A stretch of DNA of 64,000 bases. Source: Sphyrna mokarran (taxonomy: Eukaryota). Below are positions 1-64,000 of this stretch, one piece after another. How positions within the stretch are numbered: position 1 is the stretch's first letter; every line of letters starts with the position of its first letter. Below the pieces are notes generated by a model. The model did not search any database. It was not told the origin of the DNA and was given only the letters and a program-made list of their open reading frames with translations. The stretch spans positions 7,936,001 to 8,000,000 of the forward strand of contig JAGIQG010000020.1 of NCBI GenBank assembly GCA_024679065.1. The letters run 5' to 3'. The position numbers and the translations under genes were made by a program.

Positions 1-439
1 GGTTACTGGCCCTAGGTGGGATTGTTGTCGGTACAGGTTCGATGGGCTAAATGGCCTCGTCCTCACTGAAGGGATTCTATGATTTCTCCAAAGTCCCCAG
101 GTCTTATACAACTATAGCAAGATTGTCTCAACCCTGTACTCCAATCCACTTACAAGAAGATTAATCTTTTAATTTGCCTATGTAATTGTTTGTACTTGTT
201 GTACACTTTGGTCTCACTGAACAGTAATACATATAAATTTCTTTGGCCCTCTATTTACAGAAGTGCATTTAAAATCGATGCTCTATCATGACAAAGAAAA
301 ACCTTTGGAAATGTTTTGCAGTAGTAGTCAACTTTAACTATGGAAATTGAATCAAGTTTTAACTCTGAGACAGGAAAATTAGCAGCAATAGCAATCTCCC
401 AAAGAGAGGGAGCTAATAGTCATCGTCACAGGTTTTAGG

Positions 440-520
440 AACAAATCTGATAGGCTCAGACGAGAAGACTAATTTGCATCCAACACAAGGTAACACCTTC
501 TTGGTGACATATTATTAAAA
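440..520 (+). promoter_or_regulatory. IgL promoter, cluster 1 (octamer ATTTGCAT 472-479, TATA-like TATTAAAA 513-520)
   Basis: Decamer TAATTTGCAT in light-chain orientation about 130 bp upstream of the ATG; conserved in all four clusters. Confidence 0.88.
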
Positions 521-605
521 GAGAGAGAAAGAGATAGAGATTCAGACAGTTAACCCACCTTGTCAAATAAGTGGCAGAACTCGGTACCTCGGCCAACCTA
601 TCACA

Positions 606-654
606 ATGACTGGCTGGGTCCATGTGAACATAGTGTTCATTTTTGGCCTGGCAT
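606..654 (+). CDS. IGLV: IgL cluster 1 leader exon (MTGWVHVNIVFIFGLA, phase 1)
   Basis: ATG 606, hydrophobic signal peptide, donor GTGGGT at 655; joins the V exon in frame to give ...GLAFSNA/AITVSQ. Confidence 0.9.
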
Positions 655-782
655 GTGGGTATTTAAAACGTAGAGAAAATAAGCGTTTTCGAAAAATGTT
701 CCGGTGATTTTTCAAAAGGAAATCTTTTTTCATGATAATTTGAGTAGCTTAACTTTAACATTTGAAACCTGTTTTCTTTCAG

Positions 783-1127
783 TTTCTAACGCGGCGATTA
801 CTGTTAGCCAACCGCCTTCGAAATCTATTTCTGTCGGAGGAACCGTCCAAATAAGTTGCACCTTGTCTGGCGCCAGTTTAGGAAGCACCTACATATCTTG
901 GTACCAGCAGAAATCTGGAAATGCTCCCCGGTATCTGTTTTATCACTACATTGGAAGCAGCACTTACAAAGCCCCGGGAGTTCCAGACCGGTTTTCAGGT
1001 TCGGTATCCGGTAACACGGGAACTTTAAGTATCAGTCATGTTGAATCGGACGACATGGCGGACTATTACTGTGTTTTGTGGAAAAGCACGTGGAACTTCG
1101 GCAGCGGAACCAAGCTGAGTGTTGGCC
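783..1127 (+). CDS. IGLV: IgL cluster 1 germline-joined VJ exon (CDR3 VLWKSTWN, J FGSGTKLSVG)
   Basis: Acceptor tttctttcag ends at 782; Ig V motifs (ISC, WYQQK, DYYC) run directly into FGxGT; donor GTGAGT at 1128; no RSS between V and J. Confidence 0.97.
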
Positions 1128-3132
1128 GTGAGTAAATGCTCTTCTGTTACATTGTTCAAAACTCGCTTCATGTTAACAGCAAAACAGTCACTGGTTATTT
1201 TATTTAGAATAAATTGCAACGTCCTTTTTACAACAGAACCATAAATTCAATTTAACTTACGCAAGACCATCTTGCAAACAACCTAAAACCCGCGTCTCCC
1301 AGTTCTATAGCGCTTTCTGATCTCTCTATCGGACTGCGTTGATTTGTCCTTCCTCAGGAAGAACAGCAAATAGGCGGGAAATCCCTGTACCATCAGATCA
1401 GCGAGATCAATAAAGCGCTTGAATCCTAATCTTGCCATCGAATGACCTTGCAGAGAAAGACAATATGTAGACTCCCCGGTACTGACAATAATAGTTATAT
1501 TGTTATATATCCTGCTTCTTAAAGATGTCATTAAAACGCAGCGCCTGTTTTTTTTTGGAAGTTAGTGCCTGTTGACACAGGTAAATAAGACCACGCGCTA
1601 TTTACTTGAATTGATTGACCCATATAAGTAGTCCATCAAATATAGCAAGAGAAATAGGAGTCAAAAACGGATGGCAAATTTAACTTGCAACGCCCTGCAC
1701 TCTGGGTTCCCTGTTAACTTTTTAGCTAGAATTATTGCACTGAATATACCGGATTTGAATTGAACTGAATATTGATTTAAACAGACAGTGCAGGATGATT
1801 GGCCACTCATGGGGAAATTCTTCCTCTTCGACATTGTTTAATTGTGGAGCACCCAATACAAACTTTGAGTTCACAAAGCCAATGCAAATAAGGCCTGTGT
1901 ACTTCGCTGCTGAAGCGTATGCGCGGTGGCAATTGAAATAACGAATCGCTGCCTGGTCTTCTGTGAATGAATTAGTGAATGAAACATGACCGAGTTTCAC
2001 GATAGCGTAGAGTCAATTCAAAACTAGCATGTTTGGTGAACATATGATCAGTGACATTATTAAATTTTATCATAATGCTCCAACAATTCACATTGCCAGA
2101 TTGTCCTGTGTATTGAGCATGCGCCCCACAGTCAAAAATATCCAGTTATTTCTGCTGTTGAAATCTGATTTGATTTTGTTGCTTACTTCGAGGCAGAGAC
2201 CTGTAATCAGAGAAAGCAGAATGTGACCCAATATAACAATTCCACTGCACTAATAACGATAATCACATTTAACGCTTATCTCTTCCACTAATATTGCAGT
2301 CGAACTCGTCCATTATGTGACCAAAAGACCATCCCTCAGTTCTTAAGCTCGCTTGGAAAGGTGCATCAATATAGCACCTCCATGCCAGCAATATTAAGGG
2401 CGGATTGTAACTTGGGCCAGAGTGTAGCATGGTAGATGCTGGGTCGACGAAAGATTTTACATTTCTCCCGACTCCTGCTGCTGTCAATCTTAATGTAAAA
2501 CTTTCTGTCCACATATATATCACTAGTATTACACTGTTGCACAAAGTCAGGGTTTACATCACCTTCTCTAAGAAAAGATGCACATTTAAGGACACAACTC
2601 GTACTAACGATTAGTTGCGTTTATTTCGTCCTTGCATCTGAAACATAACAGAGCTTTGATGAAATATTTTTATGAATAAAATCCTCAAAATGATCTCCGT
2701 GGCCACTTTTGCTCCCACAGACAGTAACGACACCAATCCCTGGTTGATCTCTTTTCGCACAATGAGGATAGTCTGTCGCCACTTCCTAACACTTAGTGAG
2801 TTAGGTCAATCAATCGATAATCTTGGTTTAATTCTAATTCAAAAGCTGAAACTACCGCCTGAGCCACTTTCCCTTCGCTGGACAGTCAGTCCAGATAGCG
2901 CGGTCAGCTTCCGGTGTGGAGTTGAAATCGTCTGAACCAAGAGAGTGAATCTCACAGGGTGAAACTACCAGAGAAACTGTAACTACACTGCTCAGGGTTA
3001 TAAATATATGTTCATCAGCAAAACATGATGGTAAAACTGATCAACATTTCTTCCCATTGGAACATAATCGGGCAAATTTAATGTATGTTCAGCGTTTCTA
3101 CTTTAATTTCTAATTTTGATTTGATTTTGATT

Positions 3133-4241
3133 AAGGTGCGGGGAGTCGGGGGTAGGGTGTTAGATTGGATAGAGGATTGGTTGTCTAATAGGAAGCAGAA
3201 GGTAGGTATTAATGGGTGCTATTCTGATTGGCAGCTGGTGACCAGTGGAGTGCCCCAGGGTTCGGTGCTGGGGTTTCAACTATTTACCATTTACATAGAT
3301 GATCTGGAGGAAGGGGCTGAGTGCAGGGTGACGAAATTTGCTGATGACACGAAGGTGAGTGGAAAAGCAAATTGCGTGGAAGGTGTGGAAAGCCTGCAGA
3401 AGGATCTGGATAGGTTGAGTGAGTGGGCAAGGACCTGGCAGATGGAGTATAATGTTAGCAAGTGTGAGGTTATCCCTTTGGTAGGAATAATGGTAGGAAG
3501 GATTACTATTTAAACGGTGAAAAGCTGCAGCATGCGACAGTGCAGAGGGGCCTTGTGCACGAATCGCAAAAACACAGTATGCAGGTCAGCAGGTGATTAA
3601 GAAGGCGAATGCAACGTTGGCCTTTATAGCTAGGGGGATAGAATATAAAAGTAAGGAGGTCCTGTTGCAGCTGTATAGGATACTGGTGAGGCCGCAGCTG
3701 GAGTACTGTGTGCAGTTTTGGTCGCCACATTCAAGGAAGGATATATTGGCCTTGGAAGGGGTGCAGAGAAGGTTTACTAGGCTGATACCGGAGATGAGGG
3801 CTTTGGAATATGAGGAGAGACTGAATAGGCTAGGTTTGTACTCTTTGGAGTTTAGAAGGCTGAGAGGGGATCTTATAGAGACGTATAAGATAATGAAGGG
3901 GATGGATATGGTAGAGGTTGAGAGAATCTTCCCTCTTAGCAAAGATAGCAGGACTAGAGGGCACTAGAGGCGGTTCAGATCAGAGTTGCGGAAGAGTTTC
4001 TTCACGCAAAGGGTGGTGAATCTTTGGAATTCTCTGCCTCTTGAGGTGGTGGAGGCTTCCTCGCTAAATATGTTCAAGTCAAGAGTGGATAGGTTTTTGA
4101 TTGACAAGGGAATTAAGGGTTACGGGCAGAAAGCAGGAAAGTGGTACTGAACCACTACAGATTAGCTATGATCTTATTGAATGGCGGGGCAGGCTCGAGG
4201 GGCTGGATGGCCTATTCCTGCTCCTATTTCTTATGTTCTTA
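3133..4241 (+). mobile_element. 5'-truncated CR1-type LINE in the cluster 1 J-C intron
   Basis: RT motifs GVPQGSVLG and KFADD, CR1 C-terminus (LEYCVQFWSP, RGDLIETYK), tail TTCTTATGTTCTTATG; frameshifted; possible TSD TGATT; site is empty in clusters 2-4. Confidence 0.95.
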
Positions 4242-4623
4242 TGATTGCCAACGCAGCTTCTCAATGTGGAAACACGACAGCTAAAATTAACAGCGTTGTT
4301 TTCAACAATATTATACAACAAGTTATCTTTAATGGTATTCTGGGGGATATTACGAAATATGATGAACATGTATTGAATAGTTTTCTATAAAATTGAACAG
4401 AGTTCAACTCTAGTCAGTTACTAAAACTGAATTTCGCTTTTTAAATTCAAATGTCCCATCTATCTCCCTCCTTCACCGTTTCTCGGATGAACGCAGAAAA
4501 TAAAGGGATCTATTTATTGTATTTAATGAATGACCGAATTTAGATCATATGGTTTGGAAAATCATAATGGGTGAAACAAATCAATTCCCTAACATTACTC
4601 AGTTTATTTTGTTTTTAAACCAG

Positions 4624-4946
4624 TACCGCAGAAACCATCTGTCTCCCTCCTCCCACCTTCACTGGATCAAATCAAAGCGAAGGACACGGCGACCCTGGTG
4701 TGTTTGGTGAGCGGTTTTAAACCGGGAGCTGCGGAGATTGAATGGACTGTAGATGGCAGCGTCAGAGGGAATGGGGTTGAGACCAGTCGGATCCAGCAGG
4801 ACGCGGACAACACGTTCAGTGTGAGCAGTTATCTGACTCTGTCAGCCTCAGAGTGGAACTCACACGATCTTTACTCCTGTCTGGTCAAACACGAGGCTCT
4901 AGCAAACCCGCTTCAAACAACCGTCTCCAGACCGAGCTGTATGTAA
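4624..4946 (+). CDS. IGLC: IgL cluster 1 constant exon (lambda/type II-like)
   Basis: Acceptor ...ttaaaccag ends at 4623; C1-set motifs TLVCLVSGF, W, YSCLVKH; ends SRPSCM-stop with the interchain Cys. Confidence 0.96.
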
Positions 4947-5257
4947 ATTCAGAAACTGCTTTCGGCCCAGCTGCGAATGTTTGTTCATTTCTGTTCATTT
5001 CTTTCATGCGATAAAACGGGGGTAGCAATTGATCGTATTTCAGAAATTTAAGAAAATGGTCATCGCGGCTGGAGCTTCGGGTTTTACCACTTGCTCTTTT
5101 AAAAGGGTCTTCGATCGGAACATTGTTCAGTGCTCAGTGAATCCCCGTTGTTTATCAATTTACATTTATGTATCCGATGATCATAATTGAAATGCAACAA
5201 TATGGTTATTGCAATGTAAGTGTCTACTTACTCTTAGACATTTAGATAAAACTGTTC

Positions 5258-5263
5258 AATAAA
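5258..5263 (+). terminator. Polyadenylation signal AATAAA, cluster 1
   Basis: About 310 nt after the stop; same position in all four clusters. Confidence 0.75.
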
Positions 5264-7149
5264 ATAATTAAGATCAAATGCAATACAATACACTCACCGT
5301 ATCTTTTATTAATATTTTCAAGATAAGTCAAATCTAACACTTCTTCGGTATTATTCAGCCTTGCGTAAGATGTTATATGAAAACCTTTTATTGTCAATTG
5401 TCAATTTATTTTGTCAATTTAATTGTCAATTTATTGACAATTGATTGATTAAATCAATCAAATTGATTGATTTAGATTGATTTAATCTAAAGCTAAAATC
5501 AATAGCTTTAGATTCTAAGCTATTGTTCGTACTCCCTGTGGGTGGGATATCCGAGATGGCCGGTACTACACAAGCTTTAGACCAATGTAAGACACACGAA
5601 CCAATACCTCTGTATTAAAGACGTAACGTTATTTAAACCAATGCCGCCAGGACTTCATCAAAGAGTTAAGTAGCTCTGACATAGAGCAACAAAAACCTCT
5701 AGGATGAATCGAACATATTCAATCAAAAATAAATCAATTGTACGTTTTTCTCTTATGAATCGTTTCCGACTTTCAGTAACTTTAAATCAATCATTTTCAA
5801 GATGCACAAATCAATAGTAATACACGTAAATAACGGTATTTAATTAGTCCGAGAAATCTGGAAGGTAAGTCCGTCTTGGCTGACATCAAGTCCTGATTGC
5901 TTAAGTGAGCCCAGAGTTCAAATGAACGCTCTCACGGGTTTCCTTAAAGTTCACTGTACACCCAGCTAAACTCGACACCATGTCTGGACAAGGTATATCT
6001 CTTCTGGACAATGAATAAACTTATTCATGATATATGGTTAGATATTCGATATGTTCCATCCATCCGAAATTTTACTGATGGAACTTGCATATTTTCAAGT
6101 CTAAGATTCTCTCGAAATTTGGCTTCCCGTAATGACTTTTATCTTGACGCTTTGTAGCAAAATGCTAAAGTGAACAATATTCCTTAAAAATCAATAACAA
6201 TACATCCAAAATATCAGCATATGTGTTTTACAATCATAATCATTCGGTTGATTCAGGTACTGCATCTTCTATGTGCAAATTGCTACTTATTAACCGATAA
6301 ACTTATTGTAACAGTCATTTAACTGAATCCTGCTAGTTCTGTCAGTGCCTTAATGTCTACTGGTTCAAAAATCAAAAATCCACTTACACACTCTTTCATC
6401 AAATCTCAGCAATCTCTTTGTTACCCCTTTATAGTGTTTAAAGCTCCTTGTATCTGGCTCCACCCTCTGCTGATTTACACAATAAAGTTATCTGGAAATG
6501 AGACCCATCTCTATTGCAGTCTGGTGGAATATGATTGTTGTAATAGTGAAAGGCTCTTTATCAATTACCTTTATGCATCAGGTAATATTAATTAAAATGC
6601 AGCCAATCAAATCAATCAAGGCAATATGTTCATTATAGCTTCAGTTTTGGGTCAGTGTTAGAATCTCCAAGTAAAACTGATGAATAAATGAACTGACCTA
6701 AGATCAAATGCAATACATTTTTTTCGTGTCTTTTACTGATGAAGAAAATTGGCCAAATCTAATACTTCATCGACATTAGTAAGAGTCATTCAATAAAAAA
6801 GATGCAAAGTTATTCGGAAACAAATTTCACCACTGTTATAGAGTCAGATGAAATACTTAAAGTCATAACACTTAACAGCCCTTTGGCTCACAGTGACTGC
6901 ACCGACCATCACGCACCAACTATTGTAATCCCATTTCCATATACTGTATATTCAAAAGAGTTGTAAGATATGAATTTTGGGATTTTCAGAGTTCAGAAAA
7001 GGAGGACCAAGAAATTCATGAGGTCAGAGCAAAGATTTGACTGGCAAGAGTCGTAAATACAGCTCGTAACTTCATCTAAACATATACAGGCAAGAAGTGA
7101 TCCATGGATATAAATGTGCGAAGTTTCGCTGCAAAAACTGGTGAAATCT

Positions 7150-8025
7150 TAAGGAATCGCAAAAGAGAATTAATCCAAAGATAATTAGAAATCAATGGTT
7201 CAGCAAGAACGAAGTTAAATAAATCAGTATGAGACAAGAAGTTGTAGATGTGAAAATAATGAGAATAAATCGTGACAAATCCCATGGGACTGAGGTTCCA
7301 CAGCATATAATAATTGCAAGGAGATAATGTAGTCAAACTTCCGGAATCCCTTGATCCTGGAACATTTCTCGAAGTTTGGAAGGTCGCAAAGTCAATCCCG
7401 ATATTTACGAAATGAGGGAAAAGAATTGTGGAATCAGAAGACAGTGAGTCTAGCACCAGGGACAGGCAAAAATCCAGAACCTCTTTCTTGGAGGGGTCAT
7501 AATAGGGCACTTTGAAAGTCGGTTCTTTTGAGGATGTTACTGGAAAGAAGAATAAGGTGGGATCAGCGAGTTTATTCGTATTTTTACAAAAAAAACCTAT
7601 AAATCAGGCACCAACACACACGTTTCATAGATAGAATTCGGACACGTGGGATTGGATGCAATATACGAGCCTGAATTTAAATGGTGAATAGACAGAAAAC
7701 AGGAAACAGGAATAAATTGATCATTATCGCGTTGGCCACGTTTAGAGAGCGGTGTTTGGACAGGATCAAGACTTGCACCCCCACAATGTGCAACATATTT
7801 ATTATATTTCAGTTTTCTACGCAGAGAACCGTGGAATCGCAGCCACTGTGATTTTCAAGCCGGGAATTTATTTTGGGTTATTAAGCCAATTACCGAATTT
7901 GGGGATAGCGCAGGAAGGTGGTCTTGAGGTAGATGATCTGTTCATGACCTTACTGAATGGCGCAACAGATTCGAAGGGCAAAAGGCCATCTTCCTGCTCC
8001 TCTTTCTTATGTCCTTATGTCCAGC
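7150..8025 (+). mobile_element. Old degenerate CR1 LINE fragment (paralogues at about 23400-25020 and 46400-47280)
   Basis: Decayed ESLDPGTFLEVWKVAKSIPIFTK*G resembles CR1 SLDxGxVPEDWKxANVxPIFKKG; ends with a CR1 tail (cttatgtccttatgt). Boundaries approximate. Confidence 0.75.
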
Positions 8026-10005
8026 TGTTGAGTGTTTTCTGGTGTTGATTACCGACGAAGGGAATAGGCAGTAAGTTAATTTTTATTCGGCTTGGCCCAT
8101 GTTGATCAATCACAAGATGAAGAAGTTTGCTGAGGCCAGGTTAAGTATAAGACTTTAATGGAAACAATTGAAGGTTTCGATCCATCCTTTGCTTGAGCGC
8201 GTGGCTGCTGATTTTGGCTTCATCACAGATATCCACATTCAATTGCCCAGCCTGTTAGCCAATGTATCCTTTGACCAACCACGGTTCTGAAACCTGCAAA
8301 CCTCCTCTAACTTTCGTGGCAGCTAAAGAACTCTGTCTAAGTATTACTAGTGACGGTACAGCCATTTAGCAATAAGATTGATGAATTCCATAAGCATTGG
8401 ACACAGAAACTAAAACCTGGTGCATTGTTTCCTGGCCATTAAAACTAATTTACAACATTCGGTAGAATTGCAAACTTTAATCATGCCATTCTGTTGACAA
8501 TGACATCCTTCAAAAGAGACATGAAACCGTGTCTCTTTCTTGTGTCCAATATCGATGTGATTTTTATTGAAAGAACAGTATAACCCAAGAACATGTCCTT
8601 CGGCCCAGTAAGTCTGTACCGATACAGATGTGTATCGAATCTAATATTTTCTTGCCCCTACATGGTCCATATCTCTCCACGAAAGAAAATACATCCATGA
8701 AATCAATCCATGAAACTATTCGGAAAGCAATTTTCCCTTCAATGAACATTCAATGATATGAATCCATGATTTTTCAATAAAAAAGTCTTAGTTTGAGTGT
8801 TCATAGTTAAAAGGCAATTGAATGTGCCTGTTTCCTCATTTGATAAGGTGATGAAAAATCCAGTTGTCTGAAGATAGTGCCGCCCTTGGCATCAACTGTA
8901 ATTTCTAATCTTCATCCGCACAATGCGGACGTTTCAGTTTGGTTTTAGTATCATTACAGTTGTCTCCATTAACTGTACAAAGGGTTTCAGAAGACAGGGT
9001 AGTAAGAAAATAAGTTTTTTTTTGTATTGAGAAAATGGTTACCCATAATGCTCGGAGGCACTCAATGACCTGGGCGGTGTCTCCTTCCTGTCTGAGCTCA
9101 CTGAGGTGCCCAGATAACTGTGGGGAATCATTAAGGTCAGAATAGCCCGTGCTCAGACCAATGCTGGAATGTACAAACATACGTCACTAAGTGAGTGGTT
9201 GAATCATGTAAGAGAATGGAATATTTATTCGGTGTAATAAATATTTATAAACATTTATTCTGACGGGCTCACAGGTGTCCTTTAGCAGATAAGCTGGCGA
9301 TGTGGTGAGTGCCGTAAGAAATTCAACGCTTTGGAAGTTCAGCCTGGGCATGTATATGAATCCACGCTGTTCGTTATAGAATATAAATCTTAGGTTGAAA
9401 GGTCACGCTATATGGACGGTTTAAGGAGGTATTGTAAAATTCAGTGGAGATTGTACTGACTTCTCACCATGTCTAATTTTTATCCTCACAGAGTGGAACT
9501 TTCTGTTTGCTTTAGTATGATCAAAACTGTCTCGGGCAACCGTAAGAAGTGTATCAGCATTTGCTTTCAGAAGGAATGGTTGCCTAGAATGCCAGAGGGC
9601 ACCATTTGCCGGAGCTGTGTTACCCTCCTGAATGACAGGGAATACCGGGAATTTGTCCGGTAACTGTGGGAGGAGGGGGGGGGGGTTCATTAACTCTCAA
9701 GTAGCCAGTGATCGTTCTTGTGTTATAATGCACAAACGAGATGTCACGAACTCAATGTTTAAATCGTGTGTGAGGAAGGAAGTTTACTTCATCCGACCAA
9801 TAATTGCAAATATTTTCCTCTGCTGGATTCACAGTTGTCCTTGGACATACCAGTAGGTCATGGTGGTGAATCAGTGAAAGAGGTGCTGCTGGGGAAACAG
9901 GGCAGAGAGTTTCAAAGGAACCAGATTCGAAACTGTGCTGGTGGAAGAGAACAGCATCATTGAATGGAGTAGGAGGATGTAAAACCTGTGTGTGAAGGCA
10001 GGTGT

Positions 10006-10186
10006 CGTGGTGCAGTGAGTCGTGTTCGTTTTAAACATCCCAATTCCTGAAAATGGGGCAATGTGTAAATACCAGGTCACCAAATGTGACCTACATTTGG
10101 TGTAGGTGAATGTGACCTGGTATTTACACATTGCCCCATTTTCAGGAACTGGGATGTTTAAAACGAACACGACTCACTGCACCACG
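10006..10186. repeat. Inverted repeat with 75-bp arms (10006-10080 / 10112-10186), one mismatch and a 31-nt loop
   Basis: Direct reverse-complement match of the two arms; the paralogue at about 33241-33330 has only one arm. Confidence 0.97.
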
Positions 10187-10220
10187 TGATGCCGTGGCTT
10201 CAGTGGAAGAAAATGCCACA

Positions 10221-10495
10221 CCGCAGTCCAAACAGCAGGTGGCGAGAGTGCTGCAAATTTGCAAGTACATGCTCCGGGGAATTCATTAACATGCGGGAAA
10301 TCTCAGACCCAATTTGAGAAATCAGAAAGATCAGCAAAATACGTGGCCCGGAACTTCCTGCCCGAATGTTAGTTCAAGTCGATTTTGCCCCGCACATGCG
10401 CATCGGAACTACACGGAAAAAAACCCTGCGCATGCGCAGTCAAGGAGCACCAATTTTGAACTTCCGATTGAGGTTTGCAAAGATGCCGACATGGA
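10221..10495 (+). promoter_or_regulatory. Candidate insulator/promoter-like module (CTCF-like core, kB-like, ETS, NRF1 and YY1-like motifs)
   Basis: ACAGCAGGTGGCGA 10232-10245; GGGAAATCTC; CCGGAACTTCCTG; perfect TGCGCATGCGCA 10427-10438; AAGATGCCG; locally CpG-rich; conserved at 33364-33630. Confidence 0.5.
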
Positions 10496-10999
10496 AGCGT
10501 TTTGAGCTGCAGTTGTGCTGAAACGTACGTCGCCTGCGCTGATGTTAAGTTGTTTTTTACCCTTATTTATTTGCACATTTATTATTTGGTGTAGCTGCAG
10601 CGAGTAGAGGCAGCAGAAATTCCACAAGTAGAATTTTTGTAAAATATTTTTTAAAAGATCGTTAAAATATTTGGAATACAAGGAAAGTAAGAAAAAGATT
10701 TTAACTATTTTATTATGACAATAATTCTAGTAAAAAGTACGTCCCTATATCACACGGTCATGGTACAGTATTTTAGTGTCTGGAACAAATTTCAGCTTTT
10801 GGATGTTCGAATATATTTGAAACATTGTCGAACTCTATCGTAAAAGTCTCCCTGATTTAACGTTACAGAATACAGTGCAGATTGAAAATCTGGAGGCATT
10901 TTCCACCACCGCTGGAAAAGTATGCTTTTTGCTTTATTCTTAACTGAAGTTTTTTGAACTTTTGAACTGGTGTGGAAATGTGAGTCTATTTGTAAAATC

Positions 11000-11380
11000 C
11001 AAATCCTCTCTTTTTCCCTTATCCCACTCCTCACTTTTCCCACTCCCTGCTTCTGTCATACCCCATTTTCTTCCTCCTTTTCTTCCATGCACCTTTTGCC
11101 CTCTGCCCTTTCCCCCTCTTGTTTTCCTCCTACACAGTATCCCCCTCCCACATTCACATCTCCATTTCTCCCTCATCGTTCCCCTCCCCTTTCACCCTCC
11201 CCATTTTCCCGCTCCCCATTTCCCCTTCCTCACTTCCTCCTCCCCACTTTTACTGCTCCTTCTTTTTACCCTCTCTCTTTTAATTATTCTCTTTCACCTC
11301 TTCCCCTAGCCCCTTCCTCCCCCCTCACAATCTCTTCCGTTCCTCTCCCCACCCTTCTTCATTTCCCTTCTTCGCTTCCT
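11000..11380. repeat. Polypyrimidine (CT-rich) low-complexity tract
   Basis: Almost purely C/T on the + strand; paralogue at about 34120-34505. Confidence 0.9.
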
Positions 11381-14369
11381 TGTTTGGAGACAACAGAACT
11401 GTTGTGTGAATGTGTGAAATATTTCACTGTCTGTTGATATTGAGACATACATTTTGTAAGAAACCTGGTAAGATGAGGCAATTAAACATTCTAAAGTACA
11501 ATGTTTAGTTAAACGTTAATGTAGTATCAATGTTTTCTACTTAAAACGTTATTTCTGTTAATAAATGTGTTCCATTAAACTATGAAATTCGACTAGTATT
11601 TTGTTGAACAAAACAGAACAATTAAATATGGAATTGTGCAAACGCTGTATAGAAACACACAACAATTGAATATGAGAATTAAAAATCAATTGAGCAAAGT
11701 AGATGAATAGTAATGATGAGTATGTTTAGATTTTCCAAGGCCGAAAATGTGAACATTGCTTTACTCAATCTCATGCAAATCATGTCTGAGAAGTTCTGAT
11801 TTCTCAGTTTCCCAATGAAATGTACAGTTTCAATGTTCTAAATTAAAACACTTATGAAACATTTATAATAACATAATGCAGAATCAACTTGTTTCTCATA
11901 CTTTGCGCATTATAAATTAAAACATATGAACACTTCTACGCGTGCTATACATTAAGTTATATATGCATATAACACTGATTTAAATAGTACCTTCACAAAT
12001 TTAGAGCAAATAATCGAACCAGTTTATACATTAAACAATATCTTCAAACATTATTTTTTTTTTAAATGAACCAATAATAACAGCATCAACTACATAAAAT
12101 AAATACTTAAATATTAAAAATGCTTCAACATTGTGGGAGCTTTTCAGAACCAATTTATTGTGCCTGCTTTGACGTGAGAGATTTCTCTTTATTAGTTACA
12201 GCTCAGCAAATATAAAGAACTCTCAGAAACAATAATTGTGGTTGAAGATATTCTTTGTTGTCCAGGCGTGGTCAACGCGAGTAGGGGAATTATTTGTGGA
12301 AGCCCAAATTATTCTGATGTACATTTTTAGTAGTATTACAATGATACATTTTCAGGAATCATCTGCTTGCCTACTCTGTTCAATCTAACCGGATGACCCA
12401 ATCATGTTAGCATGAACTATTTGGCCAGTAACATTCAATCCTCATGTAGCATAAAAAATACATGGGTTCGTACAGTCCAGAAGTTTTGATCCACTGTCTC
12501 CTAACAGCCCTATATTTGTACCTCCATAGAGTTCAAAAGTTCCTTTCACACTGTCTACTGAGGAACACTTTCATGGGAATATTGTATTATTCCATTCATT
12601 TGGCTGTCTGGGATTGCCCAAACTATCAGAGACCCATGCTGATCGAGAGTCATTTTCTACTTCATTTAGTGGCTGTAATGTTTTCAAGCAATGTGGCTCT
12701 TTTTACTCAGCTCTGTAGTTGGCCAAGGTTACAGAATATTCAAAAATGCACGTTTAAATCTCTAAAGTGATTATATGTGTTTCTGCGCAAACAGTACCTT
12801 TGTGACTCCAGGTATTTTGTATGTTTTCTGTACAATATCCATTCTAAATTAGTTTATCTTAATTGATTAGTGTTAGTCTCAAGGTATTCCAAACCCCTCT
12901 AACTAACTTTTATAACAGCAGGGAAATCCTTCTGTTTTCAATGTAAAATTGCAAGTTCTGAAGTGGACCTTAATGGGCGTTCCAAGTCTGCCCGCATCAT
13001 GAAGTGGCTTGATGAGGACTCTCCTACGTTACACTTGGGGAGAGGTTTCGAGGCAGGAGGATGCTGCTCCGATTGGAAGTTCAGGCACAATTTTTCAGAT
13101 CAAGAAAGCACTGAAAAATTCCTTGGCCCATAAATTCCAATGGCCAATGTAGGGTCAGCCAAAATAGAAACAAATTGCATAGTTAGGTCTCCTGAGCAAC
13201 TGCGCCGATACTATCAATGTGTGCATCAGACTCGAACACACAATAAAGTAATCTTACCCTCAGGTACCAGTGTGTGGCAAGCGATCCCTACGTACGCTTC
13301 CTAATGACGTGGCCAGTCTAGGAATGCCCTTTGAGGTCCAGGTTCCAAAAGGCAGTTTTGCATTCAAAAGGAGTCCCTGCTCTTAGAAAACAATGCATTT
13401 GTATTTGCATTTCATTTTTTAACTATTTATTTTAAGTAGTTCATACAGTTAGCTCACTCAGACCGTATTTTGTTAAATTTATTTCAATTGTCGAATATGA
13501 GTATTATATAATATCTATAAATGAACAAATATTTTATTGGTTTCAAGTTTGAAATTACTATTTAGTCATAGGATCATCGGGGTGAATTTTCCCATTCCAG
13601 CCGCCTCAAGAATCCTAGTGGTCGAGGGGTGGACAATGAAAAGACCTGTTCACCTCTGGCAGGATTTTCCAGTTTCGGTTAGGGCACAACCAAACAATTC
13701 CGCCAACAGAATGTCTACAGTGTAGAATGAAACCACTTGACCCAGCAGCAACAACAATCCCACTCAAGCCAGTAGCCACCATTTGCGGTCAAATACACTT
13801 GTTTCTGGGGAATGTTGCAGCGGGGATGCAGGAAAATAAGTCACATGGACGGGGAGGGGTCCCGGTGGCGCAGGAAAATTAGCTTCCCTTTCCTCTCCCT
13901 CCAACACTGCCACCTCTACCTCAACAATCTTCTCCTCTTGTGCATGTTCCATTTTTAATTGTTCCGATTTGTTTAAGGTTAATATTTCTGTATTTTTTAT
14001 TTAATGTATTCAATTATTCTAACATTTGAATGCTGCGTTTTTATGTTTGACGTTTGAATAAATAATTTGAATCAATTTAATAAGTTTAATGGAAGAAAAT
14101 TACGAACCAATCGGCAAAAATAACTTCAGTGCTGTATAAGTTTAACCGTGTTCACGTTTATCTTAATGTATATCTGAGCTTTTCAAAACTTTTTCAATAA
14201 AATAAATTTCATATCTCTAGAAGCATAAACAATACAATCTTTTTTCTACTTTAAGAAAACAGTCCCTATCTTTTTGTAGACAAGGAGGTAAAGGGGATGG
14301 ATGGATGCAAGTGTTACAAGGGAAGTGTTTGAACATATAAATTAATCCTTTTAAAAGCTTATTGTCCAA

Positions 14370-14760
14370 CAACAGCAGCTGCCAGGCGATTTTGAACGGC
14401 CGCTGTATCACCTGGAGCTCGGGCCCGCTCCATTAAGCTCCATATTGACTTCCCCATTTCCGTAGGGATGTAATCTTCCTGGTGAATGTCCGGTCCACGC
14501 CGGAGGACAAAGTTTTGCAATACACAACTCACCAAAAAAATCTTTGTCACTTTCTCTGGTCACACTGTAACGTGCCACCTGACCTCTCCAGCCAATGAAA
14601 ACGTCATTTCAATATACCAATTACCCTGACGAGTTGTTATCTGAGCACCGTTGCAACGCTCCGATGCTTCACGTTGGTCTTGCGGAATAAGCCGTGTCCT
14701 CAGTTGGTATCCCTTATCACCCATTAGCCATCCTGTAATTCCAGGTAATGTTTTCATGGT
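14370..14760 (-). pseudogene. PIF/Harbinger (HARBI1-like DDE) transposase C-terminal relic
   Basis: Minus-strand GWLMGDKGY ... IGILK*RFHWLERSGGTLQ ... KVTKIFLVSCVLQNFVLRRG matches the Harbinger motifs WLLGDxGY, IGxLKxRFxxLDxSGGxLQ and CCxLHN; contains stops and frameshifts. Confidence 0.85.
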
Positions 14761-15409
14761 CAGATATTACATTGAACACTCAATAATATGCATGTGTTGT
14801 ACCTGTCAGCGATTGGTATAAGTCGATTAAATTTGTCCAATGATTTTCCAAACTTACAATTACACACAGTCCATATAAAATAAATATTAATGCTTTAACG
14901 AGATTAGGCTGGTAAACATCACGCGATGCATTCAATTAACAGATATTAAAATTTGAAAGAACTACGAAGTTACAAATGCTAATTGTAGCACATAATTCTA
15001 AATTTACAACGTCAAAGATGTTGCATGGCGCGAAATAAAATGATTTCCGTTAAACATCACAAGTTAAACTGCACTAATTCAACAAACATGGCGGATTGAT
15101 TTAGGACTTATTTTTTCCTTGAACAGCAAGACTTTGAATTTAGGGAATGGAGCTGATAATTTTAATTGCTAGGGTAGTCGATACTCTTTCATACTGGTAA
15201 TTGTTTAAACTTGATATCTTATCTTGCTGCTTTAAGGTCGTGTGTCCTTTACTCCTTGTCAAGTTTGACTTGGTAAAATGATGGTAAAATCAAGTCATGT
15301 AACGCGTTTGTGTCGCGGAGTTCAGCACAACACCAGGCTGGGTTGACATACTTCGATTGCGTGCACACTAATCGAAAACTAAGAATTCAACTGCAATTTC
15401 CCTACAACT

Positions 15410-16275
15410 GCGATGGTGAGGCTACACATGGAGCATTGTGTGCAGTTTTGGAGTCCGTATCTGAAGGAGGGTGTCCTTGCTATAGACGGTGTAAAGCGAA
15501 GGTTTACCAGGATGAATTCTGGGAAGGAAAGTCTGTCGTACGAGGACAGACTAAGCCGGTTAGGATTATATTCATTGAATTTGGAAGAGTGAGAAAAGAT
15601 CTCATTGAAACTTATGAAATTCCAACAGGGTTAGACAGGGTAGATTCAGAATGAATGTTCCCAGTGATGGGGAATCCAGAACTACGGGGTCAAAGTTTGA
15701 GGATAGAACTGAGGTGAGGAGAACGTTCTTCACCCAGAGGGTGGTTAATGCGTGGAAATTACTACCACGGAATGTAATTGAGGCCAAAATATTCTCTGAT
15801 TTTAAGAATATATTTGATATAGCTCTTGTGGCTAAAGGGATCCACGGATATGGGGGGAATGGGGCATCCATTCAGGATTCAACAACATATTGAATTAGAT
15901 GTTTAGCTATGGTCAGAATGAATAGAACAAAGAACATTACAGCGCAGAACAGGCCCTTAGGCCTTCGATGTTGCGCCGACCAATTAAGAAAAAGCAATGA
16001 CCCTCTAACCTAAACCATTCCCTTTTCATCCATAAACTTATCTACTAACCTCTTAAACACCACCAAACTTGGCGCATCTACAACTGCAGCAGGCAGGGCA
16101 TTCCATACCCTTACCACCCTCTGGGTAAAGGACCTACCTCTGACATCCGTCCTATAACTACCACCCCTTAATTTAAAGCTATGTCCCCTCGTGCTAGCTT
16201 TCTCCGTCCTAGGAAAAATGGTGGAGCAAGTTCGAAGAGCCCAATGGTCTACTCTTGCTTATTGTTTCTATGTTT
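15410..16275 (+). mobile_element. Old CR1 3' fragment (paralogues at about 38650-38920 and 57630-58210), interrupted by a younger CR1
   Basis: Decayed EHCVQFWSP, DLIETYEI and FFTQRVVNAW motifs plus a CR1 tail. Confidence 0.85.
15924..16216 (-). mobile_element. Young CR1 3' fragment nested in the older CR1 (same family as 23676-24820)
   Basis: Near-identical to about 23680-23970; site is empty at about 38865 and 58150 (aatgaatggtggagc). Confidence 0.9.
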
Positions 16276-16911
16276 CCTGATACCTCGACTCTCGACACTC
16301 TGCAAGGCAAATACTCACAGCTACGGGTGGCAGATTGATGTTTCTGTATTTTCTTGTTTTAAGTTGTGTTTTTTAATCTTTAGCTAAAGTTATGTTTACC
16401 TTTCACTGTTCACAGTTTGTGTTCCGTTCAGTTGTCTTATTTATCTTTGTGTTATTCATTGAAAATTTAGAATCGTATTTTTCAATTTAATGTTTGAGCT
16501 TAATTCAATTCGTGCTTCTTCTACAGTTACTGTAATCATTGTAATATATCGATAATAACATTATGAACATAAAGTTAATTAATGAAGTTGCAAAATGTTA
16601 AACATTTCAAAACATCACTAATTAAGACAATGTTGTTGTCATGTTGAAGCACTAATATTTTTTCAACGAGCTTTTGATGATAAAACAAATGCTGGAAAAT
16701 ATACTTTGTTGCCTGATTTGTCATAACCTCCTCTCTGTCTACTATTTGAACGCCCCTTCCCAATCTTCCATATTTCAGTGAACTAATCTTTCATTTATTA
16801 AAAATTCAAAGAGTGGTGACCTCATTTACTCAGATAGTAGGGCAACACAGTGTCCGAGGAATTAATGAAACTATATCCTTCCTTAATGTTCTGGCAAATT
16901 GTTTACCTCAG

Positions 16912-17205
16912 GTGTGCACTGTGGTATAGTAGTTAACACCACTGCCTCAAAACGCCAGGGACCCGGGTTCAATTGCAGACTCGGGTCACTATCAGTATGA
17001 AGTTTTCATATTCCCCCGTGTCTGTTTGCATTTTCGCTTGGTCTCGCTTCAAACTCTAAAAATGTGCAGTTTAACTTGATCCATCATGGAAAATTACCCC
17101 TGACTGTCAGCAGGACTTCCAGGGATTACTAGGTTTGGGTGGAATTGTCGGCGTAGTTTCGATGGATCAACTGGTCTCCTCCGCACGTAGGGATTCTATG
17201 ATTTC
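16912..17205 (+). mobile_element. tRNA-derived V-SINE (HE1-like), degenerate; paralogues at about 1-85, 39552-39845 and 58862-59150
   Basis: A/B-box head (tggtatagtagttaacac...gggttcaattgc), decayed V-SINE core and a GGGATTCTATGATT CR1-type tail. Confidence 0.75.
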
Positions 17206-17507
17206 TTCACCGTTCCCAGGTTTTACACAACTACAGCAAAATTGTGTTATTTCTGTACTCCAATCCACTTACAAGATTCACTTACAAGACCCACCTGATC
17301 CTTTGTACTTGTTCTACGCTACAGTCTCACTGAACACCAATGTTTATAAATTGCATTTGACCCGCTTTTTACAGGAATACATTTCGAAGTAACCATGATA
17401 ATGGTAAGCTTTTCAAAACATTGGAAGGTTCAGTTCAACAAATTCAAAGACCCGAATAGAAACAAGAAACTATTAGAAATATTCAACACAGCCTCCGCGG
17501 AGAAGAG

Positions 17508-17553
17508 TGGCTCACCTGATGAAGGAGCAGCGCTTCGAAAGCTGGTGATGCCA
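17508..17553 (+). ncRNA. Minimal type I hammerhead-ribozyme-like motif in a Penelope-type repeat (repeat spans about 17500-17632); probably inactive
   Basis: TCAC-CTGATGA-A-GGAGC-AGC-GCTTC-GAAA-GC-TG-GTGA has both catalytic boxes, helix II, helix I and a palindromic AGCT in place of helix III; the cleavage-site base is G. Confidence 0.7.
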
Positions 17554-17816
17554 AATAAACCTCTGACTTTAATCTGGTGTTGTGAGACTTCTTACTCTGC
17601 CCACCCTACGCCAAAACCGGCATCTCCACATTTGTGGAGAAGGAAAGAGTTTATGTTTCAGGTCGATGTCCTTTCATGAAACAAACTTAAGAAATGTTTT
17701 GCAGTTTTAGTGAAGTTTAATTATTGAAAGTAAATAAAGTTTTAGCTCGGAGACGGGAAAATTAGCACCAAATCACTAAAAAGTGGCAGATAATAGTCAT
17801 CGTCACAGGTTTTGCG

Positions 17817-17900
17817 AACCAATCTGATTGGTTGAAATGAAAAGACTAATTTGCATTCCAACACAAGGTGACACTTCCTTGGTGACAGGGATTATTAAAA
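17817..17900 (+). promoter_or_regulatory. IgL promoter, cluster 2 (inverted CCAAT pair 17817-17833, octamer 17849-17856, TATA-like 17893-17900)
   Basis: AACCAATCTGATTGGTT, TAATTTGCAT and TATTAAAA upstream of ATG 17978. Confidence 0.88.
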
Positions 17901-17977
17901 GACAGAAAGAGATTCAGACAGTGAACCCATCTTGTCAAATAACTGGCAGAACTCGGTACCTCGGCAAACTTTTCACA

Positions 17978-18026
17978 ATGACTGACTGGGTCCATGCGAT
18001 CATTGTGTTCATTTTTGGTCTGGCAT
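17978..18026 (+). CDS. IGLV: IgL cluster 2 leader exon (MTDWVHAIIVFIFGLA)
   Basis: ATG, signal peptide, donor GTGAGT at 18027. Confidence 0.93.
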
Positions 18027-18160
18027 GTGAGTATTTAAAACGTAGGATCGATGTAAACGCGCGTTTTGGAAGACAACTTCGGTGATTTTTGAAAAAGGCT
18101 TTACTCCTGTAATTAATTTGAGTGGCTTAACATTAACGTTTGGAATCTCTTTTCTTCCAG

Positions 18161-18508
18161 TTTCTAACGCGGCGATTACAGTCAGTCAAACGCCTTCGAA
18201 ATCTACTTCTCTCGGAGGAACCGTCCACATAAGTTGCACCTTGTCTGGTGTCAGTTTAGGAAGCAGTAGCATATATTGGTACCAGCAGAAATCTGGAAAT
18301 GCTCCCCGGTATTTGCTTTATCACGATGCTGGAAACAGCATCATCAGAGCCCCGGAAGTTCCAGGCCGGTTTTCAGGTTCCATATCCGGTAACACGGGAA
18401 CTTTAAGTATCAGACAAGTTGAAATGGAGGACACCGCAGAGTATTACTGTGCTATATGGAAAAGCAGTATGTACAACTTCGGCGGCGGAACCAAGCTGAG
18501 CGTTGGCA
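18161..18508 (+). CDS. IGLV: IgL cluster 2 germline-joined VJ exon (CDR3 AIWKSSMYN, J FGGGTKLSVG)
   Basis: Acceptor tttcttccag; canonical Cys/Trp/Cys; in-frame FGGGT; donor GTGAGT at 18509. Confidence 0.97.
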
Positions 18509-19096
18509 GTGAGTAAATCCTCTTCTGTTACATTGTTCAAACACTCGCTACCGGGTAATAACAAAAAATTCCCTGGTATTTTATTTTGAATAAATTGAAA
18601 TGTTCATTTAATAACACAACCATAAATTCAATTTAACCTATAGAAGGCGGCCCTGCAAATAACGTTACTATCTGTCGCTTTCCAATTCGATGTTTTCTGA
18701 TCTGTCGGTCTGCAATGAGTTGATTTAGTTGAGGCAGAATAACAACAAGCCGCAAAATTCCTGTACCATCATATCAGCGGGATGAACGAAGAGCTTTAAT
18801 CCTAACGTGCCATCAAATGATCTTGCAGAAAAAGAAAACATATAGACCCCCGGTAATACCAAGAAAGATCTCAACAATTTAAAATCCCGCTCCTTAAAGA
18901 CTTTACCAAATCATGGTGCCTATAGACACAAGTAAAGAATGAACACTTGAGCCAGTTACTTGAACTGATGGACTTCGCGTAGAAATAGCCCCTTATAAAT
19001 ATCCATCAAATATAGCAAGAGAAATAGGAAGGCAAAAAATGGACGGTAAATCAAAATGACTGCAACGGTCTGCATTCGGACCCCCTGCTAGTTTTC

Positions 19097-19376
19097 AAAG
19101 TAAAGTATATTAATTAGTCACAAGAAAGGCTTATTCTGCAATGAAGTCACTGTGAAATTCCCCAAGTCGCCACACTCCAGCGCCTGTTTGGGCTAATGCA
19201 CCTGAATAGCACATCTTTCCGACTATGGGAGGAAACCGGAGCACCCGGAGAAAACACACGCAGACACGGGGAGAACGTGCAAATTCTTCACAGGCAGTGA
19301 CCCTAGACGGGAATCAAGCCCGGTTTCCTGATACTGCGAGACAGTAATGCTAACCATTGTGCCATCGTGCTGCCTC
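19097..19376 (-). mobile_element. V-SINE (HE1-like) in the cluster 2 J-C intron
   Basis: Reverse complement of a tRNA head plus core ttgcacgttctccccgtgtctgcgtgtgttttctccgggtgctccggtttcctccca; present in clusters 2-4, absent from cluster 1. Confidence 0.88.
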
Positions 19377-20922
19377 TTTTCAGATAGAATTATTGCTGCA
19401 TTGAATATCTCGGATTTGATTTGCACTGAGGTTCAACCCGGAATGTTGATTTGAACAGACAGTGGAGGATCATTGGCCGCTTATGAAGAAACACTTTCTG
19501 TTGAGCATTGTTTAATTGTACAGCTTCCAAAGCAAAGCTTTGAATTCACGCAGCCATTGTAAAAAACAATCATCTTGCATTGTCTGCTGAAGCGTATACT
19601 TCCACTGGGTTGCAAGTAAAATAGGAAATCACTTATTGGTCTTCTCTGTAATGAATGAAACATGACCAAGTTTCACGTCAGCGCAGAGTCTATTTAAAAC
19701 TAACATTGTGTGAACATGTGACGTTATTAAATTTTATCATTGTGCTCCAACAATTCACATTGCCAGATTGTCCTGTGTATTGAGCATCCGCCCCACAGGA
19801 ATCTCCAATTACTTCTGCTGTTGAACTCTGATCTGAGTTTGTTGCTTATTTCGAGGCAGAAACCCGTAATCAGAAAAGGCAGAATGTGACCCAGTGTAAC
19901 AATTCCACTGTATTAATGATGTTAATCATATTTAACACTGACCTCTTCAACTAATTATGCAGTCGAACTCGTTCACTATAAGACCCATAAGACTGTCTCT
20001 TAGGTTTAAACCTCGCTTGGACAGCTGCATCAACATAGCGCCACCATGGTAGCAATATGAGTGCGGATTGGAATTTGGCCCAGACAGTAATATTTTTATG
20101 AACGAGATCCACAGGATGATCTCCGCGGTCACTTTTTTCCCACAGACAGTAATGAGATCAATCACTGGTTAATCTGCTTTCGCACAATGAGGATAGCCTG
20201 TCGGTACTTCCTCCAAAACTGTAATACCTAGTGAGTTCGGCTCATCAATTGAGGAGCTTAGTTTAATTCCAATCCAAAAATTGGAACTACCGCCTGAGCC
20301 ACTTCGCTGGACTGTCAGTCCAGATAACGCGGTCAGCTTCCCGTGTGGAGTTGAAACCATCTGAGCCGAGAAAGGAGAACCTCACAGGGTGAAACTGCCA
20401 GTGAAACTGTAACTACACTGCTCAGCGTAACATAAAATTACATCAGTAAAAACATGATGGTAAAACTGATCAACATTTCTTCCCATGGGAATACAATAGA
20501 GCAAACTTAATGTATATTCAGCGTTTCTAATACGATTTCTAACTTTAATTGACAATGCAGCTTCTCAATGTGAAAACACGGCAGCTAAAAATAATACCGT
20601 TATTTTCAATAACGTGTTATGAACCAAGGTATCTTTAATGGTATTCTGGGAGACATTGCGAAAAGCAAAATTGTTGTCTATAAAATTGAACAAAGTCAAC
20701 TCCAGTTCAACGCCAGTCAGTCATTAAAACTGAACTTCGCTTTTTAGATCCAAATGTCTCATCGATCTCCCTCCTTCACCTTTCCACTGATGAAAACACA
20801 AAGTAAAGGGATCTATTTATTGTATTCAATGAATGACAGAATATAACTTTTTTTGGAAAATCATAATGCATCAAACAAATCAATTCCCCAACACTACTCA
20901 ACCTATTTTGTTTTTAAACCAG

Positions 20923-21245
20923 GTCCGCAGAAACCATCTGTCTCCCTCCTCCCACCTTCATCGGATCAAATCGCAGCGAAGAACACGGCGACCCTGGTGT
21001 GTTTGGTGAGCGGTTTTAAACCGGGAGCTGCGGAGATTGAATGGACTGTAGATGGCAGCGTCAGAGGGAATGGGGTTGAGACCAGTCGGATCCAGCAGGA
21101 CGCGGACAACACGTTCAGTATGAGCAGTTATCTGACTCTGTCAGCCTCAGAGTGGAACTCACACGAGCTTTACTCCTGTGTGGTCAAACACGAGACTCAA
21201 GCAAACCCGCTTCAAACAAGCATCTCCAGATCCAGCTGTATGTAA
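20923..21245 (+). CDS. IGLC: IgL cluster 2 constant exon
   Basis: Acceptor ends at 20922; PQKPSVSLLPPSSDQ...YSCVVKHETQANPLQTSISRSSCM-stop. Confidence 0.97.
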
Positions 21246-21568
21246 ATTTAAAAACTGCTCTCGGCTCAGTTGCCAATGTTTGTTCATTTCTGTTCATTTC
21301 TTTCTTGTGACGGAAAGGGCAGAAATTGATCGTATTTGAGAAATTTAAGAAAATGGCCACCGCTGCTAGAGTTTCCGGTTTTAACACTTGCAACACATTT
21401 AACACGTACATACCAGTGTCTTCGATCGGAACATTGTCAGTGTTCGGTGAAAGCTCGTGGTTTGTCAATTTACCTTTACGTCTCCAATAATCATAAATAA
21501 AGTGCAACAACCTGGTTTATTGCAATTTAAATATCTACTTACCCTTACACATTTAGGTAAAACTGTTC

Positions 21569-21574
21569 AATAAA
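21569..21574 (+). terminator. Polyadenylation signal AATAAA, cluster 2 (an extra cluster-specific AATAAA lies at 21496-21501)
   Basis: Positionally conserved hexamer. Confidence 0.72.
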
Positions 21575-23675
21575 ATAATTAAGATCAAATGCAATATGAC
21601 TCACTGTACCTTTTATTGCTATTTTCAAGGTCAGTCAAATCTAACACCTTTCCGATATTATTCAGCCTTACGTAACGTGTTATATTGAAAACTTTTATTC
21701 TCAATTTTGGAATCTAAGCTATTGTTTGTACTCCCTGTTGGTGGGGTCACCGAGGTGGCCGGCACTGCCCAAGCTTTAGAGCATGCAAGACTCACAAAGC
21801 CAGTATCTCTGTATTAAAGAAGTAACTTTATTTAAACCAAAAGTTGCCAGGAGTTCGTCAAAGATTTCATAGCTCTAATGCAGAGCAGCAAAACCTCCCT
21901 GATAAATCTAACATATACAGTCAAAAACAAATCAATCATACCTTTTCCCCTTCTGAATCATTTGTGCCTTTCCGTAACTTTAAATCAATCATTTTCAAGA
22001 TGCACAAATCAACAATAATGTACATCAAATACCTTATCCAATCACATTCTACCCCTCAGCATAATGATATTTTATTAGTCCGAGAAATCTGGAAGGTAAC
22101 TCCTGTCTTGGCTGACCCCACATCCTGGTTACCTAGGTAACTTAAGACACTTAGCCCAAAGTTCAAATGAACGCTCTCATGGGTTCCTTTAAAGTTCACT
22201 GTACACCCAACTAAACTCCACACTACGCCTGGACACCAGTCTATCTCGTCCGGACAATGAATAAACCTATTCATGATCCATGATTAGTTGTTCGATATGT
22301 TCCTTCCATTCGAAACTTTACTGGTGAAATTTGTATGTTTCCAAGGCCGAAGATTCTCTCGAAATTTGTCTTGCCGTAATGACGTTTATCATGATGCCTT
22401 GCGGTAAAATGACGAAAGTGAACAATGTTTCTTAAAATCAACATCAATACATCCAAATTATCAGCATATGTATTTTATAATTATAATCATTCATTTGAAT
22501 CAGGTATAGCATATACGTAAATTGCTTCTTGTTAACTGATAAATTTATTTGAACAGTCATTTAACTGAATGCTGCTAGTTCTGTCAATGCCTTAATGTCT
22601 ACTGGCTCAAAAATCTTACACCTCATTAAGGATTCCATTTACACCCTCTTTCATCAAATCTTAGCAACCTCTTTGTTACCCCTTATAGTGTTTAAAACTC
22701 CTTGTATCTGGCGTCATTTTATTTCTCTTTTGATTTACACATTGAAGTTATCTGGAAAAAAGACCCACCACTGTTGCACAGTCTGGTGAAATACAATTGT
22801 CATAATACTAAAAGGCTCTTTATCAATTACCTTTATGCATCAGATAATGTTAAGTAAAATGCAGCAAATCAAATCAATCCAAGCAATATTGTCATTGTAG
22901 CTTCAGTTTCGGGTGAGTGTTAGAATCTCCAAGTAAAGCTGATGAATAAATGAAAGATGAAACGCAATACTTTTTTTTTCGTGTGTCTTACTGATAAACA
23001 CAATTTGCCAAATCCAATACTTCGTGGACATTAGTAAGGATCATTCAGCAAACAAGATGCAAAGTTATTCGGAAACAAATTTCACCACTGTTATCGAATC
23101 AGGTGAAATACTCAAAGTCATAGCACTTAACAGCACAGAAAGAAGCCCTTTGGCTCACCATGACTGCACCGACCATCACGCACCTACCGATTGTAATCCC
23201 ATTTCCATGTGCTATATATTAAAATGTATCATAAGATTGGAGTTTGGGATTTTCAGAGTTCAACGAAGGAGGACCAAGAAATTCATGGGGTCAAAAGAAA
23301 GATTTGACTACCACGGGTCCTAAATACAGCTTGTAACTTCACCTAAACATATACAGATAAGAAGTGATCCATAGATATAAATGTGCAAAGGTTAGCGGCA
23401 AAAACTCTGGAAATCATAAGGGATACGAAAGAGAAGCAACCCAAAGATTATTAGAAATCTCTGGTTCAGAAGAACGAAGAAGTTAAATAAATCAGTATAA
23501 GACAAGAAGTAGTAGATTTGAAAATAATGAGAATAAATCGTGAGAAATCCCATGGGACTGAGGTTCCCACAGCATATAATAATTGCAAGGAGATATTGTA
23601 GTCAAACTTCTGGAATGCCTTGATTCTGGAACATTTCTCGAAGTCTGGAAGATGGCAGTCAATCCCGATATTTAC

Positions 23676-24820
23676 ATAGAACATAGAACATTACAGCGCA
23701 GAACGAGCCCTTCGACCTTCGATGTTGCGCCGACCAATTAAAAAAAGCAATGACCCTCTAACTAAACCATTCCCTTTTCATCCATAAACTTATCTACTAA
23801 CCTCTTAAACGCCCCCAAACTTGGCGCATCTACAACTGCAGCAGGCAGGGCATTCCATACCCTTAACACCCTCTGGGTAAAGAACCTACCTCTGATATCC
23901 GTCCTATAACTATCACCCCTTAATTTAAAGCTGTGTCCCCTCGTGATAGCTTTCTCCATCCTAGGAAAAAGGCTATCACTGTCCACCCTATCTAAACCTC
24001 TAATCATCTTATATGTTTCAATAAGGTCTCCTCTTAGCCGCATTCTTTCTAACGAAAACAACCTCAAATCCCTCAGCCTCTCTTCATAAGACCTGCCCTC
24101 CATACCAGGCAACATCCTGGTAAACCTCCTCTGTACCCTCTCCATGCCTCCACATCTTTCTTATAATGTGGGGACCAGAACTGCACACAATACTCCAAGT
24201 GTGGCCGCACTAGAGTTTTGTACAGTTGCATCATGACGTTGCGGCTCCGAAATTCAATCCCCCTACCAATAAAAGCTAAGACTCCATATGCCTTCTTAAC
24301 AACCTTATCGACTTGATTGCCAACTTTCAGGGATCTATGCACATATACACTAAGATCCCTCTGTTCTTCAACACTATTAAGAGTCCTACCATTAGCCCTA
24401 TACTCTACACATTTGTTATTCCTGCCAAAGTGAATTACCTCACACTTTTCCGCATTAAAACTCCATTTGCCACCTCTCGGCCCAGCTCTGCAACTTGTCC
24501 AAGTCTCTCTGCAAACTATAACACCCCTCTTCACTATCTACCACTCCTCTGACTTTGGTGTCATCCGCAAATTTACTAATCCATCCTTCAATACCCTCAG
24601 CCAGATCATTTATAAAAATTACAAACAGCAGGGGCCCCAAAACAGACCCCTGAGGTACACCACTTGTCACCGAACTCCACGATGAATATCTCCCATCAAC
24701 CACCACCCTCTGTCTTCTATTTGCTAGCCAATTCCTAATCCAATTAGCTAAATCACCCTCAATCCCATACATCTGCATTTTCTGCAGAAGCCTTCCATGG
24801 GGCACCTTATCGAACGCCTT
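23676..24820 (-). mobile_element. Young 5'-truncated CR1 LINE nested in the old CR1 relic
   Basis: Three frameshifted ORF pieces with [25 protein letters not shown] and FFTQRV; (TGTTCTA)n tail; site is empty at about 7408 and 46676. Confidence 0.95.
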
Positions 24821-25442
24821 TAGGAAAAGTGGAAAAAGTAAATTGTGGAATCAGAAGACAGTGAGTCTAGCACTAGGGGCAGGCAAAAATCTAGAACTTT
24901 TCTTGGAGGGGTCATAATAGGGCACTTTGAAAGTCAGTGTTTTAAGGATGTTACTGGAAAGAAGAATAAAGTGGGAACAGCTGGTTTATTCGTATTTTTA
25001 CAAAAAAACCCTATAAATCAGGTGCCTCCTTCTTCTGCATGTGTACATCTCCATTATTCGACGGATATTATGGAATTGTGAGAGAGGAAGCGTCCAAAAG
25101 CATTCCTCTTTTTTCCCGTGAAGGGAACGTGGGAAAGAAATCCATGATCGCCTCATACTACTGAGTGGTCTCTAAATAAAGGAATGTGTTCATTTCAATT
25201 AAATTCTGGAACCAACTGCTTCGAATTTTCCATTGCACCATTAAGGAACAGACTCCACTTCGAGCAATGTTTGAATTCTACCCAGATTGATTCAATTTCA
25301 TGGAGATGCACAACACGTGATTCCTCCTATTCCTGAGTCCTGATACCAGCGCGCATTTGATACTCAATTCTCTGTTCTTAACGTGCTTCCCAAATGAGAG
25401 CAAATGATAGACAAATAGCCGTGAAAACTCAATAGGACGCTT

Positions 25443-25757
25443 GTTTTTTATTCATTCAAGAGACGCCGATGTCGCTAGAAGGCTCGTAGTTATTGCCCAT
25501 CCCTAGCTGCACTTGGTCGGAAGGAAGTTGGGAGTGAGCTGTTGGGACACATGTAGGTCAGACTAGGCAAAGATGGCGGATTTCCTTCCCTAAAGATACA
25601 TTAGTGAATCAGATGGGGGTTTCCCACAATCGTTTCAAGATTCTCAATTCCAGGCTTTTTTAATACGCTGCGGTAGTAGGATTCGAATCCTTGGTCATAG
25701 GACATTTGCTGTGTTTCTGGATTAATAGTCAAGAGATAATATCAGTGGGGCTATCGA
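25443..25757 (-). mobile_element. tRNA-derived SINE (family not assigned); paralogue at about 48702-49035
   Basis: Minus-strand B-box-like ggattcgaatcc near the head and a gaatgaataaaaaa tail. Confidence 0.6.
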
Positions 25758-26429
25758 TCCACCGCCAGACCAATTGCTTCGAAAAAATTTTAAAGTAAGA
25801 AATTGCAGGATCTCAGAAGAAATAATGGCGAAATTGCTGAATGCTGGAGAGGTGTCTGGACAAGGGATATAAGCAGGTTAATTATTTTAATGGTAGAAAT
25901 AATGATCCATGGAATTTCGTGTTGAGTCTGCCGCCCACCAGGCATGTACAAGTAACGTGGCCCTGAGAATAAATAATTATTAATCAATAGATTCCGGTGG
26001 CCTGTGTCTCAAAGATTTTCTTCACCGTTCGAATGTTACCCACGTGTGCAATATGGGAGGATGTATTTTGCTTAAGATCTTTTAAAATGCGACCTGAGCT
26101 ATGAGTCAAGGACACGATAGCAAAAATCGTAACTCAAAGTAGGTGAGGAAACAGTGGACTCAGAAGCAAAACATATTCACCCTGGAGAGATTTTGAATGG
26201 AGCGTAGTAAGTTGTAATATTTGATAGCAGTGACTAACTCTAATGGGACTTTGGATTCCTTTCAAATGATCAACATCGAGGAGAAAGAGTCATAACCGTG
26301 TCACTTTTCAAATCATAGGTAAATCCACACAGAGGATGCTGTGTACAATTCTAATTATGATGTGAAGATGCTAGCGTTGGATTGGGCTGAGCACAGTCGA
26401 AAGTCTCACAACACCAACTTAAAGTTCAA

Positions 26430-29246
26430 TCGTTGGAACAGTATGTGGCTAGCCCGACTAGAGAAGGGGCAATATTGGATTTAGTTCTGAGCAATGAGCC
26501 AGGACAGGTGGTTGATGTTGTAGTGGGGGAACATGTGGCTAACAGTGACCACAATTCTGTCTACTTTAGGATGGAAAAGGATGCTTGTTGCCCTAGGGGC
26601 AGGGTGCTGAATTGGGGGAAGGCTAACTACGGTCGAATTAGGCAGGAACTTAGGGAAACTGATTGGGAACGGTTGTTTGAGGGTAAGTCCACGCTAGGCA
26701 TGTGGGACTCTTTCAAGGGAATACTGAAAATGTTGCAAGATAAGTACATGCCAGCCAAGAGGAAAGATGGGAAAGGTAGGATTAGAGAGCCGTGGATTAC
26801 TAGGGATATTGAGGACTTGGTTAGGAAGAAAAGAGAAGCGTATGATAGGTCGAAGCAGCTGGAAACCGATACAGCATTGAAGGAATATAGAGAGAGTAGG
26901 AGGGAGCTCAAACAGGGAGTTACAAGAGCAAAAAGGGGGCATGAAATGATTTTGGCGGATAGGATTAAGGAAAACCCAAAGGCTTTTTATTCCTATGTTA
27001 GGAATAAAAGGATGGTTAGAGGAAAAATCGGACTTCTTAGGGACAGAGGAGGGGAACTGTGCTTAGAGCCCGAGGGAATGGCGGAGATCCTGAATGAATA
27101 CTTTGTGTCGGTATTCACGAAGGAGAGGGGCTTGTTGACAGTTCCTGTCTCTGAGGGAGCTGTGGACCAGTTGAGGGAAATATCCATACCGATGGAAGAA
27201 GTGTTAGAGCTTCTAGGTAGCATTAAAACTGATAAATCTCTAGGGACTGATGGCATTTATCCCAGACTGCTTAGAGAGGTGCGAGGTGAAATTGCTGGGC
27301 CTCTGACGCAAATCTTTGTCTCTTCCATGGACACAGGTGAGGTCCCAGAGGACTGGAGAATAGCTAATGTTGTACCGTTGTTTAAAAAGGGTGATAGGGA
27401 TAACCCTGGAAATTATAGGCCGGTGAGTTTGACGTCAGTGGTAGGGAAGCTGTTGGAGGGGATTCTTAGAGATAGGATGTATAAGCACTTAGAGCGTTGC
27501 GATCTGATTAGGGATACACAGCATGGATTTGTTAAGGGGAGGTCGTGCCTTACAAATCTGGTAGAATTTTTTGAGGAGATGACGAAAACGGTGGACGAAG
27601 GGCGAGCCGTTGATGTTGTCTATTTGGATTTTAGTAAGGCGTTTGACAAAGTCCCTCATGGGAGGTTAGTCGAGAAGATCAAGGCAAATGGGATACAAGG
27701 ACAGGTAGCTAGATGGATAAGTAACTGGCTTGGTAATAGGAGACAGAGAGTAATAGTGGAAGGGTATTGCTCTAGCTGGAGGTCGGTCACTAGTGGTGTG
27801 CAGCAGGGCTCGGTACTGGGACCTCTTCTATTTGTAATATATATAAATGACTTGGAAGAGGGAGTAAGTGGAGTGATCAGCAAGTTTGCAGACGATACAA
27901 AGATGGCTGGACTTGTGGATAGTGAGGAGCATTGTCAGGCGCTGCAGCAGGACATAGATAGGCTGGTAGCTTGGGCAGACAGATGGCAGATGGAATTCAA
28001 TCCTGATAAATGTGAGGTGATGCATTTCGGGAGTAAAAATGTAGGGGGGAGGTATATGATAAAGGGTAGACCTATTAAGAGTATAGAAACGCAGAGGGAC
28101 CTGGGAGCACAGGTGTACAAGTCTCTGAAGGTGGCAGAGCAAGTGGAGAAGGTTGTGAAGGAAGCATATAGTATGCTAGCCTTTATAGAAAGGGGTATAG
28201 AGTACAAGAGCTGGCCTTTAATGTTGCAGTTGTATAAAACGCTGGTTAGACCTCATTTGGAATACTGTGTCCAGTTCTGGTCGCCTTACTACCGGAAAGA
28301 CGTGGAGACTCTGGAGAGAGTGCAGAGGAGGTTTACCAGGATGCTGCCTGGTATGGAAGGTCGGAGTTACGAGGAGAGATTAGGCAAATTGGGACTGTTT
28401 TCCTTAGAAAGACGTAGACTTAGAGGAGATCTGATAGAGGTGTACAAGATTTTGAAGAGGATAGATAGAGTAAACAGGGTTAAGCTTTTTCCTAGGATGG
28501 ACTCAAATAGCATAGGGGTCACGGGCTTAGGGTGAGGGGGGTAAGGTATAATTTGGATGCTAGATGGAGTTTTTTCACACAGAGGGTGGTGGGGGTATGG
28601 AATGCGCTGCCAAGTAAAGTGGTGGAGGCAGGTACTCTGGAGTTACTTAAGAAATACTTAGATGGGCACATGAACAGAATAGGAATGGAGGGGTATAGAA
28701 AACTGATTTAAAATAGGGATCATGAGCCTTGGGAGGCCCTGGGAAGTGTGTGAATAGATGATGATATTGATGTACTTGTTTTTATCCTACAGGTGCTTTG
28801 GTCCACATTGTTGTCTAACGAGGGGCATACACGCGATGGGTCGTGAGAGGGCTGCTCTTGGACCTTTTTCGAGAGTATCCTACTGCTTCACATCGTTAGT
28901 GTACGCTTGACCTGGACCATCTGATGGGCAACACGACAGCGCAGTGATTATAGCTGTGCTGTGCAGATACATGGATTTGGGCCTGTGTCTGTGGGAGTTT
29001 GCGCATTCTCCCTGTGCTTGCGTGGGTTTTTTCCGGGAGTTCCAGTTTCCTCCCACATCCCAAAGATGTGCTCTTAGGCTAATTGGCAAAACAAATTCTC
29101 CCTAAATTGTCTCAAATTTTGTTTTTAATCCATAGATCTATAAACATGGACAGGGATCGCGTGTGGAGGTGGGAACATCGGGGTGGCGGCGCGGGCTCAT
29201 TGGGCCGAAGGGCCTGTTTCCCATGCTGTTTTGTTCTTTGTTCTTT
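26430..29246 (+). mobile_element. Young 5'-truncated CR1 LINE with a long 3' region, inserted in a Penelope-type repeat (TSD GTTCAA)
   Basis: ORF2 followed by about 540 nt of 3' region ending (TGTTCTT)n; GTTCAA at 26424-26429 and 29247-29252; the two flanks rejoin as one minus-strand repeat. Confidence 0.95.
26433..28711 (+). pseudogene. CR1 ORF2: end of APE endonuclease (LDLV, SDH) plus complete RT; open for about 690 codons, then a 1-nt deletion near 28513
   Basis: [52 protein letters not shown]. The sister copy (54707-55078) shows the true C-terminus, which corresponds to the stop at 28709-28711. Confidence 0.93.
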
Positions 29247-29274
29247 GTTCAACAGATTCATTTGGTAGAACAAG

Positions 29275-29311
29275 TCACAAGCTTGCAGAGCGCTGCTCCT
29301 TCATCAGATGA
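29275..29311 (-). ncRNA. Degenerate minimal hammerhead motif of a Penelope-type repeat (minus strand)
   Basis: Reverse complement reads TCAT-CTGATGA-A-GGAGC-AGC-GCTCT-GCAA-GC-TT-GTGA; GAAA is mutated to GCAA. Confidence 0.6.
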
Positions 29312-29791
29312 CTCATCTGTTGGATTTTAACCTGGTGTTGTGACACATCTTACTGTGCAATTCTAATTGCCATGTGACAACATATATCATTGATATTGAG
29401 AGGATTCTGAATGGACCCGACGGATTGTATGATGATAGAGACGGGGAACATGAAGAACAATTATGCAAATTGAGTATTCGCGAACTGCAAGTGAAAATAC
29501 TGACAGGCACCAGGATGTGTGCTTTTGGGCCTCTAAAGGCAGCTGGCTAGTGGCTTGTATGTTTGCGGTATCTTTGATAGTGAATCAGTCGGTACCTGAT
29601 ATCATAACTCCTCTGGAATTTACAATAATTTTGACGTCCACACATTTACAGCAGAGTGGCTGACTCCATCCAGCAACCTGTAAGCCATTTCCAGCTAGCA
29701 GACTCGAAGCATGAGTGCAGATATCTTAATGGAAGCAGTCAAAGTCATATTTTCTCTGAATGAAGACTAGACATTCACCGGAATAAATTCT

Positions 29792-30675
29792 CACTGTGGC
29801 CCAGTGTTTAGCACGACTGCCTAACAGCGCCAGGGACGCGGATCACTAATTGTGTGGAATCTGCACGTTCTCTCCGTGTCGCCCTGGGTTTCCTCGGGTG
29901 TTTCACTTTCCTTGGGACATCCCTGGGAATCAATTGATTCCTATGGACCTTCCAACATATTTCACGGCTCACTTGTTTTACTTCTGCGCTTCTGGGGATT
30001 CTGTAAATGTCTTGTCTAAATTGTGCATGTTTATTGGTGCCTTTTTGTTTACTTCACAGGTGATTCGGTCCATCTTGTTGACCAACAAGGGGCACACACG
30101 CGGTGGATCGTGCAAAGGCTGCTCTTGGATGTTACTTTAAAGAGTTGTCTAGTGCTTCACGTTGTTAGTGTACCCTTAAACTGGAACACCTGACGGGCAA
30201 CATGACAACTCAGTGACTATCACTGTTTGCTGTGCAGATACATGGATTTGGGCCGGTATCTGCGGGAGTTTGCACATTCTCCCCGTAATTGTATGGGTTT
30301 TCTCCGGTGCTCCGGTTTTCTCCCACATCCCAAAAACGTGATCATAGGCTGATAGGTATAACAAATTGTCTATAAATTAGTCTTCCCTCAATTTTTCCCA
30401 ATAGGCGGAGACAAATGTCATAGGTAGAGGAGAGCACTCACAATGTTAAAATGGTGGCGCGGACTCGTTGGGCCATAGGGCCTGTTTCCTGTGCTTTGGT
30501 ATTCTTTGTTCTTTGTTCCTTCCACCGCCCCAAACACATGCTGGTTCGATGCATTGGCCTTTCGAAATCCTACCCCAGTGTACTCGAATAGGCACGTAGT
30601 ATGGCGACTAATGGAATGCAGTGACTTCATTGCAGTGTTCATGTGAGCCTACTGGTGACGGTAATAAATAAACTT
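29792..30675 (+). mobile_element. V-SINE interrupted by a roughly 600-bp retroposed 3' fragment (about 29914-30514, TSD TTCCTT)
   Basis: The uninterrupted SINE at about 50290-50548 shows the empty site cactttcctt|ccgccg; the insert is homologous to 28785-29246. Confidence 0.85.
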
Positions 30676-33363
30676 AAACAATCCGATACAGTGTGGCAAC
30701 TCTAAGCTGGCATTCACTTATAAATCTATTGAATTGGATGTTCAGGGAGAGAAAAGTCCTGAAATTGTTCAGATCTGATAAGTAGTCTAATTTCTGCGTA
30801 CACTGTGTGGGTGAGTTTAGTAGTTCCTATAGAGAACTGTTTTACATCATTACAGTCTTTTTAGTATATATATGTCGTTTTTATTTTAGTAAATAGACGT
30901 TAATAGTGTTGTACTCCAAGTGGGCTGTCCACTGTCCTCCTTGGGTCTTGCATATTATTCCTCAGACCGTTCCTGTAAACACATTTATGTACACCCATTT
31001 CCCGGTGCTTCAGGTTGGGACATCCTCTCAGATAACATCAGCCGGGTTCCTGACAACTGTAGTCAGCTCCAAAGTGTTGAATTTCAAGAACTTGTGTCAT
31101 TACACCATTAGGTTCTCTGCTTAAACTGCTGTTTGTATCTTCCTGAATGAGGTTTGCTTCGGCTTTTAATGACTGGCGAGTTTGTACTTCTTAAATTTAC
31201 CGTCTGTAATGCAATTGGTTCTTTACAAAGTTTGGCCACATCACAGCAATGCAAATTTGAAATTTTTAATGAATATTCACCCAGAGGATCCCGTTTGCTG
31301 CGAGGCTGTCGTGCCGCTGACCACTATTGAATCTGCTGCCTTAACGTTTACCATTACAGGTTTCGGGTCTTCACCTCCCTGCTACCGGACTCAGCTATCC
31401 ACGGAGATGGGCACCAGGAGCACAGGCAAGTCGCAGAAGTGACAGCCCGATTGAAATCATCGTTTGATGGGACGACCCTTGAAATCCCTTGAGTCCTCCG
31501 CCGGGCGCTTTCCAAACTTCTAAATGAATTTAAAGCATTTTAAAATTACAATTGCTTTTATTGGTCTGCATACTTCTAACCTAATTCAAAAAACTTGGAA
31601 AAGCGTTAATTAAACCAGTAAAATATTTAAGTACAAGAAGTGGGGAAGTACATATTAGAGAATTGAGCCAAGTAGAAATTAATCATTTGATTGACTTCAG
31701 GAAGTGTTGCATCGCAGAATGTGAATTAGAATAAATTGTTTCATAATTTAACAGATGCAGATCTCAAAATTCGGCTTTGTGAACTTAAAATGAAGCATCA
31801 CCGCCTCTTCGGTAATGGAAGCTTGAAATCGTCCAAGAAAAATCAACACCTTATCCTGGAAAGAAATCGACAGGCAGTGTTTGCAAGTAGAAACGTGCCA
31901 TTTATATACAGGGGAACAAGTGCCGTAAGACTATCAATGATTTGGGCGTTGTGCCAGGGCATGGATATGAATCCATTTTCAACAAAAAATCTTAATTTGA
32001 GTGTTGGTAGTTAAAAGACAATTAGATGTGCATGTTTCCTCATTTCATAAGGTGTCGAAAAATCCAGTTGTTCGAAGATAGCGCCGCCCTTGTCATCAAG
32101 TGTAATGTCTAATCTTCGTTGGCACAATGTGGACGTTTCAATTTGTTTTTGTATCATTACGCTTGTCTCCATTACTGGACAAAGGGTTTCAGAAGACAGG
32201 GTAGCAAGAAAACAAGTTTTTTTTAATTTATATATTGAGAAAATGGTGACCCATAATGCCTGGACGCACTCTATGACTGACGGTGTCTTCTTCCTATCTG
32301 AGCTCACTGAGGTGCCCAGGTAACTGTTGACAATCATTAAGGTCAGAGTAACCAGTGCTCAGACTAATGCTGGAATGTACAAGCTATATGTTACTAACTG
32401 AGTTGTTGAACCATGTAAGAGAATGGAATAATTATTCAGTGTAATAAATATGTCAAAACATTTCATTCTGACGGGTTCACAGGTGTCCTTTGGCAGATAA
32501 GCTATCGATGTGGTGAGTGCCGTAAGAAATTCAATGCCTTGGAATTTCAGTCTGGCCATGTATGTGAATCCACGCTGTTCGTTATAGAATACAAATCTTA
32601 GGTTGAAAGGTCACGCGATATGGACGGTTTAAGAAGGTATTGTATAAATCAGTGGTTTGGAGATTGTGCTGACTTGACATCAAGTGTTACGTCTAATATT
32701 TATCCTCAAAGAGTGGAATTTTCTGTTTGCTTTTATATGATCAAAGCGGTCTCGGGTAATTGTGAGAAGTACATCAGCATTTGCTTTCAGAAGGAACGGT
32801 TGCCCAGAATGCCAGGGGGCATCATTTGCCCAGGGGCTGTGTTACGCTCCTGAATGACCTTACTGAACACCGGGAATTTGCCTGGTAACTGTTGGGAAAG
32901 GGAGGGGAGGGAGGGGAGTTCATTAACCCTCAAGCAGCCAGTGTTCATTCTCGTGTTATAATGCACAAACGGGATGAGACTAACTTATGTTTAAATTGTG
33001 TGTGAGGAAGAAAGTTTACTTCATCCGATCAATAATTGCAAATATTTTCCTCTGCTGGGTTCACGGTTGTCCTTGGACACACCACTAGGTCATGGTGGTG
33101 AATCAGTGAACGAGGTGCTGTAGGGGAAACAGAGCAGAGAGTTTCAAAGGAACGAGATGTCGAGACTGTGCTGATGGAGGGAAAACAGCATCATCGAATG
33201 GAATAGAGGGGTATACAACCTGTGTGTGAATGCAGATGTAGAGGTGCAGTGAGTCGTGTTCGTTTTAAACATACCAGTTCCTGAAAATGGGGCAATGTGT
33301 AAATATCAGGTCACGACTTTGAGGAACGCTGATGCCGTGGCTCCAGTGGAAGAAAGTGCGACA

Positions 33364-33630
33364 CCGCAGATCGAACAGCAGGTGGCGAGAGTGCTGCAAA
33401 TTTGAAAATACTTGTTCCGGGGAATTCATTAACATGTGGGAAATCTCAGACCCAATTCGAGACATCGGAAAGTTTAGCAGAAAAGGAGGCCTGGAACTTC
33501 CTGCCCGAATGCTAGTAAATGTCGATTGTGTTCCGCACATGCGCATCGAAATTAGACGCAAGACATGGCGCATGCGCAGTCAAGAGGAGCCAATTTTGAA
33601 TTCCGACTGAGGTTTGCAAAGATGCCGATA
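33364..33630 (+). promoter_or_regulatory. Second copy of the CTCF-like/ETS/NRF1 module
   Basis: AACAGCAGGTGGCGA 33374-33388 is identical to copy 1; GGAACTTCCTG; GCGCATGCGCA 33568-33578. Confidence 0.5.
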
Positions 33631-34119
33631 TTGAAGCTGCAATTGTGCCGAAACCTCCGTCACCTACGCTGGTGTTAAGTTAGCTTTCGCCCATATTTAT
33701 CTGCACACTTATTCTTTGGTCTAGCTGCAGCGAGTGGAGGCAGCATTTTTTGTAAAATATTTTAAGAAGATGTTTAACATCTTTGGAATACAAGGAAAGG
33801 AAGAGAAAGATTTAAGGCATATTTAAGGCACTATTTTGACATGACAATAATTCGAGTGAAAAACAATTTCCTACATAACAAGGTCGATGTTAGTGTCTGG
33901 AATAAATTTCAGTATTTGGATGTTCCAATATATTTGAAACATTGACTAACTCTATTCTAAGAGTTCCCCTAATTTAATGTTACGGAATGCAGTGCGGTTT
34001 GAAAATCTGGAGGCATTTTCCACCACCTCTGGAAAGTTGTGCTTTTGCTTTCTTCTAAACTGAAGTTCTTTTAGAGCCTTTGATGCAGGCGTTGAAGATT
34101 GAATCGATTTGTAAAATCT

Positions 34120-34505
34120 AAGCCCTCCTCTCTCTTTTCCCTCATGCCACACTCCACTCTTCCTCTCCCTGCTTCCCTGCTCATCATTTTCTCTCTCTTC
34201 TTTTCTCCATCCAGCTTTTGTCCTCCTCCCTTCCCCCTCCCGATTTTCTCCTCCCCAATTTTTCCCTCGACACATTCATCTCGCCATTTCTCCCTCACCA
34301 TTCCCCCTCCCGTTTTACCTTTCCCCTGTCCCCCCTCCACATTTGCTGTTCCTCATTTCCTCTTCCCCATCATTACTGCTCCTTCTTTTTACCCTCTCTC
34401 TTTAACCCTCCCAATTTCACTTCTCCCCATATCCCCTCCCTTCTCCTCCCGTCACACTCCATCTCCTTCTTCTCCCCACCCCTCTTCATTTTCCTTCCTT
34501 ACCTC
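34120..34505. repeat. Polypyrimidine low-complexity tract
   Basis: C/T-rich paralogue of 11000-11380. Confidence 0.9.
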
Positions 34506-34579
34506 CTTGTGTAGATGCAACAGAATTGTTGTGTGAATGTATGAAATATTTCACTAACTGTTGGTATAGAAACATACAT

Positions 34580-34904
34580 CTGGGATGGTACGGTAGCAGA
34601 TGTATGTAGCACTGCTGCTTCACAGCTCCAGGGTCCTGGATTCGATTGCTTGAGCCACTGTCTGTGGTGTTTGCACATTCTCCTCATGTCTGCGTGGGTT
34701 TTGTCCGGGTTCTTCAGTTTCCTCTCACAGTCAAAAAATGTGCGGGTTAGGTTGATTGGCCATGCTAAAAAATATTGCCCCTTATTGTCCTGAGATACGT
34801 AAGTTAGAGGGATTCGCGGGTGAATGCGTAGGGACTGGGTGGGTTGTGATCAGTGCAGACTCGATGGCCTCTTTCTGCACTGTAGGTTTCTATGATTCTA
34901 TGAT
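34580..34904 (+). mobile_element. V-SINE (HE1-like), specific to spacer 2
   Basis: tRNA head, V core and (TTCTATGA)n tail; empty site gacatacattttgtaag at about 11445-11460. Confidence 0.88.
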
Positions 34905-37829
34905 TTTGTAAGACACGTGATAAGATGAGGCAACTAAACTTGTCAGCAGCAGTAGTGCAGCTGCTGAAGTAAAATCTTTAGTTAAATGTTAGTGTGATAT
35001 CAATGTTTTCTACTTATAATGTTGTTTCTGTTGATAAATGTGTTCCACTAAACTATGAAATTCTACTAATATTTTATTGAACAAAACAAAACATTTAAAT
35101 ATGGAATGAGGCAAACGATTTGTAGAAACACACAGGACAATTAAACATGAGAATTAAAAGTCCATTGAGCAAGGTAGAAGAATGCCAAAGATGAGAACAT
35201 TTAGATTTTACAAGGCCCAAAATATGAACTCTGATTTGCTCAGTCTCATGCAAATCATAGTCTGAGAAGCTCTGATTCCTCAGCTTCAATGTTCTAAATT
35301 AAAACACAGGAACACTTATACAACTTTTACAATAACATAATGCAGAATCAAATTGTTTCTCAGACTTAGCAGATTATAAATTAAAACATAGGAACACTTG
35401 TATACATGCCATACATAAAGTTATGTGTTAATATAATGCTGTTTTAAATAGTAGCTTCGTAAATTTAGAACAAATAATCGAACCTGTTTATACATTAAAT
35501 AATACCCACCTTCAAACATCAAAAAAAATCTTAAATGAGCCAATAAGAACAACATCAACTCATAAAATACTTAAATATTAAAAATGCTTCACCTTGTAGG
35601 AGTTTTTCAGAGAGCAATTTATTATGCTTGCTTTTACGTGAGACATTTCTCTTTATTAATTACAGCTCAGCAAATATAAAGAATTCATAGAGACAATTAT
35701 TGTGGTTGAAGACATTCTTTATTGTCCAGGCGTGGTCAACATGAGTAGGAGAATTATTTGTGGAAGCCAAATTATCCTGATGTACATTGTTAGCTGTATT
35801 ACAATTATACATTTTTCAGAAACCATCTGCCTGCCTACTCTATTCATCCTAACCAGGTGACCCAGCATTTGGCCAGAATCATTCAGCCCTCTTGTAGCAT
35901 AAAAATAAATATACATCTGTAGGGCCCAGGCGCCTTTGCCCTCTGTCTCCTAACAGCCCTATATACATGCGTCCATAGAGTTCAAAAGTTCCTTTCCCAT
36001 TTTCTACTGAGGAATTATTTCGTGGGAGAATTGTATTATTCCATTCATTTGGCTGTCTAGGAATGCTCCAACTATCTGAGACCCACACTGATTCGAGAGT
36101 CATTTTCTACTTCACTTAGTGTCTATAATATTTTCGGGATGTGGTTCTTATTACTCAGCACTGTAGTTGGCCAAGGTGTACAGAATATTCAAAAATGCAT
36201 GTTTAAATTATCTAACAGTAGTTATATGCACTTCTACACGAACAGTACCTTTGTGACTCCAGATATTTTGTACCTTTTCTGTACAATATACATTCTAAAT
36301 TAGTTTATCTTAATCGAAAAATGGTTTACTCTCAAGTCGTTGGTCTCTTATCTCCTCTAACAAACATACTTTTACAACTGCAGGGAAATCCTTCTGTTTT
36401 CATTGTAAAATTGTACGTGCAAACTGGACTTTAATGGGCGTTTCATGTTTGCCCGCATCAGTAGGGGGCATGGTGAGGGCTCCACTGCATCTCGCTGGTT
36501 CATGGGAAGATGGTTTCTAAGTGACAGGATGCTGCTCCGATTGGAAGTTCTGGCGCAATTTTTCAGACCTAGAAAGTGCTGAAAAATTCCAATGGCCAAT
36601 GTGTGGTTGGCCAAAAATAGAAACAAATGGCATAGGTAGGTCTCCTGAGCAACTGCGACAAAACTACCAATGTACGCAGCAGGCTCAAACAAACAACAGA
36701 GTCATCTGACCAGACAAATGGTGTTGCAAGAAATCCCTAACCACACTTTCTTATGAGATGGCTTGCCTGCGAATGCCTTTGAGATTCAGGCTCCAAAAAG
36801 CAGTTTTGCATTGAAAAGGAGCCCCTGCTCTTAGAAAAGTATCTATTTATGTTTGCATTTCATTTCTTTACTATTTCTTTTAAGTAGTTCATACAGATGG
36901 CTCACTCAAACCATATTTTGTTAAATTTATTTCAATTATTGAGTAAGAGTATTATTTAACATGTATAAATGAACAAATGTCTTACTGGTTTCAAGTTGGT
37001 GAAAGCACTATTTAGTCATAGAAACATAGGGATGAATTTTCCCCTTCCAGCTGCCACAGAAATCCTACTGGTTGAGGGCTGGACAATGAAAACTTGGCAG
37101 AATTTTCCAGTTTCGGGTATAGCACAGCCACACAATCCCGCCCATAGAATCTCTACAGTGCAAAATGGAGCTATTTGACTCATCCAGACAGTACCAACAA
37201 CAATCCCACCCAGGTCAATAGCCATCTCGTTCAGACATATTTGCCTCTAAACAAGATTCACGTCCAGCAGGGATGCATGAAAACACTTCACGTGGAGGGG
37301 GCGGGTTCCAGTGATGCAGGAAAATTAGGCTCCCTTTCCTCTCCCTCCAACACTGCTTCCTCTACCTCTACAACCCTCTCCTCTTACTCATGTTCCACTC
37401 TTAATTGCTTATTCCAATTTGATTAAGGTTAATATTTCTGCATTGTTTATCTAAAGTATTCTATTATTCTAACATTTGAATGTTGCGTTTCGATGTTTGA
37501 TGTTTGAACAAATAATCTGAATCATTTTGTTAAGTTGAATGAAAGAAAAGTATTAATTAAATGAAAAAATAACTTTATGATTATATAAGTTTAACCATGT
37601 TCACAGTTATCTTAACATAACCACCTGAACTTTTCAAAACGTTTTCAATAATTTGTATTTCATATTTTTACACTCAGACACAATACAATCTTTTTCTACT
37701 TTAAGAAAACGTTTCTCATCTTTTTTTGTCAACAAGGATGTAAAGGGGATGGAAGGCTTGAATTGAGGAATGGATGCAAGTGTGGCAAGGGGAGTGTTTG
37801 GACATAGGAATGAATCATTTTAGAAGCTC

Positions 37830-38260
37830 ATGGCCCAAAAGCAGCAGCTGCCAGGCAATTTTGAACGCCGCTGCGTCACCTGGAGTTCAGGCCTCTCCAT
37901 CAGGCTCGATATTGACCTCGTTCAGCTTCCCCGTTTCCGTCGGCAATTCATCTTTGTGGTGAACGCCCGGTCAATGCTGGCGGGCCAAGCTTTGCAATAC
38001 ACAACACACGACAAAAATCTTTGTCACTTTCCCTGGTGCATACTGTAGCTTGCCATCTGACCTGTCCAGCCAGTGAAAACGTCACTTCAGTATGCCAATC
38101 TCCCTGACCACCACCTGACGAGTTGCTATCTGAACACGGTTGTAACGCTCCCGTGCTTCTCGTTGGTCTTGCCGAAATTGGTCATAAGCCATGTCCTCAG
38201 AAGATATCCCTTATCACCCAGTAACCATCCTGAAATTCCAAGTAATGTCGTCATGGTCCG
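37830..38260 (-). pseudogene. Harbinger transposase relic, copy 2
   Basis: GWLLGDKGYLLRTWLMT / ERYNRVQIATRQVVVREIGILK*RFHWLDRSDGKLQYAPGKVTKIFVVCCVLQSLA. Confidence 0.88.
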
Positions 38261-40146
38261 ATATTACATTGAACACTCAAAAATATGCATGCATTGTACC
38301 ATTCGGCGCTTGGTATAAGTAGATTAACTTTGCTCAATAATTTTCCAAACTTACTAAGTTACAACAATTACACACAACTCTGTATAAAATACATATTAAT
38401 GCTTGATAGAGATTAGGCTGTTAAACACAACACAATGCATTCGACGAGTAGATATTAAAATTTGAAAGAACTACGAAGTTACAAATGCTAATTATAGCAC
38501 ATAATTCTAAATTTACAACATCAAAGATATTGCATGGTGTGAAATATAATGATCTCCCTTAAACATCACAAGTTAAACTGCACTGATTCAATAAACATGG
38601 CGGAATGATTTAATACTTGTTTTTCTCTTGCACAGCGACTTTGGAATGAAGCTGAGGTGAGGAGAACGTTCTTCACCCAGAGGCTGGTGGAAGCGTGGAA
38701 TTCACTACCGCAGAATGTAATTGAGGCCAAAGCGTTCTCTTATTTTAAGAATATATTTGATATCGCTCTTAGGGCTGAAGGGGTACAGAGATATTGGGGG
38801 AACAAGGCATCCAGTCATAATTCAACAGGATATTGAATTGGATGATCAACCCTGGTCAAAATGAATGGTGGAGCTAGCTGGAAGAGCCCAATCGTCTACT
38901 CCTGCATCCAGTTTCTATGTTTCCCCAATATCTCGACTCTCCACATTTTCTCGACTCCTTAACGGCAAATACTCATAGCTACGGGTGGCAGGCTGATGCT
39001 TCTGTATTTTCTTCTTTTAAGTTTGCTTTTAATCTTCAGCTGAAGTTTTGCTTACTGTTCAGCTGTTTTTATTTATCTTTGTGTTATTCATTTAAAAGTT
39101 AGAATTGTATTTTTCTCTATAATAGCTGAGCTTAATTCAACTCTGTTGTGCCTGTTCTACATTAGCTGTAATCATTGTAACGTATCAATAATAACATTAT
39201 TAACATAAAGTTAATTAATGAAGTTGCAAAATGTTAAACATTTGAAATATCGCGAATTAACAGAATTTTGCTGTCATGTTGAAGGACTAACATTCTTTTC
39301 AACAAACTTTTGGTGATAAAATAAATGCTTGAAAATACACTTTGTTGTCTGATTTGTCATCACCTCCTCTGTGTCGACTATTTGAACACCCTTTCCCAAT
39401 CTTCCATATTTCAATGAACTAATCTTTAAGTCATTAAAAATTCAAAGAGTGGTGACCCAATTTACTCAGACTCCGATAGTAGGGCAACACGGTGTCCGGG
39501 GAATTAATGAAACTATATCCTTCCTTATATTCGGGAAATAGTTTACCTCAGTTGGGGACTGTGGTATAGTAGTTAGAACTGCTGCCTCAAAGTGTCAGGG
39601 ACCCGGGTTCAATTGCGGACTCAGGTCACTATCAGTATGAAGTTTTCATATTTTCTTCGTGTCTGTTTGTGTTTTCGCTTGGTGTCCCGTTTAGAGTTTG
39701 AAGGGCAATTTAGTTTGATCAGACATGTATAATCACTCCCGACTGTTAAGACGACTAGAAGGCATTACAGTGCCGGGGTGGAATTGTCGACATAGGTTCG
39801 AAGGGCCAAATGGCCTCCTCCGCATTTAGGAATTGTGTGATTTCTCCACCGTGCCCAGGTCTTATACAACGACAGCAAGATTGTCTTATTACTATACTCC
39901 AGTCCACGTGCAGGAAGATAAATCTTGTAATTTGTCTGCCTTTGTGCTTGTTCGACACTGCAGTCTCACTGAACACCAATATTTATAAATTGAATTTGAC
40001 CCGCTTTTTAAAGGAATACATTTCGAAGTAACAATGATAATGGGAAGCTTTTCAAAACATTGGGAGGTTCAGTTCAAGAAATTCAAAGACCCGAATAGAA
40101 ACAAGAAAATATGAGAAATACTCAACACCGCCTATGCGGAGAAGAG

Positions 40147-40192
40147 TGGCTCACCTGATGAAGGAGCAGCGCTCCGAAAGCTGGTGATGCCA
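40147..40192 (+). ncRNA. Minimal hammerhead-like motif, best-preserved copy
   Basis: TGGCTCAC-CTGATGA-A-GGAGC-AGC-GCTCC-GAAA-GC-TG-GTGATGCCA; perfect helix II, G at the cleavage position. Confidence 0.72.
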
Positions 40193-40462
40193 AATAAATC
40201 TCTTTGAATTTAACCTGGTGTTGTGAGACTTCTTACTGTGCCCACCCCAGCCCAACACCGGCATCTCCACATTTGTGGAGAAGGAAAGGGTTTATGTTTC
40301 AGGTCGATGTCCTTTCATGAAACAAACTTTAGAAATGCTTTGCAGTTTTAGTCAACTTTAATTATTGAAAGTAAATAAAGTTTTGGCTCTGAGACGGGAA
40401 AATTAGCAGCAATAGCAATCGCCAAAAACCGGCTGATAACAATCATCGTCACTGGTTTTAGG

Positions 40463-40546
40463 AAGCTGTCTCATTGGTTGAAATGAAAAGACTAATTTGC
40501 ATTCCAACACAAGGTAACACCTTCTTGGTAACAGGGGCTATTAAAA
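40463..40546 (+). promoter_or_regulatory. IgL promoter, cluster 3 (octamer 40495-40502, TATA-like 40539-40546)
   Basis: TAATTTGCAT and TATTAAAA; only the ATTGG half of the CCAAT pair is kept. Confidence 0.88.
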
Positions 40547-40625
40547 GACAGAGAGAGAGATTGCCACTGTGAACCCATCTTGACAAATAACTGGCAGAAC
40601 TTGGTACTTCAGCAAACTTTTCACA

Positions 40626-40674
40626 ATGACTGACTGGGTCCATGCGATCATTGTGTTCATTTTTGGTCTCGCAT
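40626..40674 (+). CDS. IGLV: IgL cluster 3 leader exon
   Basis: MTDWVHAIIVFIFGLA, donor GTGAGT at 40675. Confidence 0.93.
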
Positions 40675-40808
40675 GTGAGTATTTAAAACGTAGGGTCGAT
40701 GTGTATGCGCGTTTTCGAGGACAACTTCGGTGACTTTTCAAAAAGCATTTTTTTCTGTAATTAATTTGAGTAGCTTAACATTAATATTTGGAATCTGTTT
40801 CCTTTCAG

Positions 40809-41156
40809 TTTCTAACGCGGCGATTACAGTCAGTCAACCGCCTTCGAAATCTACTTCTCTCGGAGGAACCGTCCAAATAAGTTGCACCTTGTCTGGCGCC
40901 AGTTTAGGAAGCAGCAACATATATTGGTACCAGCAGAAATCTGGAAATGCTCCCCGGTATCTGCTTTATCACGATGCTGGAAGCAGCACTAATAGAGCCC
41001 CGGGAGTTCCAGACCGGTTTTCAGGTTCGGTATCCGGTAACACGGGAACTTTAAGTATCAGTCAAGTTGAATCGGAGGACACCGCAGAGTATTACTGTGC
41101 TATATGGAAAAACAACTTGTGCTACTATGGCGGCGGAACCAAGCTGGGCGTTGGCA
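40809..41156 (+). CDS. IGLV: IgL cluster 3 germline-joined VJ exon (CDR3 AIWKNNLCY, atypical J YGGGTKLGVG)
   Basis: Acceptor cctttcag ends at 40808; intact V motifs; donor GTGAGT at 41157. Confidence 0.96.
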
Positions 41157-41739
41157 GTGAGTAAATTCCCTTCTGTTACATTGTCCAAAACTCGTTTTCG
41201 GGTAATAGCAAAACATTCCCTGGGTATATTATTTTGAATAAATTGAAATGTTCTTTTAACAACATAACCATGAGTTCAATTTAACCTATACAAGGCGACC
41301 CTGCAAATAACGTTATCTTTTGTCGCCTTCCAATTCGATAATGATTTCTGATGTATCCGCATTGAATTGTTTTAGTTGAGGCAGAATTACAACAAGCCGC
41401 AAAATTCCTGTACCATCAGATCAGCGGGATAAGCAAAGCGCTTTACTCCTAATGTGTCGTCAAATGACCTTGCAGAGAAAGAAAACATGTCGACCCCAGT
41501 AATACCAATAAAGATCTCAACGGTTTAAAATCTCGTTCCTTAAAGTTACCAAATCACATTGCCGGTAGACACAAGTAAATAATGAGCACTTGCGCCAGTT
41601 GCTTGAACTGGTGGACTTCGCGTAGAAACAGCCCCTTTTAAATAGCCCATCAAATATGGCAACAGAAATAGGAAGGCAAAAAATGGTATGTAAATCAAAC
41701 TGACTGCAGCGCTCTGCATTCAGACCCCCTGCTAACTTT

Positions 41740-42005
41740 TAAAGTTTATTAAAAATTAGTCACAAGGAAGACTTGCACTGCAATGAAATCATTGTGAAAT
41801 TCCCCAAGTTGCCAGACTCCAGCGCCTGTTCGTGCTAATGCACTTAACCAGCCTTTCCAGCTGTGGGAGGAAACCAGAACACCCGGATAAAATACATGTA
41901 GACAAGGGGAGAAAGTGCAAACTCCTCACAGGCAATGACCCTATGCGGGAATCGAATCTGATTTCCTGGCGCTGTGAGGGAGTAACTGTGCCATGGTGCC
42001 GCCCC
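41740..42005 (-). mobile_element. V-SINE in the cluster 3 J-C intron
   Basis: Same position and sequence family as 19097-19376. Confidence 0.85.
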
Positions 42006-43773
42006 TTTACAGATGGAATTATTGCTACATTGAATATCCCTGATTTGATTTGAACTGCGGAATGTTGATTTGAACAGACAGTGCAGGATGACTGGCCGCT
42101 CATGCCGAAACACTTTCGATTGGACATTGTTTAATTGCAAAGCTTTGAATTCACACGGCCATTGCAAGTTAAGCCTGTGTACTTCTCTGCTGAAGCTGGG
42201 TTGTAAGTAGAATAGCGAATGACTTACTGGTCTTCTCTGTAATGAATGACACATGACCACGTTTCACGACAGAGCAGAGTCTAGGTAAAACTAACATTGC
42301 CTGAAATGTGATCAGTGATATTATTAAATTTATCATTGTGCTCCAACAATTCACATTGCCGGATTCTACGGTGTATTGAGCATGCGCCCCACAGGAACCT
42401 CCAATTCATTCTGCCGTTGAAATCTGATCTGAGTTTGTTGCTTATTTCAAGGCAGAAACCAGTAATCAGAGAAGGTAGAATGTGACCCAGTGTAACAATT
42501 CCACTGCATTAATACTGTTAATCATATTTAACACTGAACTCTTCCACTAATTACGCAGTGAAACTTGTCCATCTAAGGTAAGACTATCCCTTAGCTCTAA
42601 AGCTCGCTCAGAATGTTGCATCAATACAGCGCCTCCATACAGTCAGTATGAGTGCGGATTGCAACTTGGCCCAGAGTGTAACACGGTAGATGCTGGGTGC
42701 ATTAAAAGATTTAACATTTCCTCGAATCCCTACTTCGATCAACCTCAATGTAAACCTATCTGTCCAGAGATCACCATTATTACATTGTTGCACAAAGTCA
42801 AGGTTTCCATCATCCTCTCGAACAAAAGACGCATATTTAAGGACACAACCCATACTAACAAGTAGTTGCGTTTATTTCCTGGCTTGTATCCGAAACATAC
42901 CAGAGTGTTTGCCATTATATTTTTGTTAATGAGGTCCGCAAAATGATCTCCGCGGGCACTTTTTTCCCATAGATGGTAAGGAGACCAATCACTGGTTAAT
43001 CTGATTTCGCACAATGACGGTAGGCTGACGGCACTTCTAACAAAACCGTAACATTTAGTCAGTTAGATCCAACAATCGATGATCTTGGTTTAATTCTAAT
43101 CCAAAAGCTGTAACTACGGCCTGAGTCACTTTCCCTTGGCTGGACTGTCAGTCCAGATAGCGCGGTCAGATTCCCGTGTGGAGCTGAAATCGCCTGAGCC
43201 GAGAAGGGAGAACCTCGCAGGGTGAAAGTGCCAGTGAAACGGTAACTATACTGCTCAGGACAATAACATAAAAGTTCGTCAGTAAAAACATGATGGTAAA
43301 ACTGACCAACACTTCTTCCCATCGGAATACAATAGAGCAAATTTAATATATGTTCAGCGTTTCTAATTTTATTTCTTACTTCAACTAACAACACAGATTC
43401 TCAATGTGGACACACGGCAGCTAAAAATAACAGCGTTATTTTCAACAATGTATTATGAACCACGATATCTTTAATGGCATTCTGGGAGACATTGCGAAAT
43501 AAAATGCGCATGTATGGAATTGTTGTCCATAAAACTGAACAGTCACCCCCAGTTCAACCCCAGTCAGACATTAAATATGAACTTCGCTTTTTAGCTCCAA
43601 ATGCCTCATCGATGTCCCTCCTTCACCGTTCCTCGGATGAAGGCACAAAGTAAAGGGACGTATTTATTGTATTTAATGAATGACCGAATTTAGATCATAT
43701 GGTTTGGAAGATCATAATGCGTCAAACAAATCAATTCCTCAACACTACTCAACCTATTTTGTTTTTAAACCAG

Positions 43774-44096
43774 GTCCGCAGAAACCATCTGTCTCCCTCC
43801 TCCCACCTTCATCGGATCAAATCACAGCGAAGAACATGGCGACCCTGGTGTGTTTGGTGAGCGGTTTTAAACCGGGAGCTGCGGAGATTGAATGGACTGT
43901 AGATGGCAGCGTCAGAGGGAATGGGGTTGAGACCAGTCGGGTCCAGCAAGAGGCGGACAACACGTTCAGTATGAGCAGTTATCTGACTCTGTCAGCCTCA
44001 GAGTGGAACTCACACGAGCTTTACTCCTGTCTGGTCAAACACGAGGCTCTAGCAAACCCGCTTCAAACAACCGTCTCCAGATCCAACTGTATGTAA
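43774..44096 (+). CDS. IGLC: IgL cluster 3 constant exon
   Basis: Acceptor ends at 43773; ends YSCLVKHEALANPLQTTVSRSNCM-stop. Confidence 0.97.
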
Positions 44097-44404
44097 ATTT
44101 AGAAACTGCTCTCAGCCAAGTTGCGAATGTTTGTTCATTTCTGTTCATTTCTCTCTTGTGACGGAAAGGGCAGAAATTGATCGTATTTGAGAAATTTAAG
44201 AAAATGGCCACCGCGGTTGGAGCTTCGGGTTTTAGCACTTGCTCTTTTAAAAGGGTCTTTGATTGGAACATTGTCAGTGTTCAGTGAAACCTCGTCGTTT
44301 ATCAATTTACATTTATGTATTCGATAATCATAATTAAAATGCAACAATCTGGTTATTGCAATTTAAGTGTCTACTTACCCTTAGACATTTAGATAAAACT
44401 GTCC

Positions 44405-44410
44405 AATAAA
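44405..44410 (+). terminator. Polyadenylation signal AATAAA, cluster 3
   Basis: Positionally conserved hexamer. Confidence 0.75.
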
Positions 44411-45348
44411 ATAATTAAGATCAAATGCAAAACGACTCACCGTATCTTTTATTGCTATTTTCAAGATAAGTCATATGTAACACTTTTTTTGTTATTCTTT
44501 AGCCTTACATAACAAGTTATATTGAAATTCTTTCATTCCCAACTTTGGAATCTAAAGTATTGTTTGTACTCCCTGTTGGTGGTGTCACTGAGCTGGCCGA
44601 TATTTCCCAAGCCTTCGAACATGTAAGACTCACGAAGTCTGTATCTCTGTATTAAAGACATAACTTTATTTAAACAAATCGTCGCCAGGAATTCGTCAAA
44701 AGTTAAGTAGCTCTGACGTAGAGCAGCAAAATCTCTCCGATGAATGGAACATATATAATCACAAAGAAATCAATCATACTTTTTCTCTTATGAATCATTT
44801 GCGCCTTTCAGTGAATTTTAAATCAGTAATTTTCAAGATGCACAAATCAACAGCAATACACGTCAAATACCCAACCACATGCTACCCCTCTGCATAATGG
44901 TATTTTATTAGTCCGAGAATTCTGGAAGGTAACTCCGTCTTGGCTGACTCCACATCCTGGTTGCCTAGGCAACCTAAGACACATAGCCGAAGTTCACTGT
45001 TCACTGTATACCCAACCAATTCGACACCAATTCTGGACACAAATCTACCTCGTCTGGACAATGAATAAACCTATTCATGATATATGATTGTTCCTTCCAT
45101 CCGAAACGTTACGGACGAAACTTGCATATTTCCAAGGTCTAAGATTCTGTCGAAATGTGGCTTGCTGTAATGACTTCTATCATGATGCCGTGCGGTAAAA
45201 TACTGTTTGGCTACAGTGAACAATATTCCTGAAAATCAATAACAATACACCCAATATATCAGCATATGTGCATTTTATTCATAATCGTTCGTTTGAATCA
45301 GGTACGGCATTTCATATGTGCACTTTGGTTCTTTTTAGTTGATAAACT

Positions 45349-45535
45349 CGGCTGCCTTCAGTGGTGATAGAAGCAAACTCGCTGGGGTCTTTTAAGAGAC
45401 TTCTGGATGAGTACATAGGATTTAATGGGATTGGGAGTTATAGATAGTTCTATGGCTTGGTAGGTAGGGATATGATCGGCACAACCTGTGGGCCGAAGGG
45501 CCTGTTTGTGCTGCAGTGTTCTATGTTCTATGTTC
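45349..45535 (+). mobile_element. Short CR1 3'-end insertion specific to spacer 3
   Basis: LPSVVIEANSLGSFKRLLDEY followed by tail gggccgaagggcctg...(TGTTCTA)n; absent at about 6300 and 22545. Confidence 0.85.
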
Positions 45536-48500
45536 AATACAATTAACTGAATGCTGTTAGTTCTGTCAGTGCTTTAATGTCTACTGGTTCAAAAATTTTA
45601 TACCCCATCAAGAGTTCCACTTATACACTCTTTCATCAAATCTCAGCAACCTCTTTATTACCCTGTACAGTGTTTAAAGCTCCTTGTATCTGGCTCCACT
45701 CTATTTCTCTGCTGATTTACACATTAAAGTTATCTGGAAATGAGACCCATCGCTGTTGCAGAGTCTGGTGAAATACGATTGTCGTTATAGTGAAAGGCTC
45801 TTTATCAATTACCTTTATGCATCCGATGATATTAATTAAAATGCAGCAAATCAAATCAATCCAAGCAATATGGACATTGTAGCTTCAGTTTGGGATCAGT
45901 GTTAGAAGCTCCAAGTAAAGCTGATGAGTAAATGAACTGACCTAAGATGAAATGCAATACCTTTTTTAGTGTCTCTTATTGATGAAGAAAATTTGCCAAA
46001 TCTAACACTTCATAGGGATTAGTAAGGGTCATTCAGTAAACAAGATGCAAAGTTATCCTGAAACAAATTTCACCACTGTTATAAAGTCAGATGAAATACT
46101 CAAAGTCATAGCACTTAACAGCACAGAAAGGAGCCCTTTGTCCACGGTGACTGCACCGACCATCACGCACCTACCTATTGTAATCCCATTTCCATACCCT
46201 GTATATTCAAAACAGTTGTAAGATAGGAATTTTGGGGTTTGGAGCGTTCAACAAAGGAGGATCAAGAAATTCATGAGGTCAGAGGAAAGATTTGACCAGC
46301 AAGAGTCCTAAATACGGTTCGTAACTTCACCTAAACATATGTAGATAAGAAGTGATCCATGGATATAAATATATGAAGCTTAACGGCAAAAATTGGTGAA
46401 ATCCTAAGGCATTACGAAAGAGAAGCAATCCGAAGATAATTAGAAATCAATGGTTCAGCAAGAACGAAGAAGTTAAATAAATCAGTATAAGACAAGAAGT
46501 AGTAGATTTGAAAATAATGAGAATAAATCGTGACAAATCCCATGGGACGGAGTTCCATAGTACATAGTTTAACCGAGGTAATTGGACGGCGATATTGTAG
46601 TTAAATTTCCGAAATCCTTTGACTCTGCAACAGTTTTCGAAGGTTAGAAGACCGGAAAGTCAATCCTGATATTTACGAAAGGAGGAAAAAAATAAATCGT
46701 GAATCAGAAGTCAAGCCCCAGGGGCACGCAAAAATCTAAAGCATCTTTCTTGGAGGCGTGATAACAGGGCATTTAGAAAGCCAGGATTTTGAGGATATTA
46801 CTCGAAAAAAGAATAAGATGGGATCAGCGGGTTCGTATTTTTACAAAAAAAAGCACAAATCAGGTGTCACCACATACGTTTCATAGATAGAATTCCGACA
46901 CGCGGGATTGGTGCAATATATGAGCCTGAATTTAAGTTGGTGAATGGACAGAAAACAGGAAACAGGAATAAATTGGTCATTAGCGCTTTGGCTGCGTTTA
47001 GAGAGCTGTGTTTGAACAGGATCAAGACTTGCACTCCCACAATGTGCAACATATTTATAATATTTCAATTTTCTACGCAGAGAGCTGTGGAATCGCAGTC
47101 ACTGTGTTTATTCAAGCCTTTGATTTATTTTGACTTTTTAAGCTAATTATCGAATTTGGGGATAGCGCAGGAAGATGGTCTTGAGGTAGATGTTCTGTTC
47201 ATGACCTTACTGAATGGCGCCACAGATTTGAAGGCCAGAAGGCCATTTTCCTGCTCCTGTTTCTTATGTCCTTATGTCCAGCTGTTAAATGTTTTCTGGT
47301 GTTGATTACCGATGAAGGGAATAGGAAATAATTTAATTTTTATTCTACTTGGTCCATGTTGATCAATCACAAGATGAAGAAGTTTGCTGAAACCAGGTTA
47401 AAAACTGTCAGTGCAAGACTTTCTTAGAAACAGTACAAGGTTTCAATCCATCCCTTGCTTGAGCGCGTGGCTGCTGATTTTGGCTCCATCATAGATATCC
47501 ACATTCAATTGCCCAGCCTGTTAGCCAATGCGCCCTTTGACCAAGCACGGTTCTGAAACCTGCAAACCTGCTCTATCTCCTGTGCCAGCTGAAGGACTCT
47601 GTCTAGATTCTACAATGACGGTACAGCCATTTAGCAACTAGATTGATGAATTCAATACGTATTGGACAAAGAAAATTAAACCTGATGCATTGTTTCCTGG
47701 CAACTGAAACAGATTTACAGCATTTCGACAGAATTGCATTCTTTAATCGTGCCATTCTGTTGACTATGACTTCCTTCAGACGAGACATGAAATCCTTTTG
47801 TCCCATGTCGATGTGATTTTTATTGAAAGAACAGTATAGCACAGAAACAGACCCTTCGGCCTATCAAGTATGTGCCGATACAGATGCTTGTCGAATCTAA
47901 TATTTTCTGGCCTCTACGTGATCCATATCACTCCATTAAAGAAAATAAATCCATGAAATCAATCCATGAACGTATTCGGGAAACAATTTTCCCTTCAATG
48001 ATCATTGTTGGAAATGATTATGTTTTGATGACTTTTCTGCTTGCGGAAGTTTGATGGGCACAGATTTTCTGCCTTGATCCCTATATCATAACAGTGACTG
48101 CACTTTCAAAACTATTCCATTGACTGTGAAGAGCCTCAGAACGTCCTGATATCACGAAAGGCGCCATGTAATGGCCATGAGGAGAATTTTTAGAAAGAGA
48201 ATTGTCAGGGGAAATATGAGTTGAGTAGGATTTCACGGATCTCCCTTCCAAAGCGCCAGTCAGTCTTAATCGGCAGAGCCGTCTCCTTCTGTATGTGCTA
48301 CTGTTCCATGGCTGCAAATGATACGTTCGAGGGATGGTATGGAATTGTGAGAGAGGAAGCTCCAAAACATTTTTTTTGCCATGGAAGAATCAGGGAAAAA
48401 AATCCATGATCGCCTCATACTACTGAATGGTCCCTTAATAAAGGAATGTGTTCATTTCAATTAAATTCTGGAACCAACTGCTTCGAATTTTCCAGTGCGC

Positions 48501-50289
48501 CGTTAAGGAACAGACTCCACTTCGAGCAATGCATGAATTCTATCCAGATGGATCCAGTTTCATGGATATGCACAATACTTGATCTCTCTTATCCTGAGTC
48601 CTGACATTGGTGCGTATTTGATACTCAATTCTCTGTAATAACGTGCTTCCCAAATTGGCCCAGATGTTGGCCAAATAGCCGTGAAAACCCAATATGGACG
48701 TATTTTTTTATTCATTCGTGTCATATGGATGTCGCTGGAAGGCTAGCGCTTATTGTTCATCCCTAGTTGCCCTTGATTAGAAGTTAGTTGGGAGTTAGCC
48801 ACGTTGCTATGGCTCTTGGATCACATGTGTGCCAGACCAGGCAAAGACGGCAGATTTCCTTTCCTAAAGGTGCATCAGTTAACCAGATGGGGCTTTTTGA
48901 CAATCCTTTCATGTTTCTCAATTCCAGTTTTTTTTTAACTGCACGAGCTTCCTTAGCGGGATTCGAACCGTTGGCCACAGACATTAGCTGTCTTTCTGGA
49001 TTAATAGTTCAGCGATAATACCACTCGGATATCGATCCATAAGTAGATCAATTGCTTTCAAAAAATCTTAATGCAGGAAATTGTAGGCGCTCTGGCAGAA
49101 TTATCCGAGAAATTGCTGAATACTGGAGAGGTGTCTGGACACGGGACAAAAGCAGGCTAACTTTTAAATAGGAGCAAAAGTGAATCACTTTTAACAGACA
49201 GTCTTACTGCAGGATTTGCCAGACACATGGGATGTCTGCCGTCCATTGGGTGGAAAATTCGGGAAACATTTATCAAAAAAAAATCGAGCATCTGTACAGA
49301 AAGCAGATCCACGTATACAGGAGATTAGAGTGATGGCCGAGAATTCAGTAACCTAACTTATTGTGCTTCTTTGGTAAACTGCCTTGATAGTTGGAAAGTC
49401 TGGTATTTGAATTTCAGAGAGACATTCGATAAAGATCCTGCGGAAAGATTGGTACTGGATTTGAAGAATGCAATAACGATTGGAAATATGTTACAATGGA
49501 TAGTCTGACAGCCATTTGAAGAGGGGTGCACACGAATCCCCTATCATTTCTCTCTAATTCTGGCCATAATAGACCTTTCGTTTTTTTGGGCTGGAGGTGC
49601 GGGGGTGGGCGGGGCTGTGGGGGCGAGGGGTAGTTGGGGAGCTGCTATGGTTGGTGAGGGCCGTATTAAACGAAGACGAATTTAGCTGTCTGTGCTTAAT
49701 CATTTATGTGTTGTTTTCAAATAACTTAATCTGGCCAGCCTCCAAAAAAGGTTAACTTGCATGAATATAAAAACCCACCCAGGTAAAAGTGACGAACGCA
49801 TTTCACAAGATAACTCTCAATTTCGGAATATGCTCACCCACACAGTGAAACACGCCGAATGGCCAAACTTTGCAATAGGCAGCTGTTTCCTTAGCCAAAT
49901 TAAAATCACATGTCAAAAGGAAAAGTAAAAGAAAAGTTCACCGTGATGAGTATTTTACTGGTATCTGTGGTTGTGGCAGATTTTCTTCATGCTGGTGTTG
50001 GGATTCCAGGAATTGAAGTTCACATAAAAATGCATTTCCACAGGAAATTTATTTCAGAATTGTCATCCGTCTTTTTCTAAGGTTGATGATTTTTGCACCC
50101 GCTCTTTATTTCGTTGTATAGACATTGCCTCTGTGCTTAAACAGTAACAGAGAGAGGATCTTAACTGTGGAGAGAAGAGTAGCCAGTCCCAGCTGGCAGA
50201 CTCGAAGCATGAGTGCAGACATCTTTGTAGAGGTAGCTAAAGTCATATTTTTGCCGAATGAAGACTACGCATTCACCAGAATAAATCCT

Positions 50290-50548
50290 CACGGTGACTC
50301 AGTATTTAGCTCTAGTGCCAAATAGCGCCAGAGATCCGGAAAAATTATTGTGCGGAATCTGCACTTCCTCTCCGTGTCTGCGTGGGTTTCCTTGAGTGCT
50401 ACACTTTCCTTCCGCCGTTCCAAAGATGTGCTGGTTAGATGCATTAGCCGTTCTACCTCAGTGTACTGGCGTATGGCGACCAACAGATTTGCAGAGTGAC
50501 TTCATTGCAGTGTTAACGTTGCCTATTTTGTGACACTAATAAATAAAC
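50290..50548 (+). mobile_element. V-SINE, uninterrupted paralogue of 29792-30675
   Basis: Decayed tRNA head, V core (tgcacttcctctccgtgtctgcgtgggtttcc) and an aataaataaact tail. Confidence 0.75.
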
Positions 50549-51002
50549 TTAAACAATCTGATACAGTGTGGTAACTATAAGCTGGCATTCACTTATAAAT
50601 CTATTGAATTTGATATTGTTCAGGGAGATGAAAGTCCTAAAATTGTTTAGATCTGGTAAGTAGTTTAATTTCTGAGTATACAGTGTGGATGAGTTTAGTC
50701 GTTCCTATATGTCACTATCTTACATCGTTACAGTCCTCTTAGTGTATATATGTCGTTTTTATTGTAGTAAATAGACGTTAATAGTGTTGTACTCCGAATG
50801 GGCTGTCCACTGTCTTTCTTGGGTCTTGCATATTGTTCCTCAGACCGTTCCCGCAAACATATTTATGCACACTCATTTCCCGGTGTTTCAGGTTGGGACA
50901 TCCTCTCAGATAACATCAGCCGGGTTCCTGACAACTGCAGTCAGCTCCATCTGTTGAAGAACTTGATTTATTACATCATTACGTTCTCAGCTTAAACTGC
51001 TG

Positions 51003-51115
51003 TGTAAGAAGTCTGCAACACCAGTTTTAAATGCAACCAATTTATTTGATAGCAAACTCACAAGCTTTCGGTTTTATAGCCTTTGTCAGGCGAATGAGGT
51101 GTTCTGGTCTCCAAA
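51003..51115 (-). mobile_element. Penelope-type repeat fragment with a degenerate hammerhead (51058-51093) at a deletion junction
   Basis: Reverse complement TCGC-CTGACAA-AGG...CC-GAAA-GC-TT-GTGA, followed by aaataaa...ctggtgttgcagacttctt as in the other copies. Confidence 0.55.
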
Positions 51116-53909
51116 AGAACAAAACATTTAAATATGGAATGATGCAAACGCTTTGTAGAAACCCACAGAAAAATTAAATATGAGAATTAAAGTCAATTGA
51201 GCAAGGTAGAAGAATGCCAATGATGAGAACATTTAGATTTCCCAAGGCCCAAAATGTGAACTTTGTTTTGCTCAATCTTATGCAAATCATAGTCTGGGAA
51301 GCTCTGATTTCTCAGTTTCCCAATGAAATGTACAGATTCAAGGTTCTAAATTAAAACACAGGAACACTGATATAACTTTTACAATAAGATAATGCAGAAT
51401 GAAATTATTTGTCAGCACATTACAAATTAAAACATATGAACACTTTTTTGCATACCATTCAAAAAGTTATATCTTAATATAATGCTGATTTAAATCGTAG
51501 CTTCACAAATTTAGAACAAATAATCGAACCTGTTTCTATATTAAATAATACTCACTTTCAAAAATTAAAAGAATAAAAATTAATTCTTAAATGAGCCAAT
51601 AACAACAACATCAATTACATAAAATAATCAAATATTAAAAATGTTTCAACATTGTAGGAACTTTTCAGAGACCAATTTACTATCCTTGCTTTTACGTGAG
51701 AGATTTTTCTTTATTAATTACAGCTCAGCAAATATAAAGAACTCAGAGAGACACTGTTATGAATAAAGACATTCTTTATTGCCCAGGCGTGGTCAATGCA
51801 CGTAGAAGAATTATTTGTGGAAACCCAAATTATTCTGATTTACATTGTTAGCAGTATTACAATTATACATTTTCATAAATTATCTGCCTACCTACTCTGT
51901 TCATCCTAACCAGATCAGCCTATCACATTAGTATGAATTATTTGGCCAGTATCATTCAACCCTCATGTAGCATAAAAATACATAGGTCTGTAGACCCGGG
52001 CACCCTTGCCCACTGTCTCCTAACAGCCCTATATACATAAGTCTATAGAGTTCAAAAGTCCTTTTCCCACTGTCTACTGAGGAATTCTTTTGTGGGAAAA
52101 TTGTGTTATTTCATTCATTTGGCTGTCTGAGACCTCTCGAGCTATTGAGACTCACGCTGATTAGAGAGTCATTTTCTACTTCACTTAGTGGCTGCAATAT
52201 TTTCAAGGTTCTTTTTATTCAATTCTGCAGCTGACCAAGGTGTACAGAATATTCAAAAATACATATTTATATTCTCTCACAGTGGTTATATGTGTTTCTG
52301 TGCAAACAGTACTTTGTCACTCCAGGTACTTCGTACCTTTTCTGTACAATACACATTCTAAATTAGCTTATCTTAATCGATTTAGTCTGAAGTGATCATA
52401 AAGTCCTCCAACAAATGTACTCCTATAACAGTAGGGAAATCCTTCTGTTTTCAATGTAAAGTTGCAAATTCCAAACTGACCTTAATGGGCACTCCAAGTC
52501 TGGCACATCATTAGGGAGCTTGGTGAGGACTCTCCTGTGTTGTGCTGTTTTTTGAAGAAATGGTTTCGAGGCAGGAGGATGTTGCTCCCACTGGAAGTTC
52601 AGGTAAAAGTTTTCAGACCAAGCAAGCGCCCAAAATTTCCTTTGCACATAAATTCCAATGGCCAATGTAGGGTCAGCCAAAATAGAAACAAATTGCATAG
52701 TTAGGTCTCCTGAGCAACTGCGCCGACACTATTAATGTATGCAGCAGGCTCGAACACACAACAAAGTCATCTGACCAGGCCTATGATGTCACAAGCAATC
52801 CCCTAACCACGCCTTCTTGTGATGCGGCCAGCCTAGTAACGCCCTTTGAGGTTCAGGTTCCAAAAGGCTGTTTTGCATTGAAAAGGAGTCCCGGCTCTTA
52901 GAAAAGTACGTATTTGCATTTTTTTTTTTGCTATGTCTTTCAAGTAGAATATACAGATGGCTCACTCAACCCGTATTTTGTTAAATTTATTCCAAATAAA
53001 TAAATAATAATACTCATATTCAATACTCATATATTGAATATGAGTATCAGTTAATATGTGAAGTTGAACAATTGTTTTATTGGTTTCAAGTTGGTGAAAA
53101 TACCATTTAGTCATAGGATCATAGGGGTGAACTTTCCCTTCCCAGCTGCCACAGGAATCCTAGTGGTTGAGGGATGGGCAACGGAAAGATCTGTTGACCT
53201 CTGGCAGGATTTTTTCAGTTTCGCTTAGAGCACAGGAACATAATCCCGCCCACAGAACCTCTATAGTGCAGAATGAAGCCGTTTGACCCATTCAGGCAGC
53301 AGCAACAACAATCCCACCCAGGCTAGTAGCCATCCCGTTCAGATACATTTGCCTCTGAGCAAAATTCGCCTCCAGCAGCGATGGAGGGAAAGACGTCACA
53401 TGGACAGAGAGGTGCCCCGGTGGCGACCCTTTTCCTCTCCCTCCAAGACTGCTACCTCTACCTCAACAATCTTCTCCTCTTAGGCATGTTGCATTTTTAA
53501 TTGCTTATTCCGATTTTTTTGAAGTTAATATTTCTGCATTGTTTATTTCAAGTATTCCATTATTCTAACATTTATTCAACATGTTTGATGTTTGAATAAA
53601 TAATTTGAATCATTTTGTTAAGTTTAATGAAAGAAGATTACAAACCAAATGAGAAAAATAATTGTCTCACTGTATAAGTTTAATCATGTTCACATTTATC
53701 TTAAACTATCTGAACTTTTCAAAACGTTTTCAATAAAATATATTTCATAACTTTAAAAGCATGAACAATGCAAACTGTTTTCAACTTCAAAGAAACGTTC
53801 TTATCTTTCTGTCGACAAGAAGGTAACAGGAGTGGAGGGCTTGAAGGGAGGAATGGATGTAAGTGTTGCAAAGGGAGTATTTAGACGTACGAATGAATCA
53901 TTTTAACAG

Positions 53910-56900
53910 CTCATTACCCAAAAGCAGCAACTGCTAGGCATTTTAAACTGCCGTTGTGTCACCTGGAGTTCGGCCTCTCCATCAGGCTCCATATTGACCT
54001 CGTCCAGCTTCCCCATTTCCGAAGGCAAGTCATCTTCGCGGTGAATGCCTGGTCTACGCTGGAGGGAAAGGTTTTGGTATTCACAACACGTGACAAAAAT
54101 CTTTGTCACTTTCCCTGGTGCATACACGCCATCTGACCTGCCAGTGAAAACATCACTTCGGTATGCCAATTACAAAGAACAAAGAACAAAGAACAAAACA
54201 GCACGGGAAACAGGCCCTTCGGCCCAACGAGCCCGCGCCGCCACCCCGATGTTCCCATCTCTACCCACGATCCCTGTCCATGTTTATAGATCTATGGATT
54301 TAAAAACCAAATTTGAGACAATTTAGGGAGAATTTGTTTTGCCAATTAGCCTAAGAGCACATCTTTGGGATGTGGGAGGAAACCAGAGCTCCCGGAGAAA
54401 GCACGGGGAGAATGCGCAAACTCCCACAGACACAGGCCCAAATCCATGTATCTGCACAGCACAGCAATACTCACTGAGCTGTCATGTTGCCCATCAGAAG
54501 GTCCAGGTCAAGCATACACTAACAACGTGAAGCAGTAGGATACTCTCAAAAAAGATCCAAGAGCAGCCCTCTCATGACCCATCGTGTGTATGCCCCTCGT
54601 TAGACAACAAGGTGGACCAAAGCACCTGTAGGATAAAAACAAGTACATCAATATCATCATCTATTTACACACTTCCCAGGGACTCCTAAGGCTTATGATC
54701 CCTATTTTAAATCAGTTTTCTATACCCCTCCATTCCCATTCTGTTCATGTGCCCATCTACGTATTTCTTAAATACCTCCAGAGTACCTGCCTCCACCACT
54801 TTACTTGGCAGCGCATTCCATACCCCCACCACCCTCTGTGTGAAAAAACTTCCTCTAGCATCCAAATTATACCTTAACCCCCTCACCCTAAGCCCGTGAC
54901 CCCTCGTGCTATTTGAGTCCATCCTAGGAAAAAGCTTAACCCTGTTTACTGTATCTATACCCCTCATAATCTTGTACACCTCTATCAGATCTCCTCTAAG
55001 TCTACATCTTTCTAAGGAAAACAGTTCCAATTTGCCTAACCTCTCCTCGTAACTCAGACCTTCCATACCAGGCAGCATCTGGTAAACCTCCTCTGCACTC
55101 TCTCCAGAGTCTCCACGTCCTTCCGGTAGTAAGGCGACCAGAACTGGATGCAGTATTCCAAATGAGGTCTAACTAATGTTTTATACAACTGCAACATTAA
55201 AGGCCAGCTCTTGTACTCTATACCCCTTCCTATAAAGACTAACATACTATATGCTTTCTTCACAACCTTCTCCACTTGCTCTGCCACCTTCAGAGACTTG
55301 TTCACCTGCACCCCGAGGTCCCTCTGCGTTTCTATACTCTTAATAGGTCTACCCTTTATCGTATACCTCCCCCTTACATTCTTTCTCCCGAAATGCATCA
55401 CCTCACATTTATCAGGATTGAATTCCATCTGCCATCTGTCTGCCCTAGCTACCAGCCTATCTACGTCCTGCTGCATCGCCTGACAATGCTCTTCACTATC
55501 TGCAAGTCCAGCCATCTTTGTATCATCTGCAAGCTTGCTGATCACTCCACTTACTCCCTCTTCCAAGTCATTTATATATATTACAAATAGAAGAGGTCCC
55601 AGTACTGAGCCCTGCGGCACACCACTAGTGACCGACCTCCAGCTAGAGCAACACCCTTCCACTATTACTTTCTGTCTCCTATTACCAAGCCAGTTACTTA
55701 TCCATCTAGCTACATGTCCTTGTATCCCATTTGCCTTGACCTTCTCAACTAACCTCCCATGAGGGACTTTGTCCAACGCTTTACTAAAATCCAAACAGAC
55801 AACATCAACGGCTCGCCCTTCGTCCACTGATTTCGTCACCTCCTCAAAAAATTCTACCAGATTTGTAAGGCACGACATCCCCTTAACAAATCCATGCTGC
55901 GTATCCTTAATCAGATCGCAACGCTCTAAGTGCCTATACATCCTATCTCTAAGAATCCCTTCCAACAGCTTCCCTACCACTGACGTCAAACTCACCAGTC
56001 TATAATTTCCAGGGTTATCCCTACTACCCTTTTTAAACAACGGTACAACATTAGCTATTCTCCAGTCCTCTGGGACCTCACCTGTGTCCAAGGAAGAGAC
56101 AAAGATTTGCGTCAGAGGCCCAGCAATTTCACCTCGCACCTCCCTAAGCAGTCTGGGATAAATGCCATCAGGCCCAGGAGATTTATCAGTTTTAATGCTA
56201 CCTAGAAGCTCTAACACTTCCTCCTTCGGTATGGATATTTCCCTCAACTGGTCCACAGCTCCCTCAGAGACAGGAGCTGTCAACAAGCCCCTCTCCTTCG
56301 TGAATACCGACGCAAAGTATTCATTCAGGATCTCCGCCATTCCCTCGGGCTCTAAGCACAGTTCCCCTCCTCTGTCCCTAAGAGGTCCGATTTTTCCTCT
56401 AACCACCCTTTTATTCCTAACATAGGAATAAAAAGCCTTTGGGTTTTCCTTAATCCTATCCGCCAAAATCATTTCATGCCCCCTTTTTGCCCTTCTAACT
56501 TCCTGTTTGAGCTCCCTCCTACTTTCTCTATATTCCTTCAATGCTGTCTCGGTTCCCAGCTGCTTCGACCTATCATGCGCTTCTCTTTTCTTCCTAACAG
56601 TCCTCAATATCCCTGGTAATCCACGGTTCTCTAATGCTACCTTTCCCCTCTTTCCTCTTGGCTGGCACGTACTTATCTTGCAACATTTTCAGTATTCCCT
56701 TGAAAGAGTCCCACATGCCTAGCGTGGACTTACCCTCAAACAACCGTTCCCAATCAGTGTCCCTAAGTTCCTGCTTAATCCGACTGTAGTTAGCCTTCCC
56801 CCAATTCAGCACCCTGCCCCTAGGGCAACAAGCATACCTTGACCATCACCTGACGAGTTGCTATCTGAGCACAGTTGTAACGCTCCGGTGCTTCACGTTT

Positions 56901-57000
56901 GTCTTGCGGAATTTTGTCGTCAGTCGTGTCCCCATTCGGTATCCCTTATCACCTAGTAATCATCCTGTAATTCCAGGTAATAATGTCATGGTGAGATATT
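53910..57000 (-). pseudogene. Harbinger transposase relic, copy 3, split into about 53910-54171 and 56836-57000 by a CR1 insertion
   Basis: The flanks rejoin to match 38090-38130 (tatgccaat-taccttgaccatcacctgacgag). Confidence 0.8.
54172..56835 (-). mobile_element. Young 5'-truncated CR1 LINE, same subfamily as 26430-29246 and with the same long 3' region
   Basis: ORF pieces 56594-56812, 55054-56607 and 54707-55078 are near-identical to the 700-aa ORF; different 5' truncation, own tail, possible TSD TAC; FADD is changed to LADD. Confidence 0.95.
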
Positions 57001-59457
57001 ACACTGAACTCTCAATAATATGCATGTGTTGTACCTTTCAGCGCTTGGAATAAGTCGATTAAGTTTCATCAATAATTTTCCAAATTTACAAAGTTACAAC
57101 AATTACACACAACTCTACATAAATACTCATTAATACTTGAACAAGATTAGGCTGTTAAGCATAACACAATAAATTCAACAGATATTAAAATTTGAAAGAA
57201 CTACGAAGTTACAAATGTTAACTATAGCATATAATTCTAAACTTACAACGTCAAAGTTGTTGCATGATGCGAAATAAAATGATTTCCGTTAACCATCACA
57301 AGTTAAACTGCATTGATTCAATAAACACGGCTGAATGATTTAATACTTATTCTTTCCTTGCATAGTGGGACTTTGAATTTAGTGAATGGAGCTGATAATT
57401 TTAATTCCTAGGGAGGTGCATAGTTCCATACCGATAATTGTTCAACCTTAATGTTTTACCTTACTGCTTTAAGGTCGTGTGTCCTTTATTCCTTGTCAAG
57501 TTTGACTGTGGTGCTAAGGTCAAGTCATGTGATGAGTTGTGTCCTAAAGTTCAGCACAACACCAAGTTGGGTTGACATACATGGATTGTGTGCACACTCA
57601 TCTAAAATTAAAAATTAAACTTCAATTTGTGGCGATGGTGAGGCCACATATGGAGTATTTTGTGCAGTTCTGTTGTGAGTATCTGCAGAAGGAAGTCCTT
57701 GCTATCGAGCGAATAGAGTGAAGGTTTATCAGGATGATTTCTGGGAAGGAAAGTCTGTCATACAGAGACAGACTAAGTCAGTTAGGATTATATTCACTGG
57801 AATTTAGAAGAGTGAAAGGGGATCTCATAGAAACTTATGAAATTCTACCAGGGTTAGGTAGGGTAGGTTCAGAATGAATGTTTCTAATATTTGAAACTAG
57901 GGGGTCATATTTTCTGGAAAAAGGGTAAACCTTTTAGAAATGAGGTGAGGAGAAAGTTCTTCACCCAGAGGGTGGTGAATGCATGGAATTCACTACCACA
58001 GAATGTAGTTGACGCCAAAACGTTCTCTGATTTTAAGAATATATTTGATATAGTTCTTAGGGCTAAAGGTATACAGGGATATTGGGGGAACAGGTCATCC
58101 AGTCAGGATTCAACAGGATATTGAATTGGATGATCAGCCCTGGTCACAATAAATGGTAGAGCAGGCCCGAAGAGCCCAACGGCCTACTCCTGCTTCTAGT
58201 TTCTATGTTTCCCTGATATCTCGACTCTCCACACTCTCTCGATTCTGTATGGCAAACACTGTCAGCTATGGGTGGCAGACTGATGCTTCTGTATTTTCTT
58301 CGGTTAAGTTGTGCTTTTAATCTTCAGCTAAAGTTATGGTTACCTTTCGCTGTTCAAAGTTTGTGTTCCATTCAACTGTTTTTATTTATCTTTGTGTTAT
58401 TCATTGAAAATTTAGAATTGAATCTTTCTCTACATTGGCTGAGCTTAATTCGACTCTGTTGTGCCTGTTCTATAGTTGCTGTATCATTGTAACATATCAA
58501 AAATAAAGTTATTAACATAAAGTTATTAATGAGTTGCAAAACGTTAAAGATTTCAAAACATTGCGAATTAACACAATGTTGCTTTCATGTTGAAGTATTA
58601 ACATTTTTTTCAACGAGTTTTTGATGATAAAATAAATGCTGGAAAATAGACTTTATATTTTGATTTGTCATCACCTCCTCTCTGTCTACTCTTTGAACTC
58701 TCCTTGTCAATCTTCCATATTTCAATGAACTAATCTTTAATTCATTAACAATTCAAAGAGTGGTGACCTCATTTACTCAGACTCTGATAGTAGGGCAACA
58801 CAGTGTCCGAGGAATTAATGAAACTATATCCTTCCTTATATTCTAGCAAATTGTTTACCTCAGGTGTGCACTGTGGTATAGTAGTTAACACTACTGCCTC
58901 AAAGCGCCAGGGACCCGGGTTCAATTGCAGACGCGGGTCACTATCAGTATGAAGTTTTCATATTCCCCCGTGTCTGTTTGTGTTTTCGCTTTGTCTCCCT
59001 TCAAACTCTAAAAATGTGCAGTTTAACTTGATCCTGTCATGCAAAGCTACCCCTTACTGGCAGCACCACTACCAGGGATTACTGGGCCTGGGTGGAATTG
59101 TCCGCGTAGTTTTGATGGACCAAAAGGCGTCTAGGGATTCTATGATTTCACCAGCGTTCGCAGATTTTACACAACTACAGCAAAATTGTGTTATTTCTGT
59201 ACACCAATCCACTTACAAGAAGATAAATCTTGTAATTTGCCTACCTGATTCTTTGTACCTGTTCTACACTGCAGTCTCACTCGCCATCAATATTTATAAA
59301 TTGCATTTGATCCTCTATTTACAGGAATACATTTCGAAGTAACCATGATAATGGTAAGCTTTTCAAAACATTGGAAGGTTTAGGTAAACAAATTCAAAGA
59401 CCACAATAGAAACAAGAAACTATTAGAAATACTCAACACAGCCTATGCGGAGAAGAG

Positions 59458-59503
59458 TGGCTCAACTGATGACGGAGCAGCGCTGCGAAAGCTGGTGATG
59501 CCA
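59458..59503 (+). ncRNA. Minimal hammerhead-like motif, more degenerate copy
   Basis: TCAA-CTGATGA-C-GGAGC-AGC-GCTGC-GAAA-GC-TG-GTGA. Confidence 0.6.
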
Positions 59504-59773
59504 AATAAACCTCTTCGAATTTAACCTGGTGTTGTGAGACTTCTTACTGTGCCCACCCCACTCCAACACCGGCATTTCCACATTTGTGGAGAAGGAAAGA
59601 GTTCAGGTTTCAGGTCGATCTCCTTTCATGAAACAAACTTTAGAAATGCTTTGCAGTTTTAGTCAACTTTAATTATTGGAAGTAAATAAAGTTTTAGCTC
59701 TGAGACGGGAAAATTAGCAGCAATAGCAATCGCCAAAAACCGGCTGATAACAATCATCGCCACAGGATTTAGG

Positions 59774-59856
59774 AACCAATCTGATTGGTTGAAATGAAAA
59801 GATTAATTTGCATTCCAACACAAGGTAACACCTTCTTGTAACAGGGGCTATTAAAA
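59774..59856 (+). promoter_or_regulatory. IgL promoter, cluster 4 (CCAAT pair 59774-59790, octamer 59806-59813, TATA-like 59849-59856)
   Basis: AACCAATCTGATTGGTT, TAATTTGCAT and TATTAAAA. Confidence 0.88.
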
Positions 59857-59935
59857 GGCAGAGAGAGAGATTGCGACTGTGAACCCATCTTGACAAATAA
59901 CTGGCAGAACTCGGTACTTCGGCAAACTTTTCACA

Positions 59936-59984
59936 ATGACTGACTGGGTCCATGCGATCATTGTATTCATTTTTGGTCTGGCAT
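59936..59984 (+). CDS. IGLV: IgL cluster 4 leader exon
   Basis: MTDWVHAIIVFIFGLA, donor GTGAGT at 59985. Confidence 0.93.
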
Positions 59985-60120
59985 GTGAGTATTTAAAACG
60001 TAGGGTCGATGTAAATGTGCATTTTCGAAGACTATTTCGGTGATTTTTCGAAAGGCAATTTTTTTTCTGTAATTAATTTGAGTAGCTTAACATTAATATT
60101 TGGAATCTGTTTTCTTCCAG

Positions 60121-60468
60121 TTTCTAACGCGGCGATTACAGTCACTCAACCACCCTTGAAATCTACTTCTCTCGGAGGAACCGTCCAAATAAGTTGCACC
60201 TTGTCTGGCGCCAGTTTAGAAAGCACCTACATATTTTGGCACCAACAGAAATCTGGAAATGCTCCCCGGTATTTGCTTTCCCACTCTGCTGGAAGCAGCA
60301 CTAATAGAGCCCCGGGAGTTCCAGACCGGTTTTCAGGTTCGGTATCCGGTAACACGGGAACTTTAAGTATCAGTCAAGTTGAATCGGAGGACACCGCAGA
60401 GTATTATTGTGTTCTGTCGGCAAGCGGCATGTACAACTTTGGCAGCGGAACCAAGCTGAGCGTTGGCA
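60121..60468 (+). CDS. IGLV: IgL cluster 4 germline-joined VJ exon (CDR3 VLSASGMYN, J FGSGTKLSVG)
   Basis: Acceptor tttcttccag ends at 60120; V motifs intact (WHQQK); donor GTGAGT at 60469. Confidence 0.97.
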
Positions 60469-61049
60469 GTGAGTAAATTCCCTTCTGTTACATTGTCCAA
60501 AAGTCGCTTCCGGTTAATAACAAAACATTCCCTGGGTATCTTATTTTAATAAATTCCAATGTTCTTTTAACCCAACCACGAATTCAATTTAAGCCATATA
60601 AGGCGATCTGCAAATAATGTTACTATTTGTTGCCTTCCAATTCGATAATGTTTTCTGATCTATCTGTCGGTCTGCATTGAATTGTTTTAGTGGAGGCAGA
60701 ACAACAAGCAGCCGTAAAATTCTTGTCTCATCATATCAGCGGGATGAACAAAACGCTTTAATCTTCATGTGTCATCACATGAACTTGCAGAGAAAGAAAA
60801 CATGTAGACTCCTGGTAATACCAAGAAATATTTCAGTGATTTTAAATCCCGTTACTTAAAGATTTTACCAAATCACAGTGCCTGTTGACTCAAGTAAATA
60901 GTGAGCACTTGCGCCAGTTACTCGACCTCGCGTAGCAATAGCCCCTCATAAATAGCCCATCAAATATAGCAAAAGAAATAGGAAGGCAAAAAATGGATGA
61001 TAAATCAAACTAACTGCAACACTCTGCTCTCGGACCCCCTGCTAACTTA

Positions 61050-61336
61050 CAAAGTAAAGTATATTAATTAGTCACAAGTAAGGCTTACATTGCAATGAAG
61101 TCACTGTGAAATTTCCCAAGTCGCCACACTCCAGCGCCTGTTCGGGCTAATACACCTGAATAGCACATCTTTCCGACTGTGGGAGGGAACCAGAGCACTC
61201 GGAGAAAACCCGCGCAGACACGGGGAGAACGTGCAAATTCATCACAGGCAGTGACCCTAGGCGGGAATCAAGCCCGGTTTCCTGATGCTGCGAGGCAGTA
61301 ATGCTAAACACTGTGCCATCTCTTCATCGCTGCCTC
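61050..61336 (-). mobile_element. V-SINE in the cluster 4 J-C intron
   Basis: Close match to 19097-19376 at the same site. Confidence 0.87.
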
Positions 61337-62877
61337 TCTTCAGATGGAATTATTGCGGCAGTCTATATTCCGGATTTGAATCGAAGTGAGATTCAACCCG
61401 GAATGTTGATTTGAACAGGTAGTACAGGATGATTGGCCACTTATGATGAAACATTTTCTACTGAACATTGTTTAAATGTACAGCACCCAAAGCAAAGCTT
61501 TGAATTCACACGGCCACTGTAAAAAAGGCCTGTCTACTTCTCTGCTGAAGCTGGGTTGCAAGTAAAATAGGGAATCGCTTATTGGCCTTCTCTGTAATGA
61601 ATGAAACATGATCAAGTTTCACGACAACGCAGAGTCTTTTTAAAACTAACATTGTGTGAACATGTGATCAGTGACATTGTTAAATTTTATCATTGCGCTA
61701 CAACAATTCACACTGGCAGATTGTCATGCGCCCCACAGACAGAAGTCTCCAGTTATTTCTGCTGTTGAAATCTATCTGAGTTTGTTGCTTATTTCGAGGC
61801 AGAAACCCCATAATCAGAGAACGCAGAATGTGACCCAGTGTATCAATTCCACTGTGTTAATGATGTTCATCGTATTGAACACTGACGTCTTCCACTAATT
61901 ATGCAGTCGAACTCGTCCACTATAAGACCTAAAAGAGTGTCTCTAGGGCTAAACCTCGCGCAGAAAGTTGCATCAATATAGCGCCACCATAGTAGCAATA
62001 TGAGTGCGGATTGGAACTTGGCCCAGACTGTAATAGTTTTATTGTCGAGATCCCCCAAAATGATCTCCGCGGTTACTTTTTTTCCATAGACAGTAATGAG
62101 ACCAATCATTGGTTAATCTGCTTTCGCACAATGAGGATAGCCTGTCAATACTTCCTCCAAAACTGTAATACCTAGTGTGTTCGGCCCATCAATTGAGGAG
62201 CTTAGTTTAATTCTAATCCAAAAACTGTAACCACCGCCTGAGCCACTTTCCCTTCGCGGGACTGTCAGTCCAGATAGCGCGGTCAGCTTCCCGTGCGGAG
62301 TTGAAACCATCTGAGCCGAGAAAGGAGAACCTCACAGGGTGAAACTGCCAGTGAAACTGTAACTACACTGCTCAGCATAACATAAAATTACATCAGTAAA
62401 AACATGATGGTAAAACTGATCAACATTTCTTTCCATGGGAACACAATAGAGCAAATTTAATGCATGTTCAAACGTTTCTAATTCTATTTCTAATTTTAAC
62501 TGGTAACGCAGATTTTCCATGTGGAAACACGGCGGCTAAAAATAATACCGTTATTTTCAATAACGTGTTATGAACCAAGGGATCTTTAATGGTATTCTGG
62601 GAGACATTGCGAATAGTAAAATTGTTGTCTATAAAATTGAACAGAGTCAACTCCAGTTCAACGCCAGTCAGTCATTAAAACTGAACTTCGCTTTTTAGAT
62701 CCAAATGTCTCATCGATCTCCCTCTCTCACCTTTCCACCGATGAAAGCACAAAGTAAAGGGATCTATTTATTGTATTTAATGAATGACAGAATTTGGATC
62801 ATATTGTTTGGAAAATCATAATGCATCAAACAAATCAATTCCTCAACACTACTCAACCTATTTTGTTTTAAAACCAG

Positions 62878-63200
62878 GTCCGCAGAAACCATCTGTCTCT
62901 CTCCTCCCGCCTTCATCGGATCAAATCACAGCGAAGAACACGGCGACCCTGGTGTGTTTGGTGAGCGGTTTTAAACCGGGAGCGGCGGAGATTGAATGGA
63001 CTGTAGATGGCAGCGTCAGAGGGAATGGGGTTGAGACCAGTCGGATCCAGCAGGACGCGGACAACACATTCAGTGTGAGCAGTTATCTGACTCTGTCAGC
63101 CTCAGAGTGGAACTCACACGAGCTTTACTCCTGTCTGGTCAAACACGAGGCTCTAGCAAACCCGCTTCAAACAACCGTCTCTAGATCCAGCTGTATGTAA
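62878..63200 (+). CDS. IGLC: IgL cluster 4 constant exon
   Basis: Acceptor ends at 62877; ends HEALANPLQTTVSRSSCM-stop. Confidence 0.97.
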
Positions 63201-63508
63201 ATTTAGAAACTGCTCTCAGCCCAGCTGCGAAAGTTTGTTTATTTCTGTTCATTTCTTTCATGCGATAAAAAGGGTAGAAATTGATCGTGTTTCAGAAGTT
63301 TAAGAAAATGGCCACCGCGGTTGGACCTTCGGGTTTTAGCACTTGCTCTTTTGAAAGGGTCTTCGTTCGGAACATTGTTAGTGTTCTGTGAAACCTCGTT
63401 GTTTATCAATTTACATTTATGTATCTGATAATCGTAATTAAAATGCAACAATCTGGTTATTGCAATTTAAGTGTCTACTTATTCGCAGACATTTAGATAA
63501 AAACGTTC

Positions 63509-63514
63509 AATAAA
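63509..63514 (+). terminator. Polyadenylation signal AATAAA, cluster 4
   Basis: Positionally conserved hexamer. Confidence 0.75.
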
Positions 63515-64000
63515 ATAATTAAGATCAAATGCAATACTACGCACCGTCTCTTTTATTGCTATATTCAAGATAAGTCAAATCTAACATTTTGTTGTTATTT
63601 AGTCTTACGTAACATGTCATATTGTAAATATTTTGTTCTCAACTTTGGAAAAGAAGCTATTGCTTGCACTCCCTGTTGGTAACTGAGATGGCCGATACTG
63701 CCCAAGCTTTAGACCAAGTAAAATTTACGAAGCCAGTATCTCTGTATTAAAGACATAACTTTACTCAAACCAACGATCGCCAGGAGTTCGTCAAAGAGAT
63801 ATGTAACTCTGAGGTAGAGCAGAAAAACATCTCCGATCTAACATATACAATCAAAAACAAATCAATCATACTTTTTTCCCTTACGAATCATTTGCGACTT
63901 TCAGTAAGTTTAAATCAATCATTATCAAGCTGCACAAATCAACAGTAATACACGTCAAATACATTCTACCCTCAGCATAATGGTATTTTGTTAGTCCTAG

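Follow-up and report, generated by a model that had tools for sequence, protein, structure and literature searches.

Sphyrna mokarran carries a locus of immunoglobulin lambda genes in which V and J are almost always already joined in the genome, and in which one cluster is split. The window (the whole stretch of 64,000 nucleotides that we analysed) holds four of the joined genes. We think it probable that these are tandem duplicates that go back to a single, old join made by RAG in a germ cell, and that the one unjoined cluster, near the edge of the locus, represents the ancestral, rearranging state. We lean, if only slightly, toward a bolder proposal as well: that carcharhiniform sharks keep this cluster as a RAG-rearranging lambda gene, in which the ancestral form of shark lambda lives on.

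An earlier note, made from the sequence alone, had placed four intact light-chain genes in the window, 17–23 kb apart, and both its positions and its spacing held up. Each gene consists of leader, VJ and C exons, with V-set and C1-set domains and the canonical cysteines, and each has an octamer upstream (Table 1). The spliced models of units 1–4 are 238, 239, 239 and 239 aa long and open throughout, without a single internal stop; GT..AG bounds all eight introns; and the unit starts are separated by 17,372, 22,648 and 19,310 bases (17.4–22.6 kb). The word ‘intact’ fits the exons and splice sites, but needs qualification for unit 3, which has YG instead of FG—a tyrosine at the hallmark J-Phe118—and a sixth, unpaired cysteine in its CDR3.

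Table 1. Positions in the window of the four joined light-chain genes and their octamers
Feature	Position	Strand	Remarks
Unit 1 octamer promoter element	472..479	+	
Unit 1 leader exon	606..654	+	
Unit 1 joined VJ exon	783..1127	+	CDR3 VLWKSTWN (8 aa); Pfam V-set
Unit 1 C-lambda exon	4624..4946	+	Pfam C1-set
Unit 2 octamer	17849..17856	+	
Unit 2 leader exon	17978..18026	+	
Unit 2 joined VJ exon	18161..18508	+	CDR3 AIWKSSMYN
Unit 2 C-lambda exon	20923..21245	+	
Unit 3 octamer	40495..40502	+	
Unit 3 leader exon	40626..40674	+	
Unit 3 joined VJ exon	40809..41156	+	CDR3 AIWKNNLCY; J-Phe118 to Tyr; unpaired Cys
Unit 3 C-lambda exon	43774..44096	+	
Unit 4 octamer	59806..59813	+	
Unit 4 leader exon	59936..59984	+	
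Unit 4 joined VJ exon	60121..60468	+	CDR3 VLSASGMYN
Unit 4 C-lambda exon	62878..63200	+	

V is fused to J in frame in all four genes, as had been claimed, and a scan in and around the four junctions found no RSS-like sites, even with lax thresholds. The assembly itself is of germline type, since its kappa loci (13 of 13 fetched) and its sigma-type loci (4 of 4 fetched) are split, with 12-bp RSSs. Germline joining of cartilaginous-fish Ig lambda (type II) has long been known, and the earlier assignment of the genes to that type agrees with the literature (PMC4279169, PMC5192425). By themselves, then, the four joined genes are textbook. They had also been called RAG-independent, which is right for the use of these four genes, but not for their origin, nor for the locus as a whole. 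The earlier note reasoned that one-gene-per-cell expression would here need a purely transcriptional choice. Such a choice has been put forward before, for skate Ig clusters, with selection by H–L pairing given as an alternative (PMC2435157). Joined genes packed this closely, each with its own CDR3, offer a handy place for single-cell tests of light-chain exclusion in which rearrangement plays no part.

The contig (C772) has at least 20 V genes of lambda type, 19 joined and one split, a lower bound inasmuch as 150 of 390 candidates were scored. Judged by sequence, the window genes belong to shark Ig lambda (type II). In both V and C trees, built without nurse-shark NS3, sigma-2 or lambda-2 references, kappa falls into a clade apart; the best PDB light-chain domains are lambda-type; the ortholog P0126, from the basking shark, bears the automatic NCBI name lambda-1-like; and exons of TOP3B, the anchor gene of the tetrapod lambda (IgL) region (PMC9614664), lie at about 7.00 Mb on the same contig, about 0.92 Mb from the window. 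CDR1 and CDR2 of the window genes are 8 and 7 residues long, which equals the sigma-2 pattern (PMC5985310) and is also inside the lambda range. Genes with C exons 92–94% identical have a CDR2 shorter than that of the window genes, unlike a fixed pattern. A check of eight stretches of this genome turned up no sigma-2 gene to serve as an outgroup. The V family at 8.7–8.9 Mb presumably resembles sandbar shark lambda. A further lambda-like shark light chain has reportedly been described.

The four CDR3s are those that the earlier note gave, and they do align at the DNA level, with one 3-base gap; the three of nine codons have 21, 19 and 15 of their 27 bases in common, where shuffling gives a mean of 6.9. 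We rejected this alignability as a test for a single join, because the CDR3s of an unrelated V family at 8.9 Mb match as well, at 10–18 of 27 bases. In the split sister gene at 8.98 Mb, V gives eight of the CDR3 codons and J about three, so that the products of separate joins between the same V and J would be alignable as well. The claim of one ancestral join nevertheless remains likely, on grounds other than those first offered for it: phylogenetic bracketing, with 19 of the 20 V genes found on the contig joined, and the basking-shark ortholog, from which the join would appear older than the window duplications. In the V tree the window clade (98/91) is nested within joined genes. P0126 has a CDR3 of nine residues, AIWKNNIFN, closest to that of unit 3, and the nine-residue CDR3 of catshark P0159 resembles that of the gene at 8,043k; both are taken from NCBI gene models rather than from genomic DNA. 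That the four genes come from separate germ-line joins of closely related split clusters, with CDR3 differences that are junctional, is in our estimate quite improbable. Five such joins did occur in nurse-shark kappa (PMC2193156), the window CDR3s vary in length (8 versus 9), and variation is greatest in CDR3. The differences, however, spread over the V-derived codons 1–5 and not just the joint; the near sisters at 8,018k, 8,043k and 8,060k are all joined; no split paralog of the window V family was found; and the basking-shark ortholog has the same nine-residue architecture.

The units were duplicated as wholes: over their full extent they self-align at 75–88%. The earlier note ascribed their divergence to mutation and a 3-nt indel; the gap is real, but a mosaic signal was left out, for the 55 informative sites break up into 24 runs (p=0.00017), indicating that the copies share sequence in patches. 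Variable columns are sparse in the C exon (25 of 322, versus 306 of 1144 in non-coding DNA; p=9e-15) and enriched in CDR3 (12 of 24; p=0.018), a modest excess over a baseline that is itself shaped by conversion. Over all CDRs of the window genes, pN/pS is 1.11. C exons from two distant V families disagree at 7% of positions, and the flanks of these exons align at shuffle level at all three loci tested; the window C exons are homogenised with those of a distant V family. Gene conversion would keep C uniform in this way as divergence builds up among the germline CDR3s, where diversifying selection may be at work.

The twentieth cluster lies at 8.98 Mb, about 1 Mb from the window, and is arranged V-23RSS/12RSS-J. 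Its RSSs sit exactly at the coding ends, at the end of V and the start of J; the nonamer and the CAC triplet survive on both sides, the spacing is exactly 23 and 12, and the heptamers deviate at one position (V-RSS) and two (J-RSS). With thresholds set at the split gene's own mismatches, the chance background is 2 and 2 sites per 672,002 bases. In this genome the V is a pseudogene, with a stop at Trp41 that recurs in runs X1 and X2. X1 has no differences from the split cluster; X2, probably RNA, shows the gene spliced with V and J unrearranged, the sole form seen in this species. Other species fare differently at Trp41. A contig from a relative (X7) keeps this residue and continues through the intervening DNA, and so is split as well. 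X24, from another relative and RNA by our guess, has the leader spliced to a V with Trp41, nothing that covers the DNA between V and J, and 621 further bases; this probable transcript looks V–J joined, with J and joint unseen, and the join could be a germline one. A search near the length of the split V returned no matches; a search at longer lengths did find homologs. In the catshark model P0167, 16 of 26 residues match the intervening DNA upstream of J, a score that none of 20,000 shuffles reached.

How should this cluster be read? It may, with a probability we would put well short of even, be a dead relic that rearranges in no species, X24 being the transcript of a germline-joined copy. The V stop and the unrearranged form in this species fit that reading, as do the imperfect heptamers and the incomplete V of catshark P0167; against it stand the preserved nonamers, CAC triplets and spacing, the V open at Trp41 in X7 and X24, and intervening DNA conserved as far as catshark. 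We consider it unlikely that the cluster is instead a lambda-2 isotype, new to cartilaginous fish, beside the lambda locus. It shares with lambda-2 the V-23/12-J order, a CDR2 of three residues, where lambda-2 has 2–3, and single-copy state, traits described for that isotype (PMC5985310), and it forms its own deep clade reaching back to elephant shark (100/98). A listing of 149 homologs, some of them named, contained no named lambda-2 sequence. But the CDR1 of the split cluster has 8 residues, versus 5–7 in lambda-2, and a joined lambda V is 21 kb off; in gar, lambda-2 sits on another chromosome than lambda (PMC5985310); its C groups with the C exons at 8,039k and 8,064k of the locus (95/91), and the best single-domain PDB matches of its V are human lambda-6 type V domains.

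Least probable of all, and very doubtful, is that a joined ancestor was split again in the carcharhiniform lineage when an RSS-flanked piece was re-inserted, by RAG transposition or by conversion from a lost split gene, a question raised in PMC2193156. The outgroups give this idea its appeal: the carpet-shark and sevengill models related to the split gene (CDR3 of 10 aa in 9 of 9) and the elephant-shark records (11 aa, ending ENDDARA, in 4 of 4) look joined and are constant in CDR3 length, so that several separate joins must be assumed if the split state is ancestral, and split copies have been seen only in this species, a relative (organism B) and catshark. NCBI models, however, may display a join over a split gene, because X7 is split even though its changes reproduce the residues of P0160 at all four amino-acid-changing sites checked. 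No target-site duplication was seen at the coding ends, and a search of the genome's DNA with the split V–J matched only itself, and so found no donor for the intervening DNA. The 23/12 arrangement is the order of lambda in other vertebrates, and germline joining is recurrent, whereas re-splitting is unreported in the literature we examined.

We keep to the reading of an ancestral split cluster and an old germ-cell join. On this reading, RAG would cut the split cluster at its 23/12 pair in the B cells of species with an intact V, and the join in the window's ancestor would predate the split between Lamniformes and Carcharhiniformes. The joined genes would need transcription and splicing alone, so that their primary CDR3 would be fixed, and further diversity would come by way of somatic hypermutation. 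Joined shark lambda genes might be relics of an ancestral VJ exon that was never split, or products of RAG in germ cells; a split shark lambda gene whose 23/12 order is that of tetrapods speaks for the latter, and provides a gene whose split or joined state can be mapped over the orders. Two reviews hold that the lambda genes of cartilaginous fish are all germline-joined. If a rearranging cluster does survive in carcharhiniforms, that generalization would be overturned, and one and the same lambda gene, split in some species and joined in others, could be compared across sharks and chimaeras. The main text and one supplement of the elephant shark genome paper are silent on lambda joining.

The window genes have the general form of cartilaginous-fish Ig lambda (type II; nurse shark NS3, sandbar shark lambda): one L-VJ-C per cluster, in multiple copies, with VJ fused in frame, no RSS and an octamer promoter (PMC4279169, PMC5192425, PMC2193156). 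Nurse shark lambda occupies six loci (PMC5192425), in contrast to the at least 20 V genes and several V families found here, and the units are 17–23 kb apart, where IgM clusters have 120 to >200 kb between them (PMC5192425). Unlike known shark lambda clusters, one cluster of this locus is split. In having split and joined genes within one isotype, the locus resembles nurse shark kappa (NS4), whose joins have been attributed to RAG in germ cells (PMC2193156). In that kappa family, however, split genes are the majority and joining was recent (PMC2193156), whereas here 19 of 20 are joined and the joins look old; the window joints are untraceable to the split gene because it is of a different V family. 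Skate type I (sigma-2) light chains, all of them joined, likewise come in many clusters, whose germline differences lie mostly in the CDRs (PMC2192082), but they are another isotype; the C exons of the window lie near TOP3B and have their match in genes whose CDR2 is short. The cluster at 8.98 Mb, compared by description, is like the lambda-2 of ray-finned fish in its split V–J, lambda-type RSS order, one or two copies and short CDR2, and differs from it in CDR1 length, in its linkage to the lambda array, and in a C exon that belongs with those of the locus (PMC5985310).

The four light-chain genes in the window are each organized as leader, VJ and C, and all lie on the + strand. Their spliced models encode 238, 239, 239 and 239 aa, uninterrupted by stops, all eight introns run GT..AG, an octamer lies 5' of every unit, and even at lax thresholds there is no RSS-like site in or around any of the four junctions. 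In unit 3, J-Phe118 is replaced by Tyr, and the CDR3 has an additional Cys. The earlier note's account of four intact, germline-joined genes is thus borne out, as are its CDR3 sequences, re-read from the window, and its spacing of 17–23 kb (successive starts are 17,372, 22,648 and 19,310 bases apart). The assembly is germline-type, because the kappa loci examined in it (13/13, on contig C1548) and the sigma-type loci (4/4, on C838) are all split, with 12-bp RSSs. The finding is real, then, but largely known already. Pieces of LINEs that we take to be CR1-type occupy stretches between the genes. Two copies (window 26,570-29,250 and 54,177-56,847), 95% identical and opposite in orientation, were inserted after the gene duplications, and a reverse transcriptase frame of 714 aa is present in one of them. 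The 181 bases at window 10,006-10,186 match their own reverse complement at 91%, and are possibly a small foldback element.

C772, the contig that carries the window, has at least 20 lambda-type V genes—19 joined and one split—a lower bound, with 150 of 390 candidates scored.

Lambda-type genes and neighbouring features of C772
Feature	Position	Strand	Description
V genes, units 1-4	window	+	joined
V gene, fifth unit adjoining window	8,018k (unit 8,018k-8,021k; L010 and L038)		joined, two stops; C exon open, 91% identical to unit 1
V genes	8,043k and 8,060k		joined
Twelve V genes	8.74-8.96 Mb		joined; one frameshifted
V gene, split cluster	8.98 Mb; L066:2702-9161 = C772:8,979,701-8,986,160		split; leader, V-23RSS / 12RSS-J, C
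Orphan C exon	8,722k; L069:9448-9729		degenerate; upstream 9.4 kb without V
Flanking gene, HLH exon	~26 kb before window; L079:3495-3878	-	
Flanking gene, LRR-type exon	8.71 Mb; L098:9207-9902		
Single-exon V-set gene	8,991.7k; L086:4743-5384		J-like GSGSRL end; 5.6 kb 3' of split cluster; 23% likeness to lambda V

The V of the split cluster ends in a heptamer (1 mismatch), a 23-base spacer and a nonamer (2 mismatches), and its J is preceded by a nonamer (1 mismatch), a 12-base spacer and a heptamer (2 mismatches). The intervening DNA is 258 bases, both signals counted, and the C exon lies 5.3 kb past J. Sites equally lax, by thresholds chosen after the split gene was seen, number 2 and 2 in 672,002 bases of background. 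This order, V-23/12-J, is the opposite of that of kappa and sigma in this genome, and is the lambda order in other vertebrates. PMC5985310 is compatible with this, and there lambda-2 is not found in cartilaginous fish. Several features favour true lambda over lambda-2 for the split cluster: a joined lambda V is linked to it at 21 kb, its C groups in the C tree with the 8,039k and 8,064k C exons (95/91), its CDR1 has 8 residues, and domains of human lambda-6 type are its best matches in the PDB.

The split V has a stop at Trp41 in this genome. Four of the 24 sequencing runs listed were compared with the cluster, all as contigs. X1, possibly the source data, has no differences over 2400-3875. 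X2 comes from the same organism but another sample, and we guess that it is RNA. One of its contigs, of 1,227 bases, extends from V acceptor to J donor with the intervening DNA retained, again without differences, and the leader is covered as well, as in a spliced, unrearranged transcript. Trp41 is present in both X7 and X24, from another and a third organism. X7 is unbroken across the intervening DNA; X24 has the leader spliced to V, is uncovered from V end through J, and then continues for 621 bases. The latter fits a V-J-joined transcript if the run is RNA, as we guess, but the joint is not displayed and could be a germline join.

Proteins of Mustelus, Hemiscyllium, Chiloscyllium, Stegostoma, Rhincodon, Heptranchias and Callorhinchus fall in one clade with the split gene (100/98). 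The catshark gene is probably split too, because in its model, P0167, the 26 residues that lead into J match the intervening DNA at 16 positions (0/20,000 shuffles). The carpet-shark, sevengill and elephant-shark relatives look joined, since their CDR3 lengths are constant: 10 aa in 9/9 carpet-shark and sevengill models having J (P0171, which stops short of J, was excluded) and 11 aa in 4/4 elephant-shark records tabulated. Such gene models can mislead, however, because X7 reproduces the residues of P0160 at 4/4 amino-acid-changing sites checked, and is split, yet P0160 is drawn joined. We regard the split lambda-type cluster as conserved among several sharks.

An AG acceptor in leader phase lies 81 bases 5' of the split J (L066:3395-3483), and the frame is open from there into J, as it is also in P0167. 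A leader spliced to this acceptor is predicted to yield leader, unique region and J-C, much like mammalian lambda5. No such splice is among the joints displayed for the runs compared, and the open frame can be a chance product.

The window genes themselves have a V-set V and a C1-set C, and they separate from kappa in both V and C trees, which were built without named NS3, sigma-2 or lambda-2 sequences. Their best PDB light-chain matches are lambda-type, and their basking-shark ortholog, P0126, carries the automatic NCBI label lambda-1-like. TOP3B, which anchors the IgL region in PMC9614664, is on C772, ~0.92 Mb away. Their CDR1/CDR2 lengths, 8/7, are also compatible with sigma-2 as given in PMC5985310. 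The 8.73-8.94 Mb genes, with C exons 92-94% identical to window C, have a shorter CDR2, which fits the variable lengths of lambda. The source is a carcharhiniform-like shark, since a V gene in this locus shares 94% identity with a protein from Mustelus asterias. Probable shark contamination is represented by P0002, filed as an Aeromonas veronii protein (652-base contig): it is a J-C fragment that hardly differs from the window C exons.

The earlier note derived the four CDR3s from one ancestral join because they align. The three CDR3s of nine codons share 21/27, 19/27 and 15/27 bases pairwise (shuffle mean 6.9); nine-codon CDR3s of the distant V family share 10-18/27 with them, and that of the 8,043k gene 14-17/27. 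In the split gene 8 codons of the CDR3 are V-encoded and about 3 are J-encoded, so separate joins would align equally, and we rejected alignability as a test. The single join is nevertheless likely on other grounds. The four genes are whole-unit duplicates (75-88% identity) that form one clade (98/91), their nearest sisters are all joined, and P0126, from Lamniformes, has a like CDR3 (AIWKNNIFN, from a gene model, versus AIWKNNLCY in unit 3); for these reasons the join likely predates the duplications.

The 55 informative sites of units 1-4 fall into 24 runs (p=0.00017), the mosaic that gene conversion would be expected to leave. C exons are less variable than non-coding DNA (25/322 versus 306/1144 columns, p=9e-15), and CDR3 is more variable than the same non-coding columns (12/24, p=0.018). 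Mean pN/pS is 1.65 for CDR3, 1.11 for all CDRs, 0.58 for frameworks and 0.69 for C, from six non-independent pairs with small site numbers; germline CDR3 is possibly, on weak support, under diversifying selection. Between the window and 8.73-8.94 Mb families, V domains are ~50% identical, and the C-exon difference is 7% over all sites and 16% at fourfold ones. C homology between these families (window versus L041-L051, ~0.8 Mb apart) ends at the exon edges, and the flanks score at shuffle level at 3/3 loci checked. We infer that C exons undergo exon-limited homogenization across the two V families. In the other V family, the 8,958k gene, which carries a frameshift (L068:5783-6106, -), ends its CDR3 in SSRMYN, versus SSMYN in unit 2 (window 18,450-18,490), with 18/27 bases equal; CDR3/J exchange between the two families is possible.

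In sharks, lambda transcripts reportedly occur in kappa-bearing cells (Iacoangeli 2017, on light-chain isotype exclusion). Single activation of Ig clusters, as with olfactory receptors, was proposed earlier, as PMC2435157 reports, and H-L pairing as a filter is put forward there too, so the 'purely transcriptional' choice of the earlier note is one option rather than a consequence of joined genes. The portions seen of PMC8188548, PMC13433984, PMC6795676 and PMC3308330 add nothing further. We found no report of a split shark lambda in the literature searched, to which most subscription papers and five key ones did not belong, and such a gene may have been published earlier; if the split cluster holds, it contradicts the standing generalization that lambda genes of cartilaginous fish are without exception joined. 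Every skate type I gene is joined (PMC2192082), and RAG-like germ-cell joins recur in kappa (PMC2193156). Four shark IgL isotypes are listed in PMC12227049 (2025). A joined VJ exon with one C1 exon on an IgH-rich contig (L112; C994:512k-515k, -) matches lambda, kappa and sigma-type genes poorly. On C1548, a single VJ-type exon has three C1 exons after it (L108-L109; 111.43-111.44 Mb, -), the layout that PMC12227049 gives for UrIg.
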